Part shown: piece by piece, positions 1 through 64,000 of the stretch | Layout of the letters: each line of letters starts with the position of its first letter | Position numbering within the stretch: position 1 is the stretch's first letter | Source: Escherichia phage VEc20 | Direction: 5' to 3' (one strand) | Sequence record: MN022785.1 | Length of the DNA stretch: 64,000 nucleotides | Made by a program: the position numbers and the translations under genes | Notes under the pieces: model-generated | What the model was told of the DNA's origin: nothing | Databases searched by the model: none | The model's input: the letters and a program-made list of their open reading frames with translations, nothing else

Positions 1-994
1 CATTTGCCAACGACTGCTGGGTTTTAATATTATCTCGGTATTCATCAACAAGAACTTTTAAATTATCACGATGTGTTGAAAGCTGTTCAAACGAATGTGT
101 GCATTCAGAAACTTTATCTTTAATTTTAGAAACAACTTTATCACCGGAACTTAATTGTGACAAGCAGGTTGGACATAATCCACCTTCGTGATACATATTA
201 ATGACTTTATTATATGAGTCAATTTTTGATTTAATTAAAACTGCTTCTTGACCGATTTTATTAAATGCATCAGTCGGGTCTTCATCTAAAACAATATTAA
301 CTAATCTTTCATTAGCTTTTTCTATTTCCGATTTTAGCGTTCTAGCTTCTTTTGCCAAATCATCATACATATTTTGCAGACGAGTAAGATTGTCACCCGT
401 TAATTTTTTCTGGCGTTCAACGTTATCATTATATATTTTAATTTGTTGGATAATACTATCTTTTTTAACGTCAAGCACTTGGTTTTGTGAATTTAATTCA
501 CGTATTAGTGCTTTATTAAGCTTATCCATTTCAGCTAATGTTCCTACCTCAAGCAGGTCTTCCACAAGCTTTCTTCGCGCAGGGGTCGACAAACCCATGA
601 AAGGGGTATACCCTGCTGTACCAAGGACAACAATCTGCTTGAAACTGGCATATGACATTCCGATAAGCTGTTCAAATTCTGCTTGGAAATCTTTACTGCT
701 GGCAGATTCATTAAGACGTGTACCGTTAACGGTGATTTCAAAAACGTTCGGTTTTTGTCCTCTTTTGATATAGTACTTTTTCTCATCATATTCCATCCAC
801 AGTTCAACTAAAAGTTCTTTCTTATTTGTGCTGTTTATTAATTGGCCTTTCTTTACATCACGAAATGGCTTGCCAAAAAGCCCAAATGTGATGGCTTCTA
901 ACATAGTAGACTTACCACCGCCATTTCGTCCAGTAATAAGAGTTTTTTGAACCTTATCTAATTGAATGTCAATAGGATTTCCACCTACTGACAT
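1..994 (-). CDS. 46: Recombination nuclease subunit gp46 (SbcC/Rad50-like ATPase), N-terminal part; gene runs off the window start
   Basis: Hand translation of the reverse strand from 994 gives MSVGGNPIDIQLDKVQKTLITGRNGGGKSTM with a P-loop; lies directly downstream of gp47 as in T4. Not in the ORF track because it is truncated by the window edge. Confidence 0.8.
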   Translation of the reverse strand, partial: MSVGGNPIDIQLDKVQKTLITGRNGGGKSTMLEAITFGLFGKPFRDVKKGQLINSTNKKELLVELWMEYDEKKYYIKRGQKPNVFEITVNGTRLNESASSKDFQAEFEQLIGMSYASFKQIVVLGTAGYTPFMGLSTPARRKLVEDLLEVGTLAEMDKLNKALIRELNSQNQVLDVKKDSIIQQIKIYNDNVERQKKLTGDNLTRLQNMYDDLAKEARTLKSEIEKANERLVNIVLDEDPTDAFNKIGQEAVLIKSKIDSYNKVINMYHEGGLCPTCLSQLSSGDKVVSKIKDKVSECTHSFEQLSTHRDNLKVLVDEYRDNIKTQQSLAN

Positions 995-1032
995 TATATT
1001 TTGATACCTAACTCGGTTTAGTTTAAAATTCT

Positions 1033-1248
1033 TCACAAAAGATTCCTTTTAATGTATCTTTTAGACCATTCTATCATATCATCATAATCTAAAAAGTATT
1101 CATCAAATTCAGCCATGCAAACAACGCCTTGTGCTGTTTTTGATGTAATATAAATTATTCCAACATATCTAGAATCTTCTTCGGTATAATCAATGTTTGC
1201 TATGAATTCATCATTAATGTCAAATGTCGAAAACTTCACAGTATGCAT
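1033..1248 (-). CDS. Small hypothetical early protein between genes 47 and 46 (46.1-like)
   Basis: ORF 1033..1296; start placed at internal Met (MHTVKF) to limit overlap with the upstream ORF. Start uncertain. Confidence 0.4.
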   Translation of the reverse strand: MHTVKFSTFDINDEFIANIDYTEEDSRYVGIIYITSKTAQGVVCMAEFDEYFLDYDDMIEWSKRYIKRNLL

Positions 1249-1483
1249 CCTTAATACAAGATACGGCCATATCTCGTAATGACTTAGGTGTGTCATTATC
1301 TAAAATGTTGAAGTTAAAGGACACAGCCCAGTCAGTGCAGACCGTAACCTTTTTAATACAATTATCTTCAACCTCTAGCGGTTCAAACCAATATTCAATA
1401 ATTTCTTTATGCCCAATATCATCTTTTACTTCGCATTCAAAATGCTGACTCATCATAACATTTTTAAATTCATCAAAAGTCAT
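1220..1483 (-). CDS. Small hypothetical early protein (46.2-like)
   Basis: 87-aa ORF; its start overlaps the gp47 stop in ATGA fashion. Confidence 0.5.
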   Translation of the reverse strand: MTFDEFKNVMMSQHFECEVKDDIGHKEIIEYWFEPLEVEDNCIKKVTVCTDWAVSFNFNILDNDTPKSLRDMAVSCIKDAYCEVFDI

Positions 1484-2499
1484 TGTGTTGCCTCTACATA
1501 TAGCTGATTTGCATATTGAATAAGTGCTTCACGGTCAGAATCGGTGATGTCTGGAATTGCATTAATGTATTCTTCCATCAATGTCTGAAGCGATTGAACT
1601 TCAACTTCTTCACTGTCATCTGACTCGACAGAGTTATCAATCTTTGACACAACTCGTAATGAATGCACAACTTTCTCTAGTTCAGATTCGAACTTCGTCA
1701 GATTTTTGTCTACTTCAGTTACTATAACACGTACTGATAGATTTGTAAAATCTTTATAGTCAATTTTTCCTTTAAATGGATAATGAATTCTACGATGCCA
1801 GGTAGTATTATTTGGAATAAATTCCATTCGTTCTGTTTCTGTATCAAACATCCAGAACCCACGAGGGTCATTCTCGTCACCTGCTGTTAGTGTCCATGGT
1901 GTCCCAATATATCTGACGTTAGCAGCCTCAGAAATAGTATGGAAGTGACCAGACCACACTTCTTTATAAGTCTTAAGGAAATCAGGTTCAAGACCATGAG
2001 ATTTCATTCCTTTATAAAAATAAAATCCATTCAGTTCCCAGTGACCAACACAAAAAGAAGCAGATGAAGTTTTGATATGCTCAAGAATTTCACCAGTATT
2101 TTCTTCACACATCCAAGGAATTAAATCAATTAAACATCCGTCAAAATCTACTGTAGTAGGCTTATCATATACTTTAACATTAGGATATTTAGCCAAAAGC
2201 TCAGTAGAGGCATTTGGATGCATTACATTTTTATAGTGGAGATCGTGATTTCCTACAATAGTATGTAATGTGATTCCAGCACCATCAAGCATTTGAACTA
2301 TTTCACGGGCAAACTCCATAGTTTTATGCGTGATTGCTTTTCGCACATCAAAAATATCACCATATTGAATCCATACAGTAATTCCATTTTTCTTAGAATA
2401 TTCTATCGCTTGCTTAATTCCATCAATTTGAATACCGCGAATCCACTCATCATCAGCTTTAACGCCTAAATGCCAATCACCTAAATTTAAAATTTTCAT
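1480..2499 (-). CDS. 47: Recombination nuclease subunit gp47 (SbcD/Mre11-like phosphoesterase)
   Basis: 339 aa, same length as T4 gp47; metallophosphoesterase motifs (GDWHLG, GDIFD, GNHD). Confidence 0.9.
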   Translation of the reverse strand: MKILNLGDWHLGVKADDEWIRGIQIDGIKQAIEYSKKNGITVWIQYGDIFDVRKAITHKTMEFAREIVQMLDGAGITLHTIVGNHDLHYKNVMHPNASTELLAKYPNVKVYDKPTTVDFDGCLIDLIPWMCEENTGEILEHIKTSSASFCVGHWELNGFYFYKGMKSHGLEPDFLKTYKEVWSGHFHTISEAANVRYIGTPWTLTAGDENDPRGFWMFDTETERMEFIPNNTTWHRRIHYPFKGKIDYKDFTNLSVRVIVTEVDKNLTKFESELEKVVHSLRVVSKIDNSVESDDSEEVEVQSLQTLMEEYINAIPDITDSDREALIQYANQLYVEATQ

Positions 2500-2658
2500 A
2501 TATCAAGAACCGTCATTGAAATGCAAAATAAAATTATTGAAATAAACCCATCTGGTGTGCTAAAGAAACCAATCCAGCATGCTCTAGTGAATAGATAAAA
2601 TGCAAGAAAAAGTATCACATATCCAAGAAATATCATTATATCAAACTCCGTATAAAGC

Positions 2659-2678
2659 TAAAGGGCCGAAGCCCTTTA
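2659..2678 (-). terminator. UUCG-tetraloop hairpin at 3' end of a-gt
   Basis: Plus strand aaagggccgaagcccttt; on the minus strand a GC stem with UUCG loop. Confidence 0.5.
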
Positions 2679-3878
2679 TTTTGTAATAATGTCAAACTGT
2701 TCTTTAAAGCAGAAGCTTGAATCTTGATGCTGATACAAAAATTCATATGCTTTTTCTCGCTCACGGTCATAAAGAGCTCGGTCAGATGACAGTTCTTTAA
2801 TACGTTCAAACGTTGATTCCATATCATTTTCATCAAACCAAATGATACCGCTATCATGCGAGGTCAAAGGAGTATTATCAACACGGAATTTTAAATTTTC
2901 GCCAGTAGATTTCCAAAATACCGGAATTGTTCCACATGCACCAAGCTCGAGATGAGTATATTCTAAAGAACGTTGCAGATATTTTTTATCCAACTTACTC
3001 AACTGATAACCAAATCCGGATTTACTCATGCGTTCAAGCATTTCGCTATTTACATAACGGTCAAGAATTTGCGTTGGCAAATTAGGAGCAATTTTAATTT
3101 GGTCTACTTGATGAAGACGATAATACTCGTATGGAATTCCTTTTTCTTTAATAGGAATGAACGCTGGAGAACGTTCCAGACCTTCCATAATAGTACTTAG
3201 TCCTGCAGGTTTAAGATGTTTTTCATGAAAATCAAACATCTGATAAAAACCTTTCCATGTAGTCGTACGACCAATCCAACGGTTGATATTCATGTTAATT
3301 TCAGAAACATCTTTCCAGTAGGTTGACCGAACCTTCGCAATATCCATAGGAGGCTGAAAGTTATATACTGTCGGTGCTTCTTCAATATCATCAAACAGAG
3401 AAACAGTTTCTGGATACCATTCTTTCATCAGAACTTTATTAAAATCACCATTATCAGAATGACTAAAAATAACATCAGCTCGACGAACAGTTTCTTCTAA
3501 TCCCAAATTTCGACGCAAAGAAAGAGAAGAATGGTCATGTTGATAAACTACAACACGAACAGAAGGTTTAATGTTATCAATAATTTTTTTATAGTTATTA
3601 ATAGTGTCTTCTTCAACTGAAGTAGCAGGAACTGAATTGATAATTAGAATATCACAATCATTTACCAGCTTAAGTGTTTTATCGTATTCTTTTGCCAATA
3701 AAACCGGAATTGAAAATGATTTATAATCATGCGCACAGTTACGAGTAAATGATTTATCTTTGGCATAAACCAAAGTTACTTCATGACCATTTTTAATAAA
3801 CCAATCACGTTGCTCAAGTGAGAATTTTGTTACACCACAACCTTCAAGACCTCGAGCCATAAAAATACATACTTTCAT
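2676..3878 (-). CDS. a-gt: DNA alpha-glucosyltransferase
   Basis: 400 aa, matches T4 alpha-gt length and recalled sequence (MKVCIFMARGLEGCGVTKFSLEQRDWFIKNGHEVTLVYAKD...). Confidence 0.9.
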   Translation of the reverse strand: MKVCIFMARGLEGCGVTKFSLEQRDWFIKNGHEVTLVYAKDKSFTRNCAHDYKSFSIPVLLAKEYDKTLKLVNDCDILIINSVPATSVEEDTINNYKKIIDNIKPSVRVVVYQHDHSSLSLRRNLGLEETVRRADVIFSHSDNGDFNKVLMKEWYPETVSLFDDIEEAPTVYNFQPPMDIAKVRSTYWKDVSEINMNINRWIGRTTTWKGFYQMFDFHEKHLKPAGLSTIMEGLERSPAFIPIKEKGIPYEYYRLHQVDQIKIAPNLPTQILDRYVNSEMLERMSKSGFGYQLSKLDKKYLQRSLEYTHLELGACGTIPVFWKSTGENLKFRVDNTPLTSHDSGIIWFDENDMESTFERIKELSSDRALYDREREKAYEFLYQHQDSSFCFKEQFDIITK

Positions 3879-3944
3879 TTAATATCCTCTTTGTTTTGGT
3901 TTATTTTACCAAAAATTTATAAAGCAATATAGGAGCCGAAGCTC

Positions 3945-4136
3945 CTATCCACATAATACGCCATACAGAGGCTCGTTAGAACTTTTAAATTTTATGCGCT
4001 TATATTTTATAGTTCCTTCTGCTTTAGCTTTATCATGAGACTCTTTAAAGCGTCTCATCATTTCCTCTTGAGAGGAACGAATTTTATTATAATCTATTTC
4101 AGAAGTCTGGTGTTCATCTTTCATAACTGCCACCAT
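3945..4136 (-). CDS. Small hypothetical protein
   Basis: 63-aa ORF in the a-gt/55 interval, basic/charged. Confidence 0.45.
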   Translation of the reverse strand: MVAVMKDEHQTSEIDYNKIRSSQEEMMRRFKESHDKAKAEGTIKYKRIKFKSSNEPLYGVLCG

Positions 4137-4327
4137 TTTTTGACTTGATAAGAATCAACCCACACTTTCATATTGGGGTCTGCTCTTACAATAGGAGGAT
4201 TAACTTCTTTAATTGAACTATCATGGTATTCTTTTTCAGAAATTTTCACACAAAGATGACCATTCAAAGATTCAGTAAATCCTGCATTAATTTTAAGACG
4301 CTTGAATTTTACGTGTGTAAGCATCAA
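4121..4327 (-). CDS. Small hypothetical protein
   Basis: 68-aa ORF, tightly packed with neighbours. Confidence 0.45.
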   Translation of the reverse strand: MMLTHVKFKRLKINAGFTESLNGHLCVKISEKEYHDSSIKEVNPPIVRADPNMKVWVDSYQVKKWWQL

Positions 4328-4610
4328 TCATATCCTCAATCTGCGATCTAGTAGTCTTCCAAAGAATACTGATGAGTTCATCGTTATATGGCTGTTTCAG
4401 AATATCCCGACTTTTCTTGATAGCATATTCGTATTGAGCAAAATTATTGTTTTCAGCTGCGATCTGAGCGTGCTTATAAAGACGATTCAGTTCGCGTTTG
4501 TTTTTAGACAATAACTTATTTGCTTTTCTTTCTGCTTCAAGACGGTTCTTTTCTTCAATAGAAGAAATAAGCTTTTCCACTTCATCATTAATTTCGGGTT
4601 TATCAGTCAT
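4293..4610 (-). CDS. Hypothetical protein, charged/coiled-coil-like
   Basis: 105-aa ORF. Confidence 0.5.
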   Translation of the reverse strand: MTDKPEINDEVEKLISSIEEKNRLEAERKANKLLSKNKRELNRLYKHAQIAAENNNFAQYEYAIKKSRDILKQPYNDELISILWKTTRSQIEDMIDAYTRKIQAS

Positions 4611-4611
4611 A

Positions 4612-4830
4612 TTATTTCTCTAATATAAAATAAAAATCATCATCTGTTAAATGATACCTGTAATTTAATTCTACACCATTAGATTTAAAAGCGGTATCAT
4701 ACGGATTTTCTGGATCAATATCAATGTCAAGAGCTAAAACTTCCCTGAGATACATTTTAAGTAAATAGGGAATAGCTTCAACTTCAGGTATTTCTTCCAA
4801 GAATCCGGAGAGGTTAATCGTTAGCCTCAT
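4612..4830 (-). CDS. Small hypothetical protein
   Basis: 72-aa ORF immediately downstream of gene 55. Confidence 0.5.
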
Positions 4831-5371
4831 ATAAAAAATCCAAACTAGGAGAATCGTCTACAACACTTTTCTTTTCAGCCCCCGGTGTTCTATAGGTTGA
4901 TTCTTCGTAATGCGTCATTTTATCGTAGATGTCTTGAATAAAAGTTTCATCTACTAACGCAACCATATCGTCGTCACGACTGTCATAGACATTGTGAACG
5001 AAGTAACTGTATTTCTTTGCAACTTCCTTACGTTCTTTTTTAATACGTTGGACGAATGCATTAAAACAAGCTTGAGTTATATATGCATGCGGGTTTTTAT
5101 ATTTCGTTTCATCAAAATTGTGAAGCCCCTTAATAGAAGCTTCTATACCATCTGCAATCATTTCTTGTTTCCAAGACTGGGTGTATCCTGAAAAGTTGAA
5201 ACGTTTAGATAAGCCTTCTGCAATAAGCATAATGGCTAATCCGATAGTATCATTCTGACGAACTACTTTATTTGGGTCTTTATTATTTGCTAATTCTGTT
5301 TTCCAATCAATAATAGCTTGTAAAAGCTCTTTATTGTTTACGTAATTATATTTAGGCTTAGTTTCTGACAT
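4814..5371 (-). CDS. 55: Late-transcription sigma factor gp55
   Basis: ORF 4814..5377; start set at the second Met so the protein begins [17 protein letters not shown] as recalled for T4 gp55 (185 aa). Confidence 0.9.
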
Positions 5372-5449
5372 TTTCACCTCTTAGCTCAATTCATAGATCT
5401 ATTATATCATAATATTTGAAGATCTATCTTAAAGCATAGAGGATATCAG

Positions 5450-5719
5450 TTATCTAAGTAAACAGTATGCTTGGAACACTTTTTCCATCATCTTTTTAAA
5501 TTCATGAATATCTATGTAATGACTAGTTAAATCAGCATGATATAAAAAGTCTAAAAACTTTTCATGTGTACTAACATATTCACTTTCATTTAATTCAGAA
5601 ACATGGCTTTCCCAATATCCAACACCAGTCTTATTTGGGAAAAATGAAATTTTCATGTATTTGTCAACATAGAAAATGCCATAATTTTCAATAGTAATAG
5701 AAATATTAATAAATTTCAT
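5450..5719 (-). CDS. Hypothetical protein
   Basis: 89-aa ORF. Confidence 0.45.
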   Translation of the reverse strand: MKFINISITIENYGIFYVDKYMKISFFPNKTGVGYWESHVSELNESEYVSTHEKFLDFLYHADLTSHYIDIHEFKKMMEKVFQAYCLLR

Positions 5720-5931
5720 ACATTCATCAACTTAGCCGCTTCAAGAGCTGCATCTAGTGAATCAAATTGATCAACATATTCAATCAATTCGCCGTAATTA
5801 GCATATAGCCACCATTGGCTAAATTCATACTCAAGGATGAATCCGTTTCCTTCAATTTGAGTTAAACCAATGCCATTTGTATTTACTTCATACCCAGCAA
5901 GACGTAAATCGTTAATAAGAGCTTCGTTCAT
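5716..5931 (-). CDS. Hypothetical protein
   Basis: 71-aa ORF, ATGA overlap with the downstream gene. Confidence 0.5.
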   Translation of the reverse strand: MNEALINDLRLAGYEVNTNGIGLTQIEGNGFILEYEFSQWWLYANYGELIEYVDQFDSLDAALEAAKLMNV

Positions 5932-5933
5932 AA

Positions 5934-6260
5934 TTATACCTTAGTAATTTTCAGGTCTGCAAATTTTTTCTTGCGTTGATTTTTCATGCGACGAATAGTT
6001 TTATCGGAAATTTCATGCTTTTGATAAGCTTTAGATTCTACACCAAAAGCTTTAACATCAAATTCTGACAAGATATATTGAACCAACAATTCACGGACAG
6101 TATTGCGTCCAATCTTCTGATCATTCTGTTTCATCGTCTGATGAAGCTCTTTTTCCCATTTATCCAAAATTTGAGGAGTTACAATATCGCCTTTTTCTAG
6201 CAAAGAAACTACTTTATCATATGCGTAAGAATTAATGACGTTTTTAATTTGAATAGTCAT
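5934..6260 (-). CDS. Hypothetical protein
   Basis: 108-aa ORF. Confidence 0.5.
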   Translation of the reverse strand: MTIQIKNVINSYAYDKVVSLLEKGDIVTPQILDKWEKELHQTMKQNDQKIGRNTVRELLVQYILSEFDVKAFGVESKAYQKHEISDKTIRRMKNQRKKKFADLKITKV

Positions 6261-6312
6261 ACATTATCCTCAATTACGTTAAAATTTTATTATCCAAAAA
6301 GGGCCGAAGCCC

Positions 6313-6513
6313 TTAGCTAAACTTTTTGGCACCCTTCCAGCCTTCGTACATCATTGCGACTGACAATGACAAAGCTCCTTCACATGCTGCATACTTATTA
6401 TTCCAGAACCAATTTAGAAAAACTTCATCCTCAATACCATTGTGTTTCATGTTCTGGAAAAATTTGGCGCGTTCTTCAGCAATTCGCTGCGATAATTTAG
6501 ATTCAGGATTCAT
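6313..6513 (-). CDS. Small hypothetical protein
   Basis: 66-aa ORF; UUCG hairpin (6296-6314) just downstream. Confidence 0.45.
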   Translation of the reverse strand: MNPESKLSQRIAEERAKFFQNMKHNGIEDEVFLNWFWNNKYAACEGALSLSVAMMYEGWKGAKKFS

Positions 6514-6645
6514 TTAAATTTCCCAATTACCATTTTCATCAATAAATTTAATCCAGTCATTTACTGACCACTTAGTTGTATCGCCTTTTGGAGTAACATT
6601 TAAAGTATATAACCCCTGCTTAAAAAGCATTCGTTTGATATTCAT
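6514..6645 (-). CDS. Small hypothetical protein
   Basis: ORF 6514..6729; internal Met start (MNIKRML) chosen to avoid overlap with the upstream ORF. Confidence 0.35.
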   Translation of the reverse strand: MNIKRMLFKQGLYTLNVTPKGDTTKWSVNDWIKFIDENGNWEI

Positions 6646-6652
6646 ATTTTCC

Positions 6653-6946
6653 TCAGCTATAACGATAACACTCGTTTGATTTACGTTTAGCAACTCGTTG
6701 AGAAGTATTGTAATCAAAATCATCGTCAATGTAAACTGATTTTTTCAACTTTCTTACTTCACCACGTAATTGGCGATTTAGCTCATCTTTAACTTCTGAA
6801 TCGATGCCTTTCATTCTACGCCATTTATCAGAGCGAAAAATGTTTTCAACCATATCTTTATGACTTACACCATCAGGAGCTTTACGCTTTCCGAAATAGT
6901 CATAATCACGAACTTTCAAGTCTTTACGACGATACGTTTTACCCAT
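6653..6946 (-). CDS. Basic hypothetical protein
   Basis: ORF 6653..6991; internal Met start (MGKTYRRK). Confidence 0.45.
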   Translation of the reverse strand: MGKTYRRKDLKVRDYDYFGKRKAPDGVSHKDMVENIFRSDKWRRMKGIDSEVKDELNRQLRGEVRKLKKSVYIDDDFDYNTSQRVAKRKSNECYRYS

Positions 6947-7146
6947 GGAGTTTAATTTCCTTAGCAACTGAACTAAATACAGCACGATCACAAATCAAGC
7001 GTTTATTCCATTTAAGTAAAGTATAGTGAACCTCAAAATCATCTACTGCTGTAACAATAACGATATGTCCATTAACACGATAATACTGATCTCTTTTAAT
7101 CTCTTTATTAACCATATCAAATCCTCAAAGGTAATTCATGTGTTAA

Positions 7147-7175
7147 TAATACCATAGTTTGAACTCGTTGTAAAC
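7147..7175 (-). promoter_or_regulatory. T4-type early promoter-like element (GTTTACA -35, TATTAT -10 on the minus strand)
   Basis: Reverse complement reads GTTTACA, 17 nt, TATTAT; the tgtaaacaactttgtgaaaaat repeat is shared with other such elements. Confidence 0.5.
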
Positions 7176-7250
7176 AACTTTGTGAAAAATATTTTAGGGA
7201 ATGATAAGAAAGGAACGATAACTTAGAATGGTAATATACAGAATGTGAGA

Positions 7251-7272
7251 AAGAAAGGCCCAGAGGGCCCGT
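7251..7272 (-). terminator. Hairpin terminator-like element downstream of the nrdH-like gene
   Basis: ggcccagagggcc palindrome followed by a T-rich run on the minus strand. Confidence 0.45.
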
Positions 7273-7273
7273 C

Positions 7274-7598
7274 TTAATCTTCTATGATATCTCTATCATA
7301 TCCAAGTGAAATGAGAGTTTCTTTGAAGTGTTTAATGTTCTTTTGTCTAGAATCATTAATAAAAATGACTGGATAACGAATGTTAAGAGATGTGAATCCA
7401 GCGCGTTTAGCAAGAGATACAATCAGCGGACGATCATACTCAATCTTACCATTATTTGTAAGAACTTTATAGAAAGTAAAAGGAGCATTGAGCTCCTTTA
7501 GAAGTTTTGTAACTGATTGACATCCAGGACAACGACCTACTTCATCTGGAATTCCATAGACTTCAATCTTATTCTTTAAGTTCGAGTTTTGTTCCACG
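7274..7598 (-). CDS. nrdH: Glutaredoxin-like protein (NrdH-like), probable GTG start
   Basis: CPGC redox motif in a glutaredoxin-like fold; no ATG before the domain, GTG at 7598 is preceded by AAGGA. Position next to nrdG/nrdD as in T4. Confidence 0.5.
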
Positions 7599-7880
7599 AG
7601 AAATAATTCCTTGGTAAGCCCAATAAGGAGGATTAACAGAATCCTCGCCAGAGTTTTCTTCAGGAAAATAAACCTGGATAACAAATCCAGATGCATCAAA
7701 GGTAAAATAAACCGTAGGCAGTTCACCTAACAATTCGGCACGAGCATTAATTTCTTCGAGATCTCGTTCACGTCCAGCCCAAAAACTAGGATTTAGACTA
7801 CATTCGTAAAAATAATAGTCATTACCGAACATATCAAAACCCTTCCAACTCTCTACCACATACCGCTCAAAACTAATCAT
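7569..7880 (-). CDS. Hypothetical protein
   Basis: 103-aa ORF. Confidence 0.5.
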   Translation of the reverse strand: MISFERYVVESWKGFDMFGNDYYFYECSLNPSFWAGRERDLEEINARAELLGELPTVYFTFDASGFVIQVYFPEENSGEDSVNPPYWAYQGIISRGTKLELKE

Positions 7881-7882
7881 AA

Positions 7883-8098
7883 TTAAGCCTTTTTATCAAG
7901 AACAGAATTCAGCTTGTTAGTAATTTTATCCAGACGCTCATTGAACTCGCTAGAAGATAAACCCTTTTCTGGAGAAATCAAACTAATCACGAAAAATATA
8001 GCAATAAAAGGAATAAGGAAAATAGCTCCAACTGCCATAAACAGAAAGAATGTTACAGTTGTAAGAAAATCAGCTAAACCTTTACGAAATTTATACAT
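7883..8098 (-). CDS. Small membrane protein
   Basis: 71 aa with one strongly hydrophobic segment (FFLFMAVGAIFLIPFIAIFFVISLI). Confidence 0.5.
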   Translation of the reverse strand: MYKFRKGLADFLTTVTFFLFMAVGAIFLIPFIAIFFVISLISPEKGLSSSEFNERLDKITNKLNSVLDKKA

Positions 8099-8213
8099 AT
8101 TTTACCCTTAATTGATTAACCAAGCATTGATAAGCACTAAACTATACTGCGAATAAAATTCTGGACCAAAATGAAAAATCATATCATTTATAGTATCCAT
8201 AATGTAATTCAAT

Positions 8214-8684
8214 TTAATCATGTTTCCACACCCCATCGGTATTTGACCAAAGCCGCTGATTATCTGATCCTCTCCACAGCTTTTTGGTCGGAAGATTTTT
8301 CTCATACTTCCCATCAATAATAACATCAACATATTTAAGCATTTCTAGTTGTTTAATATCTTCAAACTTATATCCTGTCCACAACCAAATGCTTTTATTT
8401 GGATAAAGATTTTTTACTGTTTGAACAATGCAATGAATAACATCTCGATTATCAGGATAGAGAGGGTCTCCTCCAGTTATAGTTAATCCTTCTATATAAT
8501 CATTATTCAAACATTCAATTAATTGTTCTAGTGTTTCACCAGTGAATGGAATACCATTTCTAGCATTCCATGTTGATTTATTATAACACCCTTCGCATTT
8601 ATGCAAACAACCTGTAACGAAAAGAACGACCCTGCAACCAGGGCCATTCACAAAATCGCAAGGATAAAATCTATCATAATTCAT
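8214..8684 (-). CDS. nrdG: Anaerobic ribonucleotide reductase activating protein (radical SAM)
   Basis: 156 aa; CxxxCxxC cluster (CLHKCEGC); ATGA overlap with nrdD. Confidence 0.9.
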   Translation of the reverse strand: MNYDRFYPCDFVNGPGCRVVLFVTGCLHKCEGCYNKSTWNARNGIPFTGETLEQLIECLNNDYIEGLTITGGDPLYPDNRDVIHCIVQTVKNLYPNKSIWLWTGYKFEDIKQLEMLKYVDVIIDGKYEKNLPTKKLWRGSDNQRLWSNTDGVWKHD

Positions 8685-10498
8685 TGATGCTTAACCCTAT
8701 GCATGATTTCTTTATTTTTGCCGAGATTAAATCCGCGTTCGTTCGGATTTCCCAAATAACCACACGTTCTTCTTATTGTATTCATCTTTTTAGGATCAGT
8801 TTCTCCACAAATAGAACAAACAAATCCGTTTTCAGTAGGAGTCATTTCATGGGTACTTCCGCATGTAAAACATTTATCCACTGGCATATTAACACCAAAA
8901 TAATCTAAATGTTGTGCAGCATAATCCCATACGGCCTCAAGACCTTTCAAGTTATTTTTCATATCAGGAAGTTCAACATAAGAAATGTGACCACCTGTCG
9001 CAATGAAATGATATGGCGCTTCACGAGAAATCTTTTCAAACGGAGTAATATTTTCTTCTACTGAGACATGGAAACTGTTAGTGTACCAGCCTTTATCGGT
9101 AACATCTTTTACGCTTCCATATTTTTCTGTATCGAGTTTACAGAAGCGATAACAAAGGTTTTCAGCAGGAGTCGAATATAAACTAAAAGCAAATCCGGTT
9201 CTTTCAGTCCACTGTTTAAGATGAGCATTCATTTTAGTTAAAATTTCTCGTCCAATATCACGACCGACAAGAATATTCAATTCGTGAATACCAATGTATC
9301 CTAAAGACACTGAACTTCTACCGTTTTTAAATAACTCAATTATATCGTCATCAGGTTTAAGACGAACCCCAAATGCACCTTCTTGGTAAAGAATAGGAGC
9401 AACAGTAGCTTTAACTCCTTTTAAGGAACTAATTCTACACATCAAAGCTTCAAAACATAAATCCATTCGTTCATTGAACAATTCAACAAATTTCTGTTCA
9501 TTGAACTGTGTTCCAATATAAGAATCTAACGCGATGCGAGGAAGATTCAGTGTTACAACACCAAGATTATTACGTCCATCAAGAATTTCATTACCAGTCG
9601 AATCTTTCCATACGCCCAAGAAACTACGGCAACCCATTGGAGAAACAGGAATAGATGAGCCGGTGATAGCTTTATTGTTCTTAGCTGAAATAATATCAGG
9701 ATACATCCTTTTGCTTGCACACTCTAAAGCAAGCTGCTTAATATCATAGTTCGGATCGTCTTTATAAAGATTAACGCCTTCTTCAACGAACATAACAAGC
9801 TTAGGGAAAATAGGAGTTATCCCATCACGACCGAGACCTTTAATACGATTTTTCAGAATTGCTTTCTGAATCATTCGTTCAGTCCAGTCAGTTCCCGTAC
9901 CAAATGTAATTGTTACAAAAGGAGTCTGTCCGTTTGAACTAAAGAGAGTATTTACTTCATATTCATAAGCTTGGAATGCATCGTATACATCTTTTTCTGT
10001 TTTAGATTGAGCATAATTCAACGCATCAGCGATTTGCCATTTTTCTGCATCCTCAATATGTTTTGCATAGGTGCGTTTAACATAAGGAGAAAGTACTTTA
10101 TCGACATTAGCAAATGTAGTTCCGCCATATTGGTGAGAAGCAACCTGTGCAGTAATTTGTGCCATAATTGCAGTAGCAACACCGATTGATTTAGGAGTTT
10201 CAATCTGTGCATTACCAAGCTTAAATCCGTTTTCAAGCATTCCTTTTAAATCTACTAAACAACAATTAGTAAATGGAAGAGCAGGGGAATAATCAATATC
10301 ATGGAAATGAATAATTCCGCTTTCATGCGCTTTCATAATAAAAGACGGGACCATATTTTTGGCAATGTGTTTAGACACAATACCAGCCATAAGGTCCCGT
10401 TGAGTTGGAAAAACACGAGAATCTTTATTAGCATTCTCGTTTAAAAGGTCTTTATTAGTTTTATGAATCAATCCTTCAATTTCTTTTTCAATTGTCAT
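8681..10498 (-). CDS. nrdD: Anaerobic ribonucleoside-triphosphate reductase (class III, glycyl radical); uninterrupted
   Basis: 605 aa; C-terminal glycyl-radical motif RRTCGYLG and Cys-rich zinc ribbon; single continuous ORF. Confidence 0.95.
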   Translation of the reverse strand: MTIEKEIEGLIHKTNKDLLNENANKDSRVFPTQRDLMAGIVSKHIAKNMVPSFIMKAHESGIIHFHDIDYSPALPFTNCCLVDLKGMLENGFKLGNAQIETPKSIGVATAIMAQITAQVASHQYGGTTFANVDKVLSPYVKRTYAKHIEDAEKWQIADALNYAQSKTEKDVYDAFQAYEYEVNTLFSSNGQTPFVTITFGTGTDWTERMIQKAILKNRIKGLGRDGITPIFPKLVMFVEEGVNLYKDDPNYDIKQLALECASKRMYPDIISAKNNKAITGSSIPVSPMGCRSFLGVWKDSTGNEILDGRNNLGVVTLNLPRIALDSYIGTQFNEQKFVELFNERMDLCFEALMCRISSLKGVKATVAPILYQEGAFGVRLKPDDDIIELFKNGRSSVSLGYIGIHELNILVGRDIGREILTKMNAHLKQWTERTGFAFSLYSTPAENLCYRFCKLDTEKYGSVKDVTDKGWYTNSFHVSVEENITPFEKISREAPYHFIATGGHISYVELPDMKNNLKGLEAVWDYAAQHLDYFGVNMPVDKCFTCGSTHEMTPTENGFVCSICGETDPKKMNTIRRTCGYLGNPNERGFNLGKNKEIMHRVKHQ

Positions 10499-10968
10499 TT
10501 TAAACTCTTTCTAAGCTGCTTCTTAAATGAAGCTATTAACTGTGTTTTGGTGTCAGATTCATTATATTCAAATCCTCTTTGAAGCATCTCGGCCATCATT
10601 TCCTCTTTTCCTAAACGAGAAAATTCCTTTGATTTATCTCCAACAAAGTTAGGGTGAATATTATTTTGGGTGTAATCGGATTTTAAATAAGTAAGTAAAT
10701 TTTCTAACCATTCAAGATAATCAACACCTTGTCCCTTTAAGCCAGAACGATTAAATTTGTGCTTCATTTGACCTTCTGCAGCATTGCAGAGATTACAAAG
10801 CAATCCACGTACCTTTCCTGCTTTTGGTCCATTTAATTCATGGTCATGGTCGAGGTGATTAGCTTGAACATCAGGATTTAGTTCTCGTTGGCAAATTAAG
10901 CATTTACCGTTTTGTGCATTATAAAATTTTTGTTTTTCTTCTTTGTATAATTTGCCAGTCAATAACAT
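10495..10968 (-). CDS. 49: Endonuclease VII (Holliday junction resolvase)
   Basis: 157 aa, same as T4 endo VII; zinc-binding Cys cluster (CLICQRE...CNLCN). Confidence 0.9.
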   Translation of the reverse strand: MLLTGKLYKEEKQKFYNAQNGKCLICQRELNPDVQANHLDHDHELNGPKAGKVRGLLCNLCNAAEGQMKHKFNRSGLKGQGVDYLEWLENLLTYLKSDYTQNNIHPNFVGDKSKEFSRLGKEEMMAEMLQRGFEYNESDTKTQLIASFKKQLRKSLK

Positions 10969-11000
10969 AATAAAACCCTTACCTTAAATAGATAAGGGTA

Positions 11001-11056
11001 TTTATTATTTTTAAGTATTGTAAAACATTCGATGCAATCGTTTATACTGTCGAATC
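11001..11056. repeat. Direct repeat copy 1 (about 50 bp), partner at 11219-11285
   Basis: ttttaagtattgtaaaacattcgatgcaatcgtttatactgtcgaatc versus ttcaagtattgtaaaacatttgatgcaatcgcttatattgccgaatc. Confidence 0.8.
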
Positions 11057-11187
11057 ATCTTTTTAGTAGGACGAGAATAGGTTCCTACGCAAGTGGTCAT
11101 ATGAGGGTCCGTAGAATGTCCTTTAATAAAAAGTTTCCAAACCTTACCGCCATTTAACTTTTCAGTATAAACCAATTCGGTTTTCAT
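11011..11187 (-). CDS. Small ORF (58 aa) sharing its C-terminal tail with the neighbouring 167-aa protein
   Basis: Hand-translated; ends IRQYKRLHRMFYNT, compare QKIRQYKRLHQMFYNT at the end of 11224..11727. Below the ORF-track size cutoff. Confidence 0.35.
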   Translation of the reverse strand: MKTELVYTEKLNGGKVWKLFIKGHSTDPHMTTCVGTYSRPTKKMIRQYKRLHRMFYNT

Positions 11188-11218
11188 TAAAATGTCCTGT
11201 CAGAAAAAGAATTTTGAG

Positions 11219-11285
11219 TTTTTTCAAGTATTGTAAAACATTTGATGCAATCGCTTATATTGCCGAATCTTTTGGTCAGAAAAAG
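11219..11285. repeat. Direct repeat copy 2
   Basis: See copy 1 at 11001-11056. Confidence 0.8.
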
Positions 11286-11727
11286 AAATTTGAGTTTCAA
11301 GCCATTCAATGTACTCTGCGGCAGCTTGCATCAGGTTACCTTCATAGCCATCGTTATTTTCTTGTGCAGCTAATTTAGCTAATGCGTATGAAATACGTTC
11401 ACCTTGAAAATCGGCTTTAGGCTTCTGAACAACTTGATTAGTTCTCTCTACAACTTCCTCGATTTCACCATTTTCAACGGATTCAGTATTCCACAAACAC
11501 CAATACGTAATTGGCTTATCATAGATGTTAATAATCTTTCCGTCGGAAAGTTCAATTTCAACAATTCCAGTGTCAGGCTCTATATCATCTTCACATTCTT
11601 TTGCAAGTTCACGAACTTTAAAGACAGTACCTGCACTAAGTTCCGGCCAGTAATTACATAGCCCTGTATCAATACGATTAATTCTAAACCACTTATCTAC
11701 TGTAATCATGTCCCATCTCCATATCAA
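11224..11727 (-). CDS. Hypothetical early protein (position of T4 pin/49.x genes)
   Basis: 167-aa ORF; true start may be the internal Met at 11709. Confidence 0.55.
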   Translation of the reverse strand: MIWRWDMITVDKWFRINRIDTGLCNYWPELSAGTVFKVRELAKECEDDIEPDTGIVEIELSDGKIINIYDKPITYWCLWNTESVENGEIEEVVERTNQVVQKPKADFQGERISYALAKLAAQENNDGYEGNLMQAAAEYIEWLETQISFSDQKIRQYKRLHQMFYNT

Positions 11728-11831
11728 TTAAGTCATTTATCGTTGGTTCATTATATACTGTTTCTTCATCAGTGTAAACCGGTTCTTCCGGCTCTGGCTC
11801 TACAGTTTCCCATCTAGCCGCCCACCAAGGT

Positions 11832-12002
11832 TTAACCCCGAAGCTTATTAAGTTCTTCATAATCAATCCAGGATTCTAATCCTGATGGCAAATCAGATTC
11901 AATTTCCCAAAGAAGTTCTTCAATTTTATGAAGACGATCTAGTTCTTCGGCTGGAATAGTAACCATTGACGGAGTTCTTGATACATTAATATCGTAAATC
12001 AT
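11832..12002 (-). CDS. Small acidic hypothetical protein
   Basis: Hand-translated 56-aa ORF (MIYDINVSRTPSMVTIPAEELDRLHKIEELLWEIE...); ATGA-type overlap with the upstream gene. Confidence 0.35.
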   Translation of the reverse strand: MIYDINVSRTPSMVTIPAEELDRLHKIEELLWEIESDLPSGLESWIDYEELNKLRG

Positions 12003-12004
12003 AT

Positions 12005-12220
12005 TTACCCCAATTTAACCATACAATCGCCGTATTTCCACTTAGAAATAGACTTTTCACCGTTAGAATAATAAACTTCGAGTTTAGCACGATTATTTTT
12101 AATTTGAATAACCTTGGCTGTCATCAAAGTTCCATACCCATAATAAACTGCAACTTCATCACCTACATATACCGCGCTTCCGCGGTAATCATGAATATAG
12201 TCAGTTCCTTCGAGCATCAT
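12005..12220 (-). CDS. Hypothetical protein
   Basis: 71-aa ORF. Confidence 0.5.
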   Translation of the reverse strand: MMLEGTDYIHDYRGSAVYVGDEVAVYYGYGTLMTAKVIQIKNNRAKLEVYYSNGEKSISKWKYGDCMVKLG

Positions 12221-12480
12221 TTAAAGTATTCCCGCAATTGATCAAATCCACCAATATGACTTCCATCAGGAGCAAATACCTGAGGCATTGTCAAGCCTAT
12301 TTGAGTATCACGACCTAGTTTAGTCAGAAGCTCAGCGATTTTCTCATCATCAAAAACACCTTTTTCCGGCATAATATTGATAAATTCAAACGGCTGTTTC
12401 TTCACAGTCAAAAGACGTTTTGCATTATCACAATACACACATTTATGGATGTTGCTATCATAACCATATACTTTAAACAT
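12217..12480 (-). CDS. nrdC: Thioredoxin/glutaredoxin NrdC
   Basis: 87 aa, CVYC active site, matches T4 thioredoxin length. Confidence 0.9.
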   Translation of the reverse strand: MFKVYGYDSNIHKCVYCDNAKRLLTVKKQPFEFINIMPEKGVFDDEKIAELLTKLGRDTQIGLTMPQVFAPDGSHIGGFDQLREYFK

Positions 12481-12481
12481 A

Positions 12482-12724
12482 TTATTCCTTAATTCCTAGT
12501 ACTTGTTTAAAAGTCTCGTCGTAATCAAGACTTTGGCCCGTTTGTTCTTTATGTTTGTATATAATATCACTTACTTCTGATAGCATATTTTTATATGAAC
12601 GAGTTAAAGCAGATTTAAGCACGCTGTATCTATCAGGAAATTTACCGTGTTCATTATAATAAGCTATTGCTAATTCACGGACTGCCTTTTCAGCAGCCTC
12701 CATATATTCTTTACGCTTGGTCAT
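12482..12724 (-). CDS. Hypothetical protein
   Basis: 80-aa ORF. Confidence 0.5.
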
Positions 12725-12726
12725 TT

Positions 12727-13116
12727 TTAATCCAAAATATTATTAGGCATTGGTTGAACACTCACAAGTTCTTTAAAGAACTCAGTAGAGTCAGGCAATT
12801 TAACCATTTCCGGAGCATGCTTACTGAATTTATGTTTACATTGACGGCATTTATATTCAAGCTCTGGTTTACGCCAGTTAATCAACTGAACTTGTTCAGT
12901 ACCGCATTCAGGGCAATTAGGAACGTTTTTAGAAGCTCTTTCACGTCGTTCAACCATAGCCATAATAGCATCCCATGCTGGAGGTTTAAAATCTAAATCG
13001 TCGCAGCCGTGAATCTTTCCACGCATTTCCATATCATCTTCCTCACCAGCCATAATAATTTTAATTAGACTAGAATTACTTGAAGCTGCAATGTCTTCTA
13101 ATAAACGCTTTTTCAT
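12727..13116 (-). CDS. Hypothetical protein with zinc-ribbon-like Cys pairs
   Basis: 129 aa; CPECG...CRQC. Confidence 0.55.
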
Positions 13117-14042
13117 TTCAATACCTCAATAGCATTACGTAAACCATTTGCTTTTGCATTAAGAGCTTTTAACAATTTGGTGTGTTCTGCAATTTGGGCT
13201 TCAACTTCAATCAAACGGGCATTGAGATATTCACGTTCTTCACTCAGATTATCAACCTTTTCTACTTTAGGCTCTTTTACAACTGTCTTATATGTATTAG
13301 GGTTCTTCAGTTTAATTAGAATGCGTGAACTGTATAACATTGAACCATTATCTTCGGTTTCGTCATACATTTCCACTACGTCCATAATTTTTAACATCAT
13401 GCGGAGTTTATAAGACAACGAACGAATAGTTTTGTTGTGCTTATTAATTTCTTTAGCTGTCATGGTGCCAAGATTACGTGAGTAATAATAAGGAACCTGG
13501 ATATTAATTAATACTGATGAACCACCTGGCTTGTGTGTTACTTCATCAGCAATAACCCAATCCTTAACATGAACTGTATTTGTACGGTCATCGCCCGCGG
13601 TAAATAGTTTACGAGCATGCTTAAAAAGCATATTCACTTGGTCATTGAATTGACAAGCGAATTTATCAGCAAATTTAGTTTCGGGAATGGTAGATAACCA
13701 ATCAGCCAAATGGGTCTTTTTAACATCGTTAACAATAGTAAATTCAACCAAATCGGTTATAGATGTCGCAGTTTTAATGAATCTCGGCTTCATAAAGTTT
13801 TTAATGTTATCGCGAGCTACAGTAGAAGATAACATACGAGAACGTTTAAACCATTCAAGTAAATTGCCTAACGAATGAGAATAAGCGTTCTGAGTATCTT
13901 TACAGATATGATTTTCCTGGCCAACATACTGAAGGAAATCACGAAGAATATTATTGATTACTGCTCTGTGTCCTATCTGATAATCACGATGTTTAGTAAT
14001 AAGACTGTCAAAATAATCAATATAATGTTTACGAGTTTTCAT
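13113..14042 (-). CDS. Hypothetical protein, member of a four-gene tandem group with coiled-coil C-termini
   Basis: 309 aa; C-terminal heptad-like region ([42 protein letters not shown]). Confidence 0.6.
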   Translation of the reverse strand: MKTRKHYIDYFDSLITKHRDYQIGHRAVINNILRDFLQYVGQENHICKDTQNAYSHSLGNLLEWFKRSRMLSSTVARDNIKNFMKPRFIKTATSITDLVEFTIVNDVKKTHLADWLSTIPETKFADKFACQFNDQVNMLFKHARKLFTAGDDRTNTVHVKDWVIADEVTHKPGGSSVLINIQVPYYYSRNLGTMTAKEINKHNKTIRSLSYKLRMMLKIMDVVEMYDETEDNGSMLYSSRILIKLKNPNTYKTVVKEPKVEKVDNLSEEREYLNARLIEVEAQIAEHTKLLKALNAKANGLRNAIEVLK

Positions 14043-14096
14043 GTTCTTCTCACTTGGTTAATGGTTTATACTCCGAGCCATCCTTGGCTTTAAATT

Positions 14097-15098
14097 TTAC
14101 TTAATTAACTGTAAAGCTTGTTCAAGACGATCCAGGCGATTAACAGATTCTTCCCAAATCCTTTTAGCCTGCTCATATTCTTTCTGTGCTTTATTAGAAA
14201 TTTCTAGAACTTCTTTATAAGCTTTTTCTAATGCAATAACTTCTGGACGAATTTCTACCGGTTCAGGTGAATCATCAAGATTATCCATTAGTTCCTCAAG
14301 GGTAGTTTCTTCTTTAGGAGTATTCACAATTTCATCACATTTTTGTTGGTAAATTTCTTTATCAGTCGGTGAGTACGCACACTTTACTTCACGAAGACTA
14401 ACTACAATTTTATATCCTTCCCAACCGCATATATTCTTAAAAGGATAAGTATGAATATTTTCTACCGTTTCCATACAAAGTAATGCAGTCTCTAACTGAC
14501 GAGTTGTATCACTAGCAATTGAGAAAAATTTATTAATGTTCTTTTGATTAGCTTCTGGTGTAAAAAATTCATAATTCACAAAAATAGCTGCTTTATTTTT
14601 ATCAAGTTCATATTCTTTTATGATAATCATATCAGAAGCCAAAGGATGAATTTGACGATAATCGCCATAACATAATTTAGAAGCTGATTTTAGAATTTGC
14701 TTCTTGAAAAGTCTAAAATTACTAATCCAACGACGAGTAAAAATATTCTCAGGGTCTTCTTTATTATTAAGATGATAAGAATTAACATCACCGAACCAAC
14801 TGTATCCTACTACATCTTTGGTTCGTTTAATTTCTTTCCCAAAATTACTAAGAATATCTTGATTAACTAAATATGAAAGAAGACGAGACCCTTTAAAGGT
14901 TTCCTTAATATCATCTTTATCTACACGACTAGAAATTTTATGAACTTCATGAATAAATTTGCTGGAAGAAACAATACTTGCATCAGTATTGTTGAGCCAC
15001 TGATTGATAATAGAAAGAACACTATTCTGACTAGACATAGGTTTAACTTTATCATCAATAACGCTATTGAATGATTTGATATATTCGTTACGAGTCAT
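14097..15098 (-). CDS. Hypothetical protein, tandem group member with coiled-coil C-terminus
   Basis: ORF 14097..15149; start set at MTRNEY (GAGGAG 7 nt upstream; early-promoter-like TTTACT..TATAAT further upstream). Confidence 0.6.
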   Translation of the reverse strand: MTRNEYIKSFNSVIDDKVKPMSSQNSVLSIINQWLNNTDASIVSSSKFIHEVHKISSRVDKDDIKETFKGSRLLSYLVNQDILSNFGKEIKRTKDVVGYSWFGDVNSYHLNNKEDPENIFTRRWISNFRLFKKQILKSASKLCYGDYRQIHPLASDMIIIKEYELDKNKAAIFVNYEFFTPEANQKNINKFFSIASDTTRQLETALLCMETVENIHTYPFKNICGWEGYKIVVSLREVKCAYSPTDKEIYQQKCDEIVNTPKEETTLEELMDNLDDSPEPVEIRPEVIALEKAYKEVLEISNKAQKEYEQAKRIWEESVNRLDRLEQALQLIK

Positions 15099-15120
15099 AT
15101 TAATCTCCTCAGTAGAAAGT

Positions 15121-15152
15121 AAGAACATTATACCACATCCTTGTGGCAAAGT
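15121..15152 (-). promoter_or_regulatory. Early promoter-like element
   Basis: Minus strand reads TTTACT, 17 nt, TATAAT ahead of the 15098 start. Confidence 0.45.
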
Positions 15153-15155
15153 AAA

Positions 15156-16175
15156 CTAGTTCAGTGCATTTAGTGCATTGTTCAATTTAGAACGTTGCTT
15201 CGTGAGATTTTTGACTTTTTCTTGAGCTTTTTCTAGCATCTTTTCAGCTTCTAGCACTTCATTAGTTGCTTTAACGAGTTCATCATCTACTGCCTTGATA
15301 GACTTCTCAATCGCATCCGCGTGCCATTTTTCAACAGGTTTAAGACTCGGATTTTCAATAGGAAGAAAATTCACTTTATTGAATTTCCATGCATCTTTAT
15401 TACCTGAGCTATACATCCAAAATTTAGGATCGTTTGATGAGCAATTAGATAAATTTAAGTTATCTTGCACTTCCTGCTTTTTCTCTTGCGGGACTTCATC
15501 CTTTCTCAAAAAATCGTATTTAAATGAAACGATCATATCAAGTTCATACGTTGTTGTATGTTCCCAATTTCGCTCAAAATGAGGTAAAATCTTAGACTGA
15601 ACAGCGGCAACAACATCCATATACTTAAATGCTTCTGTCAACTGTGATTTAAGGCATTCACAAATTGAAAGAGAATTTTTTGTATTAGGTTTAAAGCTAA
15701 TTCGTGCAGTTCTATTATTTTCTTTTAATGGTCTTACTTCCATCTGAAGAGTATAACCATCAAATTTCAGGTTCTTTAAGTTAATGTCAGAACCTTTTAA
15801 TCGACTAGCCGTCGACAAAATTTGCTTTAATTGTTTACGGAATAGAGCAATAAATCTCCATTCAAGACGGTAATGATTTGGATTAAAAAATCCTGTTGAT
15901 AAATCAACCTTACTCTGACCAACGCCTTGAACAAATAGAGGATTTTTATAATCAATAGTTTTACAGAAATCGGTGAGCTGTTCGCGAGCAGTCATTTGCG
16001 TAATATATCCAGCTTTATCAAAATGTCGCAGCCATTCACTGCTATTCATATACTTAAAGTGAATGGAACTATTAACTCTATCAGGGTCTAAATTATTTTG
16101 GCACAAAAATGTCATAACATCACGAGTATAACTGGCATTACGAACCATATCTTCAATTTGAGAACGAGTTTTCAT
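15156..16175 (-). CDS. Hypothetical protein, tandem group member with coiled-coil C-terminus
   Basis: 339 aa; shares an N-terminal MKTR start and an internal F..F.KQ.L.S.AS.L motif with 14097..15098. Confidence 0.6.
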   Translation of the reverse strand: MKTRSQIEDMVRNASYTRDVMTFLCQNNLDPDRVNSSIHFKYMNSSEWLRHFDKAGYITQMTAREQLTDFCKTIDYKNPLFVQGVGQSKVDLSTGFFNPNHYRLEWRFIALFRKQLKQILSTASRLKGSDINLKNLKFDGYTLQMEVRPLKENNRTARISFKPNTKNSLSICECLKSQLTEAFKYMDVVAAVQSKILPHFERNWEHTTTYELDMIVSFKYDFLRKDEVPQEKKQEVQDNLNLSNCSSNDPKFWMYSSGNKDAWKFNKVNFLPIENPSLKPVEKWHADAIEKSIKAVDDELVKATNEVLEAEKMLEKAQEKVKNLTKQRSKLNNALNALN

Positions 16176-16183
16176 GGTGTTCC

Positions 16184-17089
16184 TTAAGATTTAAGTAAAT
16201 CAACAATTTTAATTAACTTTTCACGCTCAGATTTAGCTTTACTACTCAATCCAGATAGTCTGAAAATTTCATCATCATATTGTTGAATAGAAATATTCAG
16301 CTCTTCAATCTGTTTATTAAAATAATCAATTTGTTCAGAATGTTTTTCGTTACTACGAACTGGTACAGGTTTTGTAGGCAATTTAGTTGAACTGGATTCA
16401 TCCGGGCGATAAATTAAAATACAATTTGAACCAATCGGGCATTTAGCACCAGACACATATTCTAGTGTTCCAGCTTCTTTTAAAACTTCAAAAGCTAAAC
16501 GGAGATGATGACCCATATTGACATAATCTGTAGAGTGAGCTCTGATATAATAATCATCTCCACGAGTACTAAATTTAAAGCATTTAAGGTCTTCTGTATT
16601 ATTAGTTTTAAAAATCATTTGTTTATCTAGACCTTTAGCTAATCGAGCACCTAATGCTAATAATCGTCGTTGATTTTCCCATAAATCCGCAATCATTTGA
16701 TCGAATGACAATTTCGGCATTAGTCGACCATAAAGGTCATATCCTTTATTATAATTGCGAAGAATTTCACTCGCGTTAATACGAGACAACGCTCCAATTT
16801 TATTAAGGGCTTTCATGATGCGATTAGATAAACTCATTCCAGACCCGTTTGTTCGCTGTAAATGTTTTTCTAATCCAAATCCAATATCAACTTTAAATTT
16901 ATCTAAAATTTTGGCATGAACATCTCTGTCAATAACATTCAAATCCAAAGTTGGGTTAAATCTATGAAAAAATTTATCTGGCTCTCCACGACGAAGTACA
17001 GTCCATTCATTCATCATTTTTTTATTAACTAAAGATTTAATTACTGCATTGACATTATTAATTACTACTGACATATTTTCCTCACTCAA
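16184..17089 (-). CDS. Hypothetical protein, tandem group member with coiled-coil C-terminus
   Basis: 301 aa; C-terminal EQIDYFNKQIEELNISIQQYDDEIFRL... Confidence 0.6.
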   Translation of the reverse strand: MSEENMSVVINNVNAVIKSLVNKKMMNEWTVLRRGEPDKFFHRFNPTLDLNVIDRDVHAKILDKFKVDIGFGLEKHLQRTNGSGMSLSNRIMKALNKIGALSRINASEILRNYNKGYDLYGRLMPKLSFDQMIADLWENQRRLLALGARLAKGLDKQMIFKTNNTEDLKCFKFSTRGDDYYIRAHSTDYVNMGHHLRLAFEVLKEAGTLEYVSGAKCPIGSNCILIYRPDESSSTKLPTKPVPVRSNEKHSEQIDYFNKQIEELNISIQQYDDEIFRLSGLSSKAKSEREKLIKIVDLLKS

Positions 17090-17490
17090 TTTTCAATTTT
17101 ACTAAATACGCAGAATATAATGGAAAAGACTATATAAGCACCACACACAGATTGAACTAATACCATTCCAAAGAACCAAACAATATTATCAAACCATGTC
17201 TGTTTTACGTCGAAAGGACGTAAACTTACAGTAATATTATCACCTTTTTCTATTGAAGAATACATCTCCGGTGAAATATATTCGCTAAATCTATAACCGT
17301 CTTTGAGTTCATATACAGCAATAAACGATAAACTAGACCCCTTTCCTTGAGTTCCTGTAAGGGTATTAACTACAGTAACATCATAATCTTTATAATGCAT
17401 ATAATCATTAATAGCATAATAACCATATGCAACTACTACACATAAACAGCATATCAATAAATTCAATCTTTTAATTATCAACTGTTTCAT
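17086..17490 (-). CDS. Membrane protein (N- and C-terminal hydrophobic segments)
   Basis: 134 aa; ATGA overlap with the downstream gene. Confidence 0.55.
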   Translation of the reverse strand: MKQLIIKRLNLLICCLCVVVAYGYYAINDYMHYKDYDVTVVNTLTGTQGKGSSLSFIAVYELKDGYRFSEYISPEMYSSIEKGDNITVSLRPFDVKQTWFDNIVWFFGMVLVQSVCGAYIVFSIIFCVFSKIEN

Positions 17491-17545
17491 AATAATCTCA
17501 ATTAAAAGGGCTTAGAACCATTATACCATCCTTGGTATAAAGCGG

Positions 17546-18073
17546 TTATGCGAGTACCGTCTTTAACCGTTCTTCAAACTTCCGAAGAGTATTCTGGCGT
17601 TCAGCTCTTTGCTTTTTGTAAGTTTCAATACGCTCTGAAATGAGAGTGTATCGTTCATTTACTGATTCTTTCATAAAATCAGGAATTTCACGAGAAGCTT
17701 TAATCTCATCAAATTTATCAATAACAGCTTGCTCTTCAGCAATTAAGTTATCATACATCAAAATATCTTTCTTGATGAACTCAATATCTTCTTGAGTTAC
17801 ACGAGATAACTTAGATGCTTTATCCTTTTTGTAATGTTCATTAGTATCACGAGACCAGTGTAATGTACGATTTTTATTCGTATTCTTGTAAATTTCTACA
17901 ATACCAATCTCATCGATAATAACGATCCAATTCCAACGGGATTTGTAAATTTGTCCTCCATCAACCGTGATTTCACCTCCGATTGAGATGTCATTAAAGA
18001 ACTTGCTTTGCGCTTCAGATTTAAATTTACCATCGTTGTAATTTACCAGGTTGAAAATATCTTTAGCGTTCAT
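17546..18073 (-). CDS. Hypothetical protein, charged C-terminal helix
   Basis: ORF 17546..18133; start moved to MNAKDIF because an early-promoter-like element (18101-18131) sits inside the longer ORF. Confidence 0.5.
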   Translation of the reverse strand: MNAKDIFNLVNYNDGKFKSEAQSKFFNDISIGGEITVDGGQIYKSRWNWIVIIDEIGIVEIYKNTNKNRTLHWSRDTNEHYKKDKASKLSRVTQEDIEFIKKDILMYDNLIAEEQAVIDKFDEIKASREIPDFMKESVNERYTLISERIETYKKQRAERQNTLRKFEERLKTVLA

Positions 18074-18100
18074 TTTGTGTTCCTCCGTAGTTGATAGTTG

Positions 18101-18131
18101 TATAGTACCACAGAGGAACAGTCTTGTAAAC
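18101..18131 (-). promoter_or_regulatory. PeSL-type early promoter-like element
   Basis: Minus strand GTTTACA, 17 nt, TACTATA; conserved gatagttgtatagtacca block. Confidence 0.5.
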
Positions 18132-18133
18132 AA

Positions 18134-18448
18134 CTAAAAGAAACTTCTTTCACAATTTTTTCCACTAAACCATGCGCTAACCGCTTTCTTAGTCTCAGGA
18201 GCAGTGTTATCCATAAACCATTCAAAGGCAGCCTTTTTATGATTCTGGAGGGCTTCTCGGGCTTTAATCTGCTCACGGTCTATTAACACTAACATATGAG
18301 CCTTTCTTGTCACCAGGGGCTTCTTATGATTTTTTGAATACTCCCAATCATTTGTCCATCGCATCGTTGTTGCGAATTGAAGTACAGCTTCTTTAATCTT
18401 AGTTTCGTAAATTTCACGAGCCTTTGAGTATAACATCATTACCTCCAT
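18134..18448 (-). CDS. Hypothetical protein
   Basis: 104-aa ORF. Confidence 0.5.
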   Translation of the reverse strand: MEVMMLYSKAREIYETKIKEAVLQFATTMRWTNDWEYSKNHKKPLVTRKAHMLVLIDREQIKAREALQNHKKAAFEWFMDNTAPETKKAVSAWFSGKNCERSFF

Positions 18449-18538
18449 TTACCAGTTTAATTCTAGTCATCTTTTTAATGGCAGTCCATATAATCTATTT
18501 CTGAACTGCCTTTTTGTCTTAGAAGTCCTCTTATGAAT

Positions 18539-19507
18539 TTATTTCAGAAGAGTAACCTCAGCGATTTCTTCCCAACCGTTTTTGTCGGTCATAATAAAGT
18601 CAGCAAGATAAAGAGCAGTACGCAGTGAAACATTACGTAAACGGTTAACATTGACTTTCATCCATGATAATGCTTTATAAGTTTCTTCATCAGAAAGACC
18701 GCGCTTTTGCATCATGTCGGTTGAAAGAATAACATCTTCAACCCTGACCATAATTTCTTCATTAGTGTGAACACCCAAATCTAAATAAACTGAGCGGGAC
18801 ACTAATGCTTGTAAATGTGGAGCAAGTTTAGTACCACGGTCTAATTCGCGGTCAATGTCAACGTTTGTGATAAAAACAATCGTTCCTTTAAATTCAAACT
18901 CACGCTCAATGCCTTTTTCTTCTAAGTAAGAAGATGCGGTGCTCCAGCAGACTTTGCGGGTCTCTCCGGTGTCCAGAGCAGCTTTCAGAAGATTAAGAAT
19001 GTCCATATCAGAGAAAACATCCACATCATCAATCAAAAGGACAGAATTCTCTTCACGATTATTCCAAAGCTGTTCATAAAGACCGATACCGGAGATTTTA
19101 CCGTTAATGCTTTTATATTCAATGTATCCATTATCATTTGCTTTATTCAAAGCTTTATCTAAAGAATACGTTTTACCAATACCCGCCGCACCAGAGATAA
19201 TTAATGAACGAATGTTTCCGTTAATAATACCATTCGTCATCATTCCCATAACATTAAATCTTTTATTAATGCGGGTTTTCATATCTTCATATGATTCTTT
19301 AACTTCTTCAACTTTTACACCATCATATGAAATGTCTGATTTGTAAACCCAAACACCGCGACGCTTACCGTCAATTTCAACAAAAACTTTACCATCTCCT
19401 TGTGCATCCACCGGAGCATTATCTGGGAACCATTCACCTAAGAGCTCAAAAGTTCCAGAGATTTCTTTACCAAAGTAGATACCCTTATTGATAGTTACAG
19501 TTTTCAT
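18539..19507 (-). CDS. P-loop NTPase (AAA-like) of unknown function
   Basis: Walker A GAAGIGKT and Walker B LLIDDVD; start set at MKTVT with GGAG 8 nt upstream. Confidence 0.65.
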   Translation of the reverse strand: MKTVTINKGIYFGKEISGTFELLGEWFPDNAPVDAQGDGKVFVEIDGKRRGVWVYKSDISYDGVKVEEVKESYEDMKTRINKRFNVMGMMTNGIINGNIRSLIISGAAGIGKTYSLDKALNKANDNGYIEYKSINGKISGIGLYEQLWNNREENSVLLIDDVDVFSDMDILNLLKAALDTGETRKVCWSTASSYLEEKGIEREFEFKGTIVFITNVDIDRELDRGTKLAPHLQALVSRSVYLDLGVHTNEEIMVRVEDVILSTDMMQKRGLSDEETYKALSWMKVNVNRLRNVSLRTALYLADFIMTDKNGWEEIAEVTLLK

Positions 19508-19542
19508 TTTATTCTCCAATTTTACATTTGTTTTGATAGGGT

Positions 19543-19573
19543 AATAGTATCACACTACTACCCTGCTGTAAAC
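19543..19573 (-). promoter_or_regulatory. PeSL-type early promoter-like element
   Basis: GTTTACA, 17 nt, TACTAT on the minus strand with an inverted repeat around the -10. Confidence 0.5.
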
Positions 19574-19576
19574 AAT

Positions 19577-19840
19577 TTATTTTAATGTTTGCCAAATTTT
19601 TACTGCTTCGCGACGAGATACTTCTACAGCTCCAAGTTCTACAGCTTTTTGGCGTCGCCGAGCGTGTAAGTCATAATGTTTAATGCGTTTATCTTGAAAC
19701 CAAGAACGTTTCATTCCTATTGCTTCTGCCATTTCGTGAAGCTCTTCAATATCTCCATCAGTGAACATATGACAATTTTTAGTTGGATGACCGCGAAGTT
19801 TCCATCCATGATTCATTAAAACATCTACGTAAACTGTCAT
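19577..19840 (-). CDS. Hypothetical protein
   Basis: 87-aa ORF (MTVYVDVLMNHGWKLRGH...CHMF...HYDL). Confidence 0.5.
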   Translation of the reverse strand: MTVYVDVLMNHGWKLRGHPTKNCHMFTDGDIEELHEMAEAIGMKRSWFQDKRIKHYDLHARRRQKAVELGAVEVSRREAVKIWQTLK

Positions 19841-19988
19841 TGATTCTTCTCCAAATAAGTTTCGATAATTTTCTGGGCGAGATAAACCGCGTTATCTTCA
19901 GTTGCGTCTTCTAAGAAACTTTCAAAACACTCTGAAATTTCTTCTGTATCAATCAACTTTTTTACTTCAATTGGTGTAATTTTCATTT
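19839..19988 (-). CDS. Small acidic hypothetical protein
   Basis: Hand-translated 49-aa ORF with ATGA overlap to the downstream gene; below ORF-track cutoff. Confidence 0.3.
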
Positions 19989-20021
19989 TGTTTTCCGTTT
20001 AAGTGTTTGTTTTGATAGTTG

Positions 20022-20052
20022 TATAGTACCATAAAGCTTTATGCTTGTAAAC
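20022..20052 (-). promoter_or_regulatory. PeSL-type early promoter-like element
   Basis: GTTTACA, 17 nt, TACTATA; preceded on the minus strand by the hairpin at 20081-20104 and an A/T-rich block. Confidence 0.5.
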
Positions 20053-20080
20053 AACTTTGTGAAAAATTTTTGAAATAAAA

Positions 20081-20104
20081 AAGGGGACCTCTAGGGCCCC
20101 TTTT
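20081..20104 (-). terminator. GC hairpin (stem-loop part of a PeSL-like element)
   Basis: ggggacctctagggcccc followed by a T-run on the minus strand. Confidence 0.45.
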
Positions 20105-20110
20105 ATGCTT

Positions 20111-20611
20111 TTATTCCATTTCTATTATATGCATGCTCTTTTTGCTATCAAAATATATGTTTTTAACTGTTAACTCCGAATTAATTGGCAATAAAAACTC
20201 TCTTTCATAATCCACCATAGAAAGATTATCATAAAGCTTATTAAGCTTATCATCATCAATCTGGCCAGATTCTTCAATTGCGATTAAATTTTCTAAAATT
20301 TCAATCATAGCAGTTGAATAGTCAAAAACGTTTGCATTTTTTAACACTATTAAAACATTAGTCATATAGCGTTCTGCCGCAAATGTTTCAGCTATATGAG
20401 ATTCACTACTAAAGGAAGTTATTCTTTTAAATTTGATTCTCCTATTAACTTCAAACTTATAAGATAGTACTTCCTCTATTGTAAGTCCTCTAAAAAGCAC
20501 GTCTTTAATCTCAAGTTTGTCTTTAATGTAATCATTAACACGCTTATGATTAAAATCATTAATTTTGTTGCCAAGGCATTTCATTAAAATATGCATTGTG
20601 TTTCTCTTCAA
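20111..20611 (-). CDS. Hypothetical protein, cassette flanked by near-identical promoter/stem-loop repeats
   Basis: 166-aa ORF. Confidence 0.55.
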   Translation of the reverse strand: MKRNTMHILMKCLGNKINDFNHKRVNDYIKDKLEIKDVLFRGLTIEEVLSYKFEVNRRIKFKRITSFSSESHIAETFAAERYMTNVLIVLKNANVFDYSTAMIEILENLIAIEESGQIDDDKLNKLYDNLSMVDYEREFLLPINSELTVKNIYFDSKKSMHIIEME

Positions 20612-20643
20612 TTTTTAAAGAACAATTAATTAACTACAAATAT

Positions 20644-20673
20644 ATTATAATATGCTTTATGATAGAAGTAAAC
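20644..20673 (-). promoter_or_regulatory. Early promoter-like element with canonical -10
   Basis: Minus strand TTTACT, 17 nt, TATAAT. Confidence 0.55.
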
Positions 20674-20703
20674 CACTTTGTGAAAAATTTTTGAAATAAA
20701 AAA

Positions 20704-20721
20704 GGGAGCCCGAAGGCTCCC
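20704..20721 (-). terminator. UUCG-tetraloop hairpin
   Basis: gggagcccgaaggctccc. Confidence 0.5.
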
Positions 20722-20723
20722 TA

Positions 20724-21737
20724 TCATTTATAATAACTTCGGTGGTTTTCAAGATAGACCTTCTCAAGGAAGTCATCCCAGAAACCCATGTCCACTTTTT
20801 GCTGCATACCGTTCTTAGAAGCTTCAGTAGATGCTGCTTCTACTTGATCGACCACATCTTCCAAAAACTCTTGAACGGTTTTAAATGGATGTTTACCCAA
20901 CTTCACGTCGAGAATAAATGGAGCGTCTTGAAGTGGATAAATCAAGTCGCCAGTTTTGTAAATTTCCAATAGTTGGAGTCCACCACGGCAAGCATGACTC
21001 AAAGCTTTCCAGTTAATACCTTCATTGGCTTCGGCCTTACGAGCACGTTCACCATATTCAGCATCTAATTTGTTCAGTGACTGCTTAAGCTCAATAAGAG
21101 AAAGAGTTGTCTGATATTTACGACCCAACACAGTGTAGAACGTTTGTGGACCTGTTTTCTCATGATTATGGAACACCCATTCACAGAATTCATTTTCTGG
21201 AAGACGATGCTTAATATCTTCAACTTTAGTGCGGCGCTGCTTAATAGAACCATCTTCTTGGTAATCAACCCATTGCTCGGGGATTTGATTAACTACTTTC
21301 AATACATCACGTAATGCAGCCAAACGAGAACCCTTAACGCCGTATTTAGAAGCTTGCTTACGGACATATCCTAAATATGATTTCATGTTAGTCGTATAAA
21401 AACGAGAACGATTGTCTTGAATAAACTTCCATACATCAGGCAAATCTGATTTAACCACTAGCTCAGGTGGAGTGTGAAGCATATCCAACGCTACAGTTTC
21501 ACCATCTGCTGCTAATTTAAAGAAATATTTAAGACTGTATAGTTCATGGTCAATATCATCTTTAGTGTTTTTAGATGATGTGTTGTTAGTGTTTTTACTC
21601 ATATGCTCTTTGACATTTCCGATAAGAATATCGCGAGCAGGAGGAACAAAGATTTCTTTAAAATCGACATCAGATTCTGGTGTAGAAGTTCCATAAAGAT
21701 GACTACCAAAATAACTTTTCATTACTGTTTTCATCAT
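20724..21737 (-). CDS. Nucleotidyltransferase-like protein (Pol-beta superfamily motif)
   Basis: 337 aa; N-terminal GSHLYGTSTPESDVDF (Gly-Ser followed by a DxD pair) and a downstream acidic residue (ALDMLH). Confidence 0.6.
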   Translation of the reverse strand: MMKTVMKSYFGSHLYGTSTPESDVDFKEIFVPPARDILIGNVKEHMSKNTNNTSSKNTKDDIDHELYSLKYFFKLAADGETVALDMLHTPPELVVKSDLPDVWKFIQDNRSRFYTTNMKSYLGYVRKQASKYGVKGSRLAALRDVLKVVNQIPEQWVDYQEDGSIKQRRTKVEDIKHRLPENEFCEWVFHNHEKTGPQTFYTVLGRKYQTTLSLIELKQSLNKLDAEYGERARKAEANEGINWKALSHACRGGLQLLEIYKTGDLIYPLQDAPFILDVKLGKHPFKTVQEFLEDVVDQVEAASTEASKNGMQQKVDMGFWDDFLEKVYLENHRSYYK

Positions 21738-22195
21738 TCAGCCTTATATTCAATAACAGGACACACTTTAGCTTTACGAGCTTTTAAAAATTCAACGATA
21801 ATCGATTTCTTGGGTTGAATAGGAGGTAAACCTTTATTTTTCCTATCAATGTTTTCTACGTGTAAAGCATAATCCTTTTTCCATTTATAATCTTTATATT
21901 TTTCACGCAAATGTACAGGAATAACAAATGAACCAATAATAAGTAAAACAAGCAAAATGGCAAGTATAAATGCTGATGGAAGCAAAGTCCATAAACTACC
22001 GAAAATAAGCCATCGTTGTAAGCTTTCTGCACAAATAATTGTTAGCCCTACGAGTATAGCACACCCAAAAATAGAAACGAAAAATGTAGGGATAACAATA
22101 GACCAAAAATATGCGCATAGTGTCTTAGGTCGTTGCCATTCATCGTTAAACAATTTGAATAATTTATAGTGCCAAGAGTTTTCATTAATAATCAT
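21734..22195 (-). CDS. Membrane protein (2-3 predicted TM helices), ATGA-coupled to the nucleotidyltransferase-like gene
   Basis: 153 aa with long hydrophobic stretches. Confidence 0.55.
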   Translation of the reverse strand: MIINENSWHYKLFKLFNDEWQRPKTLCAYFWSIVIPTFFVSIFGCAILVGLTIICAESLQRWLIFGSLWTLLPSAFILAILLVLLIIGSFVIPVHLREKYKDYKWKKDYALHVENIDRKNKGLPPIQPKKSIIVEFLKARKAKVCPVIEYKAE

Positions 22196-22197
22196 AA

Positions 22198-22719
22198 CTA
22201 TCCTTTCATTGAAGGCGTAACAGTTGTTAAATACTTAATCATAGCTTCAGCTTCTGATTTTGATAGTGAAATTTCTCCATTGTTTTGACGAATAGAAATA
22301 AAATCCGGATGACGGTCACCACCAGCTTTTAAAACACACATATAAGTATCAGTTTCATCTTCAATATTTGAAATGATTGAAGCAGTTCCACATGAATGCG
22401 GTTTTTGATAAATCAATACAGCTTTTCTTCCGCCATTTGACTGTTCATAAACTTTTAATACATCAAACAAATCACTTCTTTTATCAATAGCTAAAATGTT
22501 ATTTTCATCTTCAATGTTAAATCCTTCGGATACTTCATAAAGTGTCACCCATAAATCGCCAATATCAATAACAGCGTTCACTTTTCCATGACTTTCAAGA
22601 GCATGACAAATTTTCTTGATTTCGTCATAACTCATTTTAATAATATCATCTCCTTGAATAAGAAAGATGTCATTTTTAAATTCAACACGAATTAAACCAC
22701 TTCCACTTGAAATAAACAT
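22198..22719 (-). CDS. Hypothetical protein, paralog of 22726..23283
   Basis: 173 aa; C-terminal tail SKSEAEAMIKYLTTVTPSM resembles TKDEAIALKTYLDSVIPTM in the neighbour. Confidence 0.55.
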   Translation of the reverse strand: MFISSGSGLIRVEFKNDIFLIQGDDIIKMSYDEIKKICHALESHGKVNAVIDIGDLWVTLYEVSEGFNIEDENNILAIDKRSDLFDVLKVYEQSNGGRKAVLIYQKPHSCGTASIISNIEDETDTYMCVLKAGGDRHPDFISIRQNNGEISLSKSEAEAMIKYLTTVTPSMKG

Positions 22720-22725
22720 ATTTCC

Positions 22726-23283
22726 TCACTTTGAAATCATAGTTGGAATGACAGAATCAAGATAAGTCTTTAGTGCAATAGCTTCGTCTTTGGTAAATGT
22801 GACAATATGTGATCGAAAATCGTCGATTTGGCGAATAGTTAAGACATCTCCCTCTTCATAACATTTTGATACATTTAAAAGAGTTTCATCATTCTGATTG
22901 CAAGAGTTAGTAATAATAGCATTGCAATTTTTGAGCCATTTTAAACTATGTTTTCTTTCATTAGAATAATAAAAATATTTAATCTTAGCTATAAAACTAT
23001 CCCAATGGATAACTGATAAACACATTGACTCACTTTTAATATTAAATCCTGGGCATGAAGAATAAAAATGAATTTTGTGCTCATCATTGATACTTACTAT
23101 TTTATCAGTATAAGGATATTCAATTTGGGTTAAATGAATGATTTCACTAGGCGTAAAATATAGCATATCGTCTTCTTGCGTCAAACGATACATGTTATTT
23201 ACTTTTTCTATAGCCAATTCACCAAAAAGCGGACTAACTTCTAATACTAATCGTTTCATATTGATTCTCTTCGACTCACTCAC
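22726..23283 (-). CDS. Hypothetical protein, paralog of 22198..22719
   Basis: 185-aa ORF. Confidence 0.55.
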   Translation of the reverse strand: MSESKRINMKRLVLEVSPLFGELAIEKVNNMYRLTQEDDMLYFTPSEIIHLTQIEYPYTDKIVSINDEHKIHFYSSCPGFNIKSESMCLSVIHWDSFIAKIKYFYYSNERKHSLKWLKNCNAIITNSCNQNDETLLNVSKCYEEGDVLTIRQIDDFRSHIVTFTKDEAIALKTYLDSVIPTMISK

Positions 23284-23418
23284 AATTACATACTCCTTTG
23301 AATAATATCAATAATGTTGTTCACCAGATTATAAGTAAACATTGGGTAATTATATTGAATCATTACATACACAACAAACAAAACTTTCATTCTCTTCTCC
23401 TTGACAGTTGACAAGATT

Positions 23419-23448
23419 ACTATACCATAACCTTGCCAACTTGTAAAC
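23419..23448 (-). promoter_or_regulatory. Early promoter-like element
   Basis: Minus strand TTTACA, 17 nt, TATAGT. Confidence 0.45.
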
Positions 23449-23450
23449 CG

Positions 23451-23624
23451 TTAAATGTTGTTTTCAATAAAATTCTGAAGCTTTGTGTGAGCATCAACCA
23501 TGATTTTCATTTCTTCTTTGGCGAAAGCTGTACCTCTTTCCCGAGAAGAACACTCATAGTCAGAAACTGCATTAGCATATTCTTCAATTAGTTTCATTAA
23601 AAACATCTGCTTTTCAGTTTTCAT
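23451..23624 (-). CDS. Small ORF beginning MKTEKQ
   Basis: Hand-translated 57 aa (MKTEKQMFLMKLIEEYANAV...); shares its N-terminus with 23811..24014. Confidence 0.3.
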   Translation of the reverse strand: MKTEKQMFLMKLIEEYANAVSDYECSSRERGTAFAKEEMKIMVDAHTKLQNFIENNI

Positions 23625-23808
23625 TGTTCCACCTAATCATTTCAAGATATTGAACTAACTTAGCTTTAGATTTATCCAAATCCTTTTTAGCTGCTTCTAT
23701 ACCATCGTATGAATATCCTTCACAATGCTCAACTGCTAATTGATATGAATCTATTTCAATATCACGTGCTAATTTAATGATTTTTTCAAACTGTTCGCGT
23801 GTTAGCAT
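23614..23808 (-). CDS. Small hypothetical protein
   Basis: 64-aa ORF. Confidence 0.45.
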   Translation of the reverse strand: MLTREQFEKIIKLARDIEIDSYQLAVEHCEGYSYDGIEAAKKDLDKSKAKLVQYLEMIRWNNEN

Positions 23809-23810
23809 AC

Positions 23811-24014
23811 TTACACTCTCGTATTATGATCGATAATTTCATCAAGAAACATATCTAACGCTTCTATAGCATTATCCACTTTAGTTTCAAAGTCTTTAAT
23901 GCCTTTATTCGAAATACCCGATGAATACCAAGCAAAGTCAATCAGCTCTTCATCTGCTTTGCGAATTGAAGCCACTAATTCCTTAATTTTATCCGCTTGC
24001 TTTTCAGTTTTCAT
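23811..24014 (-). CDS. Small hypothetical protein beginning MKTEKQ
   Basis: ORF 23811..24050 with start set at the internal Met. Confidence 0.45.
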   Translation of the reverse strand: MKTEKQADKIKELVASIRKADEELIDFAWYSSGISNKGIKDFETKVDNAIEALDMFLDEIIDHNTRV

Positions 24015-24202
24015 TATTCCACCACATATGAAAGAGAGAATATTGCACACGCCATGTGAGTTGCAACTTCATCACACATATTATAACGTTTCTTGAGAAG
24101 TTCTACAAGTTCTTCACTAGTAACTTCATCCATGTCGACGAAAAAATCACCATTAATGATGACGTAGATATTTCCTTCTTGATTAAGTGCTTCAATTTTC
24201 AT
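24014..24202 (-). CDS. Small hypothetical protein
   Basis: ORF 24014..24247; start moved to MKIEALNQ because a promoter-like element lies at 24230-24260. Confidence 0.4.
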
Positions 24203-24229
24203 GATGTTCTCCTCTTTATCCGATGGTTG

Positions 24230-24260
24230 TATAGTACCACAGCTCAAACGGAAAGTAAAC
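24230..24260 (-). promoter_or_regulatory. PeSL-type early promoter-like element
   Basis: GTTTAC, spacer, TACTATA; UUCG hairpin (24276-24293) just upstream on the minus strand. Confidence 0.45.
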
Positions 24261-24297
24261 CGGTAAAATGAAAAAAGTCTCCCGAAGGAGACTAATG

Positions 24298-24684
24298 TTA
24301 TTCGAGGGAAAGAAGATACTTACTCTGGTAAAACATTCCAGTAATATCATCTATCGTGCTTTGGATGGCTGGAGGCATTTCTTTATAAATGCTGTTAGAT
24401 TGGTCTAGTATACGATCAATCATTTTAATTGTGTCGGTAGGAAGTTTACTGGCATCTGGAATTGAAGGTGTGTATTTTCTACCAGAATACCCCAAATATT
24501 GCTCACCAAATTTATCAATCAAATCTGGCAACTCGGAGAAAATAAAATCGTATGCTTTGTGTCTAGCATAACTTTTAGTTTCAAAATGTGCAGAATGAAA
24601 ATAAGCTTGTGCAGCCATTAATAAACCTAAGTATTCATCTGCCTTTGAAGGTTTTCCACTTTGTGAAAAGTCGCTGAATTTCAT
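24298..24684 (-). CDS. Hypothetical protein (rI.-1 position)
   Basis: 128 aa; ATGA overlap with rI. Confidence 0.55.
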
Positions 24685-24974
24685 TCAGTCTCCAATTTAA
24701 TGTTCATAATTCTAGCGTATGATTGTGCCATCTCCGCGCCTCGTTCTATACATTCAAAATCAGAAGAGCACGGGTCATTTTTATAGGTCGTTCTCATAAA
24801 ACTATAGAATTGTTCAGACGATTCTACGCTTTTATTTTCAAAAAGTGTATAAACGTGCCTAATACCAGATTCCATAAATTTATCAAAATGAGGATCGACA
24901 TTCGCTTCAATCGGTGGAGATAAAGCAAACGCTAATCCTAGCATGGCAAATAGTGCCGTTGCTTTTAAGGCCAT
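24681..24974 (-). CDS. rI: Lysis-inhibition regulator RI (membrane-anchored, periplasmic)
   Basis: 97 aa; N-terminal signal-anchor MALKATALFAMLGLAFALSP, matches recalled T4 RI. Confidence 0.85.
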   Translation of the reverse strand: MALKATALFAMLGLAFALSPPIEANVDPHFDKFMESGIRHVYTLFENKSVESSEQFYSFMRTTYKNDPCSSDFECIERGAEMAQSYARIMNIKLETE

Positions 24975-24986
24975 AAAGGCCTCCTA

Positions 24987-25199
24987 TCATTTTTGTCCTG
25001 TATTTACTTTATGCCGATGCACGGCCTTAACTTTATCAAGGTATTTTTCAAAATTTCGCAATCTAGTATAGTCTGCCGGAGATTGGTTGAGTGATACTTC
25101 TCGACGCAAAGCTGAAATGATATTTCCAACTTCCCTACGAATTTCATCTAATTGAAGCACAGTAAGATTGCGAAGTTGCTTTTCAGTTAATTGTAGCAT
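24987..25199 (-). CDS. Small hypothetical protein (rI.1 position)
   Basis: 70-aa ORF. Confidence 0.5.
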
Positions 25200-25241
25200 A
25201 TATACCCCTTTAGTTAGATAAACCTATTTATAACTTTTGCA

Positions 25242-25823
25242 CTAACCGAGCTTTTTAGTTAATTCATTCCAATGTTTTCTACACAAAGAAACATAAATTT
25301 CATCACCAATACAGATTTGATTACCTTCTTTAACGGGTGTTCCATCTTCCATTAATCGAGCTGTCATAATAGCTTTTTTACCACAATGACAAACTGCCTT
25401 TAGTTCAATAAGTTTATCTGCAATCGCTAAAAGTTCTTTAGAACCTTCAAACAATTTTCCAGCGAAATCAGTCCTTAATCCATAAGCCATAACAGGAACA
25501 TTATATGTATCAACAATTCGACTTAATTGATGCACTTGTTCAGTTTTTAAAAACTGGGCTTCATCTACAAATACGCAATGAATATCTTTTTGTGCTTCAG
25601 CCCATTTATAGAACTCGAAAATATCCATATCATCTGTAATAATATTCGCTTCCTGTTTAATTCCAATGCGAGAAACAACTTCACAGACAGAATCGCGAGT
25701 ATCAATAGCGGGTTTAAGAACTAATACACTCATTCCACGTTCTTTATAATTATGTGCGGCAGTCAAAAGAGAAGCAGATTTTCCAGCATTCATTGCTGCA
25801 TAAGTAAAAATTAAACTCGCCAT
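25242..25823 (-). CDS. tk: Thymidine kinase
   Basis: 193 aa; P-loop AAMNAGKS and zinc-binding Cys pairs, matches T4 Tk length. Confidence 0.9.
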   Translation of the reverse strand: MASLIFTYAAMNAGKSASLLTAAHNYKERGMSVLVLKPAIDTRDSVCEVVSRIGIKQEANIITDDMDIFEFYKWAEAQKDIHCVFVDEAQFLKTEQVHQLSRIVDTYNVPVMAYGLRTDFAGKLFEGSKELLAIADKLIELKAVCHCGKKAIMTARLMEDGTPVKEGNQICIGDEIYVSLCRKHWNELTKKLG

Positions 25824-25832
25824 ATCACCTTC

Positions 25833-26018
25833 TTAAAGCGTATTCACATAAGCTATTAATTCATTTTCTTTCTTATCAAACCGATCAGCAAATTCTTCCT
25901 GCTGTTCGGGAGATAACGGGCCGTATTCATCATAAAAGGTGTTTGCTTCTGTATGCTCATCTAGAAGTTCATGGATAAGCTCAAATAATTTATCTTTTTG
26001 TTCTTTACTCAGACTCAT
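25833..26018 (-). CDS. Small acidic hypothetical protein
   Basis: 61-aa ORF. Confidence 0.45.
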   Translation of the reverse strand: MSLSKEQKDKLFELIHELLDEHTEANTFYDEYGPLSPEQQEEFADRFDKKENELIAYVNTL

Positions 26019-26184
26019 ATATTAATTTCCAAAAGTTTTAAAATAATTCGCTTTTGCTTAAATATTTCCACAGTTAAATGATCAGTATCTTTTTGACCGA
26101 TTCCAATGACAAAACCTTTATTAACAGCGAGTTCAATTAAATTATCAAGCTCACGTAACACTTCGTATTGTAACTCAAAACTAT

Positions 26185-26397
26185 TCATTTTGGTTTACCT
26201 TCTTTAACGAAATCTGGATAAAGATAAAATCCCGAATAAAATCCTTCACCTTTATGATTGATGCATCCTTTATTAGAACAATAGCACCAATAATCGAAAT
26301 CACAAACCATTTCATCGTTGCATAAAGCAAAAACAACCGGCCATTTACACTTTTCGCAGTGGGCATTTTTAAGAATACTAGTTTGGCTCATAACCAT
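26185..26397 (-). CDS. Small Cys-rich hypothetical protein
   Basis: 70 aa with multiple CxxC pairs. Confidence 0.5.
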   Translation of the reverse strand: MVMSQTSILKNAHCEKCKWPVVFALCNDEMVCDFDYWCYCSNKGCINHKGEGFYSGFYLYPDFVKEGKPK

Positions 26398-26615
26398 GTC
26401 ACCTTCAAGCAGTATTCTTCTACATGCTGTTTACGACCTTTCTTATCAATAAAGGTATATTCAACGAATGTTCCAATGTAGTCTTTATCTACATCATGCG
26501 GACTATTAATTGGACATTTAGTACGGCAAATGCGTTCCCATTGACGAATAATTACTGCCTTATTCTTTGGGTCATATGGATGTGGATAATGTATATTCAT
26601 AATAACGGTTCCCAA
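26388..26615 (-). CDS. Small hypothetical protein
   Basis: 75-aa ORF. Confidence 0.45.
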   Translation of the reverse strand: MGTVIMNIHYPHPYDPKNKAVIIRQWERICRTKCPINSPHDVDKDYIGTFVEYTFIDKKGRKQHVEEYCLKVTWL

Positions 26616-27064
26616 TCAACAATCACAATTTCTAATTTAGAGGAATATGTATCTAAAATCCCCTCAATAATATCCCAGTTCCCTTTACCTATGCCTGCAC
26701 CAATCCTAGGCATATAGATTGTAGGTTTAATCAGTTTATTTTCACCAAACTCATTTAATTCTAACATACAATTCATTAAAGCGGAATACTCAAAATTTGG
26801 CCCTGGTTGAAATTGAGTATAAAGATTAAAGCAGTAAGCTTTATGAGTCCTAAAGTATTTTTCATAAACTGAGTAAGAACCAAGTTTAGTTACATCACCC
26901 CATTCAGTCTGTAATTTATCAGCTTCCAAAATTTTAGGGAAAGCTTTGGTTAATTGACCCGCTACGCCTGAACCCATAGTATGAAAACAATTACATCCAT
27001 GCGCAATATTTTTACCTTCAGCGAAAAGGGCGACAATATCGCCCTTGATATATTTTACAATCAT
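26597..27064 (-). CDS. Macro-domain-like protein (putative ADP-ribose binding/hydrolase)
   Basis: 155 aa; N-terminal GDIVA...NIAHGCNCFHTMGSGVAGQ resembles the macro-domain Gly-rich ADP-ribose pocket. Confidence 0.55.
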   Translation of the reverse strand: MIVKYIKGDIVALFAEGKNIAHGCNCFHTMGSGVAGQLTKAFPKILEADKLQTEWGDVTKLGSYSVYEKYFRTHKAYCFNLYTQFQPGPNFEYSALMNCMLELNEFGENKLIKPTIYMPRIGAGIGKGNWDIIEGILDTYSSKLEIVIVDWEPLL

Positions 27065-27408
27065 CTAGTACTCAATCCTCGATTATAAGAATCTACCAAA
27101 CGGTCAACCATTGAATGACAAGCGGCTTTATCTTTCTCCTCCGCAACTGAACATTCTAAGGTATTCCACTTTTTAGCATATCGTTTTAATAATGTATCGT
27201 TTTTGTATCTGCTTGATTTATCTCTTTCTCCGTCTTTATATGCATATATTAATTTCTGTGCAAATTCAGCTTGGCATGCTTTATTTTTCCCACAATAATC
27301 TGCCGCAGTGCGGTTTACATATTCTCTAATTTCAGTATATGATGTATCTGCTGACGCAGAAGCAGAAAATGAAATTAATCCTATACATAAAACCAAAATT
27401 TTAGTCAT
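27061..27408 (-). CDS. Secreted small protein (at the position of T4 vs)
   Basis: 115 aa; clear N-terminal signal peptide (MTKILVLCIGLISFSASASA). Confidence 0.55.
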   Translation of the reverse strand: MTKILVLCIGLISFSASASADTSYTEIREYVNRTAADYCGKNKACQAEFAQKLIYAYKDGERDKSSRYKNDTLLKRYAKKWNTLECSVAEEKDKAACHSMVDRLVDSYNRGLSTR

Positions 27409-27946
27409 TTACTATTTCCAAAAGTTTATTATTTTTAAGGTAATTAGCCTTTTCTAGGACTTCAGAAGCATATTTAGAACCTGCTTTAACATTCCATCCC
27501 GAATTATAAGAGGATATTGCTTTTCTTATATCGCCCTTATGTATATTTAACCAATAAGAAAGTTCAATGTACGCCCAGGAAGCTGAATTGGATCGTTTAT
27601 TCAACATTCTTTTTATTTCAGCATCGGTCATATTATAACCAAGTTCCTTAACTCTTGCTCGCATAGTAGGCAAATAATTTTGGAACATTCCATAAGCGTG
27701 ATGCTTTGGTTTAGGTTTTAAATTAACTCCGCCAGAGCTTTCTTGCCATAAAATAGCAGCCATTATATGACCTAATCCGCTCTTGTGGATATTTTTGTGT
27801 GTTTTATATTTTCCATCCTTAGAAAATTGTTCCCCGAATTGATACGCGTAACGCATGTTATCGAGTTGGACATTACTGAAAGTATGCTCGGAGCTATGTG
27901 CCATCATTGAAATGGCCAATAGACCAGCGAGTAGTGCTTTTCTCAT
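27401..27946 (-). CDS. Secreted lysozyme/transglycosylase-like protein (at the position of T4 vs.1)
   Basis: 181 aa; signal peptide; WQES..G motif reminiscent of lytic transglycosylases. Confidence 0.55.
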   Translation of the reverse strand: MRKALLAGLLAISMMAHSSEHTFSNVQLDNMRYAYQFGEQFSKDGKYKTHKNIHKSGLGHIMAAILWQESSGGVNLKPKPKHHAYGMFQNYLPTMRARVKELGYNMTDAEIKRMLNKRSNSASWAYIELSYWLNIHKGDIRKAISSYNSGWNVKAGSKYASEVLEKANYLKNNKLLEIVND

Positions 27947-27953
27947 GCTTACC

Positions 27954-28415
27954 TCATTGAGTTTTAATTACTGCTTTAGAAGCCTTTCCTGGTAAACGAC
28001 GACTATTGATAATTGCCATCCTGCACTGAAGTGACGGGTCTTTGAACTTCGCATTAGGTTTACAAACTGTAAATCCAAGCCAAAGATTTCCATCTGTGAT
28101 TTCTAAACGTCCAGGACGATATTCAACCCCATCAATAAAATCCTCGTCAATATCAGGACGCGGAGGCATACTCAGGAATTCATTAACTTCTAAAACATGG
28201 TCTTTTATTTTATGGAATAATTCAAAAACGTATGTCTCATCAATCTCCCGTTGAATTGCGCGATCAAGAAGATGTTGAGAATATTTTAGATGAAACGATG
28301 AGACTCCTGCTGCTTTTGATGCCTCACGAATCTCATTGTTAATTTGACGAAACTCCGACTCAAAGTGACGACGAAGCTTATTTCGACGGATAAAAACTTC
28401 TGTATTGATAGTCAT
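27954..28415 (-). CDS. regB: Endoribonuclease RegB
   Basis: 153 aa as in T4 RegB; early-promoter-like element immediately upstream. Confidence 0.75.
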   Translation of the reverse strand: MTINTEVFIRRNKLRRHFESEFRQINNEIREASKAAGVSSFHLKYSQHLLDRAIQREIDETYVFELFHKIKDHVLEVNEFLSMPPRPDIDEDFIDGVEYRPGRLEITDGNLWLGFTVCKPNAKFKDPSLQCRMAIINSRRLPGKASKAVIKTQ

Positions 28416-28432
28416 GTTATTCTCCTCTTAAC

Positions 28433-28463
28433 TGATAGAAAAATTATACCACAGTCAAGAGGA
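28433..28463 (-). promoter_or_regulatory. Early promoter-like element upstream of regB
   Basis: Minus strand GTTTAC, 17 nt, TATAAT. Confidence 0.5.
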
Positions 28464-28474
28464 AAAGTAAACAG

Positions 28475-28795
28475 TTATTCTTTAAATCTAATCAATTTAT
28501 TCATAGACTTTGAAACTTCTGCACGAACCTCATGTAGATTTTTGAGCTGTTCAAGACGCTGCGTATAGTAAGCAATTTCATCTTCTTCGAGACAGTCCTG
28601 TGAATCTTCTTTAAGATACCGTGCATAGTCCTGGAAAGCGTTACGGACTACTTCCTGGAAGTCATCAAGACTTTGAATTTTCTTAGGAGCAGCAGACACA
28701 CGACGAGGGGCAGTATAATACTCATAACCAAACCCTGCGCTTAATTGAGCCATTAGTATTTTTCCTCTGGTTGGAACACAGCACGACAAGCCCAC
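28475..28795 (-). CDS. Hypothetical protein
   Basis: 106-aa ORF. Confidence 0.5.
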
Positions 28796-29055
28796 ATACT
28801 GGCTTCTTTGAGTTTCGTTTTAGCAATAGCTAACTGATCGAGGCTTTCAGCATAATTCTTCGCGAGTTCAAAGTCTTCGCAATCGTCCCACGCTTCCCAG
28901 AATTCATCATATAAAGCATCAAAGATAAGTCCTAAACGAACTTCAGCGTCTTTAATAGCATTTACTTTACCGATTTTTTCGTCGGTATGTGGTTTATAAC
29001 CCTTAATATCTTCAATCATATTTGACTTCCTCACCAGTGCATAAATCGTATTCAA
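28753..29055 (-). CDS. Hypothetical helical protein (vs.x region)
   Basis: 100-aa ORF; 5' end overlaps the upstream ORF, start uncertain. Confidence 0.45.
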
Positions 29056-29233
29056 CTAAACGAATAGGTTCATGAATGCCATATCCCTGAACAGAAATTT
29101 CTGTCGTAGGATAAATTCCATCAATATCACCCATATTCCAGGCTTCATTAAATTGCTGTTCGCCTGAATTACTAAACCACTCGGCGAAAGCATTTAGCAC
29201 ATCTTCAGAACCTTCAATAATTATCTTTGCCAT
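29012..29233 (-). CDS. Small hypothetical protein
   Basis: 73-aa ORF. Confidence 0.45.
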   Translation of the reverse strand: MAKIIIEGSEDVLNAFAEWFSNSGEQQFNEAWNMGDIDGIYPTTEISVQGYGIHEPIRLVEYDLCTGEEVKYD

Positions 29234-29595
29234 TACAAACTCTCGGTAAAGGTACGAGCGATAACGTCGCGCTGCTGTTCCGGAGTCAGAGAGTTAAAGC
29301 GAACTGCATAACCGGATACACGGATGGTCAGCTGCGGATATTTTTCCGGATGCTTAACTGCATCTTCCAGAGTTTCACGACGCAGAACGTTAACGTTCAG
29401 GTGTTGACCACCTTCAATTTTAACTGTAGGCTGTGGCTCAATTTCAATTTCACGGGCATGCAAACCATAGAAAATTTCTGGGTCTACAAAAGAGTCCTCT
29501 TTAAAGGTTTTAGAAACGATAATTCGTGCTTGAATACCATCTTCAAAATAAATAGTGCCTTTGTGTGTGCCTTCAAGAATTTGATATGCTTTCAT
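29233..29595 (-). CDS. grcA: Autonomous glycyl radical cofactor (GrcA/YfiD-like)
   Basis: 120 aa; C-terminal ~60 aa including the RVSGYAVRF glycyl-radical motif match recalled E. coli GrcA; this part uses GC-rich host-like codons. Confidence 0.85.
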
Positions 29596-29602
29596 ATAAA
29601 CC

Positions 29603-29932
29603 TCAATTAGAAAATAAATTTATCCAAGATTGTTCTTTAATTAAAAACGGCTCAGAATCATATGCCATTAAACTTTGCGTAATTAATCCTTTAAAAGGTC
29701 CATCAATAAATTCCATGGTAAAATACGGAATTTTATTCATTAATCTTGCATTAGGAGCAGTGCACAAAACTCTGCATCCTTTGAATACGCCTTTTTGTAA
29801 TTTGTATTGCTTGGGATAAAATTCGCTCAAAATGTTATTTTTTGCCAAAATTTCAAAATGATTCACCAATTTATTTTTAATAGTTTTTGGTGAAAAATAA
29901 AGATATTCGAAAAGCTGAGTGTCTGTCATCAT
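29603..29932 (-). CDS. Hypothetical protein
   Basis: ORF 29603..29983; start likely the internal MMTDTQ. Confidence 0.45.
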
Positions 29933-30468
29933 TGCATTCCGATTACGAAAAACTGTGGACGAGTAATACCACCAATGCAACATTTAATATTACAGCAGCA
30001 GTGTACAGTGTCAATATGGACACTATAAATCTTATCCATATCAGGAGATTTGACAGGCTCATCAATTATATACAAAATTCGCGAAAGCGATAAACCTCTG
30101 AACTTGCTTCCTTTATTACCAATAAAACTGCGCACAGAATCAGTAAATAAACGAAAACGTATATCATCATTAGAATAACGCGAAAATTCCTTTTTAATAT
30201 TATCTGCGGAAATTTTAGCGTAAGCTGAAGTATTAGAAAGAACAATAACTGTTCCACCGTCATACAACCAATTAGCGGCAAAATTAGTTACTGCAGTTGA
30301 TTTACCAGATTGACGCCCACCATCTAGTCGAAGTGTACAATACTGTTTAAGTAAGTCTTCAAATGGCGGGATATATTCGTTTTTACAAATTTCTTCTACT
30401 CTAGCATCAGAATGGTGTGTAAAAGCATTCATCAGGGATAGATAAGGACCAGTTAAAAATGTTCTCAT
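29929..30468 (-). CDS. Small P-loop protein
   Basis: ORF 29929..30516; Walker A GGRQSGKST and Walker B-like ILYIIDEP; start may be the internal MRTFLTG. Confidence 0.5.
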   Translation of the reverse strand: MRTFLTGPYLSLMNAFTHHSDARVEEICKNEYIPPFEDLLKQYCTLRLDGGRQSGKSTAVTNFAANWLYDGGTVIVLSNTSAYAKISADNIKKEFSRYSNDDIRFRLFTDSVRSFIGNKGSKFRGLSLSRILYIIDEPVKSPDMDKIYSVHIDTVHCCCNIKCCIGGITRPQFFVIGMQ

Positions 30469-30613
30469 TTTGTTCTCTCTAGGTTTGGGCCATTCCATGG
30501 CGCATGAATTGTCCATTTCTGTATTTACCCATTACCGCACTTGGGCTCGACCTTATTACAGGTTGGCGGGAATCCCTCACAGAATCATGAGGTCCAGGTT
30601 ATTCCCATGTTAT

Positions 30614-31030
30614 TTAAATGTAAATATTTTTGCCGTAATACTTATACCAGTGTGGCTTCATTAAAATTTTTTCATCGAGTCGTTGTTGACTCAACTTAAT
30701 AGCTGATTTGCATGGATTATAATCATTTTTCCATTCTACTGGAATATCGCTGATGTCAGGAACTTCAGTATCTTTTATACTGAACCCGCGTTTTAAGCAT
30801 TCCGTTATAATGTCCGATTGACGCTTTCGCAAAAATTCTAACTTATCGTAAAAGAAAGTAACATGACCAGAACCTAAAATAAATTTAGAAGATATTTTAA
30901 AATCTTTAACGCGCTTACCGTTTGCCACATGCTTACGAACTATACCAAAAACACGCGGCAATTCACGGTATTCTGCGATTAAATGTTGATCAGCAAGTTC
31001 AGATACTAAAGTCAAATTAATACGAGTCAT
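30614..31030 (-). CDS. denV: Endonuclease V (pyrimidine-dimer DNA glycosylase)
   Basis: 138 aa; [17 protein letters not shown]... close to recalled T4 endo V. Confidence 0.9.
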
Positions 31031-31046
31031 TTTATCCCTCCAAGTA

Positions 31047-31085
31047 ACTGTGAATATACTATCACAATTCTAGGAGAAAGTAAAC
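31047..31085 (-). promoter_or_regulatory. Early promoter-like element upstream of denV
   Basis: Minus strand GTTTAC, spacer, TAGTAT. Confidence 0.45.
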
Positions 31086-31089
31086 AACT

Positions 31090-31620
<531 letters not shown>

Positions 31621-32061
31621 TTAAAAGAGGCTGTTCATTATTCGGTAAAGTGAAGGACCCATCACATATTGCCACTGAGTACGAGGAATAAGAGCAAAAG
31701 CATCCATCTCTGGAATCATAACGCCATCTTTATTTTCAAAATAAGACTCGCAATGGCAATTTCTAAACATCTTATGCTCTACTGGAATCGTATAATAAAA
31801 TAACTGTAAGTCTTTATTACTAGAATATTTAAATACACCTAGGTCTTCTAGAAGGTCTGGATTATAATTGCTAAAACCGGTCTCTTCTAAGCATTCTCTT
31901 TTTGCAGCTTCCAGTGCATTCAAATCAGAACTTTCTACACGTCCCTTTGGAATATCCCAGCGATGTGCCATCATTCCAGGCTTACGAGAACCAGTAACCC
32001 GACCCATAAATAAATCTTTATCTTCTGTCATGAAGATAATACCAGCTGATAATGTTTTCAT
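31621..32061 (-). CDS. Nudix hydrolase (e.1-like)
   Basis: Nudix box G.VESSDLNALEAAKRECLEETG; start set at MKTLS (ATGA overlap with upstream gene). Confidence 0.8.
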   Translation of the reverse strand: MKTLSAGIIFMTEDKDLFMGRVTGSRKPGMMAHRWDIPKGRVESSDLNALEAAKRECLEETGFSNYNPDLLEDLGVFKYSSNKDLQLFYYTIPVEHKMFRNCHCESYFENKDGVMIPEMDAFALIPRTQWQYVMGPSLYRIMNSLF

Positions 32062-32546
32062 TTTAATTTCCTGCATTCAGTGATAAAGTTATTTAAATTT
32101 TGAGCATATTTCTTTTCATCAAAAATCTTTTGTTGTCTGCGTAAACGCCATGGCATTTCAATGAACATACGCCATATTCCTGATAATACTGCTGCTGTAA
32201 AAATATTAACAAGTATAGTTAAAAGAACCCAATCTCCTATTCTGTCCATTGGATTTTTTATAAAAAAGTAAAATACGAACGATGATATAGGAAGACTAAT
32301 GATATACCACAGAAGAACCTTCTTATCTGTGAACCAATCAGCATTCGTTAACTTAGCGCGACCGTTTTGAATACATACGAACTTATCATCTGTTACAGTA
32401 AATGGCTTAGCTGCTTGATATCCCATTCTAAACTCCCTAATCAACAAATTTTTCATATCTTCGGAACAACCATTCCAGTCAACTCTATCAACTGAAATGC
32501 CATCATCCCCATCATCTAAATCATACCAGCGAGTTTTTAAAATCAT
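32058..32546 (-). CDS. Membrane protein
   Basis: 162 aa with hydrophobic helices. Confidence 0.55.
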   Translation of the reverse strand: MILKTRWYDLDDGDDGISVDRVDWNGCSEDMKNLLIREFRMGYQAAKPFTVTDDKFVCIQNGRAKLTNADWFTDKKVLLWYIISLPISSFVFYFFIKNPMDRIGDWVLLTILVNIFTAAVLSGIWRMFIEMPWRLRRQQKIFDEKKYAQNLNNFITECRKLK

Positions 32547-32905
32547 TTAATTTTCCTACAATCACTCACAAACTCTTTCATTGACTCATTTTCAATATAA
32601 GACATGTAGCTATTATATTCTTTTAATTGTATTTTGTAATCTTTTTTTCTTTGCCAATTTATTTTAAAATTATCATAATGAAAATATAAAATGATACCAA
32701 AGAATGAAAACAATGAAATAATTTTAGTATAACAAAGCTCACTCCAAACTTCTGTTATATTTACTGTGCCGTCGATGTTTAAAATAAGACAGTCAATTAA
32801 CAATCCAAAAAGACTACCCGCAAGAGCTGCAGCCAACGCTACAGCAAAAATTAAAAATGACTCAGGAAGCGAATATTTGACTTTATTTAGTTTTGGCTTT
32901 TGCAT
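32543..32905 (-). CDS. Membrane protein
   Basis: 120 aa with two hydrophobic segments. Confidence 0.55.
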   Translation of the reverse strand: MQKPKLNKVKYSLPESFLIFAVALAAALAGSLFGLLIDCLILNIDGTVNITEVWSELCYTKIISLFSFFGIILYFHYDNFKINWQRKKDYKIQLKEYNSYMSYIENESMKEFVSDCRKIK

Positions 32906-33300
32906 CGTGATTCCTTAACAAATTTCATAATTTCATCAAATTCATACATATCTAGCTTAAGCTGGTGTTCCTTTTTAATCTTTTTACACTGAGCTTTCCA
33001 ATCACGTACACGTTTACGATAATGTCTTCCTTGATACCAGTATCCTACCCAATTTACGGGTACTAATAAAAGTGGAACTATTAATGGAAGAATTAGCATT
33101 AACACAAGTATTTCGCCAGAATCAATATCAGTCATAACATCTAAAACACCTCCAATAATCAATAGAATTACAAATGATATGAGTATAACAGGACCTATTA
33201 ACACATCAGTAGAAATTATCTGACGCTTTGGTTCATACTTCACAGGTTTACTTGGAAGGTATAGTGATGGTTTTGACATATTCTCTACATTCCTTAACAA
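32887..33300 (-). CDS. Membrane protein
   Basis: 137 aa with hydrophobic segments. Confidence 0.55.
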   Translation of the reverse strand: MLRNVENMSKPSLYLPSKPVKYEPKRQIISTDVLIGPVILISFVILLIIGGVLDVMTDIDSGEILVLMLILPLIVPLLLVPVNWVGYWYQGRHYRKRVRDWKAQCKKIKKEHQLKLDMYEFDEIMKFVKESRCKSQN

Positions 33301-33856
33301 ATTTTTCTAGTAATAAATCACTTTCAAAATTGGGATTTTCTACAAATTTATCAAAAAGATCATCAACAATAGTTAAGATATTCTTTTTACTAAGAATACG
33401 TTTATTTTCATGCTTCGTTTCAGAATCAACTATAAGAGTAAAGAAATATTTCTTGCCCTGAAATTTTACAGTAGTATCAATATAAAATAAATTTGACTTT
33501 TGTAAATTACGTTTAAACCATGCGTCACTTAAACTATAAACACCGAGATAATCAAAATCGTCGTTTAAATAACAAACCGTCCATTCAGGAGAAATGAAAT
33601 CAGTAAATTCAACATCAAAATCACACGTCAATGAATGAATTGATTCAATACTGTTAATGAGTATTCCAGGACGTATTAAAGACTTTTTACCTCTAGAAAA
33701 TCTTCCGGAAAGGCTTTCATCAGTTTCATATGAAGACCCCCAATAGTAATTACGTCCTTCTGCCATGCGTTTAAGAGCATTTAGTAATTGGTCTGGAACA
33801 TCAACCTGTCTTTGGAACTCTTCAAACATTGAATTGAAATCACTTTGCATTTTCAT
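33248..33856 (-). CDS. Hypothetical protein
   Basis: 202-aa ORF; UUCG hairpin (33875-33894) upstream on the minus strand. Confidence 0.55.
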   Translation of the reverse strand: MKMQSDFNSMFEEFQRQVDVPDQLLNALKRMAEGRNYYWGSSYETDESLSGRFSRGKKSLIRPGILINSIESIHSLTCDFDVEFTDFISPEWTVCYLNDDFDYLGVYSLSDAWFKRNLQKSNLFYIDTTVKFQGKKYFFTLIVDSETKHENKRILSKKNILTIVDDLFDKFVENPNFESDLLLEKFVKECREYVKTITIPSK

Positions 33857-33897
33857 TCCTATTTACTCCAAGTATAAGGGGCCGAAGCCCCTTATCA

Positions 33898-34491
33898 TTA
33901 TTTCAGAGAATTAATGTATTCCTGAACATCGGCAGAGGTAGTTTCAACCCCAGAAATATTACCGTTAAAGGTTTCAACTCGAGCAAGGGTATCTTCAATA
34001 TCAACCTTAGTCAGTGCTGCAATTTCAACTACATCATCAGCAGTACTAATTCCAAGGGCATTTGCTGCACGAGTTTCACGGATATATTCCAATTTAACCG
34101 CAAGTTCTTGACGAGCATCATCTAACTCAACTACTTTCTTGGCGATTTCAATTCGCATTTCAGCATAACCGTCAGCCTTAGTAGTCAACTGCTCAGCTGT
34201 TCGACGATATAGTAAACCGAGTTTAGCATGCATTGTTACATCTTGGCCTTCGGAAAGAAGTTTACGAATTTCACGCTCTTTTGATTCGGCCTGTCGATTC
34301 TTTTCGATAACAAGTTCACGAATACGTTTTTCTTCGTTAATAGATTTAACAGAAGCAGTTTTTAGATCTTTAATTTTATCAAGTAGTTTTGCTGCTGCAG
34401 CAGTATACTGTTCTTCGACAGATAGATTTTTAGCCATAGCAGAACCAAGTTTAGTGCGAATAAACTCAACAATTTTCTTCAGTGTGTTCAT
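33898..34491 (-). CDS. Coiled-coil protein resembling the PspA/IM30 family
   Basis: 197 aa, predominantly charged helical heptads (LLSEGQD...LYRRTAEQL...[14 protein letters not shown]); similarity judged by eye. Confidence 0.5.
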
Positions 34492-34593
34492 AGTATTTCC
34501 TTAGGTTAATTGAGATTTAAAATCCGTAGGAGTTATAATACTCTATCGTCAAATTATAGGCTCATAATATCTCAATCATGAGCCTGCGTAAAC

Positions 34594-34857
34594 TTATTTC
34601 ATATTATTGAAATATTCTTCTGCGATTTCGTCGTTATCATGGTAAACTTTAGAAGACAGTTTAACATAACCTTCTGCTGTGAACATATTAATCACAACTT
34701 TTACAGTATACCACTGACCGTCTTCATTACCCATTACTGCGTAAGTTTCAAACATCGGATGATCAGGACCGATAACTTTAATATCATTCACTGTACGACC
34801 GAAATCTTCTGAAACGCATTTCATAAAGAAGTTGAACAGTTCGCCGTAATTATCCAT
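34594..34857 (-). CDS. Hypothetical protein
   Basis: ORF 34594..34911; start moved to MDNYGEL because a promoter-like element lies at 34901-34931. Confidence 0.5.
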   Translation of the reverse strand: MDNYGELFNFFMKCVSEDFGRTVNDIKVIGPDHPMFETYAVMGNEDGQWYTVKVVINMFTAEGYVKLSSKVYHDNDEIAEEYFNNMK

Positions 34858-34900
34858 TTCATTCTCCAAGTTGTTTTTCTGTATCAGTAGTTGATAGTTG

Positions 34901-34931
34901 TATAGTACCATGGAAGAACAGGGATGTAAAC
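34901..34931 (-). promoter_or_regulatory. PeSL-type early promoter-like element
   Basis: GTTTACA, 17 nt, TACTATA. Confidence 0.5.
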
Positions 34932-35062
34932 AGTTTTGTGAAAAAATTTTTAAAAAGTTTTAGGGAATTCTAGGGTCAGGAGGGACAATTAAAAGGTAGG
35001 ATAATATATTATAAAGGGTATAAACTAAATGATGCCTAGAGAGACAAGGAAAGGCCTAGATA

Positions 35063-35097
35063 CCAAAAAGCCCCAACCTTTTGGTCGGGGCTAAGAA
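35063..35097 (-). terminator. Rho-independent terminator (copy 1 of a repeated hairpin)
   Basis: Minus strand agccccgaccaaaaggttggggct followed by TTTTT; near-identical to the hairpin at 35596-35632. Confidence 0.7.
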
Positions 35098-35099
35098 TG

Positions 35100-35561
35100 T
35101 TATTTGATTTGTTTAGCAGACCAAATGCGGTCTTTGATGATTTTTTGGAGGTCTTCAACATACTCTAGGTCATGAGCATGTGGATTATCTTTGAAACTAT
35201 GAGCTCGCGCAAGTTTCTGGCCTTCGGTCTTAATTATCAAAAGTTCTTTAAGAATTGCTTCATACCTAGAGATAATTCCTTTAGCAATATTTTTTTCTTG
35301 TGCTGCTTTAGGGTCAGCCTTAGGAGCAGGTTTACCAGAAGGTTTTTCGAAAGCCGCGCCAGTAGCAACCAGGCTTTTCCAGGCGGTGGTAACATAGTTA
35401 CCCACAAAGCCTTCAGCTCTCATATCGTCGTAGAACTTGTACCGAGATTCGTCAGAAGCATCTTTATAAGAATATTTACCAGCTTTAATAGCAGCAGTTG
35501 CTACAGCGCGAACATCTGAAGCGGATGCTTCGGTCATTAAAAATTGAGCATAAGTTTTCAT
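35100..35561 (-). CDS. Internal-protein-like protein with capsid-targeting-sequence-like N-terminus
   Basis: 153 aa beginning MKTYAQF, compare the T4 IPIII capsid-targeting sequence MKTYQEFIAE; Lys/Ala-rich; flanked by the two repeated terminators. Confidence 0.6.
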   Translation of the reverse strand: MKTYAQFLMTEASASDVRAVATAAIKAGKYSYKDASDESRYKFYDDMRAEGFVGNYVTTAWKSLVATGAAFEKPSGKPAPKADPKAAQEKNIAKGIISRYEAILKELLIIKTEGQKLARAHSFKDNPHAHDLEYVEDLQKIIKDRIWSAKQIK

Positions 35562-35595
35562 TGTTATTTCCTGTGTTAATTAACTCATCTATTTA

Positions 35596-35632
35596 TACTA
35601 AAAAGCCCCAACCTTTCGATCGGGGCTAAGCC
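35596..35632 (-). terminator. Rho-independent terminator (copy 2)
   Basis: Minus strand agccccgatcgaaaggttggggct followed by TTTTT. Confidence 0.7.
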
Positions 35633-35639
35633 TTGCGGC

Positions 35640-35935
35640 AACCTTGTCGGGGTTCCACCTGCTAAGGCAAGTGTTTGTACGAAACGCCGGGATTCGAACC
35701 CGGTTATTAAGTAGTTGACGCTACTCAATATTTTTAAAAGGCCATATCTCGACCATATCCGAACGTTCCGTCAAAAACGCTACTCGGCTTACGGCAAAGA
35801 TATTTCCTCGAATCGATAATTCGGTGCGCCGTTTCTGCTGTGATAGTAAAGAGCCAGAACACAGTAAAACTGTGGGAGGAAACTATACTCCAGGGAACAT
35901 CAGTCCGACGACTTACCGGTAGCGACCCGGTTTCT
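35640..35935 (-). ncRNA. Putative stable structured RNA(s) with a tRNA-like T-arm (possible counterpart of T4 RNA species 1/2)
   Basis: No ORF; canonical T-arm CCGGG-TTCGAAT-CCCGG at 35687-35703 with a possible 7-bp acceptor pairing (35680-35686 with 35764-35770); followed by a terminator. Confidence 0.4.
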
Positions 35936-36285
35936 TAATATTCTTTTAAAGAATCAATATATTCACGGCGTTTACGCCACAAATCAATTGCTTCATACGC
36001 GGATTCAGCATTTCGAATTAGCCGGCATTTATGTAAAGACTTATGATTTTGATATTGTGTAGATAACGGAATTGTATCTAAAAGGTCTTTACGATCAAAA
36101 TATTCGTAACCATCTAAACCAAATGAACGATTTTTGAGAAATTGCCAATGACCATATTCGTTTTCGACATAAACATAATCTGCATGCTGATAAAGCAAAT
36201 TAATTACACGTTCAGAAATAACAGTATCATTATGATTAAAATAGAATGTTAAATCATGAACTACTAAATAAACATTACCTTTCAT
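35935..36285 (-). CDS. Hypothetical protein between tRNA-Arg and the structured-RNA region
   Basis: 116-aa ORF. Confidence 0.5.
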   Translation of the reverse strand: MKGNVYLVVHDLTFYFNHNDTVISERVINLLYQHADYVYVENEYGHWQFLKNRSFGLDGYEYFDRKDLLDTIPLSTQYQNHKSLHKCRLIRNAESAYEAIDLWRKRREYIDSLKEY

Positions 36286-36303
36286 ATTTTCCTCACTTAT
36301 AAT

Positions 36304-36379
36304 TGGTCGAGGCAGTAGGGATCGAACCTACGACCTAGGACTTAGAAGGTCCTTGCTCTTCCTTCTGAGCTATGCCCCG
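36304..36379 (-). tRNA. tRNA-Arg (anticodon UCU), CCA encoded
   Basis: Hand-folded cloverleaf: 7-bp acceptor with one G-U, T-arm GTAGG/CCTAC, anticodon loop CUUCUAA. Confidence 0.8.
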
Positions 36380-36383
36380 TAAT

Positions 36384-36459
36384 TGGGGTGACCGATGGGA
36401 GTCGAACCCATGACTACGAGAATCACAATCTCGAGTTCTACCAACTGAACTACGGCCAC
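36384..36459 (-). tRNA. tRNA-His (anticodon GUG), discriminator C, CCA encoded
   Basis: Hand-folded: T-arm ATGGG/CCCAT, anticodon stem CGAGA/TCTCG, loop UUGUGAU; G-1 not encoded. Confidence 0.65.
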
Positions 36460-36573
36460 ATTAATACCTACTCCAACAATCAAGATGTCTTCACACGAAA
36501 TTAAGAGAAGAGTGATCAGTTCAACCCCTATAATCGCGTCAAGTAGATATTAATGTGACAGTTGTCACAAATT

Positions 36574-36649
36574 TGGCGGACGTGATAGGATTCGAACCTA
36601 TAACCAATCGCTTAACAGGCGATCGCTCTGCCATTGAGCTACACATCCA
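36574..36649 (-). tRNA. tRNA-Asn (anticodon GUU)
   Basis: Hand-folded: T-arm ATAGG/CCTAT, anticodon stem ATCGC/GCGAT, loop CUGUUAA. Confidence 0.7.
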
Positions 36650-36652
36650 AAT

Positions 36653-36739
36653 TGGTGGGGAGTGGTGGAGTCGAACCACCCGAGTCGCAATGACAATGAA
36701 TTTACAGTCCACACCGCTACATCTACGGGATAACTCCCC
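36653..36739 (-). tRNA. Type II (long variable arm) tRNA, probably tRNA-Tyr (GUA)
   Basis: Perfect 7-bp acceptor, T-arm GGTGG/CCACC, 87 nt; anticodon loop CUGUAAA; D-arm and anticodon stem irregular. Confidence 0.55.
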
Positions 36740-36748
36740 AAATTAATT

Positions 36749-36823
36749 TGGTGGCCCTGGGTGGAATTGAACCACCATCTGGCGATTATGAGTCGCTTGC
36801 TTGAACCTTCCAGCTACAGGGCC
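36749..36823 (-). tRNA. tRNA with CAU anticodon (Met, or Ile if lysidine-modified as in T4)
   Basis: Perfect acceptor stem, T-loop TTCAATT, anticodon loop CUCAUAA. Confidence 0.75.
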
Positions 36824-36824
36824 T

Positions 36825-36900
36825 TGGTGCTGATTGACGGAATCGAACCGCCGACCTTCTCATTACAAGTGAGTTGCTCTACCTACTGAGCTAAATCAGC
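36825..36900 (-). tRNA. tRNA-Thr (anticodon UGU)
   Basis: Perfect acceptor, anticodon loop CUUGUAA. Confidence 0.8.
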
Positions 36901-36905
36901 AAAAC

Positions 36906-36995
36906 TGGCGGAGGCGATAGGATTTGAACCTATGAGTCGCCGGAGCGACTGCCGGTTTTCAAGACCGGTGCATTAAACCACTCTGCCACGCCTCC
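36906..36995 (-). tRNA. tRNA-Ser (anticodon UGA), type II
   Basis: 90 nt, variable-arm hairpin, anticodon loop CUUGAAA. Confidence 0.8.
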
Positions 36996-36997
36996 AG

Positions 36998-37071
36998 TCT
37001 CCGTGGCAGGATTTGAACCTACGACATTCTGCTCCCAAAGCAGACGCTCTACCAAACTGAGCTACACGGAG
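36998..37071 (-). tRNA. tRNA-Pro (anticodon UGG), CCA not encoded
   Basis: Anticodon loop UUUGGGA; 3' end 2 nt from the tRNA-Ser 5' end (Pro-Ser dimeric precursor as in T4). Confidence 0.8.
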
Positions 37072-37081
37072 TAAATTAAAT

Positions 37082-37155
<74 letters not shown>

Positions 37156-37160
37156 AAATT

Positions 37161-37247
37161 TGGTGCGAGAAGTGGGACTCGAACCCACAAGGAAATCATT
37201 CCGCAGCATTTTAAGTGCTGTGCCTTTACCAATTTGACCATTCTCGC
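37161..37247 (-). tRNA. tRNA-Leu (anticodon UAA), type II
   Basis: 87 nt, perfect acceptor, anticodon stem CAGCA/TGCTG, loop CUUAAAA. Confidence 0.8.
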
Positions 37248-37248
37248 G

Positions 37249-37321
37249 CTGGGAATAAAGGACTCGAACCTTTGCATCTAGCAGTCAAAGTGCTATGCCT
37301 TACCAACTTGGCTAATTCCCA
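37249..37321 (-). tRNA. tRNA-Gln (anticodon UUG), CCA not encoded
   Basis: Anticodon loop CUUUGAC; 3' end abuts the tRNA-Leu 5' end (Gln-Leu dimeric precursor as in T4). Confidence 0.8.
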
Positions 37322-37418
37322 ATTATTAACAAAGGCTCTCTAACAAGAACCCTTGATGATAGAGGGTATTAATCAGTGCGGTATGAGTTAATAATAACAA
37401 ATAATTCTTAAAGCATAT

Positions 37419-37706
37419 TTACCATTTATGATAATACGTATTTACGATACATTCAAGACCCAAAGGATTCTTGAAAATATTATATTCAAGAGGACCTTTT
37501 TCCGTTTCAATAAAGAAATCAAAGTTAACTGTGTTAAATTTACGGTCTTCCTTCACTAATTTAACTTGAGAAGATGAACGGTCAATGTAAACCTTTTCAA
37601 CTTCAAAACAGGTTAAAATGCCATAATCATCAATCAAGGCTTTAGCTGCTTCTTGATCATATTTATATCCATTTTCAATGGATGATACTTTAGCATAAAG
37701 AATCAT
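37419..37706 (-). CDS. Hypothetical protein
   Basis: 95-aa ORF. Confidence 0.5.
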   Translation of the reverse strand: MILYAKVSSIENGYKYDQEAAKALIDDYGILTCFEVEKVYIDRSSSQVKLVKEDRKFNTVNFDFFIETEKGPLEYNIFKNPLGLECIVNTYYHKW

Positions 37707-37708
37707 TA

Positions 37709-38107
37709 TCAGCCTTCATCAACAATAGTATGAGTATTGGCATTTACGATTTGCCACCAGTCAAAGCGATTAGAACCCATCGGTTTGTTTTCATTTTCTT
37801 TGATAATGTCACGGAGTTCATCTTCAGAGAATGCTTTAGCGATTAAATCGGTATACCCACCACGTGGATAATAATTATCACCTGCAAACAAAAGGAAATT
37901 TACCTTCCCGGAAGGAACATATGCTTCCTTAGGATACTTGTTTCCTGCGTGGTCAACCACTTCAATATAACGGTAAGGAATATCGGTTCTTTCAACCCAT
38001 TGCCATGCCGCCGCAGGGGAATCGAAAGCATCTACACCTAAACGATTATCTTCATCTTTAGACGGATTATTTTCGTAATCCGCATATACATAATATTCAA
38101 CGTTCAT
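37709..38107 (-). CDS. Hypothetical protein
   Basis: 132-aa ORF; ATGA overlap with the downstream gene. Confidence 0.5.
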   Translation of the reverse strand: MNVEYYVYADYENNPSKDEDNRLGVDAFDSPAAAWQWVERTDIPYRYIEVVDHAGNKYPKEAYVPSGKVNFLLFAGDNYYPRGGYTDLIAKAFSEDELRDIIKENENKPMGSNRFDWWQIVNANTHTIVDEG

Positions 38108-38292
38108 TATTCACCTTTAGAAATTTTATCCATAACGATAGCAATTAAACCAATTAAAAATGCTACTACAAGTGAAAAAACATTTTCTGCCGTAGTCAAT
38201 AATCCGCATATAAATCCAACAAACATTGAAAAACTGAAAGCGGAAGCAGAAATTGCAATAGCAACATTTCGAATTAATTCACAACGTTTCAT
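38107..38292 (-). CDS. Small membrane protein
   Basis: ORF 38107..38433; start moved to MKRCELIRN because of the promoter-like element at 38320-38350; hydrophobic helices. Confidence 0.45.
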   Translation of the reverse strand: MKRCELIRNVAIAISASAFSFSMFVGFICGLLTTAENVFSLVVAFLIGLIAIVMDKISKGE

Positions 38293-38319
38293 TTTATTCT
38301 CCTCAGTAGTTGATAGGGT

Positions 38320-38350
38320 AATAGTATCACTACCCCATCTAAAAGTAAAC
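38320..38350 (-). promoter_or_regulatory. PeSL-type early promoter-like element
   Basis: GTTTAC, spacer, TACTAT with a flanking inverted repeat. Confidence 0.5.
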
Positions 38351-38584
38351 TTATTTTTTACGAAAAATTGATTTATTTTCTGCTGCCCATTTTTCAATAA
38401 CTGCAGCAGGACCAGTAACAACAATTTTATCACCGTAATCTTCTGCGGCGAGTTGACCGAAATTATCTAATGCATCACGAAGAACTCCATGAGGCATTTC
38501 ACCCATTTTATCTTTCTTGCCGGTGTAAATAAACTCAACTTTTACATCAGAAGATTCAGCGATAAACTCTTTGAAAGTTTTCAT
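38351..38584 (-). CDS. Internal-protein-like small protein with capsid-targeting sequence
   Basis: ORF 38351..38596; starts MKTFKEFIAE at the internal Met, matching the T4 IP capsid-targeting sequence pattern. Confidence 0.6.
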   Translation of the reverse strand: MKTFKEFIAESSDVKVEFIYTGKKDKMGEMPHGVLRDALDNFGQLAAEDYGDKIVVTGPAAVIEKWAAENKSIFRKK

Positions 38585-38620
38585 TTTAGTTTCCATTCGA
38601 TTGTTTTGTTTTGATAGGGT

Positions 38621-38651
38621 AATAGTATCACAACTAAAACCCTATGTAAAC
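38621..38651 (-). promoter_or_regulatory. PeSL-type early promoter-like element (repeat shared with 38952-38982)
   Basis: Shares the atgtaaacaactttgtgaaattattttaaatc block with the next element. Confidence 0.5.
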
Positions 38652-38663
38652 AACTTTGTGAAA

Positions 38664-38921
38664 TTATTTTAAATCTTCTAATCGTTTCTTCATCTTAGAA
38701 CCATTTTTAGCAATTTCTCCTGCATCGGAGCATAATGCTAAAAGTGCTTTAACTTTCGTTTGGTCTCCTTTAAAAGATGAAGGATCTACTGCAGCAGCAA
38801 GTTCTTTAATACGAGAGAAAAGACGCTCAGCTTCAGCTAAAGCCATTCCAAGCTTTACTTCCATACCGTGGGAAGATTCAGTGATAGTAGTTTTTGCAGC
38901 AAACTCTTTGAAAGTTTTCAT
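38664..38921 (-). CDS. Internal protein I-like protein with capsid-targeting sequence
   Basis: 85 aa beginning MKTFKEFAAK; lies at the T4 ipI position between the tRNAs and 57B. Confidence 0.6.
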   Translation of the reverse strand: MKTFKEFAAKTTITESSHGMEVKLGMALAEAERLFSRIKELAAAVDPSSFKGDQTKVKALLALCSDAGEIAKNGSKMKKRLEDLK

Positions 38922-38951
38922 TTTTATTTTCCTAATTAATTTTGATGAGGT

Positions 38952-38982
38952 AATAGTATCACTACCTCATCAGTATGTAAAC
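38952..38982 (-). promoter_or_regulatory. PeSL-type early promoter-like element
   Basis: GTTTACA, 17 nt, TACTAT; inverted repeat tgatgaggta/tacctcatca around the -10. Confidence 0.5.
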
Positions 38983-38994
38983 AACTTTGTGAAA

Positions 38995-39679
<685 letters not shown>

Positions 39680-39680
<1 letters not shown>

Positions 39681-40405
39681 TATAGTACCTTTAGTGTATT
39701 TTTAATTTTAGAAAAAAGTTCTTCAAGAGAACCATCGTTTGTAATTACTAAATCGCCATCACGAATTGGCAATCCAGCTTCTGTAATATGTGTATCATTG
39801 GATTTTTGACCAGGACGAACTACATGAATTACTGTAGCACCCATCGCCCTAGCCGCATCCATTTCATGATCTTGACGGGTATCAGGAACGATATAATAAT
39901 CATAACCTGAGTTAAATTTATCAAGATAATCTAAAGCAAATAATTTTACCCAGTACATGCGGTCGAAGTTATTAACAATCAAATCCGTACCTAGGGCTTG
40001 CATCAGACGACGGACTGACCATTGATCTTCAATATTATTTATAACGTCAATAATCTTGTTAAATGCTACGGAATTAACTGATTCTTGTCCTTCGTCATCA
40101 AAAACAAACACACCTTTAATTGGGCTTTTACCATTAAGATAGCAAAATGCTTGTTCCATAATCGTGATTACTTCTAATTTAGTCAGATTTAAATTAGTCT
40201 CACGATCATAGTCAATTCCTTCAAACTCTTTACGAGTTAAGCAAGGATAATCGGTGTTTGCTGCAAATACTCCCCATGCATAAGCCAATGCATCCTTAAT
40301 AGGACCAGCAAGTTGGTATTTAACTGCAGAATAATTGCTCATGATAAAATCAGCAGTAGTATCTTTTCCACTACGCTTTACACCGCTTAAAAAGATTAGT
40401 TTCAT
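39680..40405 (-). CDS. 1: Deoxynucleoside monophosphate kinase
   Basis: ORF 39680..40444; start set so the protein begins MKLIFLSGVKRSGKD (241 aa) as recalled for T4 gp1. Confidence 0.9.
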
Positions 40406-40454
40406 GTGTTTCTCCTCAAATTTAATTAAGATTATAACACACAAAACTGAAGCA

Positions 40455-40985
40455 TTAAACTTCCGCTATAATTTTTCCATCTTTTTCTACTTGAAAATAC
40501 GTATAAGGAATCGTTGCTGTACATACTAAAGCCGGGTCTGAATCTTCTGTGTAGCTAAATTCTACTTCAGATAGGTCAGAAACCCAAGGCTTATAAAAAT
40601 TTATTGACATCACGATTTCAGTTTTGCTATTATCTAAAATGTAAAGCGTAATGTATTCAGGACCTGTTTTTTGGGCAGTATTTTCACCTGTAAGATAGTT
40701 GCTAGTTCCTAGCATCCATTCATACATTCCTATCCATGACTTAAGTTCTTCATCAACTATAAATCTCACGATGAGTGGATCGTACTCAAATGTAGCACCT
40801 GGACGTTGTGCTCGGCCCAGTCCAAACGGCCCAGTCACGGTATCGGTAACAGGTATCCTAATTCCAGGAATAGGAACTGACTGAGCATTTAAAGTAAAAG
40901 CAGATGTAGTATTACTATGTGGTATTGATACTACAAAGTTAGTTGTATTTGCTTGGTTAAAAATTTGTTGCAGTGCTTGCGACAT
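40455..40985 (-). CDS. 3: Tail tube terminator / sheath stabiliser gp3
   Basis: ORF 40455..41066; internal start giving 176 aa (MSQALQQIFNQ...) to match T4 gp3 size. Confidence 0.8.
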   Translation of the reverse strand: MSQALQQIFNQANTTNFVVSIPHSNTTSAFTLNAQSVPIPGIRIPVTDTVTGPFGLGRAQRPGATFEYDPLIVRFIVDEELKSWIGMYEWMLGTSNYLTGENTAQKTGPEYITLYILDNSKTEIVMSINFYKPWVSDLSEVEFSYTEDSDPALVCTATIPYTYFQVEKDGKIIAEV

Positions 40986-41091
40986 ATATTCCTCATAATG
41001 CTTTATAACTGTTGGTGGTATAATGGGTCTAAGTCCCTTCCATTCAATTCCATTTAGAACAAACAACAGAAAAGAATGGAAGATAATAGAA

Positions 41092-41916
41092 TTAGATATT
41101 TGACCAGACTTTGTTTGCAGAGAAACGTTTTCCTTTTGAAACGAACTGCTGAAGTGGCATTAACACAACGTTCGCCCAGTCTTTCGGGGCGATTTCAACA
41201 AGGCTACCCATAATATTACCAGGTATATATGCCTTAATCATTTGGTCTGCACCCCTAAATCCTTTCACTTGACTCCAATCAATTTTTAATTTCGTTTTAT
41301 TAGTAATAGTAGGTGTATTTGCATATTGCTTTAAAAGCTCTTCTAGAAACTGTTGACGAGCTTTAGGTGGAATATAGTGCAAGTTTAATCCATACATTAA
41401 ATTATGCTTACCTAAACCAAGGTAAATTATCAAAGGAAATTTATCCCAGTAAGGAAGAGTTTCCTTGTGTTTAGCATCATAAGCAAAAGCATATATTCGT
41501 CCCGGCTGCGGGCGAACAACTTTATGTCCTTTTACTTGCTTAATAGTTTCAGCAAACCATTTTCTGGTTTTATTATTAATTGCTGCGCCTTCATTACGAA
41601 TTTTATCACGCAATGTTTGTCTGAATGAATTTATCATAAGCAGTTGTCTTTCTTGCTTATTGAGTTTATTCATTGGTTTTGATTCAAGCTTTTGAATCTT
41701 TTCAGCCGTTTTAATTCCTGAAGCATATTTTGACATTGCTGAAGTAAACGTAGAGTATTTGATTCCTCTTTCTTCAGCAAATTGCTTTCCTGTCATTCCT
41801 TTTGCTTTGGCCTTTTTATATTCAAGACCTATCTGAATCCATTTCTTTTCGTTTAATGATTGCTTAACCTTTGGAATTTGGGGAGTGCTTTCATTAATTA
41901 TTTGAAAAATAGCCAT
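41092..41916 (-). CDS. 2: DNA end-protector protein gp2
   Basis: 274 aa, position between genes 3 and 4. Confidence 0.85.
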
Positions 41917-42368
41917 TATGCCCCCTTAAAGCCAAGAGCTCGTAATCCATCTTCTGTTAAAATTCTAAATTTTATTCCACGCTTTTCAGCTAAAGATTGT
42001 GCTGCTTTCCATTTGTCGGTATTAACAGAATATGTATAAATTTCATTCATAAATCTTTTCTTCGCTGCTGTTGTTAGATGTGCTGGTTTAACTGGTGGTT
42101 GTGTTTCTTTTTTAGGTTTTATTTCAATAAAAAATTCTTGTCCAGAAGAATCTTTCATCCAAATATCCATGAAGTATCTACGTTTTTTCCCTTCTGCATT
42201 ACAAAAATAAGGAATTACTGCTGTTTCACTACCCCATGCAATAATTTCTGGATTTTTATCTAACCATTCAAAAAAGAATTTTTCCCAATTTGATCTATAC
42301 GTAATTTTTTTAGGGTCACCTCTATACTTTGATATATTTTTAGGAACCCATTTTCCAGAATATGCCAT
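41916..42368 (-). CDS. 4: Head completion protein gp4
   Basis: 150 aa, ATGA overlap with gene 2. Confidence 0.85.
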
Positions 42369-42379
42369 TGGATTCTCCT

Positions 42380-42387
42380 TATAAATA
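42380..42387 (+). promoter_or_regulatory. Late promoter TATAAATA for gene 53
   Basis: Exact TATAAATA 36 nt upstream of the gene 53 ATG. Confidence 0.6.
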
Positions 42388-42395
42388 GATAATAT

Positions 42396-42403
42396 ATTTA
42401 TAA
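42396..42403 (-). promoter_or_regulatory. Late promoter TATAAATA (minus strand) for genes 4-2-3
   Basis: Reverse complement of TATTTATA, about 28 nt upstream of the gene 4 start. Confidence 0.55.
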
Positions 42404-42415
42404 ACAGGAGGGCCC

Positions 42416-43006
42416 ATGCTCTTTACATTTTTTGATCCGATTGAATATGCGGCCAAAACGGTGAATAAAAACGCGCCGACTATTCCTATGACAGATATTT
42501 TTAGAAACTATAAAGACTATTTTAAACGCGCTCTTGCGGGATACCGCTTACGTACTTATTATATCAAAGGTTCACCCCGCCCGGAAGAATTAGCAAATAC
42601 TATATATGGAAATCCACAATTGTATTGGGTTTTATTGATGTGTAATGATAATTATGACCCGTATTATGGATGGATTACTTCACAAGAAGCAGCTTATCAA
42701 GCATCTATACAAAAATACAAAAATGTAGGTGGAGACCAAATAGTATATCATGTGAATGAGAACGGCGAAAAATTTTATAATTTAATATCATACGATGATA
42801 ATCCATATGTTTGGTATGACAAAGGCGATAAAGCTAGAAAATATCCTCAATATGAAGGAGCACTTGCTGCTGTTAATACGTATGAAGATGCTGTTCTTGA
42901 AAATGAAAAACTTCGTCAAATAAAAATAATAGCAAAATCAGACATCAATTCATTTATGAACGACCTTATACGTATAATGGAGAAATCTTATGGAAATGAT
43001 AAGTAA
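42416..43006 (+). CDS. 53: Baseplate wedge protein gp53
   Basis: 196 aa as in T4. Confidence 0.9.
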   Translation: MLFTFFDPIEYAAKTVNKNAPTIPMTDIFRNYKDYFKRALAGYRLRTYYIKGSPRPEELANTIYGNPQLYWVLLMCNDNYDPYYGWITSQEAAYQASIQKYKNVGGDQIVYHVNENGEKFYNLISYDDNPYVWYDKGDKARKYPQYEGALAAVNTYEDAVLENEKLRQIKIIAKSDINSFMNDLIRIMEKSYGNDK

Positions 43007-44717
43007 TAACCTTAATTGGTTTGTTGGTGTTGTTGAAGATAGAATGGACCCATTAAAATTAGGTCGTGTTCGTGTTCGTGTGGTTGGTCTGCATCCACCT
43101 CAAAGAGCACAAGGCGATGTAATGGGTATTCCAACTGAAAAATTACCATGGATGTCAGTTATTCAACCTATAACTTCTGCAGCAATGTCTGGAATTGGAG
43201 GTTCTGTTACTGGACCGGTAGAAGGAACTAGAGTTTATGGTCATTTTTTAGACAAATGGAAAACTAACGGAATTGTCCTTGGCACGTATGGTGGAATAGT
43301 TCGCGAAAAACCGAATAGACTTGAAGGATTTTCTGACCCAACTGGGCAATATCCTAGACGTTTAGGAAATGATACTAATGTATTAAACCAAGGCGGAGAA
43401 GTAGGATATGATTCGTCTTCTAATATTATCCAAGATAGCAATCTAGACACTGCGATAAATCCTGATGATAGACCGCTATCAGAGATTCCAACTGATGATA
43501 ATCCAAATATGTCAATGGCTGAAATGCTTCGCCGTGATGAAGGATTAAGACTAAAAGTCTATTGGGATACAGAAGGATATCCGACAATTGGTATTGGTCA
43601 TCTTATCATGAAGCAGCCAGTTCGTGATATGGCTCAAATTAATAAAGTTTTATCGAAACAAGTTGGTCGTGAAATTACTGGAAACCCAGGTTCTATTACA
43701 ATGGAAGAAGCGACGACTTTATTTGAACGTGATTTGGCTGATATGCAAAGGGATATTAAATCACATTCTAAAGTAGGACCAGTCTGGCAAGCTGTCAACC
43801 GTTCTCGTCAAATGGCATTAGAAAATATGGCGTTTCAGATGGGTGTTGGCGGTGTAGCTAAATTTAACACAATGTTAACTGCTATGTTAGCAGGAGATTG
43901 GGAAAAAGCATATAAAGCCGGTCGTGATTCATTGTGGTATCAACAAACAAAAGGCCGTGCATCCCGTGTTACCATGATTATTCTTACAGGTAATTTGGAA
44001 TCATATGGTGTTGAAGTGAAAACCCCAGCTAGGTCTCTATCAGCAATGGCTGCTACTGTAGCTAAATCTTCTGACCCTGCTGACCCTCCTATTCCAAATG
44101 ACTCGAGAATTTTATTCAAAGAGCCAGTTTCTTCATATAAAGGCGAATATCCTTATGTGCATACAATGGAAACTGAAAGCGGACATATCCAAGAATTTGA
44201 TGATACCCCTGGGCAAGAACGATATAGATTAGTTCATCCAACTGGAACTTATGAAGAAGTATCACCGTCAGGAAGAAGAACAAGAAAAACTGTTGATAAT
44301 TTGTATGATATAACCAACGCTGATGGTAATTTTTTGGTAGCCGGTGATAAAAAGACTAACGTCGGTGGATCAGAAATTTATTACAACATGGATAATCGTC
44401 TTCACCAAATAGATGGAAGCAATACAATATTTGTACGTGGCGATGAAACTAAGACGGTTGAAGGTAATGGAACTATCCTAGTTAAAGGTAATGTTACTAT
44501 TGTAGTTGAAGGTAATGCTGACATCACAGTTAAAGGAGATGCTACCACTTTAGTTGAAGGTAATCAAACTAATACAGTAAATGGAAATCTTTCTTGGAAA
44601 GTTGCTGGGACAGTTGATTGGGACGTTGGTGGTGATTGGACAGAAAAAATGGCATCTATGAGTTCTATTTCATCCGGTCAATACACAATTGATGGATCGA
44701 GGATTGACATTGGCTAA
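42990..44717 (+). CDS. 5: Baseplate hub/tail lysozyme gp5 (cell-puncturing device)
   Basis: 575 aa; central lysozyme domain (MAEMLRRDEGLRLKVYWDTEGYPTIGIGHL) and C-terminal VEGN beta-helix repeats. Confidence 0.95.
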   Translation: MEMISNNLNWFVGVVEDRMDPLKLGRVRVRVVGLHPPQRAQGDVMGIPTEKLPWMSVIQPITSAAMSGIGGSVTGPVEGTRVYGHFLDKWKTNGIVLGTYGGIVREKPNRLEGFSDPTGQYPRRLGNDTNVLNQGGEVGYDSSSNIIQDSNLDTAINPDDRPLSEIPTDDNPNMSMAEMLRRDEGLRLKVYWDTEGYPTIGIGHLIMKQPVRDMAQINKVLSKQVGREITGNPGSITMEEATTLFERDLADMQRDIKSHSKVGPVWQAVNRSRQMALENMAFQMGVGGVAKFNTMLTAMLAGDWEKAYKAGRDSLWYQQTKGRASRVTMIILTGNLESYGVEVKTPARSLSAMAATVAKSSDPADPPIPNDSRILFKEPVSSYKGEYPYVHTMETESGHIQEFDDTPGQERYRLVHPTGTYEEVSPSGRRTRKTVDNLYDITNADGNFLVAGDKKTNVGGSEIYYNMDNRLHQIDGSNTIFVRGDETKTVEGNGTILVKGNVTIVVEGNADITVKGDATTLVEGNQTNTVNGNLSWKVAGTVDWDVGGDWTEKMASMSSISSGQYTIDGSRIDIG

Positions 44718-44727
44718 TATACTTCCA

Positions 44728-45246
44728 ATGAGCGCTGATTTAGGAGAATCCATGGAAGGTTCTTCTATCGACGTCACCTTTACCGCTCAATTAGAAACAG
44801 GTGAAACGTTAGTATCTATAAATATAACTAGTTACGAAGAAACTCCTGGGGTTTTAGTAGAAGAAAATCGCTTATATGGAACATATGAATCTGTGTTTGG
44901 ATTTGGAAATGACGCGTTGAAATATCGTTTAGGCGATGAATTTAAAACTGCTGCTTCATGGGAAGAACTTCCTACTGATTCTGATACTCAGCTGTATTTG
45001 TGGAAAGCTCCTCAAAATCTCCAGAAGACATTCACTTACGAAGTAACATTAATATATGACTACCAAGAACAAAGTGAATCTGGAGGTTCTGGTAGTAATT
45101 CTAGGTCATCTTCTGATACTACTGAACCGACGGATCCTCCTGCTCCAGTAAGAAAAACACTTGTTAAAAATTATACTAAAACTATAGTTGGAAATTGGAG
45201 TCGTTGGGCTAATAAACTGAGAAGCTATGTATATGAGAGGCCATAA
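44728..45246 (+). CDS. gp5.1-like hypothetical protein
   Basis: ORF 44689..45246; start placed after the gp5 stop; an alternative ATG at 44752 has a better AGGAG. Confidence 0.5.
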
Positions 45247-45540
45247 ATGTCAGGATTAAGTTATGATAAGTGTGTTACTGCTGGCCATGAAGCGTGGCCT
45301 CCAACAGTTGTGAATGCTACGCAAAGTAAAGTATTCACTGGAGGAATTGCTGTTCTAGTAGCAGGCGATCCAATTACAGAACATACAGAAATTAAAAAGC
45401 CATATGAAACACATGGCGGAGTGACACAACCTAGAACTTCTAAGGTATATGTCACTGGAAAGAAAGCTGTTCAAATGGCTGATCCAATATCATGCGGTGA
45501 TACTGTGGCTCAGGCATCATCTAAAGTATTCATTAAATAG
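45247..45540 (+). CDS. 5.4: PAAR-repeat spike-tip protein gp5.4
   Basis: 97 aa, PAAR-like. Confidence 0.8.
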
Positions 45541-45548
45541 GATTTAAA

Positions 45549-47531
45549 ATGGCAAATACCCCTGTAAATTATCAATTAACAAGAACAGCAAATGCTATTC
45601 CCGAGATATTCGTCGGGGGTACGTTTGCTGAAATAAAACAAAACCTCATTGAATGGCTTAATGGCCAAAATGAATTTTTGGATTATGATTTTGAAGGCTC
45701 AAGATTAAACGTTCTGTGTGACCTTTTGGCTTATAATACGCTGTACATTCAGCAGTTTGGTAATGCTGCTGTATATGAAAGCTTTATGCGTACTGCTAAC
45801 TTACGAAGCTCAGTTGTTCAAGCTGCACAAGATAACGGATATTTACCTACTTCAAAATCCGCTGCGCAAACCGAAATTATGTTAACATGCACCGACGCAT
45901 TGAATAGGAATTACATTACAATTCCTCGCGGAACTCGCTTTTTAGCATATGCAAAAGATACTTCTGTTAATCCATATAACTTCGTTTCTACCGAAGACGT
46001 TATTGCTATTCGTGATAAAAATAACCAATATTTTCCACGTTTAAAATTGGCCCAGGGACGTATAGTAAGAACTGAAATCATTTATGATAAATTAACACCT
46101 ATTATCATTTATGACAAAAATATAGATAGAAACCAAGTTAAGCTGTATGTTGATGGAGCAGAATGGATTAACTGGACAAGAAAGTCAATGGTTCATGCTG
46201 GTTCTACATCAACAATTTACTACATGCGTGAAACTATTGATGGAAATACTGAATTTTATTTTGGTGAAGGTGAGATTTCCGTTAATGCGGCAGAAGGAGC
46301 ATTGACTGCTAATTATATTGGAGGTCTTAAACCTACTCAGAACTCTACGATTGTTATTGAGTACATCAGTACTAACGGTGCAGATGCGAATGGCGCAGTC
46401 GGATTTTCATATGCAGATACATTGACAAATATAACTGTCATCAACATTAATGAAAACCCAAATGATGACCCAGATTTTGTTGGAGCAGACGGCGGCGGTG
46501 ACCCAGAAGATATTGAGCGTATTCGCGAATTGGGTACTATTAAACGCGAAACCCAGCAACGCTGCGTAACTGCGACTGACTATGATACATTCGTTTCAGA
46601 GAGATTTGGTTCTATTATTCAGGCAGTTCAGACTTTCACTGATTCTACTAAACCTGGGTATGCATTTATTGCTGCTAAACCTAAATCAGGTCTGTATTTA
46701 ACTACCGTACAGCGTGAAGATATTAAAAATTATCTCAAAGACTATAATTTAGCTCCTATTACACCATCAATTATTTCTCCTAATTACCTTTTTATTAAGA
46801 CTAATTTAAAAGTCACATATGCTTTAAATAAGCTGCAAGAATCCGAACAGTGGCTCGAAGGTCAAATAATTGATAAAATTGATCGTTATTATACCGAAGA
46901 TGTAGAAATTTTTAACTCATCTTTCGCTAAATCTAAGATGTTGACTTACGTAGATGATGCAGATCATTCTATCATTGGCTCATCAGCGACAATTCAAATT
47001 GTTCGTGAAGTACAAAACTTCTATAAAACACCTGAAGCAGGTATTAAATACAATAATCAAATAAAAGACCGTTCTATGGAATCTAATACGTTTTCATTTA
47101 ATTCTGGACGAAAGGTTGTAAATCCTGATACTGGTTTAGAAGAAGATGTATTATATGACGTTCGTATAGTATCAACAGACCGAGATTCTAAAGGAATTGG
47201 TAAAGTTATTATTGGTCCATTTGCTTCTGGCGATGTTACAGAAAATGAAAACATTCAGCCGTATACGGGCAACGATTTTAACAAATTAGCAAATTCTGAT
47301 GGACGCGACAAATACTATGTTATCGGTGAAATAAATTATCCAGCTGACATGATTTATTGGAATATCGCTAAAATTAATTTAACATCTGAAAAATTTGAAG
47401 TTCAGACTATTGAATTATATTCTGACCCAACCGATGATGTTATCTTTACTCGCGATGGTTCACTGATTGTATTTGAAAATGACTTACGTCCACAATACTT
47501 AACTATCGATTTGGAGCCTATATCACAATGA
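45549..47531 (+). CDS. 6: Baseplate wedge protein gp6
   Basis: 660 aa. Confidence 0.9.
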   Translation: MANTPVNYQLTRTANAIPEIFVGGTFAEIKQNLIEWLNGQNEFLDYDFEGSRLNVLCDLLAYNTLYIQQFGNAAVYESFMRTANLRSSVVQAAQDNGYLPTSKSAAQTEIMLTCTDALNRNYITIPRGTRFLAYAKDTSVNPYNFVSTEDVIAIRDKNNQYFPRLKLAQGRIVRTEIIYDKLTPIIIYDKNIDRNQVKLYVDGAEWINWTRKSMVHAGSTSTIYYMRETIDGNTEFYFGEGEISVNAAEGALTANYIGGLKPTQNSTIVIEYISTNGADANGAVGFSYADTLTNITVININENPNDDPDFVGADGGGDPEDIERIRELGTIKRETQQRCVTATDYDTFVSERFGSIIQAVQTFTDSTKPGYAFIAAKPKSGLYLTTVQREDIKNYLKDYNLAPITPSIISPNYLFIKTNLKVTYALNKLQESEQWLEGQIIDKIDRYYTEDVEIFNSSFAKSKMLTYVDDADHSIIGSSATIQIVREVQNFYKTPEAGIKYNNQIKDRSMESNTFSFNSGRKVVNPDTGLEEDVLYDVRIVSTDRDSKGIGKVIIGPFASGDVTENENIQPYTGNDFNKLANSDGRDKYYVIGEINYPADMIYWNIAKINLTSEKFEVQTIELYSDPTDDVIFTRDGSLIVFENDLRPQYLTIDLEPISQ

Positions 47532-50500
47532 CAGTAAAAGCACCTTCAGTCACTAGTCTCAGAATTTCCAAGTTATCCGCAAATCAGGTGCAAGTACGCT
47601 GGGATGACGTTGGTGCTAATTTCTACTATTTTGTAGAAATCGCTGAGACAAAAACAAACTCGGGGGAAAATCTCCCGAGTAATCAATACAGATGGATTAA
47701 CTTAGGATATACTGCAAATAACAGCTTCTTTTTTGATGATGCTAATCCATTGACATCATACATTATCAGAGTAGCTACAGCTGCGCAAGATTTTGAGCAG
47801 TCTGATTGGATTTATACCGAAGAGTTTGAAACTTTTGCTACAAATGCTTATACATTTCAAAACATGATTGAAATGCAATTAGCCAATAAATTCATTCAGG
47901 AAAAATTTACTCTTAATAATTCTGATTATGTTAATTTTAATAATGACACTATAATGGCTGCATTGATGAATGAATCATTTCAATTCAGCCCATCGTATGT
48001 TGATGTTTCATCAATAAGTAATTTTATTATTGGTGAAAACGAGTATCATGAAATACAAGGTTCTATTCAGCAAGTATGTAAGGATATTAACCGAGTTTAT
48101 TTGATGGAATCAGAAGGGATTCTATATCTTTTTGAGCGTTATCAACCCGTAGTTAAAGTATCAAATGATAAAGGACAAACTTGGAAAGCTGTAAAGCTCT
48201 TCAATGACCGTGTAGGATATCCTTTATCTAAGACTGTATATTACCAATCTGCAAACACAACATACGTTCTAGGATACGATAAGATTTTCTATGGCCGTAA
48301 ATCGACTGACGTTAGATGGTCAGCAGATGATGTCAGATTCAGTTCGCAGGATATAACATTTGCTAAATTAGGAGACCAACTTCATTTAGGATTTGATGTT
48401 GAAATCTTTGGTACTTATGCTACATTACCTGCAAATGTGTATCGTATAGCTGAAGCTATTACTTGCACCGATGATTACATTTACGTTGTCGCCAGAGACA
48501 AAGTTAGATACATAAAAACGAGTAATGCACCTATAGATTCTGATCCATTATCTCCAACATATTCGGAAAGACTTTTTGAACCTGATACAATGACTATAAC
48601 CGGAAATCCTAAAGCAGTATGCTATAAAATGGATTCTATCGGTGATAAAGTTTTTGCTCTTATTATTGGTGAAGTTGAAACATTAAATGCTAATCCTAGA
48701 ACATCAAAAATAATTGATTCTGCTGATAAAGGAATATATGTTTTGAATCAAGACACGAAAACATGGAAAAGAGTTTTCGGTAATACCGAAGAAGAAAGAA
48801 GACGTATTCAACCTGGATACGCAAACATGTCAACTGACGGTAAATTAGTTTCTCTGTCTTCGAGTAATTTTAAATTTTTAAGTGATAATGTTGTTAATGA
48901 CCCTGAAACTGCGGTGAAATATCAGTTAATCGGTGCTGTTAAATATGAATTTCCTCGTGAATGGCTAGCCGATAAGCATTATCATATGATGGCATTTATA
49001 GCGGATGAAAAATCTGATTGGGAAACTTTTACGCCTCAACCGATGAAATATTATGCAGAACCATTCTTTAACTGGTCTAAAAAATCTAACACACGTTGTT
49101 GGATAAACAACTCTGACATAGCTGTAGTAGTTTATGCTGATTTAAAATACACTAAAGTTATAGAAAATATTCCGGAAACATCGCCAGATAGATTAGTTCA
49201 TGAATACTGGGATGATGGTGATTGTACGATAGTAATGCCAAATGTTAAATTCACAGGATTTAAAAAATATGCGTCTGGGATGCTTTTTTATAAATCTTCT
49301 GGTGAAATAATTTCTTACTATGATTTTAACTATCGAGTGAGAGACACAGTTGAAATAATTTGGAAGCCAACTGGAATATTTTTAAAAGCATTTTTACAAA
49401 ACCAAGAGCGTGAAACTCCTTGGTCACCGGAAGAAGAGCATGGATTAGCTGATCCTGATTTAAGACCATTAATTGGCACAATGATGCCTGATTCTTATTT
49501 ACTACAAGATTCGAATTTTGAGGCATTTTGCGAAGCATATATTCAATATCTTTCTGATGGATATGGAACTCAGTATAACAATTTACGAAATTTAATTCGT
49601 AACAAATATCCACGAGAAGAGCATGCATGGGAATATTTGTGGTCAGAGATATATAAAAGAAACATTTATTTAAATGCTGACAAACGTGATGCTGTTGCAA
49701 GATTTTTTGAATCACGTAGTTATGATTTTTATTCTACTAAAGGAATTGAAGCATCATACAAGTTTCTTTTTAAAGTTCTTTATAATGAAGAAGTTGAAAT
49801 TGAAATTGAATCTGGGGCTGGTACTGAATATGACATAATCGTTCAATCTGATTCTTTGACTGAAGATTTAGTAGGACAAACGATTTATACAGCCACAGGA
49901 AGATGTAATGTTACTTATATAGAAAGAAGTTATTCTAACGGTAAATTGCAATGGACCGTAACTATTCATAATCTTTTGGGAAGATTAATTGCTGGTCAAG
50001 AAGTTAAAGCAGAAAGACTCCCTAGTTTTGAAGGCGAAATTATTCGTGGAGTTAAAGGAAAGGATTTGCTTCAAAACAATATAGACTATATTAATAGAAG
50101 TAGATCATACTATGTAATGAAAATTAAATCCAATTTACCTTCTTCCCGCTGGAAATCTGACGTTATTCGTTTTGTTCATCCAGTAGGATTTGGATTTATA
50201 GCAATTACCCTTTTAACGATGTTTATTAATGTTGGTTTAACTCTTAAACATACAGAGACTATAATTAATAAATACAAAAACTATAAATGGGATTCTGGAT
50301 TGCCTACTGAATATGCTGATAGAGTAGCTAAATTAACTCCAACCGGTGAAATTGAGTATGATTCAGTAACAGGCGAAGCAATTTATGAACCTGGCCCAAT
50401 GGCTGGTGTAAAATATCCTCTTCCTGATGACTATAATGCTGAAAATAATAATTCAATATTTCAAGGTCAATTGCCATCTGAACGACGTAAATTAATGAGT

Positions 50501-50626
50501 CCTCTATTTGATGCATCTGGAACAACATTTGCACAATTTAGGGATTTAGTTAATAAACGTCTAAAAGATAATATAGGAAATCCAAGAGACCCTGAAAATC
50601 CAACACAGGTTAAAATAGATGAATGA
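47528..50626 (+). CDS. 7: Baseplate wedge protein gp7
   Basis: 1032 aa. Confidence 0.9.
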   Translation: MTVKAPSVTSLRISKLSANQVQVRWDDVGANFYYFVEIAETKTNSGENLPSNQYRWINLGYTANNSFFFDDANPLTSYIIRVATAAQDFEQSDWIYTEEFETFATNAYTFQNMIEMQLANKFIQEKFTLNNSDYVNFNNDTIMAALMNESFQFSPSYVDVSSISNFIIGENEYHEIQGSIQQVCKDINRVYLMESEGILYLFERYQPVVKVSNDKGQTWKAVKLFNDRVGYPLSKTVYYQSANTTYVLGYDKIFYGRKSTDVRWSADDVRFSSQDITFAKLGDQLHLGFDVEIFGTYATLPANVYRIAEAITCTDDYIYVVARDKVRYIKTSNAPIDSDPLSPTYSERLFEPDTMTITGNPKAVCYKMDSIGDKVFALIIGEVETLNANPRTSKIIDSADKGIYVLNQDTKTWKRVFGNTEEERRRIQPGYANMSTDGKLVSLSSSNFKFLSDNVVNDPETAVKYQLIGAVKYEFPREWLADKHYHMMAFIADEKSDWETFTPQPMKYYAEPFFNWSKKSNTRCWINNSDIAVVVYADLKYTKVIENIPETSPDRLVHEYWDDGDCTIVMPNVKFTGFKKYASGMLFYKSSGEIISYYDFNYRVRDTVEIIWKPTGIFLKAFLQNQERETPWSPEEEHGLADPDLRPLIGTMMPDSYLLQDSNFEAFCEAYIQYLSDGYGTQYNNLRNLIRNKYPREEHAWEYLWSEIYKRNIYLNADKRDAVARFFESRSYDFYSTKGIEASYKFLFKVLYNEEVEIEIESGAGTEYDIIVQSDSLTEDLVGQTIYTATGRCNVTYIERSYSNGKLQWTVTIHNLLGRLIAGQEVKAERLPSFEGEIIRGVKGKDLLQNNIDYINRSRSYYVMKIKSNLPSSRWKSDVIRFVHPVGFGFIAITLLTMFINVGLTLKHTETIINKYKNYKWDSGLPTEYADRVAKLTPTGEIEYDSVTGEAIYEPGPMAGVKYPLPDDYNAENNNSIFQGQLPSERRKLMSPLFDASGTTFAQFRDLVNKRLKDNIGNPRDPENPTQVKIDE

Positions 50627-51623
50627 TTCAAGTGTTATCTATCGTGCGATAGTTACTTCAAAATTTAGAACAGAAAAAATGTTGAATTTTTATAATTCAA
50701 TTGGAAGTGGTCCGGATAAAAACACTATCTTTATTACATTTGGAAGATCAGAACCATGGTCATCAAACGAAAATGAGGTGGGATTTGCCCCACCTTATCC
50801 CACCGATTCTGTGTTAGGTGTAACTGACATGTGGACGCATATGATGGGAACAGTAAAGGTTCTTCCATCAATGCTTGATGCAGTTATTCCTCGTCGAGAT
50901 TGGGGAGATACTAGATATCCGGATCCGTATACATTTAGAATTAACGATATTGTAGTGTGTAACTCAGCTCCTTACAACGCTACTGAATCAGGCGCAGGCT
51001 GGTTAGTATATCGTTGTTTAGATGTTCCTGATACCGGAATGTGTTCAATCGCATCTTTAACTGATAAGGATGAATGCCTTAAATTAGGCGGAAAATGGAC
51101 ACCTTCTGTTAGGTCAATGACTCCTCCTGAAGGTCGAGGAGATGCTGAAGGAACAATTGAACCTGGGGACGGGTATGTATGGGAATATCTTTTTGAGATT
51201 CCACCCGATGTATCTATAAATAGATGCACGAATGAATATATCGTGGTTCCTTGGCCTGAGGAATTAAAAGAAGACCCGACTAGATGGGGATATGAAGATA
51301 ATCTCACTTGGCAGCAAGATGATTTTGGATTAATTTACCGGGTTAAGGCAAATACTATCCGTTTTAAAGCATATTTAGATTCAGTTTACTTTCCTGATGC
51401 TGCATTGCCAGGAAATAAAGGATTTAGACAAATATCAATAATTACGAATCCTCTTGAAGCTAAAGCTCATCCAAATGACCCAAACGTTAAAGCTGAAAAG
51501 GATTATTATGATCCAGAAGATTTAATGAGGCATTCGGGCGAAATGATTTATATGGAAAATAGGCCACCTATTATCATGGCAATGGATCAAACAGAAGAAA
51601 TCAATATTCTGTTTACATTTTAA
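50619..51623 (+). CDS. 8: Baseplate wedge protein gp8
   Basis: 334 aa. Confidence 0.9.
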   Translation: MNDSSVIYRAIVTSKFRTEKMLNFYNSIGSGPDKNTIFITFGRSEPWSSNENEVGFAPPYPTDSVLGVTDMWTHMMGTVKVLPSMLDAVIPRRDWGDTRYPDPYTFRINDIVVCNSAPYNATESGAGWLVYRCLDVPDTGMCSIASLTDKDECLKLGGKWTPSVRSMTPPEGRGDAEGTIEPGDGYVWEYLFEIPPDVSINRCTNEYIVVPWPEELKEDPTRWGYEDNLTWQQDDFGLIYRVKANTIRFKAYLDSVYFPDAALPGNKGFRQISIITNPLEAKAHPNDPNVKAEKDYYDPEDLMRHSGEMIYMENRPPIIMAMDQTEEINILFTF

Positions 51624-51628
51624 ATTAA

Positions 51629-51655
51629 GGGAGCCCATGGGCTCCCTTTTTCTTT
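51629..51655 (+). terminator. Hairpin terminator after gene 8
   Basis: gggagcccatgggctccc followed by TTTTTCTTT. Confidence 0.6.
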
Positions 51656-51662
51656 ATAAATA
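51655..51662 (+). promoter_or_regulatory. Late promoter TATAAATA for gene 9
   Basis: Exact TATAAATA 25 nt upstream of the gene 9 ATG. Confidence 0.6.
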
Positions 51663-51686
51663 CTATAAACTCATAAGGAAACCGCT

Positions 51687-52553
51687 ATGTTCATTCAAGA
51701 ACCAAAGAAATTGATTGATACCGGCGAAATTGGTAACGCTTCTACTGGTGATATCTTATTCGACGGTGGTAATAAAATTAATAGTGATTTTAACGCAATT
51801 TATAATGCGTTTGGCGATCAGCGTAAAATGGCAGTAGCAAATGGCACTGGAGCAGATGGTCAAATTATCCATGCTACTGGGTATTATCAAAAACACTCTA
51901 TTGCAGAGTATGCAACTCCAGTAAAAGTTGGCACTAGACATGATATTGATACCTCTACTGTAGGTGTTAAAGTTATCATTGAAAGAGGCGAACTCGGCGA
52001 TTGTGTTGAATTCATTAACTCTAATGGATCAATATCAGTTACTAATCCTTTAACAATTCAAGCTATTGATTCAATTAAAGGTGTTTCAGGTAATTTAGTA
52101 GTAACTAGCCCATATAGTAAAGTAACTTTACGCTGTATTTCATCTGATAATTCTACATCGGTTTGGAATTATTCTATTGAAAGTATGTTTGGACAAAAGG
52201 AATCACCAGCTGAAGGTACATGGAATATTTCTACATCCGGATCAGTTGATATTCCACTATTTCATCGCACTGAATACAATATGGCTAAATTGTTAGTTAC
52301 GTGCCAATCGGTAGATGGAAGAAAAATTAAAACGGCAGAAATAAATATTCTTGTAGATACTGTTAATTCAGAGGTTATTTCTTCTGAATATGCTGTCATG
52401 CGGGTTGGGAATGAAACCGAAGAAGACGAAATCGCTAATATTGCATTCAGTATTAAAGAAAATTATGTAACGGCGACTATAAGTTCTTCAACTGTCGGTA
52501 TGAGAGCAGCAGTTAAAGTTATCGCTACGCAGAAAATCGGGGTGGCTCAATAA
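51687..52553 (+). CDS. 9: Baseplate protein gp9 (long tail fibre socket)
   Basis: 288 aa. Confidence 0.9.
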   Translation: MFIQEPKKLIDTGEIGNASTGDILFDGGNKINSDFNAIYNAFGDQRKMAVANGTGADGQIIHATGYYQKHSIAEYATPVKVGTRHDIDTSTVGVKVIIERGELGDCVEFINSNGSISVTNPLTIQAIDSIKGVSGNLVVTSPYSKVTLRCISSDNSTSVWNYSIESMFGQKESPAEGTWNISTSGSVDIPLFHRTEYNMAKLLVTCQSVDGRKIKTAEINILVDTVNSEVISSEYAVMRVGNETEEDEIANIAFSIKENYVTATISSSTVGMRAAVKVIATQKIGVAQ

Positions 52554-54358
52554 TGAAACAAAATATTAATATCGGTAATGTTGTAGATGATGGTACCGGT
52601 GACTACCTGCGTAAAGGTGGTATAAAAATAAATGAAAACTTTGATGAGCTTTATTACGAGCTTGGTGACGGTGATGTTCCATATTCAGCTGGTGCCTGGA
52701 AAACTTATAATGCTTCATCAGGACAAACACTAACAGCAGAATGGGGAAAATCATATGCCATTAACACTTCATCTGGAAGAGTAACTCTACAACTTCCTAA
52801 AGGAACCGTTAATGATTATAATAAAGTAATTAAAGCTAGGGATGTATTTGCAACATGGAATGTTAATCCAGTTACTTTAGTAGCCGCTTCTGGTGATACT
52901 ATCAAAGGATCATCGTCATCGGTTGAAATTAACGTTCAATTTAGTGATTTAGAGCTAGTTTATTGCGCTCCGGGCCGTTGGGAATATGTCAAAAATAAAC
53001 AAATTGACAAAATTATTAGTTCAGACATTAGCAATGTAGCTCGTAAAGAATTTTTAGTCGAAGTTCAAGGACAAACAGACTTTTTAGATATTTTCCGTGG
53101 AACTAGTTATAATGTTAATAACATCCGAGTAAAACACCGCGGTAATGAATTGTATTACGGCGATGTTTTTAGCGAAAACAGTGACTTTGGCTCTCCAGGG
53201 GAAAATGAAGGAGAATTGGTTCCTCTTGATGGATTTAATATTAGATTAAGACAGCCTTGTAATGTCGGTGACACTGTTCAAATTGAAACATTTATGGATG
53301 GTGTATCACAATGGAGAAGTTCATATACAAGACGCCAAATAAAAGTATTAGATTCAAAATTAACGTCAAAAACTTCTTTAGAAGGAAGTATTTACGTTAC
53401 TGATTTATCAACAATGAAATCAATTCCATTCTCTGCATTTGGATTAATTCCTGGAGAACCTATTAATCCTAATTCTCTTGAAGTTCGTTTTAATGGAATT
53501 TTACAACAACAAGCTGGAACAGCAGGATATCCTCTGTTTTTGTGTGAAGGAGCTAGTTCAGATACACAAGAAGGTTGTATATCTCTTGGTGGTGAATGGA
53601 AAGAATCAAACACAGATTATTCTATAGAATATGAAGATGGAAAACCTACCAGTCTTTTATTTGATAGAAAATTTGAATCAGGCGATATAATCGTTATAAC
53701 GTGGTTCAATAATGATTTAGGAACTCTTTTAGAAAAAGATGACATTATTGAATTAACGGATGACCGTTATGTTAGCAAAGGATCATCTACCGAAGTTACT
53801 GGTGATGTAGCCTTAACGGATTTTGATAAAATCGGTTGGCCAAATGTTGAAAAAGTTGATTCTTATACTAGAACGTATAATTCAATATCATCTATTTTCG
53901 ATAGCATTTATCCTGTAGGTTCAATTTATGAAAATGCTATAAATCCAAATAATCCGGCGACTTATATGGGATTTGGTTCATGGAAATTATTTGGTAAAGG
54001 ACAGGTTTTAGTAGGATGGAATGATGATGTTACGGATCCAAACTTTGCTTTAAACAATAATGATTTAGATTCTAGCGGAAATCCTTCACATACTGCCGGT
54101 GGAACAGTTGGAACAACAACAGTGACACTTGAGAATGCAAATCTTCCTGCAACTAAAACCGACGAAAGAGTTTTAATTGAAGACGAAAACGGATCAGTTA
54201 TTATTGGAGGTTGCCAATATGACCCAGATGAAACTGGTCCTATATATACAAAATATCGTGAAGACTACGCAACAACAAACTCTTCACATACTCCTCCTGC
54301 TAATATTAGTAATATTCAACCGTCTATTACTGTATACCGTTGGATAAGGATTGCATAA
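52553..54358 (+). CDS. 10: Baseplate wedge/pin protein gp10
   Basis: 601 aa. Confidence 0.9.
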
Positions 54359-55017
54359 TGAGTTTACTTAATAATAAAGCGGGAGTTATTTCCCGCTTAG
54401 CAGATTTTCTTGGTTTTAGAACTAAGAAAAATGATATTTCGGTTATGAATAATCAGCCAGTAGGCGCTGTAACAATTTCACAAATAGCAAAAGGTTTTTA
54501 TGACCCAAATGTAGAATCTGCTATCAATGATGTTAGAAATATGGCAGAGCAACAGGTTGGAGCTGTATTAGTTAATATAAGCGGCGTATCTCCTACTGGC
54601 GTGCAACAAACAGACTATTGGTCATTTGAAGGAACCGTTACTGATACTTCAGCCAAACCAGGTGATCCAGTTATTGTTAACATGTTTGGTATTCCAGTTA
54701 AAGCTACTAATGGAATGACTTCAATTGAATTTACTAGTGCTGTTAGAACAGCTCTACAGGAAATGGTTGTAAAATTTATTGCAATTGATTCATTTGAAGA
54801 CCATCCTACTATAGGGAATAAAATACAAGTTAAGTATTTAGATAACCAAGAACATATCTTAGAGCAATACTCTGATAAAGGAATTACTTTCAAACAAGAA
54901 ATAATTTCTCCTTCTAAACCCGGGTATGGAACTTGGCAATTATTAGGTGCGCAAACTGTTACGCTAGATAGTCACACACAACCTACAGTATTTTATTATT
55001 TTGAGAGAATAGCATGA
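54358..55017 (+). CDS. 11: Baseplate pin protein gp11
   Basis: ORF 54340..55017; start set at MSLLNNK (219 aa, overlapping the gp10 stop). Confidence 0.85.
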
Positions 55018-56564
55018 GTAACAATACATATCAGCACGTATCAAATGAATCAAAATATGTTAAATTCGATCCCACTGGATCGAATTTTCCTGGCACTGTT
55101 ACGACAGTACAGTCTGCATTATCAAAAATAAGTAATATCGGCGTAAATGGTATTCCTGATGCAACTATGGAAGTTAAAGGAATAGCAATGATTGCATCAG
55201 AGCAAGAGGTTTTAGATGGAACAAATAATTCTAAAATCGTTACACCAGCTACATTAGCAACAAGATTATTGTATCCAAATGCTACTGAAACTAAATATGG
55301 TTTAACGCGCTATTCAACAAATGAAGAAACATTAGAAGGCTTAGATAATAATTCATCAATAACGCCGCAAAAACTGAAATACCATACTGATGATGTGTTC
55401 CAAAATAGATATTCGTCTGAGTCATCAAACGGGGTTATTAAAATATCATCTACGCCTGCAGCTTTGGCTGGTGTCGATGATACTACGGCGATGACTCCGT
55501 TGAAAACCCAAAAACTTGCAATAAAATTAATTTCACAAATAGCTCCTTCCGAAGATACTGCATCAGAATCTGTGAGAGGTGTGGTTCAATTATCAACTGT
55601 TGCGCAAACTCGTCAAGGAACTCTCCGCGAAGGATATGCAATTTCTCCGTATACCTTTATGAATTCTGTTGCAACACAAGAATATAAGGGTGTTATACGT
55701 TTAGGAACACAATCGGAAATTAACAGTAATTTAGGAGATGTTGCAGTAACAGGTGAAACACTAAATGGTCGAGGAGCTACTGGTTCTATGCGTGGAGTAG
55801 TTAAATTAACGACGCAAGCCGGTATTGCCCCTGAAGGTGATAGTTCTGGAGCATTAGCGTGGAACGCAGATGTAATTAATACGCGTGGTGGACAAACTAT
55901 TAATGGTTCTTTAAATTTAGACCATCTTACAGCAAACGGAATTTGGTCGCGCGGCGGAATGTGGAAAAATGGCGATCAACCTGTTGCCACTGAAAGATAT
56001 GCGTCCGAACGAGTTCCGGTTGGAACTATTATGATGTTTGCGGGTGATTCAGCACCTCCAGGTTGGATTATGTGTCATGGTGGAACCGTGTCAGGTGACC
56101 AATTTCCTGATTATAGAAACGTAGTTGGAACAAGATTTGGTGGTGATTGGAATAATCCTGGTATTCCTGATATGCGAGGTCTTTTCGTCAGAGGAGCCGG
56201 CACAGGCGGTCATATTTTAAATCAACGGGGACAAGATGGTTATGGGAAGGATAGACTTGGCGTAGGATGTGACGGAATGCATGTTGGTGGTGTTCAAGCA
56301 CAACAAATGTCATACCATAAACACGCCGGTGGTTGGGGGGAATATAACAGAAGTGAAGGCCCATTTGGCGCGTCTGTTTATCAAGGATATCTTGGAACTA
56401 GAAAATATTCCGACTGGGATAACGCTTCATACTTCACCAATGATGGATTTGAATTAGGTGGACCAAGAGATGCTCATGGTACACTTAATCGTGAAGGATT
56501 AATTGGTTATGAAACTAGACCATGGAATATATCATTAAACTATATTATTAAAGTTCATTACTAA
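55014..56564 (+). CDS. 12: Short tail fibre gp12
   Basis: 516 aa; repetitive fibre sequence. Confidence 0.9.
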
Positions 56565-58031
<1,467 letters not shown>

Positions 58032-58034
58032 CAT

Positions 58035-58060
58035 GGGGCCGCAAGGCCCCAAAGGATTTT
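58035..58060 (+). terminator. Hairpin terminator-like element after wac
   Basis: ggggccgcaaggcccc followed by an A/T-rich run. Confidence 0.45.
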
Positions 58061-58062
58061 AA

Positions 58063-59764
<1,702 letters not shown>

Positions 59765-59805
59765 TAAATATTATAAACTAATTAAAGCCCAGATTAGGAG
59801 AAATC

Positions 59806-62943
<3,138 letters not shown>

Positions 62944-62973
62944 ATATATTAAAGCATATTAAAGAGGATTAAA

Positions 62974-64000
62974 AATGACTTTATTATCTCCGGGCATTGA
63001 GCTCAAAGAAACTACGGTTCAAAGCACCGTGGTTAATAACTCTACTGGTACAGCAGCTTTGGCCGGTAAATTCCAGTGGGGTCCTGCTTTTCAGATTAAA
63101 CAGGTTACAAACGAAGTAGATTTAGTTAATACTTTTGGTCAACCTACAGCTGAAACTGCTGACTATTTTATGTCTGCAATGAATTTCTTACAATATGGAA
63201 ATGATTTGCGAGTTGTGCGCGCTGTCGATAGAGATACCGCTAAAAACTCATCTCCGATTGCTGGTAATATTGAATACACAATTTCTACCCCAGGTAGTAA
63301 CTACGCGGTTGGAGATAAAATCACGGTCAAATATGTTTCAGAAGATGTTGAAACAGAAGGTAAAATTACCGAAGTAGATGCTGATGGAAAAATTAAGAAA
63401 ATTAATATTCCTACTGCAAAAATTATTGCTAAAGCTAAAGAAGTTGGCGAATACCCAACATTAGGTTCTAACTGGACTGCAGAAATTTCTTCATCTTCTT
63501 CCGGTTTAGCTGCAGTAATAACTCTTGGAAAAATTATTACTGATTCTGGTATTTTATTAGCTGAAATTGAAAATGCTGAAGCTGCTATGACAGCGGTTGA
63601 CTTTCAAGCAAATCTTGAAAAATATGGAATTCCAGGAGTAGTAGCTCTCTATCCAGGCGAATTAGGCGATAAAATTGAAATTGAAATCGTATCTAAAGCT
63701 GACTATGCGAAAGGAGCTTCTGCATTACTCCCAATTTATCCAGGTGGTGGTACTCGTGCATCTACTGCTAAAGCGGTGTTTGGATATGGACCACAAACTG
63801 ATTCACAGTACGCTATTATAGTTCGTCGAAATGATGCTATTGTTCAAAGCGTTGTTCTTTCAACTAAGCGTGGTGAAAAAGATATTTACGATAGTAACAT
63901 CTATATCGATGACTTTTTCGCAAAAGGTGGTTCAGAATATATTTTTGCAACTGCACAAAACTGGCCAGAAGGCTTCTCTGGAATTTTAACTCTGTCTGGT
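62974..64000 (+). CDS. 18: Tail sheath protein gp18, N-terminal part; gene runs off the window end
   Basis: Open frame from ATG at 62974 to the window end (MTLLSPGIELKETTVQSTVVNNSTGT...); follows gene 17 as in T4. Confidence 0.85.

Follow-up and report, generated by a model that had tools for sequence, protein, structure and literature searches.

The repeated elements that punctuate the nrdC-mobD-tk-regB-e-tRNA-ip region of Escherichia phage VEc20 (MN022785.1) are well-known, strong T4-type early promoters, usually with a stem-loop, and small genes lying between copies are gained, lost or swapped among relatives. The window analysed here is a stretch of 64,000 nt from this T2/T4-like Tequatrovirus, with 98% identity to phage vB_EcoM_G29; in its hyperplastic region, leftward early transcription units are headed by these elements. 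The finding is correct, yet the literature has it already, in the form of T4 early promoters and PeSL cassettes: the PeSL cassette model that was invoked in the initial annotation of this DNA does exist, and has already been extended to T4 and PST with the same consensus (Arbiol et al. 2010, PMC2839356; Comeau et al. 2014, PMC4122927). Judging from the sequence comparisons below, we consider it highly probable that the best joint explanation is one in which sigma-70 T4-type early promoters carry coupled stem-loops and also serve as substrates for homologous recombination.

The consensus published for the PST and T4 PeSLs, TTTACW-N17-TAYWAT (PMC4122927), has 14 exact matches in the window, all on the minus strand and all within 6707-38981; shuffled sequences give an expectation of 0.41, and none of 100 shuffles reached 14, which bears out the original estimate of at least 14 minus-strand copies. 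Allowing one mismatch yields 32 matches against 10.6 expected. Our catalogue holds 17 copies, namely the 14 exact matches and three one-mismatch matches with GTTTAC (P34593, P31085 and P23448); all features described below lie on the minus strand. The spacer is fixed at 17 nt and the -10 hexamers are TACTAT, TATAAT, TATAGT or TATTAT, the first three much as first described. When the copies are aligned, an extended -10 (TGn) is present in 13 of 17, and the region upstream of the promoter is A/T-rich in all 17. All copies are on the early-gene strand; 15 of 17 are intergenic, upstream of a Shine-Dalgarno (SD) sequence and start codon, with the start codon following the predicted start site by ~20-40 nt in most copies. 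A conserved upstream block, TTTCACAAAGTT, is found in 6 copies. The block tttcacaaagtt had been described as a general part of the element; it is indeed enriched (6 copies, those at 7175, 20052, 20673, 34931, 38651 and 38982, against 0.25 expected), but it is limited to these six. Two of the 14 exact matches are atypical. The one upstream of the pin homologue (11750-11779) has neither TGn nor hairpin, and its promoter status is thus uncertain; the one inside the 55.5-like ORF (6707-6736) likewise lacks both, and so could be either a promoter internal to this ORF or a match by chance.

A stem-loop accompanies 12 of the 17 copies, in line with the earlier remark that many have an inverted repeat at the -10 or a GC hairpin upstream. 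In four copies it is an upstream GC hairpin with a T-run (with TTCG loops in two of these), and in eight it is an inverted repeat across the -10 that overlaps the promoter core (z -3.2 to -5.1); for each of these eight, at most 1 of 200 dinucleotide shuffles folded equally well. Two further core hairpins are weaker (z -2.0 and -2.5), and three copies are without a stem-loop. We distinguish class A hairpins, whose arms flank the -10, from class B hairpins, whose 5' arm, located in the -35/-10 spacer, is anti-Shine-Dalgarno in sequence and base-pairs with the downstream gene's ribosome-binding site.

The ip locus illustrates how these modules bracket genes. P38982 (38943-38994; -35 G at 38982, -10 at 38953-38958, upstream block TTTCACAAAGTT at 38983-38994), with a class A hairpin at 38943-38972 (-17.4 kcal/mol, z -4.75), precedes an 85-aa Ip5-like internal head protein gene (38664-38921; PHROG 3499 'internal head protein', E=4e-49). 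This gene is a single-ORF cassette ending at P38651 (38614-38663; class A hairpin 38614-38645, z -3.9), and is replaced in T4 and L057. A second single-ORF cassette, an 81-aa internal virion protein gene (38351-38596; PHROG 8111, E=4e-51), lies between P38651 and P38350 (38312-38350; class A hairpin 38312-38339, z -2.5), the promoter upstream of the trna.4 homologue. Each of the two ip genes (38351-38921) stands behind a similar early promoter module, and both share their leader codons, MKTFKEF. The 81-aa gene is replaced in T2 and RB3 and absent in Lutter, where there is 24-nt junction homology inside the promoter cores, and breakpoints at 38332 and 38350 in P38350 are seen in five relatives. 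Taken over the interval defined by 38350, 38651 and 38982, ip-like genes have been lost or exchanged for others in T4, T2, RB3 and Lutter, the breakpoints lying in modules, and different ip genes occupy the locus in T4, T2, RB3, N2, DalCa and Lutter.

A similar arrangement is found at 19.5-20.7 kb. P20673 with its upstream block (20644-20722; TTCG-loop terminator 20703-20722) heads a 161-aa ORF (20111-20596; PHROG 832, E=7.5e-24; annotated as 'ADP-ribosylase' in some relatives), which forms a one-gene cassette complete with promoter and terminator and is present in some relatives only. It is followed by P20052 with its upstream block (20023-20100; terminator 20084-20100), whose core matches that of T4 'early promoter 54.4', and then by a two-ORF cassette (19577-19986) that encodes a 49-aa ORF and an 87-aa protein (Pfam DUF4031, E=1e-21) and ends at P19573 (19538-19573; class A hairpin 19538-19564, z -3.15), upstream of nrdC.10. 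In T4 and T2, the promoter of nrdC.10 has a core of the P20052 type and not of the P19573 type. The two-ORF cassette is absent from T4, T2, RB3, N2, Lutter, L008 and L024 and present in DalCa, L006 and L007; together with the 161-aa ORF cassette it shows all four presence/absence combinations among relatives, with at least five junction types across 19.5-20.7 kb and a breakpoint cluster at 20656, in the P20673 module, in seven relatives. The cassette at 20095-20690 is 96.8% identical in the Gelderlandvirus STML-198, where the flanking genes are only 67-75% identical, and both STML-198 junctions lie inside modules, one in the UP/-35 block and the other as a truncated terminator fused to a -10. 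The 161-aa ORF cassette also occurs in the Citrobacter phages CF1 and Moon, and T4 PE54.4 is a chimera of the two VEc20 modules.

The example ORFs are therefore exchangeable, as had been proposed on the basis of the flanking repeats, given the four content combinations at 19.5-20.7 kb and the ip-like replacements with module breakpoints. The two repeat pairs offered as examples are located where they were said to be. To call them near-identical was an overstatement, since 20022-20104 and 20644-20721 are identical at 63/86 positions and 38621-38651 and 38952-38982 at 24/31, but they do share exact runs of 32 nt and 33 nt, respectively, and so have the sequence basis that mini-circle formation between neighbouring copies would need; over all module pairs, the median identity is 46% and the median exact run 8.5 nt.

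The remaining copies head single genes or small units. P34931 (34902-34943), with a degenerate upstream block, precedes the e.8 homologue, and folding it against shuffles gave no significant hairpin. P34593 (34558-34593; TTTACG; class A hairpin 34558-34585, z -3.7) precedes the e.6 homologue and has breakpoints at 34545 and 34594; T4, T2, RB3, N2 and Lutter carry inserted e.7-type genes at this place. P31085 (31035-31085) is the orthologue of the T4 ipIII promoter (inverted repeat A of X04567) and is predicted to drive denV; in its class B hairpin (31035-31079, z -3.6) the spacer sequence TTTCTCC pairs with the denV SD, GGAGGGA, and T4 has an additional 1094 nt (ipIII, ipII) at 31035-31040. 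The regB promoter P28472 (28420-28472) has a class B hairpin (28420-28466; -22.9 kcal/mol, z -5.1) whose loop contains the -10 and whose 3' arm contains the regB SD, GAGGAG. P24260 (24231-24293; upstream TTCG-loop terminator 24276-24293) corresponds to T4 'early promoter 57.9' and is 99% identical to the U76612 feature, while P23448 (23406-23448; -10 TATAGT; 15-bp class A hairpin 23406-23441, z -5.1), upstream of the mobD.2 homologue, matches -35/-10 signals in the same record. P18131 (18078-18131; 98% identical to U76612 -35/-10 signals) precedes nrdC.8 and has a class B hairpin (18078-18120, z -4.3) in which the spacer sequence TGTTCCTC pairs with the SD GGAGGAACA. P15156 (15127-15156), upstream of nrdC.4, is T4 'early promoter 50.0', with 100% identity over 60 nt, and P7175 (7146-7270; upstream block 7176-7187) has a GC terminator ~80 nt upstream (7256-7270). 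One further cassette, at 35060-35630, has no early promoter: its 153-aa ORF (35100-35561) is flanked by two 36-nt direct repeats that are intrinsic terminator hairpins (35060-35095 and 35595-35630, 33/36 identical), and it is missing from T4, T2, RB3 and N2 with a junction overlap of 35 nt.

Because the modules are direct repeats with exact runs of 20-33 nt common between copies, general homologous recombination of the phage could cross over within them; such crossovers would delete, insert or swap the intervening ORFs, and an exchanged ORF would arrive with a ready-made promoter. This step is read from junction sequences, and the modules are not the sole substrates, as start-codon regions, tRNA arms and terminators are used too. 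Breakpoint statistics show how far the modules stand out. Indel breakpoint clusters fall in modules in 14 of 73 cases, compared to 5.8% under a uniform null (p=7e-5); this enrichment disappears against a gene-boundary null (14/63 vs 19.7% expected, p=0.35), 63 of the 73 clusters being located within the 25% of the sequence at or near gene boundaries. Breakpoints occur at 10 of 15 promoter junctions and at 28 of 65 other gene junctions (odds ratio 2.6, p=0.09). Among 12 clean homology-mediated deletions, seven used other repeats (start regions with SD plus ATGAAAAC, tRNA arms, a terminator repeat and a repeat near gene 49); other conserved expression signals are crossover sites equally often.

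These numbers leave some room for the view that the modules are purely regulatory and that their link to shuffling reflects survivorship, in that indels arise anywhere but only those with ends at gene boundaries persist; as promoters are located at just such boundaries, co-occurrence as such is uninformative on whether they promote recombination. The expected rate of modules among boundary clusters and the modest junction-level odds ratio fit this explanation, as does the fact that many indels use other microhomologies and many of those in T4 are homing-endonuclease insertions (mobB, mobC, I-TevII, mobD, segB). However, several junctions have 19-50 nt of overlapping homology exactly in repeated module sequences, two modules are cleanly joined as a chimera in T4 PE54.4, the cassette that moved between genera has both of its ends in modules, and circular excision products between PeSLs were detected in RB49 and phi1 (Arbiol et al., PMC2839356). 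We therefore regard pure survivorship as possible but rather unlikely. What does follow is a limit on the idea that modules mark the flanked ORFs as accessory: the example cassettes vary, but e.8, nrdC.8 and regB are kept in the relatives examined (the regB promoter is identical in T4), and these retained genes, with the weak junction test, mean that modules alone do not mark a gene in this way.

Much less probable, to a degree that we hardly expect it to hold, is the speculation of Arbiol et al. (PMC2839356) that the modules are dedicated, integron-like mobile elements whose stem-loop is targeted by a specific recombinase or DNA-binding protein. Hairpin structures are conserved where their sequences are not, and one STML-198 junction does lie inside a terminator stem, both of which fit this idea; but the hairpins are heterogeneous in sequence and position and thus offer no common recognition sequence, crossovers occur at many positions from -70 to +50, hairpin-free repeats are used equally, no candidate recombinase gene was seen with the cassettes in the Pfam/PHROG annotation, and short homologies suffice for T4 recombination (PMC2839356).

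The class of these elements as promoters is shown by comparison with T4, whose early promoters have an A-rich UP region, GTTTAC at -36 to -31, TGn and a -10 hexamer (Hinton 2010, PMC2988021; Nolan et al. 2006, PMC1524935). Seven copies are orthologues of promoters or inverted repeats curated in the T4 records U76612 and X04567, their counterparts being early promoters 57.9, 54.4 and 50.0, the nrdC.8 and mobD.2 promoters, and the regB and ipIII inverted repeats. Identity is 94-100% for six of the seven and 93% for P31085, which matches the -10-spanning inverted repeat annotated at T4 ipIII. Because of this architecture and orthology, the elements are shown, by sequence criteria, to be sigma-70-dependent T4-type early promoters (Pe); the initial assignment as early promoters was right, and the position of 15 of 17 copies before an SD and start codon agrees with it. 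Neither GTTTACA alone (17 vs 11.4 in the window) nor a generic sigma-70 scan (98 vs 85 and 76 vs 76) gave a significant excess, as a chance AT-rich motif or another promoter class (MotA-dependent middle or gp55 late promoters) might lead one to expect, but these readings are ruled out by the excess of the composite motif (14 vs 0.41, on one strand and nearly all intergenic) and by the orthology to named T4 early promoters, and the -35 is GTTTAC with no MotA box TGCTT and the late TATAAATA motif is absent. Only the T4-type composite motif stands out.

The stem-loops can be read further. In most modules there is a stem-loop of one of two kinds, either an upstream intrinsic terminator or a hairpin over the promoter core, and both would insulate the unit from upstream transcription or translation. 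Among 238 early promoters of T4-like phages the two kinds are nearly mutually exclusive: a core hairpin is found in 2/28 units with an upstream terminator vs 137/210 without (p=2e-9), and at the cluster level in 1/15 vs 60/93 (p=2.5e-5). The sequences of the hairpin arms vary between copies and orthologues while complementarity is kept. A promoter-leader helix of -12 kcal/mol or stronger occurs in 13/65 promoter clusters of T4-like phages, while ~2% of swapped-partner and shuffled-spacer controls reach this strength (p=6e-10), so that ~20% of early promoters in these phages embed an anti-Shine-Dalgarno arm. The difference from controls is confined to this strong-helix tail, and the probability of SD pairing with upstream bases is not above controls overall (0.52 vs 0.48 and 0.52). 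In the regB, denV and nrdC.8 hairpins, the SD is paired with a 5' arm upstream of the start site; class A hairpins have no contact with the SD and no U-run. Since the 5' arm of a core hairpin lies upstream of the transcription start, only read-through RNA that was started further upstream can fold into the hairpin. We tentatively suggest, while thinking it somewhat more likely to be wrong than right, that the promoter-overlapping stem-loops are read-through insulators rather than classical terminators, and a functional alternative to the upstream intrinsic terminator. If this is true, regB, denV and nrdC.8 would be translated solely from their own early promoter, in a mirror image of the late-promoter-in-hairpin control at e, soc, 49 and I-TevI, and on read-through RNA the loss of translation could in addition trigger Rho-dependent polarity. 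This reading did not turn up in the PeSL papers or the 2010 T4 reviews, and a text search of the 2010 PeSL paper found neither 'translation' nor 'ribosome'; older T4 literature may discuss it. The hairpins themselves were annotated as early as 1986 in the T4 record X04567, with the label 'potential terminator'.

In comparison with T4 early promoters, the VEc20 elements agree in the GTTTAC at -36 to -31, the 17-nt spacer, TGn (13/17), the TAnnnT -10 and the A-rich upstream region, as well as in their position 5' of early genes on the early-gene strand, and they differ in nothing essential. The arrangement differs: T4 has just promoter 54.4 at the place where VEc20 has the extra P19573 and the duplicated P20052/P20673, and the ipIII promoter of T4 drives denV in VEc20.

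The likeness extends to PeSL cassettes. An early promoter, AT-rich region and stem-loop lie between a stop codon and the next SD/ATG, the modules lie in a hyperplastic region, their consensus is exactly that for PST and T4, the stem-loops are upstream of, between or over the promoter boxes, and indel or replacement junctions fall within modules, including a degraded 'half' module in STML-198. In contrast, the PeSLs of RB49 and phi1 have TTGACA and polyG/polyC stems, while the VEc20 stems are AT-richer and heterogeneous, and the association of modules with breakpoints in our panel of relatives is no stronger than that of other gene boundaries. Terminator or attenuator action of the stem-loop and strong in vivo promoter activity have been demonstrated for RB49/phi1 examples only (PMC2839356). 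As cited in the PeSL papers (PMC2839356, PMC4122927), the repeats of the T-even IP locus (Repoila et al. 1994) resemble the situation in VEc20, where ip genes are likewise preceded by modules.

At T4 e, soc, 49 and I-TevI, a hairpin holds the SD in its 3' arm, and its 5' arm comes before an internal promoter, so that the ribosome-binding site is free only on transcripts from that promoter (Uzan and Miller 2010, PMC3014915). The predicted regB, denV and nrdC.8 hairpins have the same arm layout, but the known cases involve late promoters and late translation, whereas those of VEc20 are early promoters. By analogy, an early promoter inside the hairpin would restrict translation of these three genes to their own early transcripts.

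Finally, the morons of lambdoid phages have no conserved flanking sequences and a GC content unlike their surroundings. The 161-aa ORF resembles them in being a lone ORF that sits between conserved genes and has a promoter and terminator of its own; in contrast to morons, the VEc20 cassettes are flanked by repeated modules, and their composition matches that of the genome.

With the consensus TTTACW-N17-TAYWAT, which was published for the promoter-early stem-loops (PeSLs) of phages PST and T4 (PMC4122927) and was not derived from the window, 14 exact matches were found, all on the minus strand and within 6707-38981, against 0.41 expected; none of 100 shuffles attained 14. Allowing one mismatch gave 32 matches vs 10.6 expected. 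The repeated minus-strand promoter elements of the initial annotation are thus borne out, and we catalogued 17 of them: the 14 exact matches and three one-mismatch elements (23448, 31085 and 34593) that retain GTTTAC and the 17-nt spacing. The information profile is conserved at GTTTAC, at the TGn and -10, and at a CTATCAA-like block after the -10. The heptamer GTTTACA alone showed no significant excess in the window, and a generic sigma-70 scan of the window gave no enrichment; neither is therefore usable as evidence, and the signal is carried only by the composite T4-type motif. Two further details of that annotation stand in part: the upstream block tttcacaaagtt is enriched (6 vs 0.25 expected) but, being found in 6 copies, is not a general feature, and the two pairs cited as near-identical have stretches of 32 and 33 nt in common without a mismatch but are identical at only 63/86 and 24/31 positions (medians for all module pairs taken together: 46% identity, exact run of 8.5 nt). 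Fifteen of the 17 elements follow a stop codon and precede the Shine-Dalgarno (SD) sequence and start codon of the next gene, and two exact matches are atypical, 6736 lying within an ORF and 11779 having neither TGn nor hairpin.

The elements have the same 'UP/-35/TGn/-10' architecture as T4 early promoters, in which GTTTAC occupies -36 to -31 (PMC2988021; PMC1524935). T4 record U76612 annotates 'early promoter 57.9' and 'early promoter 54.4', each with a terminator, 'early promoter 50.0', and -35/-10 signals upstream of mobD.2 and nrdC.8; these features correspond at 94-100% identity to P24260, P20052/P20673, P15156, P23448 and P18131 (window promoters, named by the coordinate of their -35 G). 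In T4 record X04567, from 1986, inverted repeats A to D carry the label 'put. stem-loop structure; pot. transcription terminator', with the -10 region in the loop of each, and the denV and ORF 61.9 (regB) repeats also include the ribosome-binding site, in the 3' arm; window 28400-28488 matches repeat D at 100% identity, and repeat A (T4 ipIII) corresponds to P31085. Because of the matching architecture and these curated T4 orthologues, the elements can be assigned as early promoters on the basis of sequence and orthology, in agreement with how they had been read.

The gene layout was read from ORF sizes and alignment to T4 (NC_000866). A 5-kb probe from the window matches hundreds of Tequatrovirus records; its identity to Escherichia phage vB_EcoM_G29 is 98.1%. 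There are two gene blocks: the minus strand of 1-42368 carries gene 47/a-gt, 55, nrdD, nrdC, nrdC.x/mobD.x, rI, tk and regB, followed by denV, e, the tRNA cluster, the ip locus, 57B/57A, 1, 3, 2 and 4, and the plus strand from 42416 carries the baseplate genes 53, 5, 6, 7 onward. This gene order and strand arrangement identify 7147-38982 as the classical T-even early-gene region, dispensable and variable (hyperplastic). The T4 homing-endonuclease genes mobB, mobC, the nrdD intron with I-TevII, mobD and segB are all missing from this phage (sites 3870-3893, 8685, 9961, 21739-22700 and 35936-36803); the mobD position is taken by a different pair of ORFs, one encoding a y05I-like putative transcription factor (Pfam T4_y05I_N and T4_y05I_C). 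The minus strand of 36304-37321 holds eleven tRNA genes (Arg, His, Asn, Tyr, Met/Ile(CAT), Thr, Ser, Pro, Gly, Leu, Gln) vs eight in T4, and T2, RB3 and Lutter lack 156 nt of it (36415-36570), where the overlap, in tRNA T-arm-like sequence, is 34 nt.

At 19.5-20.7 kb the window has, in order, P20673, a 161-aa ORF, a terminator, P20052, a 49-aa and a DUF4031 ORF, P19573 and nrdC.10. We aligned T4, T2, DalCa, RB3, Lutter, N2 and seven IMG/VR contigs to the window. Both cassettes are missing from T4, Lutter, RB3, L008 and L024; only the 161-aa ORF cassette is retained in T2 and N2, only the DUF4031 cassette in DalCa, L006 and L007, and both are present in G29 and ACG-C40. The 1.4-kb stretch is matched by 549 database records, of which only 9 reach at least 80% coverage. 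There are at least 5 different junctions here, each at about -70 to +36 of a module (a promoter with its UP part and any coupled stem-loop), several with 11-50 nt of overlapping homology; at the DalCa junction the BLAST blocks overlap by 48 nt, and T4 PE54.4 is a chimera of the terminator/UP part of window P20673 and the core of P20052. The two cassettes thus occur among relatives singly, together or not at all, with their junctions in modules; the initial annotation had offered the ORF of the first as an example of an exchangeable gene.

The 161-aa ORF (20111-20596, minus strand) matches PHROG 832, 'RNA polymerase ADP-ribosylase', at E=7.5e-24, and by eye its residues R (LFRG), S-x-S (SFSS) and E-x-E (ERE) form a pattern like that of small ADP-ribosyltransferases; it has no meaningful PDB sequence match and no Pfam match. 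Window 20095-20690, comprising promoter core, ORF and terminator stem, occurs at 96.8% identity in Salmonella phage STML-198 (Gelderlandvirus), where the flanking nrdC.10-like and nrdC.11-like sequences are 75% and 67% identical to the window. The upstream junction there lies in the UP/-35 block; the downstream one joins a truncated terminator to the following promoter's -10, which is what Comeau et al. call a 'half PeSL'. The cassette is also found, at 96-97% identity, in Citrobacter phages CF1 and Moon, with the same right edge (window 20679). The ADP-ribosylase-like ORF thus appears to have moved between phage genera recently.

The ip locus of the window encodes internal head proteins of 85 and 81 aa; T4, T2, RB3, L057 and Lutter lack these genes or have others in their place, the breakpoints lying at 38332, 38350, 38559, 38611 and 38894; injected internal-protein genes are linked to host range and anti-restriction. 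In T4, ipIII and ipII are inserted at 31035-31040, in the P31085 leader, and e.7-type genes are inserted at P34593 in several phages. Since ipIII and ipII are absent from the window, denV (30614-31085, minus strand) is placed under the promoter that heads ipIII in T4; the spacer of the resulting hybrid, TTTCTCCTAG, complements the SD region of denV (CTTGGAGGGA) and differs from the T4 ipIII version (TTTCTCTTGG). T2 and RB3 have an ipIV-type gene at the denV position.

Variation is also found at other repeats. A 153-aa ORF (35100-35561; PHROG 2280, unassigned function) is flanked at 35060-35630 (minus strand) by two 36-nt direct repeats, 33/36 identical and each a strong terminator hairpin; exactly the 500 nt between them are missing from T4, T2, RB3 and N2, and at this site DalCa is longer by 659 nt. 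Upstream of gene 49 (endonuclease VII) lies a 63-nt direct repeat (10994-11056 and 11207-11269, 83% identical) in which the inverted repeat ATTCGA...TCGAAT encloses a TATAAAC motif; eight relatives lack the roughly 163 nt that separate the two copies, and the overlap at the junction is 49 nt. Many early genes begin SD-N-ATGAAAAC (Met-Lys-Thr...), and such start regions form the junction homology of several whole-gene deletions in relatives (14049/16164, 21747/23615, 32087/32543 and 19519/19980). The ORFs at 7574-7897 (minus strand, 103 aa; absent from T4, T2, RB3 and Lutter) and 5445-5704 (minus strand, 89 aa; absent from T4) have no early-promoter module at either end, and represent gene gain or loss outside the explanation of the PeSL model.

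Among the 13 relatives we counted 73 distinct breakpoint clusters in 5000-42400. The expectation that breakpoints follow the repeats was upheld against a uniform null, 14/73 clusters falling within the 17 modules (-86 to +40, 5.8% of the region; p=7e-5), but not against a gene-boundary null: 63/73 clusters lie at or near gene boundaries, and within that zone modules have no excess (14/63 vs 19.7% expected, p=0.35). Counted by junction, 10/15 promoter junctions have a breakpoint vs 28/65 others (odds ratio 2.6, p=0.09). Modules are thus not statistically preferred over other gene boundaries in the window. Other indels involve the T4 homing-endonuclease genes (mobB, mobC, I-TevII intron, mobD, segB), and the repeats used include SD and ATGAAAAC start regions, tRNA T-arms, stop/start overlaps, the 36-nt terminator repeat and the 63-nt repeat near gene 49. 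Since junctions fall in modules and these other repeats are used too, the alignments point to the modules as real crossover substrates, but as one class among several conserved expression signals.

The stem-loops of the modules are of two placements. In four catalogued promoters a GC hairpin with a T-run after it lies just upstream: those at 20703-20722 and 24276-24293 have a TTCG loop, and the others are at 20084-20100 and 7256-7270. We folded each promoter from -37 to about +25 and compared it with shuffles that preserve dinucleotides; 8 cores fold far beyond chance (z -3.15 to -5.12; at most 1/200 shuffles equally good), and two additional cores reach z -2.0 and -2.5. In class A hairpins (38982, 38651, 38350, 19573, 34593 and 23448) the arms lie on either side of the -10 and end near +4; in class B (28472, regB; 31085, denV; 18131, nrdC.8) the 5' arm, a pyrimidine-rich stretch of the -35/-10 spacer, pairs with the downstream gene's SD, which is of the GGAG type. 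The 5' arm precedes the predicted start site in either class, so that the hairpin would form only in RNA coming from upstream, or as a DNA cruciform. A sequence-specific operator can be rejected, because the arm sequences are wholly different between copies while their complementarity is kept. A GGGCC-GAAG-GCCC type hairpin, with UUCG as the minus-strand loop, occurs in three copies at gene ends (2659-2679, 6297-6317 and 33875-33895); these are probably intrinsic terminators, with no link to an early promoter.

More divergent T4-like phages have orthologues of the regB, denV, nrdC.8 and trna.4 promoters in which the anti-SD/SD pairing is kept and the flanking stems differ (for example TTTTCCTCTT/AAGAGGAGAA, ATCTCCTGTAG/CTACAGGAGAT, ATCTCCTTTTAGT/ACTAAAAGGAGAT and CCTCCTTT/AAAGGAGG). 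MAFFT and RNAalifold gave no consensus structure for 14 regB promoter orthologues, because the stems are rebuilt with lineage-specific lengths and the arms are out of register; per-sequence energy tests were used instead. A wider survey took in the window and 66 loci, with 238 distinct early-promoter/gene units in 65 clusters. The probability of SD pairing with upstream bases, 0.52, did not differ from the swapped and shuffled controls (0.48 and 0.52), and this metric was dropped in favor of interaction free energy. An interaction between upstream part and leader of -12 kcal/mol or below was found in 21% of units (13/65 clusters), vs 2.0% with swapped partners and 1.6% with shuffled spacers (binomial p=6e-10). 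A core hairpin is present in 2/28 units with an upstream terminator vs 137/210 without (p=2e-9), or per cluster in 1/15 vs 60/93 (p=2.5e-5). Upstream terminators and core hairpins are thus almost mutually exclusive, and we therefore argue that the two placements are alternative ways to handle read-through from upstream. Promoter-overlapping hairpins would then act as insulators in place of terminators, and in about one fifth of early promoters the hairpin would hide the downstream ribosome-binding site on the read-through RNA.

The 2010 PeSL paper (PMC2839356) never mentions translation or ribosomes, and two T4 reviews from 2010 list no early-promoter cases of insulation or SD hiding; with key older T4 sources outside the literature covered, we consider it possible, but rather doubtful, that this insulator reading is both true and undescribed. 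Only the exclusivity, together with the frequent embedded anti-SD arm, might bring in something new; it suggests a testable rule by which the densely packed early genes of T4-like phages would be kept independently expressed. For annotation, the modules serve as reliable boundaries of early transcription units in this phage, and also point to a small number of single-gene cassettes that are truly mobile, namely the ADP-ribosylase-like ORF and the internal-protein genes.

Overall, the initial observation is confirmed and its PeSL-type interpretation supported, with the caveats of the breakpoints and the atypical matches: the clean chimeric junctions and the cassette transferred between genera speak for the PeSL model, while the lack of statistical preference for modules over other gene boundaries calls for caution. 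The modules match T4 early promoters and the PeSL model (Arbiol et al. 2010; Comeau et al. 2014), and the finding is already known, since the PeSL work analysed the T4/PST pair with this consensus and the T4 hairpins were annotated in 1986; Comeau et al. (PMC4122927) also cite Repoila et al. 1994 for similar repeats at IP loci. Compared with the late-promoter-type control of translation of e, soc, 49 and I-TevI (PMC3014915), insulation by promoter-overlapping hairpins would be the mirror image, with early promoters.

Follow-up and report, generated by a model that had tools for sequence, protein, structure and literature searches.

A coding repeat next to gene 49 of a T4-type phage probably reflects capture of a DUF7279 tail by the Lon inhibitor gene pin

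The window analyzed here, a stretch of 64,000 nucleotides from Escherichia phage VEc20 (MN022785.1), belongs to an RB32-like Tequatrovirus in which pin is followed by ORF58 and then by gene 49. The products of pin and ORF58 end in the same peptide, encoded by two copies of a short direct repeat, which raises the question of which gene owns this tail and how the other acquired it. The explanation that we favor, with a probability of roughly 75%, is that T4-type Pin gained its tail by capturing a copy of the C-terminal helix of ORF58, a DUF7279 protein; the repeat is then explained by the presence, in one genome, of a tailed pin along with an intact ORF58.

The repeat core, D1, is identical at 45 of 51 positions between its two copies (D1a and D1b; Table 1). 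A repeat finder reports a direct repeat of 63 nt (10994-11056 and 11207-11269; 83% identity; start-to-start spacing 213), but about 17 nt of weaker similarity past the stop codons are A/T-rich junction sequence outside the true repeat. D1 is the sole pair with at least 45/51 identities within 500 nt across the 64-kb window, no such pair occurred in 20 first-order Markov simulations, and a 28-mer of the core occurs exactly twice, compared to 0 expected from 100 shuffles. At a lower threshold (at least 30/51 within 500 nt), direct-repeat pairs number 62 in the whole window, compared to 11-23 in five Markov simulations. Both copies of D1 encode, on the minus strand, IRQYKRLH(R/Q)MFYNT followed by a stop codon, such that ORF58 ends with ...KKMIRQYKRLHRMFYNT and the pin ORF with ...DQKIRQYKRLHQMFYNT. 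The preliminary description had reported two near-identical repeats of about 50 bp encoding this tail at the ends of a 167-aa and a 58-aa ORF; the repeats, the translations and their coding nature, as opposed to a shared regulatory element outside the genes, all hold. The two copies are 213 nt apart rather than the reported 220, and the 167-aa ORF exists as the maximal frame starting at TTG 11727, whereas the gene annotated in relatives is the 161-aa Pin starting at ATG 11709.

That description did not include a second direct repeat, D2, the copies of which are located between pin and ORF58 (D2a, 11199-11221) and within pin (D2b). They are identical at 22 of 23 positions, with 0 such matches expected by chance, and duplicate the former 3' end of pin. 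Along the direction of transcription, the order of the elements is D2b, D1b (pin tail and stop), D2a, the body of ORF58, D1a (ORF58 tail and stop), the hairpin and gene 49.

Table 1. Features of the pin-49 interval and its surroundings (window coordinates; a slash marks a junction)
Feature	Position	Strand	Description
Gene 49	10495..10968	-	Endonuclease VII, 157 aa; downstream anchor of the variable interval; annotated in relatives
Conserved hairpin	10975..10999	-	Directly upstream of gene 49; 10-bp stem; -18.1 kcal/mol, z = -4.8
D1a, ORF58 repeat copy	11006..11056	-	Last 15 codons, TAA stop and 5 nt; SP1-like allele
ORF58	11011..11187	-	DUF7279 / phrog_3272 gene, intact, 58 aa; Pfam E = 3e-17; PHROG E = 3.4e-34
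Vestige of unfused pin148 3' end	11185..11221	-	Reads TQNSFSDRTF and stop; overlaps the ORF58 ATG; includes D2a (11199-11221)
Putative illegitimate junction CTTGAAA/AAACTC	11219..11226	-	pin TGA and A-run joined to the vestigial pin end; alignment with SP1 and T6
D1b, pin repeat copy	11219..11269	-	Captured tail IRQYKRLHQMFYNT, TGA stop and 5 nt; allele identical to the T6 pin tail
pin	11224..11709	-	PinA, inhibitor of host Lon protease; fused T4/T6 type, 161 aa; Pfam PF10465, E = 1.5e-47; annotation in relatives
In-frame fusion junction GAC/CAA AAG/ATT in pin	11269..11274	-	Comparison with EcNP1, T4, T6 and RB32; 137 nt absent relative to EcNP1
D2b	11275..11297	-	Within pin; encodes (E)TQISFSD; partner of D2a
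Sigma-70-like promoter match	11750..11778	-	TTTACA, 17 nt, TATAAT; upstream of pin; 11/12 positions; consensus match only

The short ORF is a full member of its own protein family. ORF58 matches Pfam PF23945 (DUF7279) over profile positions 1-53 of 53, with 62.7 bits against a cut-off of 24.5, and phrog_3272 over positions 1-58 of 59; NCBIfam yielded no match. In each of the four Tevenvirinae genera examined, the DUF7279 gene carries the tail, and the motif RPTK(K/R)MIRQ(Y/F)KR(L/F)HR.FY.. ends the orthologs in Gaprivervirus RZ, Dhakavirus JS10, and Mosigvirus JK36 and ST0. The dN/dS values for comparisons with Tequatrovirus, Gaprivervirus, Dhakavirus and Mosigvirus orthologs are between 0.08 and 0.17 (pairs with estimable dS), and the reading frame is intact in the window, RB32, SP1, JE01, EcNP1, RZ, JS10 and JK36. 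These features indicate that ORF58 is a real gene under purifying selection. The exception is MLP2 (L021 901-1023), which has the window-type layout and in which a 2-nt deletion cuts ORF58 to 40 aa (...CVGTFSSY and stop), representing either a pseudogene or a sequencing error. Within the tail, synonymous changes among the orthologs are abundant (CGA/CGG/CGT, CAG/CAA, AAA/AAG, CAT/CAC, TAC/TAT) and the peptide is conserved; therefore, the constraint acts on the protein rather than on a DNA signal. The best AlphaFold2 model of ORF58 (pLDDT 81.7; 52-63 for the other four) places three beta-strands ahead of a C-terminal helix (residues 42-56) that corresponds to the tail, and we infer that, on ORF58, the tail is a constrained structural helix.

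Foldseek search of the PDB with the ORF58 model returned nothing below E = 0.1; several of the best weak matches (none with E < 0.1) are dsRNA-binding proteins or domains, which is a lead only. The gene was matched in 369 phage records by tblastn, a word-indexed protein search yielded 10 clusters, and an exhaustive HMMER search of 1.8 billion representatives produced 9 matches, 3 of these at E <= 1e-10; the family is tiny, and the cluster and HMMER searches provide no functional lead. RefSeq relatives label ORF58 'hypothetical protein' and pin 'inhibitor of host Lon protease'. In the literature searched, DUF7279, RB32ORF078c and RB69ORF087c are nowhere mentioned; the bare string ORF087c occurs once, in PMC8056088.

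On the Pin side, the tail lies outside the conserved family. The window Pin closely resembles T4 Pin and matches PF10465 (PinA peptidase inhibitor I24) with 161.3 bits against a cut-off of 27, and is accordingly annotated, by family match, as a predicted Lon inhibitor; T4 PinA inhibits the E. coli Lon protease (Hilliard et al. 1998, cited in PMC8835725). The PF10465 match, however, spans only Pin residues 4-141, leaving the tail outside the family model, and whereas PHROG 2167 covers residues 1-146, residues 147-161 are matched by PHROG 3272, the family of ORF58. The tail is absent in 20 of the 27 aligned Pin sequences; the T4-type tail was found in six T4-type database sequences and in the window's own Pin, and the Mosigvirus Pin P0047 bears a different tail of 9 residues. 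Tail-less homologs, from lineages outside the T4/T6 type, end with ...SFSDRAF and stop, ...LE(T/R/K)Q.(S/E/A)F..(R/K).F, or ...RRLS and stop. In RZ, JS10 and JK36/ST0, the tail is on the DUF7279 gene, and the Pin-C homologs end with ...AF or ...RRLS directly before the stop. Because the PinA models stop before the tail, the homologs are tail-less and DUF7279 is always tailed, the tail belongs to DUF7279 and the Pin copy is secondary. Thus, judging from sequence comparison, the last 14-16 residues of T4-type Pin appear to be a piece of the neighboring gene rather than a part of the Pin family, and the derived copy appears to be that of Pin, including T4's own Pin.

The tail may evolve under different constraint in the two carriers. 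In the fused pins examined, 4 non-synonymous changes and 1 synonymous change were counted in the tail, one of the former replacing with N a histidine that all aligned DUF7279 sequences share; the corresponding counts for the ORF58 tail within Tequatrovirus are 0 and 3. These counts are tiny, and the contrast, in the direction of relaxed constraint on Pin, has a one-sided Fisher p of about 0.07. The AlphaFold2 model of the 161-aa Pin is poor (pLDDT 59, about 48 in the tail), so that the integration of the tail into the fold cannot be read from this model. The tail on Pin is probably neutral baggage.

Other arrangements are found in close relatives. Over 1.9 kb, the region shares 98-99% identity with many Tequatrovirus genomes, 778 records match the wider region, and the 341 nt around the repeats are 100% identical to several of these and 99.1% identical to RB32. 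Base-by-base alignment of Tequatrovirus genomes delineates four classes. In state (a), represented by EcNP1, JE01 and SP1, a 148-aa Pin ending with ...SFSDRAF or ...SFSDRTF is encoded by a gene whose stop codon overlaps the start of ORF58 (TAATG), followed by the tailed ORF58; the outgroups RZ and JS10 share this overlap, and therefore, state (a) is the ancestral layout. State (b), in KRT47 and S1P5QW, consists of pin148 alone, ORF58 having been lost by a 168-nt deletion between TTTTA-AT and TTTTACA-AT. In state (c), found in T4 and T6 (and in T2, judged from the match pattern), pin encodes 161 aa; compared to state (a), the interval lacks 137 nt between ...TCTGACCGA and ATGATT..., and Pin ...SFSD(R/Q) continues in frame into (M/K)I(R/Q)QYKRLHQMFYNT of ORF58. 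State (d), to which the window, RB32 and MLP2 belong, combines the fused pin161 through its TGA, an AA, 37 nt (AAACTCAAAATTCTTTTTCTGACAGGACATTTTAATG) corresponding to the SP1 pin 3' end and ORF58 start, and then ORF58, the product of which is identical to that of SP1.

The IMG/VR search with Pin yielded 6 loci, too few for a census, and a junction-specific blastn search of the phage collection was used instead. With a 70-nt query matched over at least 80% of its length, the window-type junction was detected in 113 GenBank phage records, and a further 74 records match only the part of the query that is shared with state (a), that is, pin148 and ORF58. An even 60-row sample of the 741 interval-matching records included 9 of state (d), 6 of state (a), 21 of state (c) (T2/T6 type) and 6 of state (b). 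The window-type arrangement is therefore common, and has been present in GenBank since RB32.

At the fusion junction in pin, the 5' side is Pin family sequence and the 3' side is the DUF7279 tail. D1b is identical to the T6 tail and 1 nt apart from the ORF58 tail of EcNP1, but 5 of 45 nt distinguish it from the ORF58 tail of the window itself; therefore, D1a and D1b belong to different allelic lineages. Downstream of the pin stop codon, D2a together with the start of ORF58 matches phage SP1 (MT682709) at 37 of 37 nt, and in SP1 this stretch is the actual end of pin and the beginning of ORF58. This vestige, upstream of the ORF58 ATG, is now non-coding; in the old pin frame, it contains a synonymous arginine change, CGA to AGG, as would be predicted for a stretch that was still coding in an SP1-like phage until it was joined here. 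It also holds, as read from the sequence, an AGGA Shine-Dalgarno motif for ORF58 at 11195-11198, 8 nt upstream of the ATG. The earlier suggestion of a partial tandem duplication or a recombination scar is supported by the layout D2b-D1b-D2a-ORF58-D1a together with the identity to SP1. The RB32 pin 3' end (L013 ~1216-1238) differs from that of the window in that D2b is identical to D2a and Pin reads ETQNSFSD instead of ETQISFSD; its 3' flank is SP1-like and its tail is T6-like, a combination suggesting that the allele is a mosaic or that the repeats underwent gene conversion.

In the scenario that we favor, the starting point is the layout that the outgroups support: a pin148 ending with ...SFSDRAF, whose stop codon shares the sequence TAATG with the start codon of ORF58, and then the gene 49 hairpin. 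An in-frame 137-nt deletion with a microhomology of at most 1 nt would have converted state (a) to state (c). State (d) would then have arisen by an unequal, microhomology-level exchange, in the A-run (CTTGAAA/AAACTC), between a fused T6-type and an unfused SP1-type genome. By sequence comparison, the window shows such a composite: fused pin sequence of T6 type runs as far as the stop codon, the final 34 nt of an unfused pin of SP1 type are joined to it at the A-run, and an ORF58 allele of SP1 type follows. In the resulting arrangement, translational coupling of ORF58 to pin would be lost, with the AGGA in the vestigial pin end used instead. The repeats would also offer ways out of state (d): recombination between the D2 copies (76-77 nt apart) would restore the exact SP1 sequence, and recombination between the D1 copies (213 nt apart) would yield the T6 type.

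The order of events behind the window type is less certain: the junction CTTGAAA/AAACTC fits equally well a 214-nt tandem duplication of an SP1-like unit, and the rampant mosaicism of the pin-49 interval blurs allele-based arguments. Under this alternative, the window type came first: the pin 3' end and ORF58 were duplicated in an SP1-like genome, the in-frame 137-nt deletion then occurred in the first copy, and the T4/T6 type emerged later through tail-tail recombination. The junction ACTTGAAA/AAACTC is indeed exactly the head-to-tail joint expected of a unit AAACTC...ACTTGAAA, and the SP1-like D2b of RB32, identical to D2a, is compatible with such an origin. Deletion between direct repeats occurs easily in T-even phages, and ST0 shows one in this very interval. 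Nevertheless, this course appears unlikely. It requires one step more than the exchange between fused and unfused genomes, and an in-situ duplicate should resemble the SP1-like D1a, whereas D1b is EcNP1/T6-like, the two differing at 5 of 45 nt. Among the genomes inspected, none has two full ORF58 copies at this site, and a second DUF7279 match is present in only 6 of the 369 records; because the T6 tail is D1b-like through its TGA, the D1b-D1a crossover would have to be confined to the last few nucleotides. The window itself does not carry a simple tandem duplication, given that only the D2 and D1 ends of the 214-nt unit are doubled and the ORF58 body is single. Insertion of a mobile element finds no support either: no endonuclease or transposase gene is located between pin and gene 49, and, set against a target-site duplication, D1 is 51 nt long at 88% identity, with copies from different allelic lineages.

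Two further explanations invert the direction of copying or dispense with the protein altogether. That ORF58 is a decayed remnant of a duplicated pin retaining only the pin C-terminus, as the preliminary description proposed for the short copy, might be suggested by the shared tail itself and by existing annotation, the RB32 record noting ORF078c as 'similar to ... pin' and one GenBank record (H176) naming both genes 'host protease inhibitor'. MAFFT also scattered a few N-terminal identities between ORF58 and Pin, but this hint of a truncated pin paralog is overruled by BLASTP, which produced no alignment of ORF58 residues 1-43 with Pin residues 1-145 even at E <= 100. With its own Pfam and PHROG families, low dN/dS, a native tail, and full-length conservation in four genera whose Pin lacks the tail, ORF58 is hardly credible as a remnant; the copying went in the reverse direction, from ORF58 to Pin, and therefore, the 'remnant gene' designation is wrong. 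Only slightly more plausible, and still very improbable, is the possibility that the repeat is maintained as a DNA regulatory element, a promoter or terminator for gene 49 or ORF58 that overlaps two gene ends. The tail is located directly upstream of the gene 49 regulatory hairpin and is the best-conserved intergenus DNA stretch, with about 84% identity to Mosigvirus (H83-H86); however, a promoter and terminator scan, including sigma-70-like promoters, detected nothing within 11006-11056 or 11199-11297, synonymous changes accumulate in the tail with the peptide conserved, and KRT47, S1P5QW and mar005P1 lack any copy of the tail but retain gene 49 and the hairpin intact. Finally, the DUF7279 helix could be a portable module, captured by Pin at least twice independently (in Tequatrovirus and Mosigvirus) because it alters Pin activity. 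We consider this doubtful; if it were true, the helix might be an extra Lon-binding or degron-like element, or a nucleic acid-binding helix, and selection, rather than accident, would explain why 113 genomes keep ORF58 along with the tailed pin.

The proposed capture by fusion of pin148 with the end of ORF58 has parallels in Mosigvirus. In this genus, pin is flanked by two DUF7279 paralogs, of 56 aa upstream and 59 aa downstream (for example, in JK36, L014 1248-2022). In a single Logan contig (L022 1329-1926), the microhomology ACGTTT joins pin to the terminal 9 codons of the downstream DUF7279 gene, resulting in a Pin that ends with ...EYLERR-FHRDFYNVY. In ST0 (L015 1248-1418), pin and the body of the downstream gene have been lost by crossover in ACTTTTATA, which is common to both DUF7279 tails, leaving a hybrid DUF7279 gene and no pin. 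In two ENA samples, a 1-nt deletion abolishes the stop codon of the upstream DUF7279 gene and fuses this gene to pin (P0046). Thus, recombination around pin has repeatedly involved the sequence that codes for the DUF7279 tail, and the Mosigvirus pin/DUF7279 fusions appear, by sequence, to be independent of the Tequatrovirus fusion. Pin also occurs in pieces. In Dhakavirus JS10 (L006 1727-2202), it is split between two genes whose order is permuted, with the 57-aa Pin-C module ahead of a Pin-N-like module of 100 aa (phrog_2167 matches), and Gaprivervirus RZ (L005 1721-1894) encodes only the 57-aa Pin-C module, annotated as a Lon inhibitor. Given these split modules, Pin itself looks modular.

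The hairpin upstream of gene 49 is predicted to pair with the Shine-Dalgarno region of this gene and forms the right-hand border of all rearrangements seen; it is unchanged in all aligned Tequatrovirus classes, with few substitutions in Gaprivervirus, Dhakavirus and Mosigvirus. Hairpin sequestration of the gene 49 ribosome binding site was reportedly described by Barth and colleagues in 1988. Such sequestration in late genes present in early T4 transcripts is an established mechanism, for I-TevI and others (PMC2988022). The strong sigma-70-like match upstream of pin is likely the early promoter of a pin-ORF58-49 transcript.

The flanking minus-strand genes are nrdD (8681-10498) and nrdC (12217-12480). 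The window nrdD is uninterrupted and encodes 605 aa, whereas T4 nrdD is split by a group I intron carrying I-TevII; in MLP2, a homing endonuclease gene directly follows gene 49. Three small ORFs separate pin from nrdC (11693-12220, minus strand): a 49.1-like ORF, a 56-aa ORF and a 71-aa DUF7205 protein gene, as in RB32 and T6 and unlike T4, which encodes 49.1, 49.2 and 49.3 (L002 3367-4132). The 56-aa ORF (11832-12002, minus strand) has a sub-threshold Pfam match to the T7 gp5.9 RecBCD inhibitor (E = 0.0031; 17.8 bits against a cut-off of 24.5), and its ortholog is labeled 'antitoxin from a toxin-antitoxin system' in RefSeq relatives. A terminator-like hairpin, TCAGGATTAGAATCCTGG, at 11868-11885 on the minus strand, is located just upstream of the start of the 49.1-like ORF and overlaps one arm of a weak inverted repeat, I1 (11869-11888).

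The literature searched on pin gene fusion in T4-like phages contained unrelated papers only, with no account of the origin of the Pin tail. If the capture occurred as outlined, T4 PinA, the protein of Lon-inhibition biochemistry, carries a tail that is foreign to the Pin family and was gained by deletion-fusion; the natural tail-less Pin of 148 aa is common and constitutes a ready natural experiment on the role of the tail in Lon inhibition. The alignments also amount to a base-resolution record of one small T-even interval cycling among four states through very short homologies. In this well-sampled phage group, the repeat is a recombination footprint of an ordinary kind and not a new system.

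The processes involved, namely deletion fusion, unequal exchange and deletion between repeats within a plastic region, are all classical for T-even phages. The best-known counterpart of the pin fusion is T4 r1589, the classic T-even deletion that fuses rIIA to rIIB. As in r1589, the deletion removes the 3' part of one cistron along with the 5' part of the following one, leaving an in-frame chimera, here pin148 with the last 14-16 codons of ORF58 after loss of 137 nt. Unlike r1589, the pin fusion is a natural, widespread allele, the wild type of T4, T2 and T6, and the donor gene ORF58 has since been restored beside the fusion in the RB32/window type. Studies of phage T4 rII revealed deletions and duplications between short direct repeats or microhomologies, and likewise, the pin-49 variants are bounded by short repeats or almost no homology: ACGTTT in the Mosigvirus fusion L022, ACTTTTATA in ST0, TTTTA..AT in KRT47 and an A-run in the window. 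The pin-49 events differ from the rII deletions in being deduced from natural genomes, outside laboratory selection, and in that their repeats are partly products of earlier rearrangements. Arbiol and colleagues are said to have described, in 2010, PeSL cassettes, promoter-early stem-loop repeats that flank shuffled ORFs in hyperplastic regions of T4-type genomes. The pin-49 interval resembles these in that short repeats flank a small gene of variable presence in a plastic region of a T4-type genome, but D1 and D2 are coding sequences, for a protein tail and a pin end, devoid of promoter-like or stem-loop elements, and do not qualify as PeSL cassettes. The gene 49 hairpin, by contrast, resembles the ribosome binding site-sequestering hairpins of T4 in its predicted pairing, but with respect to the repeats, it is context, given that neither copy overlaps the stem.

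Follow-up and report, generated by a model that had tools for sequence, protein, structure and literature searches.

The nucleotidyltransferase (NTase) gene examined here, which lies in a stretch of 64,000 nucleotides from Escherichia phage VEc20 (MN022785.1; the whole stretch is referred to below as the window), is orthologous to nrdC.11 of T4, an already described gene whose predicted role is in RNA repair. Its product belongs to the RlaP family and carries the conserved catalytic residues of Pol-beta nucleotidyltransferases. On balance, we favor the explanation that the NTase is an RlaP-type RNA-repair enzyme, while the membrane protein encoded immediately upstream is a separate protein and a neighbor by inherited gene order. 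An earlier note on this DNA, made from the sequence alone, had been unable to assign the NTase to any known T4 gene and had proposed that the two genes form a nucleotide-signalling module, with an RNA-modifying enzyme offered as an alternative. The gene is now identified, the module is contradicted by the results below, and the alternative has become the best-supported reading.

The nucleotidyltransferase gene and its product

The window DNA is that of a Tequatrovirus (a T4/T2-like coliphage). Both open reading frames were found on the minus strand as first described, with products of 337 and 153 residues. The NTase gene and its catalytic codons are located as follows.

20724..21737, minus strand: NTase gene, T4 nrdC.11 ortholog (open reading frame; PF10127; phrog_388)
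21660..21707, minus strand: hG[GS] motif and DxD metal-binding carboxylates, codons for GSHLYGTSTPESDVDF (G10 S11 ... D22 D24), invariant in 66 homologs
21549..21551, minus strand: codon of the third invariant Asp (D62), presumed third catalytic carboxylate, invariant in alignments A1 and A4

Translation from the first ATG (21737) gives 337 residues and translation from the second (21734) gives 336, the latter form being the one annotated in T4, T2 and most database homologs. The N-terminus of the 337-residue product, MMKTVMKSYFGSHLYGTSTPESDVDF, fits the Pol-beta pattern hG[GS]-x10-DhDh. Full-length identity is 97.6% to T4 NrdC.11 and 99.1% to the T2 protein, and comparison with two close relatives indicates purifying selection (dN/dS 0.03-0.06). 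The protein matches Pfam PF10127 (RlaP) with 44.6 bits (gathering cut-off 23, E 1.8e-11) over residues 7-135 only, and phrog_388 at 5.5e-136. PF10127 is also matched by all 66 diverse NTase homologs of alignment A1, which match no other family. Across A1 (residue numbers follow the 336-residue form), no variation is seen at G10, S11, D22, D24 and D62, nor at the basic residues K243, H247, R250 and K278 of the C-terminal part. The nucleotidyltransferase signature originally noticed near the N-terminus is therefore genuine, and A1 and A4 both contain the complete Pol-beta catalytic signature, made up of hG[GS], DxD and one further invariant Asp. Judging from its conservation, D62, which opens strand 61-67 of the AlphaFold model, is presumed to be the third catalytic carboxylate.

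The AlphaFold model of the NTase (pLDDT 94.3) consists of an NTase core (1-112), a beta-rich insertion of the phage clade (approximately residues 154-208), helices 213-307 and a last helix (316-335). The fold search called for in the earlier note matched this model to Pol-beta NTases only (HalB, 3c18, KNTase, LinB and AadA), with Hailong HalB as the nearest solved fold. Searches of PDB sequences using the full NTase, its N-terminal domain and profiles of A1 and A4 found no NTase. Searches against PADLOC gave no match, and no CD-NTase/SMODS match was obtained in Pfam.

Two weak matches fell below their cut-offs: NCBIfam MntA (13.3 bits, cut-off 60, E 0.057) and Pfam NTP_transf_2 (13.6 bits, cut-off 21). 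The MntA match covers the GS...D motif and would suit an MntA/MNT-type protein AMPylase that neutralizes host HEPN RNase toxins or other host proteins. We consider such a function quite unlikely, as the match spans 18 residues only and is far under the cut-off, neither profile places the NTase among the MntA/MNT antitoxins (type VII TA), all 66 relatives are assigned to RlaP, and E. coli proteins were not labelled by the two assayed RlaP enzymes (PMC12776372).

The membrane protein gene and the transcription unit

The membrane protein gene, its junction with the NTase gene and the surrounding transcription signals are listed below.

21734..22195, minus strand: gene for a 153-residue membrane protein with two transmembrane (TM) helices, phrog_944 (open reading frame, hydropathy, AlphaFold, dN/dS)
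22028..22120, minus strand: hydrophobic helix 1, residues ~26-56 (hydropathy; AlphaFold helix 26-65)
21917..22012, minus strand: hydrophobic helix 2, residues ~62-93 (hydropathy; AlphaFold helix 68-120)
21732..21737, minus strand: ATGATG junction, where the membrane-gene stop TGA overlaps both candidate NTase start codons
22198..23283, minus strand: two tandem y05I-like genes of 173 aa (22198-22719) and 185 aa (22726-23283), Pfam PF24449 and PF24448
23419..23447, minus strand: promoter-like site, TTTACA-17-TATAGT with extended TG (consensus match only)
20703..20722, minus strand: intrinsic terminator, AGGGAGCC-TTCG-GGCTCCCT then TTTTTT, directly after the NTase stop and ending the transcription unit
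20668..20727, minus strand: PeSL-like terminator/promoter cassette, 83% identical to the copy at 20047-20106

The upstream gene does encode a membrane protein; of the two to three TM helices initially suggested, two are supported by hydropathy and the AlphaFold model and the third is not. Kyte-Doolittle maxima reach 2.6 in helix 1 and 3.1 in helix 2, and the model (pLDDT 90.8) is dominated by the two long helices 26-65 and 68-120. The gene is under purifying selection (dN/dS 0.12-0.18 against two close relatives). Residues H9, C27, Y29 and C145 are invariant in the family, the N- and C-terminal motifs are predicted to be cytoplasmic and, in the AlphaFold model, to pair with each other, and the cytoplasmic tail is strongly basic. 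Forty-nine family members compared with Pfam gave scattered hydrophobic matches only, so no Pfam model covers the family; the protein likewise has no PADLOC match and no specific fold match. It represents a widespread phage two-TM family with an invariant His, an invariant Tyr and two invariant Cys that is so far uncharacterized.

The coding-strand sequence at the junction of the two genes reads GCT GAA TGA TG. Counted from the first NTase ATG, the two genes overlap by 4 nt (ATGA); counted from the second, the overlap is 1 nt (TGATG). An AAGG Shine-Dalgarno sequence lies 4 nt 5' of the first ATG and 7 nt 5' of the second. The membrane and NTase genes are coupled whichever ATG starts the NTase, and the ATGA overlap reported previously can be read directly at the junction. 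Coupling was evaluated as evidence of partnership and rejected. According to the annotations, 4-nt overlaps occur at 6 of ~32 same-strand junctions in the corresponding region of T4 and at 6 of ~30 in that of T2; at a frequency of approximately 20%, such an overlap is no sign of partnership.

The y05I-like pair lies upstream in the same apparent transcription unit, separated from the membrane gene by 2 nt. From its sequence, the promoter-like site at 23419..23447 is the likely start of the y05I-y05I-membrane-NTase unit, and a single transcript would run from this promoter (near 23430) through all four genes, ending at the terminator (20703-20722). A further promoter-like site (20672-20644), associated with the PeSL-like cassette, serves the next downstream gene. 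Repeated terminator-plus-promoter cassettes were located at four sites (18091-18150, 20012-20106, 20668-20727 and 24220-24293), where repeat families D1, D2 and D4 coincide with terminator and promoter matches. In T4-like phages, PeSLs are composite terminator and early-promoter motifs that flank variable genes (PMC2839356, PMC4122927). The region is a hyperplastic cassette bounded by such elements, in agreement with its original description.

Linkage of the two genes and the RNA-repair context

The presence or absence of the pair was surveyed in both directions, and the outcome went against the proposed signalling module. At 78 NTase loci, the membrane gene abuts the NTase in 13, lies 0.35-2.6 kb upstream in 33 and is absent within 5 kb in the remaining 32. 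The 46 loci that have the membrane gene no more than 2.6 kb upstream, in the same orientation, range from Tevenvirinae to Acinetobacter Twarogvirinae, two subfamilies of the Straboviridae. Among 35 membrane-gene loci, an NTase is nearby in 13 and none occurs within 5 kb in 22. Phage records retrieved by tblastn numbered 1517 for the NTase and 873 for the membrane protein. T4 carries mobD in place of window positions 21739-22700, where the breakpoint coincides precisely with the start codon of the NTase and nothing of the membrane gene is left; the T2 copy of the membrane gene is frameshifted. In Slopekvirus, KVP40, Aeromonas and Krischvirus phages, the gene upstream of the NTase does not encode a membrane protein, and in three contigs the two genes lie ~8-9 kb apart on opposite strands. 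Linkage of the membrane gene and the NTase is facultative in both directions. Substitution by another membrane protein was also considered and rejected: in 29 loci without a membrane homolog, the nearest ORF upstream of the NTase is mostly non-hydrophobic. The membrane protein thus appears to be independent of the NTase, and in the explanation that we favor the two genes would adjoin through an inherited gene order and the dense arrangement of T-even genes rather than mutual need.

The CBASS-like version of the module, in which a cyclic or linear nucleotide made by the NTase activates the membrane effector, was drawn from gene architecture, namely an NTase beside a TM protein in overlapping genes. 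The facultative pairing speaks against this version, as do the missing CD-NTase/SMODS and PADLOC matches and the characterized activity of the RlaP family, which is RNA 3'-end extension. No known CBASS effector class was recognized beside the NTase in the PADLOC, Pfam and fold comparisons of the membrane protein. This reading is already largely refuted and retains hardly any probability.

The nearest solved fold raises a related alternative. A review describes Hailong as a two-gene operon of a TM protein and an NTase, in which HalB synthesizes oligo-dA that is inhibitory to the HalA channel. Given this product, the phage NTase could make something different from a short RNA extension; it might polymerize an oligonucleotide that gates the membrane protein, or replenish host oligo-dA so that HalA stays closed. 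The catalytic D21/D23 of HalB (title of PDB 9dbi) occupy the same N-terminal position as D22/D24 of the NTase, RlaP enzymes take dATP on RNA primers (PMC12776372), and the basic tail of the membrane protein would suit an oligonucleotide ligand. However, no sequence similarity to HalB was found, even by profiles at E up to 10. The membrane gene, wholly absent from T4 and facultatively linked elsewhere, is not a HalA-type partner in an obligate two-gene operon, and RlaP enzymes add only 1-2 nucleotides and use no DNA primers (PMC12776372). We therefore regard a Hailong-like or anti-Hailong function as very unlikely.

The gene neighborhoods were also compared with respect to RNA repair. No RNA ligase or end-healing gene was detected near the NTase in the window, in the T4 and T2 regions or among ten neighbors sampled from other phage loci, and the neighbors in most T4-like loci are heterogeneous (helicases, NUDIX proteins and DNA methylases). 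In T-even phage genomes, Pnkp and Rnl1/Rnl2 are encoded elsewhere. The viral contig L117 encodes an NTase 46% identical to that of the window, whose gene overlaps a P-loop AAA_33 kinase gene; the same strand carries, within 5.3 kb, genes for an Rnl1-type RNA ligase and for a metallophosphoesterase. In at least one lineage, the phage NTase clade is accordingly linked to genes for RNA end healing. In contigs L047 and L117, the membrane gene is found beside an Rnl1-type ligase.

The co-location in 46 of 78 loci, together with this ligase adjacency, makes a looser functional tie of the membrane protein to RNA repair conceivable. It might, non-obligately, position repair enzymes at the inner membrane or control them there, or act against a nuclease associated with the membrane. 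The spread of the same-strand arrangement over two Straboviridae subfamilies, the P-loop kinase and phosphoesterase genes near the ligase in L047 and L117, and the conserved cytoplasmic motifs with their predicted pairing are consistent with such a tie. We nevertheless consider it unlikely. Twenty-two of the 35 membrane-gene loci have no NTase within 5 kb, and T4, the phage in which tRNA repair is best documented, lacks the membrane gene. Searches by phmmer with the L047 ligase, kinase and phosphoesterase and with the L117 ligase recovered such genes in L047 and L117 only; these are related lineages and therefore amount to roughly one observation, and their clusters also hold ThyX and a PRPP-synthetase-like gene of unrelated nucleotide metabolism. 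A stricter proposal, which we think decidedly improbable, would unite the two-TM protein and the RlaP-type NTase (elsewhere with an Rnl1-type ligase and a P-loop kinase) in a membrane-associated nucleic-acid module. Such a module would be either a tRNA-repair station tethered to the membrane or a Hailong-like system in which a short oligonucleotide from the HalB-like NTase would bind the basic tail of the membrane protein and control it.

Proposed role and comparison with known systems

In the RNA-repair explanation, the NTase would act as a two-domain enzyme of the RlaP family in which a Pol-beta nucleotidyltransferase domain at the N-terminus is followed by a helical domain, and which by homology most likely adds one or two nucleotides, template-free, to the 3'-OH end of a broken RNA. 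The likely substrate would be the 5' half of a tRNA after cutting and trimming by a RloC-type host anticodon nuclease, and end-healing and ligation by the phage Pnkp and Rnl1/Rnl2 could then restore the full-length tRNA. The membrane protein would be a separate small inner-membrane protein, with two TM helices and both ends predicted to be cytoplasmic and mutually paired. Plain Pnkp/Rnl1 repair is defeated by RloC-type nucleases, because besides cutting the anticodon loop they take out a nucleotide; the phage's next move against them would be an enzyme that restores nucleotides. Should the RlaP assignment prove true in vivo, the missing step of classic T4 tRNA repair would be nrdC.11, a gene found in more than 1,500 sequenced T4-like phages. 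This tRNA-restoring idea has already been published (Burroughs and Aravind via PMC7824862; PMC12776372). The present analysis adds that the membrane gene can be dropped from the tRNA-repair model, that the phage-clade NTase has Hailong HalB as its nearest solved fold and, in at least one lineage, is tied to genes for RNA end healing, and that a widespread, unnamed two-TM phage family merits study by itself.

Comparison with known systems places the NTase at differing distances from each. CBASS, with its CD-NTase and TM effector, shares with the window pair only the Pol-beta superfamily and the juxtaposition of NTase and TM genes; neither window protein matches CBASS by sequence, profile or fold. 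The minimal NTases KNTase/ANT(4') and MNT-HEPN have 7-12% identity to the window NTase and low TM-scores of 0.24-0.30. Their acceptors are small molecules or proteins, and the window NTase reaches no Pfam or NCBIfam cut-off for them. Hailong HalB (PDB 9dbh/9dbj) has in common the position of the catalytic Asp pair and an adjacent TM gene. HalB is, however, ~217 residues long against 336 for the window NTase, shows no detectable sequence similarity to it and belongs to a host defense system, whereas the window gene is that of a lytic phage with facultative pairing.

The resemblance to RlaP comprises Pfam membership and the GS...DxD motif with a third invariant Asp, and three strictly conserved Asp residues are reported in the paper describing the PfRlaP structure. 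That crystal structure has an NTase domain and a C-terminal helical domain whose last helix packs back on the NTase domain; compared by description, the window model resembles it in both domains and in the terminal helix. The assayed RlaP enzymes (PfRlaP and PaRlaP) add 1-2 NMP onto RNA 3'-OH ends, with neither DNA nor proteins as substrates (PMC12776372), and by analogy the phage NTase may be expected to have an RNA 3'-end activity. Differences from bacterial RlaP include the beta-rich insertion and the restriction of the Pfam alignment to the N-terminal 135 residues. In addition, the T-even gene adjoins no RNA ligase, unlike the bacterial rlaP genes of P. fluorescens and P. aeruginosa, which sit inside rtcB-rtcA operons (PMC12776372). 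For phages, RlaP has been predicted to put back nucleotides taken off by RloC-type nucleases (Burroughs and Aravind, as cited in PMC7824862), and by the same analogy the window NTase may have a role against trimming nucleases.

The closest relative is T4 NrdC.11 itself (NP_049709, 336 aa, annotated 'nucleotidyltransferase'). Its gene has been known since 2006 as an ORF that is conserved among T4-like phages and contains a nucleotidyltransferase domain, and in 2025 the protein was named as an RlaP within cluster 5 of a similarity network, a phage clade separate from the other RlaP clusters (Carruthers, Fatma and Huang, bioRxiv 2025, PMC12776372). The segment nrdC.11-mobD.3 is absent from viable genome-reduced T4 mutants, a tolerated loss that is what an accessory gene predicts. 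The earlier note had named a conserved, already characterized T4 core gene as the finding that would tell against its proposal; this applies in half, since the gene is indeed conserved and has a family assignment, yet T4 can do without it under laboratory conditions. The window differs from T4 in having three more ORFs between nrdC.10 and nrdC.11 and, upstream of nrdC.11, the membrane gene and a second y05I-like gene instead of the HNH homing endonuclease gene mobD. The T4 and window NTase genes nevertheless occupy the same place between nrdC.10 and the mobD/rI region and share a terminator-bounded 3' end.

The gene pair and its transcription unit

The phage is a Tequatrovirus, and the 16-kb stretch around the gene pair shares 96.8% identity with Escherichia phage vB_EcoM_G29 and is collinear with T2 and T4. 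An ORF check of the minus strand recovered both reading frames of the earlier note, in position as well as in length. The features of the pair and its surroundings are as follows.

20672-20644, minus strand: promoter-like site beside the nucleotidyltransferase terminator, driving the next downstream gene
20703-20722, minus strand: intrinsic terminator directly after the nucleotidyltransferase stop codon
20724-21737, minus strand: nucleotidyltransferase (NTase) ORF, 337 aa
21734-22195, minus strand: membrane-protein ORF, 153 aa
22198-23283, minus strand: two tandem y05I-like genes of the T4 y05I/MobD.1 family (PF24449 and PF24448, 'putative transcription factor')
23447-23419, minus strand: promoter-like site upstream of the y05I pair

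On the coding strand the junction of the pair reads GCT GAA TGA TG. The first ATG of the NTase overlaps the stop codon of the membrane gene by four bases, bearing out the proposed ATGA coupling, and the second overlaps it by one base; the AAGG ribosome-binding site is spaced 4 and 7 nt from them, respectively. Annotations of homologs in the databases begin at the second ATG and give 336 aa, the form used here for residue numbers. Four-base overlaps make up about one fifth of the same-strand junctions of this region in T4 and T2. A gap of 2 nt lies between the other end of the membrane gene and a y05I-like gene of 173 aa, which is preceded by a 185-aa paralog. This spacing, the promoter-like site at 23447-23419 and the terminator point to a probable transcription unit in the order y05I - y05I - membrane protein - NTase - terminator. 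T4 retains only one y05I-like gene (mobD.1), the mobD insertion having taken most of the second together with the membrane gene.

The terminator-plus-promoter cassette at 20668-20727 recurs at 18091-18150, 20012-20106 and 24220-24293, and these repeated terminator-plus-early-promoter cassettes are 62-83% identical to one another. They correspond to the published PeSL elements, which act as recombination points for gene shuffling in the hyperplastic regions of T4-like phages (PMC2839356, PMC4122927), and the earlier placement of the pair in a hyperplastic region with promoter/stem-loop repeats was thus correct.

Several neighbouring genes were also noted. Directly downstream of the NTase unit lies a 166-aa ORF (20111-20611, minus strand; promoter-like site 20672-20644, terminator 20100-20084), which matches phrog_832 'RNA polymerase ADP-ribosylase' (4.9e-24) and contains, by eye, the ADP-ribosyltransferase motifs R / S-x-S / E-x-E (VLFRG, TSFSSES, YEREF); a homolog occupies the same place in T2 (T2_097) and is not found there in T4. 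Between nrdC.10 and nrdC.11, at a position where T4 has none, two further ORFs at 19577-19986 (minus strand) encode an 87-aa DUF4031 protein (PF13223, 1.1e-21) and a 49-aa product, with a 4-nt overlap. The gene nrdC.10 (18539-19519, minus strand) encodes a 326-aa P-loop ATPase with weak STAND/AAA matches (nSTAND3 1.2e-4, under the cut-off), and its position beside nrdC.11 is conserved in T4, T2, RB69 and Acinetobacter phage AM101.

The nucleotidyltransferase family

The NTase is a known gene of a known and recently characterised family. Its protein shares 97.6% identity with T4 NrdC.11 and 99.1% with the T2 counterpart; the earlier note, which could not assign it to a T4 gene, is superseded by this orthology. 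Its N-terminus, MMKTVMKSYFGSHLYGTSTPESDVDF, fits the hG[GS]-x10-DhDh signature of Pol-beta nucleotidyltransferases, as the note had recognised. The protein scores 44.6 bits for Pfam PF10127 (RlaP), where the cut-off is 23, and all 66 aligned diverse relatives match this family and nothing else. Residues G10, S11, D22, D24 and D62 are invariant in this alignment, and the C-terminal domain carries a conserved basic patch (K243, H247, R250, K278). The confident AlphaFold2 model built from the alignment (pLDDT 94.3) places an NTase core at the N-terminus, followed by a beta-rich insertion at about 154-208 and then by a helical C-terminal domain with a long terminal helix.

The family is widespread, with tblastn detecting the NTase in 1,517 phage records (Tequatrovirus, Mosigvirus and Klebsiella, Acinetobacter, Aeromonas and Vibrio T4-like phages) and an exhaustive HMMER search returning 3,318 clusters (50% identity) at E <=1e-3, 803 of them at E <=1e-30. 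Krischvirus copies of the NTase are shortened, as in Escherichia phage MIZ3 (locus L009, 2504-3202), with 232 aa and two blast pieces that cover 72% of the query; they appear to lack either the middle insertion or a portion of the C-terminal domain. Many GenBank records label the nrdC.11 ortholog 'thioredoxin' and one 'HNH homing endonuclease', apparently a misannotation that presumably goes back to the gene name nrdC.

The membrane protein and its linkage to the NTase

The 153-aa ORF is a real, conserved gene with a dN/dS of 0.12-0.18. Intact copies form a 543-member cluster, a profile search retrieved 152 clusters at 90% identity, and the protein matches phrog_944; no Pfam family and no specific fold relative were found. 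Two strongly hydrophobic stretches (about 26-56 and 62-93) uphold the earlier assignment as a membrane protein of 2-3 transmembrane helices, but with two helices and not a third. The C-terminal tail is rich in lysine and arginine. The AlphaFold model is a helical hairpin (pLDDT 90.8) with predicted strands at 2-4 and 149-151, and these terminal strands, together with the charge distribution, suggest that both ends are cytoplasmic and paired with each other. H9, C27, Y29 and C145 are invariant among 49 family sequences (identity to the window protein down to 21%) and fall in the predicted cytoplasmic N- and C-terminal segments, where they could form a metal site or a disulfide. An intact membrane gene is missing from both classic laboratory phages, T2 and T4.

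Linkage between the two genes is facultative in both directions. In T4 (locus L002, 14450-15259), mobD replaces window positions 21739-22700; one breakpoint coincides precisely with the start codon of nrdC.11, and nothing remains of the membrane gene. In the T2 copy (locus L001, 6691-7147) the coding sequence falls into two reading frames, divided within the first transmembrane helix, and further truncated copies occur in several isolates (P0125, P0127, P0129). At >=80% identity, 598 phage records contain the NTase and 426 the membrane protein. A non-membrane gene precedes the NTase in a Slopekvirus, KVP40, an Aeromonas phage and a Krischvirus; three genes separate the pair in Jiaodavirus, and one intervenes in Acinetobacter phage AM101 and in a metagenomic contig. 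A survey of 78 IMG/VR NTase loci did find the pair abutting in 13, with the membrane gene 0.35-2.6 kb upstream on the same strand in 33, but 32 have none within 5 kb. Conversely, RlaP lies within 5 kb in 13 of 35 profile-found membrane-family loci, in reversed order in one, and three contigs carry the two genes 8-9 kb apart on opposite strands. Replacement by another membrane protein was ruled out, since the ORF upstream of the NTase in loci without the membrane family is usually non-hydrophobic.

The suggestion of a CBASS-like module, a cyclase with its membrane effector, is consequently unsupported: linkage is facultative, PADLOC defence-system models gave zero matches, and cGAS, DncV and CD-NTases are absent from the top structure matches listed for the NTase. 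The best explanation for the adjacency is that gene order was inherited and the genes are tightly packed; indels mediated by PeSL elements and homing endonucleases would then alter the content between the two genes. The membrane protein, so far uncharacterised, is an accessory one: it often neighbours the NTase but is dispensable there.

RNA repair and the probable role of the phage RlaP

Two IMG/VR contigs, L117 and L047, place the membrane family among RNA-repair genes, in L117 together with RlaP.

L117, 640-5960, all on one strand: Rnl1-type ligase, 65-aa ORF, membrane protein, 117-aa ORF, ThyX, 92-aa ORF, metallophosphoesterase, 64-aa ORF, AAA_33 kinase, RlaP (overlapping the kinase gene by 14 nt)
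L047, 3923-6767: metallophosphoesterase, two small ORFs, membrane protein, Rnl1-type ligase, AAA_33 kinase

The contigs are related to each other, and unrelated nucleotide-metabolism genes also lie inside the clusters. From this gene context the phage RlaP clade gains independent support for a role in RNA repair, and a connection of the membrane family to RNA repair is weakly hinted at.

Since 2006 nrdC.11 has been listed among the conserved ORFs of T4-like phages, with a nucleotidyltransferase domain, and viable genome-reduced T4 mutants had lost the segment nrdC.11-mobD.3. Our literature search found no published assay of a phage NrdC.11 protein. Two Pseudomonas RlaP enzymes were characterised in a December 2025 preprint, which assigned T4 NrdC.11 to RlaP (cluster 5 of its similarity network). 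These enzymes extend an RNA 3'-OH by one or two NMPs (or dAMP), preferring the 3' end of the tRNA 5' half in a nicked-tRNA mimic, and are inactive on DNA and on E. coli proteins; in the crystal structure an NTase domain is joined to a helical domain, and three Asp are strictly conserved (PMC12776372). By homology, the most likely job of the phage enzyme would be template-independent repair of trimmed RNA 3' ends before ligation. RlaP is proposed to act against 'smart' ribotoxins such as RloC, toxins that cut tRNA and then remove a nucleotide (PMC12776372), and a counter-RloC-type role in phages was predicted before the preprint. An arms-race role of NrdC.11 against RloC-type nucleases has thus already been proposed by others.

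Follow-up and report, generated by a model that had tools for sequence, protein, structure and literature searches.

The closest described counterpart of the gene pair analysed here is mobD.1 (y05I) of phage T4. Its product consists of two Pfam domains, T4_y05I_N (PF24449) and T4_y05I_C (PF24448), and belongs to PHROG 1502. The literature searched for mobD.1, y05I, mobD and nrdC.11 contained neither a functional study nor an experiment on any member of the family.

At the level of predicted fold, the closest described systems are found among PUR, Whirly and PC4-like proteins. Janowski and Niessing (2020) divided the PC4-like proteins into type I, with two repeats joined by a linker, and type II, with a single repeat that homodimerises. 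According to published work a single repeat is unlikely to fold by itself, and paired repeats swap helices (PMC7549692). Pur-alpha is the sole known protein that combines an intramolecular two-repeat domain with a third, dimerising repeat; a heterodimer of Pur-alpha and Pur-beta via repeat III has also been suggested (PMC7549692). The Whirly proteins (PBF-2 p24, StWhy2) and MRP1/MRP2 of trypanosomes are nucleic-acid-binding tetramers and lack a third repeat. MRP1 and MRP2 form a diverged paralog pair, 18% identical, and co-assemble (PMC7549692; PMC11077065). ChmC of the chimalliviruses is an essential, tetrameric protein that binds RNA via clusters of lysine and arginine residues.

The DNA analysed here (referred to as the window) is a stretch of 64,000 nucleotides from Escherichia phage VEc20 that carries two adjacent genes of the MobD.1 family. 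Like MRP1 and MRP2, their products are diverged paralogs. Unlike Whirly proteins and MRP1/MRP2, they are predicted to contain a third repeat, and in contrast to ChmC the family is dispensable and has no conserved lysine and arginine clusters.

Genomic context and transcription

The 2-kb region around the pair is 97–98% identical to many genomes of the genus Tequatrovirus (T4-like phages) and matches 505 phage records; we assign the window to a Tequatrovirus. All genes of the region are carried by the minus strand, in the order tk, rI.1, rI, rI.-1, mobD.5, mobD.4, mobD.3, mobD.2a and mobD.2, followed by the 185-aa ORF, the 173-aa ORF, the gene of a 153-aa membrane protein and nrdC.11. An earlier note on this DNA had described the 185-aa and 173-aa proteins as neighbours, and both ORFs were found as noted there. 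For the coordinates of the individual features see Table 1.

Table 1. Features of the MobD.1 locus in the window (C-terminal domains and tail motifs as predicted).
Feature	Position	Strand	Basis
Predicted sigma-70-type early promoter TTTACA-17-TATAGT, extended TG, upstream of mobD.2	23419..23447	-	promoter scan
mobD.2, 34-aa ORF, first in the transcription unit	23286..23390	-	sequence; RB32 and T4 annotations
MobD.1 ortholog, 185 aa, GTG start	22726..23283	-	identity to T4 MobD.1, synteny, Pfam, PHROG 1502
MobD.1 C-terminal domain, residues 112-182, probable third repeat, strands then helix	22738..22950	-	AF2, hhalign, Pfam T4_y05I_C
MobD.1 tail motif KDEAIALKTYLDSVIPTM, amphipathic helix of repeat 3	22738..22791	-	predicted helix, residues 165-178
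Intergenic Shine-Dalgarno and first six codons of the paralog (MFISSG), kept in T4	22701..22725	-	T4 alignment
MobD.1 paralog, 173 aa, ATG start, equivalent to RB32ORF097c	22198..22719	-	BLASTP, Pfam domains
Paralog N-terminal domain, residues 1-95, two repeats	22435..22719	-	
Paralog C-terminal domain, residues 100-171, probable third repeat	22207..22422	-	AF2 strands and helix 154-167; Pfam T4_y05I_C
Paralog tail motif SKSEAEAMIKYLTTVTPSM, end of the C-terminal domain	22207..22263	-	
Membrane protein, 153 aa, directly downstream of the paralog	21734..22195	-	PHROG 944

The genes are closely packed. The stop codon of mobD.2 lies 2 nt ahead of the GTG of MobD.1, and the spacing among mobD.2, MobD.1, the paralog and the membrane-protein gene is 2–6 nt, each gene having a Shine-Dalgarno sequence of its own. 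An alternative ATG of the 185-aa ORF at position 23259 would yield a protein of 177 aa, which corresponds to the annotation of MobD.1 in RB32. The same record annotates the membrane-protein gene as "replaces mobD". A y05I-family gene followed by a membrane-annotated or unannotated gene is also present in RB69, fHe-Yen9-01 and JS10.

The 185-aa and 173-aa ORFs share the same reading frame and are separated by TGA GGA AAT alone (22720-22728, minus strand). Hypothetical read-through of this TGA would give a 361-aa fusion of both paralogs with six repeats.

The promoter is located 22 nt upstream of the ATG of mobD.2 and its hexamers are conserved in T4. Its position matches that of the T4 early promoter Pe57954 (PMC6024815). 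We predict that it serves mobD.2, MobD.1 and the paralog and that the three genes are transcribed early by the host RNA polymerase.

Homology of the two proteins

The two proteins had been proposed to arise by duplication and divergence, on the basis of their similar tails. This similarity was borne out by our analysis: residues 153–171 of the 173-aa protein and 164–182 of the 185-aa protein share 9 of 19 positions (z=6.9, 2000 shuffles). It is, however, only the end of a significant full-length alignment, which reaches well beyond the last 20 residues. BLASTP aligned residues 3–171 of the shorter protein with residues 16–182 of the longer one at 27% identity over 176 aa (E=2e-8). Smith-Waterman alignment gave a full-length z of 11.8 relative to shuffled sequences. 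With the last 25 residues cut from both proteins z was still 6.7, a score reached by none of 2000 shuffles, and the N-terminal domains alone gave z=6.5 (1 of 2000 shuffles). Based on these shuffle tests a chance similarity of the pair was rejected.

Both proteins match PHROG 1502 (function unknown) and have an identical two-domain Pfam architecture. T4_y05I_N was matched with 133.1 bits by the 185-aa and with 118.5 bits by the 173-aa protein (curated gathering threshold 24.9 bits); for T4_y05I_C the scores were 76 and 82.7 bits, respectively (threshold 27 bits). The duplication and divergence proposed in the earlier note are thus supported by homology over the entire length. No third member of the family is encoded within the 64,000-nt window.

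The 185-aa protein is 86–87.5% identical to T4 MobD.1 and its gene occupies the equal genomic position, downstream of mobD.2 and of the conserved promoter, in DNA that is colinear with T4 at 90.6% identity. RB32 names this gene mobD.1. All of this identifies the 185-aa ORF as the ortholog of T4 MobD.1. The 173-aa protein, in contrast, is only 26–30% identical to the MobD.1 proteins of Tequatro-, Mosig- and Dhakavirus, and its clade, which is absent from T4, lies outside all of these orthologs. We assign it as a paralog rather than an ortholog of MobD.1. The relationship itself is not new, as the GenBank note for RB32ORF097c already reads "similar to mobD.1".

Family distribution and the stand-alone C-terminal domain

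When 1.84 billion representative proteins were searched with a profile, only 28 relatives were returned at E≤0.001. All full-length relatives whose source could be traced come from T4-like phages, and the MobD.1 family (Pfam T4_y05I) appears to be small and restricted to the T4-like phages that infect enterobacteria. At a level of at least 90% identity the paralog is present in 433 phage records; proteins of the MobD.1 type were found in 728. These comparisons rest on GenBank phage records, and a scan of IMG/VR gave five loci.

About 12 of the 28 relatives are proteins of 65–87 aa that correspond to the C-terminal domain alone and contain the same tail motif, with the consensus FTK.EA.AL..YLNSVIPTM. 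No other stretch of the family is as well conserved as this motif, the stand-alone proteins included. The existence of such proteins suggests that the "tail motif" is the signature of an autonomous domain. Their genes are syntenic, located between rI and nrdC.11, in Tegunavirus, Moonvirus and Jiaodavirus. Citrobacter phage Moon carries two adjoining, overlapping single-repeat genes of 78 and 76 aa (positions 2501-2737 and 2727-2957 of the locus excerpt), whose products are themselves paralogs (match to one another at E=1e-8) and share the tail motif. This would be a second and independent-looking tandem pair of the repeat module.

Small ORFs of about 60–90 aa just upstream of the y05I-family gene weakly match the repeat profiles (E about 0.002–0.02) in RB69 (1958-2164), JS10 (1808-2005), KpV477 (2314-2505) and a contig from IMG/VR (2395-2661; all positions refer to the locus excerpts). 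These matches may reflect single repeats that have diverged further, or noise.

Locus dynamics in T4 and other phages

Colinearity between T4 and the window extends across MobD.1 and a further 25 nt past its stop codon, up to position 22701; homology begins again at 21738, next to the start of nrdC.11. T4 has thereby kept the paralog's Shine-Dalgarno sequence and its first six codons (locus excerpt 3532-3556) just before the mobD homing-endonuclease cassette, which stands in place of positions 22700-21739 of the window, that is, of the paralog and the membrane-protein gene. This arrangement points to a T4 ancestor in which the paralog was still present, until the mobD cassette displaced it along with the membrane-protein gene. 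RB69 and JS10 have no paralog at this point; there, MobD.1 is directly followed by a gene of 150–157 aa, annotated as a membrane protein in RB69.

Phages of the MLF4 type carry a MobD.1 allele that is 47% identical to that of the window and closest to that of RB69, together with an extra ORF of 61 aa. This allele is a mosaic replacement of positions 23280-22850 of the window (MLF4 excerpt 1823-2552) between flanks of 97–100% identity, and one of the junctions lies inside the C-terminal domain. A hybrid gene of 179 aa, composed of the N-terminus of MobD.1 and the C-terminus of the paralog, is intact on the six contigs inspected, in line with an autonomous repeat 3, and looks like a product of recombination between the tandem paralogs. 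On the three metagenomic contigs compared it is the sole family member at the locus (at positions 2501-3040 in one of them), directly followed by a 157-aa gene.

Given the mosaic allele and the hybrid gene, the locus does recombine, and the similar tails could in principle stem from a recent recombination or gene-conversion event between neighbours instead of reflecting a shared function. The DNA of the tails contradicts this. Only 30 of 57 nucleotides are identical between the two genes of the window, and at the nine identical residues the codons are the same in five cases and different in four. The motif is also conserved in the distant stand-alone proteins of other genera. We consider recent conversion of the tails scarcely credible and rejected it on the codon and nucleotide comparison.

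Selection and dispensability

Pairwise dN/dS values were between 0.05 and 0.18 for both genes wherever dS exceeded 0.1, which points to purifying selection on both. This in turn suggests two functional genes that diverged long ago or, alternatively, a second copy that was acquired from a distant relative; the position of the 173-aa clade is in line with either history.

T4 remains viable when the region from nrdC.11 to mobD.3 is deleted (PMC9825161). In T2 the two ends of MobD.1 are in frame and its middle is out of frame, and the same holds for the paralog (locus excerpt 1440-2519). Each of the two T2 genes appears to contain two frameshifts, so that T2 appears to have lost both. Split versions of family genes were observed in several other isolates (ECO4, fPS-90, RB14). 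Both genes are dispensable in the laboratory, yet kept under purifying selection in nature.

The frameshifts in T2, the split versions and the loss of the paralog from T4 might also be read as signs that one of the copies is a redundant, decaying duplicate without a function of its own. Intact ORFs in hundreds of isolates, among them the 433 records of the paralog, argue against such a decay, as do the dN/dS values of both genes. An identity of 27% furthermore makes simple redundancy unlikely. Decay of one copy is in our judgement very improbable and was rejected because of the dN/dS values.

Predicted structure and repeat architecture

Structure prediction had been named as a check in the earlier note; AF2 gave confident N-terminal domains for both proteins (pLDDT about 85–95). 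Each comprises two β-β-β-β-α units, and the type I topology of PC4-like proteins, with two linker-joined repeats in one chain, is present in both models. The C-terminal domains were predicted with low confidence as monomers, from an alignment that lacked the stand-alone C-domain proteins (pLDDT about 46–61 for MobD.1 and 48–70 for the paralog). They consist of strands followed by the tail helix.

A profile-profile alignment (hhalign) of repeat 1 with the C-terminal repeat superimposed the last two strands and the helix at a probability of 91% (E=1e-6). This makes a third repeat of the same type the most likely reading of the C-terminal domain, with a topology derived from secondary-structure prediction and this one profile alignment. 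It may belong to the homodimerising type II of PC4-like proteins. The match to known type II members (Borrelia Pur-alpha, PC4, the PC4-like protein of phage T5 and YdbC) is weak and at the fold level only, and the model of the C-terminal domain is of low confidence.

On these models both proteins are predicted to adopt a PUR/Whirly fold like that of the nucleic-acid-binding Pur-alpha (PDB-entries 3k44, 5fgo and 8chw). The likeness is one of predicted fold: the phage proteins have no detectable sequence similarity to Pur-alpha, they are acidic, and they lack conserved basic residues. At E≤1 Pfam gave no PUR, Whirly or PC4 match for either protein, and searches of the PDB sequences with single sequences and with the family profile yielded no match.

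The low pLDDT of repeat 3 in the monomer fits the published folding limit of a lone repeat and the dimerisation of Pur-alpha repeat III (PMC7549692). Given the layout, which on paper resembles that of Pur-alpha, the tail helix would lie at the centre of a dimer interface. Along this helix runs a hydrophobic stripe (A168, L/M171, Y174, L175, V178, P180 and M182) that is conserved between the paralogs, which is compatible with heterodimers of MobD.1 and the paralog. Such a heterodimer would not be obligatory, since T4 works with MobD.1 alone.

Charge and possible ligands

All nine full-length members are acidic, with pI values of 4.2–5.9 and net charges from -3 to -22. Among eleven diverse full-length members, ten of the conserved charged columns are acidic and only one is basic (K165). 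The uniform acidity and the acidic conserved positions favour a basic protein partner over direct binding of nucleic acids. Many T4 proteins are acidic, DNA binders included, and overall acidity is compatible with a local basic patch. Related folds that bind proteins occur among the fold matches, namely SsgA-like proteins, T7SS chaperones and CdiI immunity proteins; the phage proteins have no sequence relationship to SsgA/SsgB-like proteins, the DUF4176 chaperones of the T7SS or the CdiI proteins, which belong to other biological contexts. We slightly prefer a protein as the partner, which may be a basic one that itself binds nucleic acids, to a nucleic-acid ligand.

The best structural neighbours, however, all bind single-stranded nucleic acids, and the two proteins could be classical ssDNA- or RNA-binding regulators like Pur-alpha, Whirly, MRP1/MRP2 and ChmC. 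They would then bind transcripts of the phage or the host, or unwound DNA, early in infection, and the paralogs would have different targets. ChmC provides a phage precedent for a Whirly/PUR fold that binds RNA (PMC11077065), and the PC4-like protein of phage T5 is among the fold matches (PMC7549692). The Pfam label of the family reads "putative transcription factor", and nrdC.11, located nearby, has a match to the RlaP nucleotidyltransferases ("RNA repair pathway"). A family with pI values this low and net charges down to -22 speaks against this function. So do the conserved columns, with K165 as the sole basic one, as binding of RNA by ChmC needs K/R clusters (PMC11077065), and the missing match to PUR, Whirly or PC4 at the sequence level. 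Overall, we regard direct binding of nucleic acids as somewhat unlikely.

Proposed role of the pair

Based on the sequence comparisons and the models we propose the following explanation. Both genes would be transcribed from an early promoter by the host RNA polymerase. In each of the products repeats 1 and 2 would form an intramolecular domain, and repeat 3, with the helix of the tail motif, would be an autonomous single-repeat module. By analogy to repeat III of Pur-alpha and to PC4-like proteins, this module would have to pair with a second copy, yielding homodimers and possibly heterodimers of MobD.1 and the paralog. The dimeric factor would then bind a basic protein partner, for example a nucleic-acid-binding protein of the host. 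MobD.1 and its neighbour would thus be anciently diverged paralogs of one family acting as dimeric, protein-binding early accessory factors. Taken as a whole, this is the best explanation we can offer, and we put it forward tentatively.

An early promoter, purifying selection and dispensability in the laboratory together make up the usual profile of accessory genes for host takeover or anti-defence. A search for defence and anti-defence families gave no match in PADLOC or NCBIfam at E≤1. The earlier note had called the function unknown. This can be narrowed down to a predicted PUR/Whirly fold in which the tail is the helix of the third repeat. The analysis shows the homology, the domain architecture, the predicted fold, the conserved promoter, selection and dispensability, whereas dimerisation via repeat 3, the type of ligand and the role in infection are inferred.

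A more far-reaching version of this explanation can be formulated. The pair would represent the first Pur-alpha-type architecture outside eukaryotes, with homo- and heterodimers formed via the tail helix. A conserved acidic face would, in place of nucleic-acid binding, sequester a nucleic-acid-binding or defence protein of the host early in infection, so that a fold for binding nucleic acids would have been turned into a decoy. We consider this version doubtful. If it were true, one of the many unknown early genes of T4 would gain a function, and an architecture thought to be unique to eukaryotic Pur-alpha would be extended beyond the eukaryotes.

The finding as such is ordinary and modest: the genes occur in hundreds of T4-like phages, they fall into named Pfam families, and their paralogy is stated in a GenBank note. 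New is the model-based reading of an uncharacterised early T4 gene as a Pur-alpha-like protein of three repeats, in which the shared tail supplies the helix of a repeat that probably mediates dimerisation. The displacement of the paralog and the membrane-protein gene by the homing-endonuclease cassette in T4 adds a small evolutionary point.

Neighbouring genes

Another small family of tandem paralogs is found in the same early region. Pfam DUF7438 is matched by mobD.2a (23451-23624), mobD.3 (23614-23808) and mobD.4 (23811-24014), and by a fourth gene near tk (25833-26018), all on the minus strand.

Between nrdC.11 and nrdC.10 the window contains about 1.1 kb that are extra compared to T4, RB32 and SHFML-26. 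This segment encodes a DUF4031 protein of 87 aa (19577-19840) and a 166-aa ORF (20111-20611), both on the minus strand. The latter had no match in the local copy of Pfam; a metagenomic gene product that shares 98% identity with it carries a precomputed match to Pfam Mod_ADP_RT (ADP-ribosyltransferase). Of the two flanking genes, nrdC.11 with its RlaP match extends over positions 20724-21737, and nrdC.10 (18539-19519, likewise on the minus strand) weakly resembles AAA and STAND NTPase families, with scores below threshold.

Follow-up and report, generated by a model that had tools for sequence, protein, structure and literature searches.

Tk.4 (AdfM) of a T4-like phage, a stand-alone macro domain with a probable SCO6735-type glutamine active site and a role against DarTG2

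The T4 gene tk.4 has recently been connected with the bacterial system DarTG2. In a 2025 preprint that uses HIDEN-SEQ, tk.4 is the sole significant transposon-sequencing hit of a T4 library on a DarTG2-expressing host, and a clean tk.4 knockout makes T4 sensitive to DarTG2; the gene is renamed adfM (anti-DarT factor, Macrodomain), T5 serves as the DarTG2-sensitive control, and enzymatic removal of ADP-ribose from DNA by the product is said by the authors to be something that “seems likely” (bioRxiv 10.1101/2025.11.20.689424). The phenotype on the DarTG2 host is the only one reported there for tk.4. The anti-DarTG2 function of tk.4/adfM is thus already known from that source. Our literature search turned up no biochemical test of the Tk.4 protein, and the main text of a T4 omics paper does not mention tk.4. 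An enzyme of comparable architecture has been characterized in Streptomyces coelicolor: SCO6735 cleaves thymidine-linked ADP-ribose on DNA, saves cells from DarT toxicity, and belongs to a glutamine-type, ALC1-like class without a catalytic lysine; its Gln85 holds the substrate and a network of water molecules in place and does not act as a nucleophile, and neither the Q85A nor the Q85E variant hydrolyses thymidine-ADP-ribose DNA (PMC9411070). The name “AdfM” has also, independently, been given to gp104 of the chimallivirus PhiKZ, which strips ADP-ribose from DNA in vitro (Cell Rep 2026, PMC13309987).

The window that we analysed, a stretch of 64,000 nucleotides taken as a whole, carries the same gene. 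Its tk.4/adfM coding sequence occupies 26597..27064 on the minus strand, runs from ATG to TGA with the stop codon included, and encodes 155 amino acids that form a single macro domain and are identical to T4 Tk.4 (ORF 60.5) at 155/155 positions. The window belongs to a Tequatrovirus but not to T4 itself: at the nucleotide level it agrees with the T4 record X04567 at about 95% of positions, and it has neither ipII nor ipIII between denV and e. The product begins with MIVKYIKGDIVALFAEGKNIAHGCNCFHTMGSGVAGQ, matching the N-terminal segment quoted in the preliminary description of this DNA (GDIVA...HGCNCFHTMGSGVAGQ), and that segment is present in the translation of the tk.4 ORF. The preliminary description had called the protein macro-domain-like from sequence alone and had proposed that it might erase ADP-ribose marks placed by the host in defence; the gene can now be tied to a published function that agrees with the second idea, in that, according to the preprint, T4 needs tk.4 on a DarTG2 host and is sensitized when the gene is knocked out. 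Neither the macro-domain call nor the idea of erasing host marks is new, because the preprint reports both for an identical protein.

The minus-strand genes around tk.4 are closely packed, and their order, regB-vs.1-vs-tk.4-tk.3...tk, is that of T4. The run comprises regB (27954..28415), vs.1 (27401..27946; phrog_600, E=1.7e-68), the valyl-tRNA synthetase modifier gene vs immediately upstream of tk.4 (27061..27408; phrog_1256, E=1.7e-39), tk.3 next downstream (26388..26600; Pfam DUF7202, E=2.1e-38, over residues 6-75 of a longer ORF) and, beyond it, tk (25242..25823). Both ends of tk.4 overlap their neighbours at an ATGA, the vs stop with the tk.4 start and the tk.4 stop (TGA) with the tk.3 start (ATG). 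Upstream of regB, at 28443..28471 on the minus strand, is a promoter-like site of the T4-early type (TTTACT-17-TATAAT with an extended -10 TG), which agrees with the consensus at 10/12 positions in a scan where the regional total of such sites was no higher than in shuffled sequence; in phage ASO78A, which is 98.6% identical, the equivalent site carries a T4 early promoter annotation. Judged by its sequence and placement, this site is the likely start of a regB-vs.1-vs-tk.4-tk.3 transcript. Such a place, among overlapping early genes downstream of a promoter of the T4-early type, would suit a factor that is needed before replication.

Two neighbours had been described as secreted proteins downstream of tk.4, one of them lysozyme/transglycosylase-like. 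Because all these genes lie on the minus strand, vs.1 and vs precede tk.4 in the direction of transcription, so that part of the description does not hold, but by heuristic inspection both N-termini are signal-peptide-like, that of Vs being of a textbook Sec type (MTK-ILVLCIGLISFSA-SASA/DT) and that of Vs.1 reading MRK-ALLAGLLAISMMA-HS/SE, and these segments are kept in divergent homologues. The transglycosylase likeness of Vs.1 also stands, with a Pfam SLT score of 21.3 bits, exactly at the cut-off, and with E69-S-S, Y85-G-x-x-Q89 and S146-Y-N-x-G150 invariant in three divergent homologues. The four cysteines of Vs are conserved in a 52%-identical homologue, and PDB sequence searches with Vs and Vs.1 gave no useful match. 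Adjacency of vs.1, vs and tk.4 holds in the T4-like phages examined. On one distant T4-like contig an SLT gene lies two genes from the macro gene, on another there is no SLT gene in the 8.4 kb examined, and the arrangement is absent at the bacterial loci. A functional module of tk.4 with vs and vs.1 was considered and found no support: these are known genes, adjacent by T4-lineage synteny, with no evident ADP-ribose connection.

Several kinds of search agree on what Tk.4 is. Pfam Macro (PF01661) matches residues 22-132 at 27.7 bits, above its gathering cut-off of 22, and PHROG 335 matches at E=1.3e-65; together with the tblastn and profile matches given below, these place the signal of the tk.4 ORF far beyond chance. 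A six-frame HMM search of the window returned this one macro match, at E=4.8e-64, whereas the same kind of search of T5 found neither a Tk.4-type nor a DarG-type macro domain (best E=0.066), a correlation that fits the sensitivity of T5 to DarTG2 and a protective role of Tk.4. Searched against the PDB as a single sequence, Tk.4 matched BT1257, Poa1p, SCO6735, DarG and TARG1, and the top matches were macrodomains only. With a 64-sequence profile the values were 5.5e-18 for BT1257, 7.5e-15 for TARG1, 1.9e-14 for Poa1p, 8e-14 for SCO6735 and 1e-13 for DarG; matches in the ALC1-like class fell between 5e-18 and 9e-12, and macros of the MacroD type or from viruses reached only about 1e-2. An AlphaFold model built from the 64-sequence alignment has a mean pLDDT of 95.7 and a pTM of 0.91, and Foldseek aligned it to PDB entries of TARG1, Poa1p, BT1257, DarG and SCO6735 at probability 1.00 with TM scores of 0.7-0.8, the best being TARG1 (4J5R, E=7.5e-10) and Poa1p (6LFR, TM 0.81); DarG gave a TM of about 0.76-0.79. 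Every one of the 50 Foldseek matches listed is a macro domain or a design on a macro-domain scaffold. The order of the Foldseek matches is that of the profile search, and by sequence and by structure the closest relatives are those of the ALC1-like, or TARG1-DarG-SCO6735, class. Profile and structure searches, the test that the preliminary description had set for its macro fold, thus recover that fold, and on the predicted model Tk.4 is a genuine macro (ADP-ribose-binding) domain with three alpha/beta/alpha layers.

The features expected of an ADP-ribose pocket are present and strongly conserved. Two glycine-rich loops are kept, and both are predicted to take part in binding. The loop-1 motif, H22-G-C-N25-C-F-H-T-M-G-S-G-V-A35 (26960..27001, minus strand), is the predicted ADP-ribose binding and catalytic loop; it includes MGSGVA at residues 30-35, and the resemblance to a glycine-rich ADP-ribose loop noted at the outset proved sound. 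Within it H22, G23, N25, C26, G33 and A35 show little or no variation among 121 phage or metagenome homologues and 78 bacterial ones. The loop-2 motif, P119-R-I-G-A-G-I-G-K-G-N-W130 at residues 119-130 (PRIGAGIGKGNW; 26675..26710, minus strand), corresponds to the diphosphate-binding glycine loop of macro domains, and here P119, I121, G122, G124 and W130 vary little or not at all among homologues. Between the two, the motif N80-L-Y-T-Q84 (26813..26827, minus strand) puts Gln84 at the position of the catalytic lysine, K80 in DarG and K84 in TARG1. In the alignment N25 falls on N22 of DarG and T83-Q84 on the T-K of its FPTK motif (K80), the DarG sequences being the true PDB ones from M. tuberculosis and T. 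aquaticus. T83-K84 of TARG1 presumably aligns with T83-Q84 of Tk.4, and D125 with G126, the numbering of the TARG1 sequence used agreeing with the published K84/D125. Tk.4 therefore has no catalytic lysine, since Gln84 sits where DarG and TARG1 have it. That absence is a family trait and not decay, because Q84 is kept in 120 of the 121 phage or metagenome homologues and in all 78 bacterial ones; H22, N25, D49, N80, Y82 and T83 are conserved together with it in both sets, which argues for an enzyme and not for a mere binder. An hhalign comparison with SCO6735 (probability 98.9%; sequence from 5E3B, numbering verified at V25, K34, Q85 and K89) sets N80...Q84 on N81...Q85 and H22-G-C-N25 on H24-V-C-N27. 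As Q84 falls on Q85, we assign Tk.4 to the ALC1-like class as a glutamine-type member. We also weighed an inactive “reader” that has lost its catalytic lysine and rejected it: Gln84 corresponds to the essential Gln85 of an active enzyme, and the active-site residues are invariant. In charge Tk.4 is mildly acidic, with a pI of 5.9 and values below 7 in 84% of phage homologues, whereas the relatives that act on DNA are all basic (SCO6735, very much so, at 9.9, the DarG macro domain at 9.2 and TARG1 at 8.6), pI being a crude stand-in for surface electrostatics.

Relatives of Tk.4 are widespread. By tblastn 2,750 of the 50,697 phage records contain one; these represent many phage families and include phages of Escherichia, Klebsiella, Salmonella, Pseudomonas, Vibrio, Acinetobacter, Aeromonas and Bacillus, and a profile of the homologues reaches 18,327 clusters at 50% identity with E<=1e-3, or 1,236 with E<=1e-30. 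Their database labels vary among “hypothetical”, “phosphatase”, “macro domain protein” and “Poa1p-like”, and the findings here bear on how some 2,750 phage genomes that encode a homologue of Tk.4 are annotated, many of which still read “phosphatase” or “hypothetical”. When one genome was scanned for each bacterial species, at least 524 loci were confirmed. The best 80 of these are 34-43% identical to Tk.4 and come mostly from Rhodobacteraceae, relatives of Desulfobacter, cyanobacteria, Bacteroidota and Verrucomicrobia, along with a few phage contigs binned as MAGs. The nearest “MAG” homologues (Bacilli, Culicoidibacterales) had to be set aside as bacterial contexts; they are T4-like phage contigs that encode Rnl1, a Dda-like helicase, PNKP and dCMP deaminase. 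Clustering the neighbours at 77 bacterial loci revealed no partner conserved beyond close taxa. Ten representative neighbours sampled from these loci are mostly of a housekeeping type (semialdehyde dehydrogenase, a class I tRNA synthetase, SecA, ABC transporter components, peptidases), and DarT is not among them. In Rhodobacteraceae a protein of the EEP nuclease/phosphatase family abuts the macro gene, and at one bacterial locus the neighbour is a type I restriction HSDR_N/DUF559 protein. The branch thus spans many phage families as well as bacterial chromosomes without DarT. Given so large a family and bacterial contexts free of DarT, Tk.4 looks like a member of a stand-alone macrodomain hydrolase lineage common to bacteria and phages, and not like an orphaned DarG.

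We consider it probable that Tk.4/AdfM is an early-expressed, stand-alone macro domain by which T4-like phages escape DarTG2, and that it does so with a glutamine active site of the SCO6735 type. When a phage infects, thymidines in single-stranded DNA are ADP-ribosylated by DarT2, and replication is blocked. Tk.4 most likely accommodates the ADP-ribose moiety in its conserved cleft, with loop 1 (HGCNC...MGSG) and loop 2 (PRIGAGIGKGNW), and would then hydrolyse the thymidine-ribose bond so that the DNA is restored. Its active site falls with the SCO6735 and not with the DarG/TARG1 type, with Gln84 in place of the catalytic lysine. The macro fold, the equivalences of active-site residues and, through the preprint, the genetic need for tk.4 on DarTG2 hosts stand as results; that Tk.4 itself acts as a hydrolase, and on DNA, we infer from homology with SCO6735.

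A quite improbable alternative, in our estimation, is that Tk.4 mainly binds DarT2, by stoichiometric inhibition or DNA mimicry, and does not hydrolyse ADP-ribosyl-DNA. The acidity of Tk.4 and of most phage homologues is what one might expect of a DNA mimic, but the whole active-site set is invariant in homologues that have no DarT partner, and fast-evolving toxin binding would not require this. [quoted passage not shown] Catalytically dead SCO6735 Q85A inhibits DarT in vitro more than DarG K80A or TARG1 K84A does (PMC9411070). Because that inhibition by Q85A occurs through direct interaction, a non-catalytic contribution of Tk.4 is possible. Unlike DarG, however, Tk.4 is without the C-terminal domain that binds DarT, and DarG models match it over their macro part only.

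It is likewise very doubtful that Tk.4 is at heart a small-molecule enzyme, an ADP-ribose-1''-phosphate phosphatase like Poa1p or an O-acetyl-ADP-ribose deacetylase, for which the effect on DarTG2 would be a side activity and which would perhaps clear by-products of RNA repair or defence signals. PHROG 335 and many GenBank records do say “phosphatase” or “Poa1p-like”, but the former label has been transferred by similarity. Poa1p is among the best fold matches and its H23 aligns with H22, but at the key position Poa1p has a serine, and the glutamine of Tk.4 is that of the DNA-thymidine hydrolase SCO6735. The bacterial homologues stand alone in housekeeping contexts, and Iyer et al. 2022 have argued for low-molecular-weight ADP-ribose derivatives as the targets of most phage macro domains; the sole tk.4 phenotype reported in the preprint is nevertheless on a DarTG2 host, where the gene was the single hit.

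The preliminary description had also brought up the protein modifications made by T4 itself. T4 encodes three ADP-ribosyltransferases, Alt, ModA and ModB, which modify arginine, and to our knowledge arginine-ADP-ribose is a substrate of ARH-type hydrolases and not of known macro domains. A role for Tk.4 in undoing or adjusting the ADP-ribosylation or RNAylation of host proteins by these enzymes is therefore extremely unlikely, even though tk.4 shares with them expression from the early region: nothing links Tk.4 to these modifications, a T4-specific partnership does not suit a family that is spread over many kinds of phage (2,750 records) and over bacteria in which its neighbours are of a housekeeping type, and the phenotype reported in the preprint is confined to a DarTG2 host (bioRxiv 10.1101/2025.11.20.689424).

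We also entertain, as a speculation against which we would currently wager, a wider role for the family defined by H-x-C-N-C ... N-x-Y-T-Q. It could be a mechanistically distinct branch of glutamine-type macro domains, acidic and with a short loop, whose substrates extend beyond DarT2-modified DNA, and the “AdfM” proteins of T4 and PhiKZ would then be independent solutions to the same problem. Candidate substrates may include ADP-ribosylated RNA, other nucleobase adducts and small ADP-ribose signals.

How, then, does Tk.4 compare with the known systems, if it is the early-expressed hydrolase that we favour? SCO6735 (PDB 5E3B) is like it in being a stand-alone macro domain with no adjacent DarT and with an H-x-C-N loop. 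The two are also dissimilar in several respects: single-sequence similarity is low (E=3e-4), the motif N-M-I-G-Q of SCO6735 is N-x-Y-T-Q in Tk.4, the DNA-positioning K34 is replaced by S32, there is no lysine at the position of K89, and the mobile loop after the glutamine is five residues shorter. The acidity of Tk.4 and the loss of K34, K89 and the longer mobile loop count against DNA hydrolysis. Human TARG1/OARD1 and yeast Poa1p, of the Poa1p-like macro group, share with Tk.4 the histidine that starts loop 1. The catalytic dyad K84/D125 of TARG1 presumably corresponds to Q84/G126, and Poa1p has a serine at the position of Gln84. Of the catalytically important His23 and Ser30 of Poa1p, the first aligns with H22 and the second is represented by Thr29; the H-x-C-N-C motif and Thr29 of Tk.4 also resemble the Poa1p phosphatase, a further point against the reading that we favour.

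The macro domain of DarG (5M31/5M3E from T. aquaticus, 5M3I from M. tuberculosis) resembles Tk.4 in its fold, in the loop-1 asparagine (N22/N25) and in opposing DarT2. It differs at the catalytic position, where Lys80 in FPTK gives way to Gln84 in LYTQ, and in the C-terminal DarT-binding domain, which is absent from the 155 residues of Tk.4. The NCBIfam DarG equivalog NF048014 scores Tk.4 at 30.3 bits against a cut-off of 250, over model positions 2-146 of 338, and the PADLOC DarG model aligns over positions 2-145 of 329, the macro part alone. No darT lies next to tk.4 in the window, where the neighbours are vs and tk.3. We therefore rejected a captured DarG antitoxin, given the glutamine in place of the catalytic lysine, the missing C-terminal domain, the NCBIfam score far below cut-off, and the absence of DarT neighbours at the bacterial homologue loci examined.

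The chimallivirus AdfM proteins (PhiKZ gp104, PhiPA3 gp108) share with Tk.4 a name and a counter-defence role against DarTG2, yet their macro subfamily is another one, in that FPTK of the DarG type is retained in PhiKZ gp104 (N23, K78) and FPTK also in PhiPA3 gp108. The BLASTP match between PhiKZ gp104 and Tk.4 is marginal (E=0.005 over 23 residues); the PhiKZ protein is expressed late and localized to the phage nucleus, whereas tk.4 is found among early genes. DarG-type macro domains occur in 291 phage records as against 2,750 for the Tk.4 type, and no T4-like phage was among 40 entries sampled from those 291. The name AdfM is thus now borne by two unrelated macro subfamilies, a T4 type and a PhiKZ type. 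Tk.4 with DarTG2 would form one layer of an ADP-ribosylation arms race in which DarTG1 is met by AdfN and DarTG2 by AdfM, and the T4-type factor in that layer appears to be a glutamine-type relative of SCO6735 rather than a captured DarG.

Vs, encoded on the minus strand at 27061..27408 and annotated as a modifier of cytoplasmic valyl-tRNA synthetase, has by heuristic inspection an N-terminus resembling a classical Sec-type signal peptide (MTK/ILVLCIGLISFSA/SASA|DT), and alignment with a 52% identical Winklervirus homologue shows four conserved cysteines. If Vs were an exported, disulfide-type protein, as these sequence features suggest, binding to cytoplasmic ValRS would be hard to reconcile with it. 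The HIDEN-SEQ preprint (bioRxiv 10.1101/2025.11.20.689424) names vs as the T4 gene with the strongest fitness effect in minimal medium. The neighboring gene vs.1 (27401..27946, minus strand) encodes a protein that also has a signal-peptide-like N-terminus and resembles SLT-type lytic transglycosylases, with E69-S-S, Y85-G-x-x-Q89 and S146-Y-N-x-G150 invariant across three divergent homologues. A PDB sequence search with Vs.1 found no relative, and we found no annotated function for it. Vs.1 would be an early-expressed periplasmic murein enzyme, separate from both gp5 and the T4 lysozyme e.

Across 24000..30000, the minus-strand early genes are overlapped by several ORFs on the plus strand (40-127 aa; one lies at 26424..26717). 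The region is explained without any of them, and they appear to be artefacts, antisense ORFs of an AT-rich genome.

The window shares ~95% nucleotide identity with T4. Whereas T4 carries the internal-protein genes ipII and ipIII between denV and e (X04567 positions 717-1716), both are missing from the corresponding region here (30614..31584), where denV (30614..31030) directly adjoins the lysozyme gene e (31090..31584); the phage is therefore a T4 relative, not T4 itself.

In five Rhodobacteraceae loci (L040, L060, L062, L082 and L084), a conserved gene of 397-400 aa directly follows the Tk.4-family macro gene, overlapping it or lying within 25 nt. The sole member sampled (L040 5483-6676) matches the endonuclease/exonuclease/phosphatase (EEP) family, and the two genes may form a lineage-specific DNA-repair pairing. 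The name AdfM was coined independently by two groups for macro proteins of different subfamilies (PMC13309987; bioRxiv 10.1101/2025.11.20.689424). BLASTP likeness between the two is only marginal. PhiKZ gp104, the AdfM of PMC13309987, is DarG-like and Lys-type (FPTK motif), whereas T4 Tk.4, the AdfM of the preprint, is SCO6735-like and Gln-type (Gln84).
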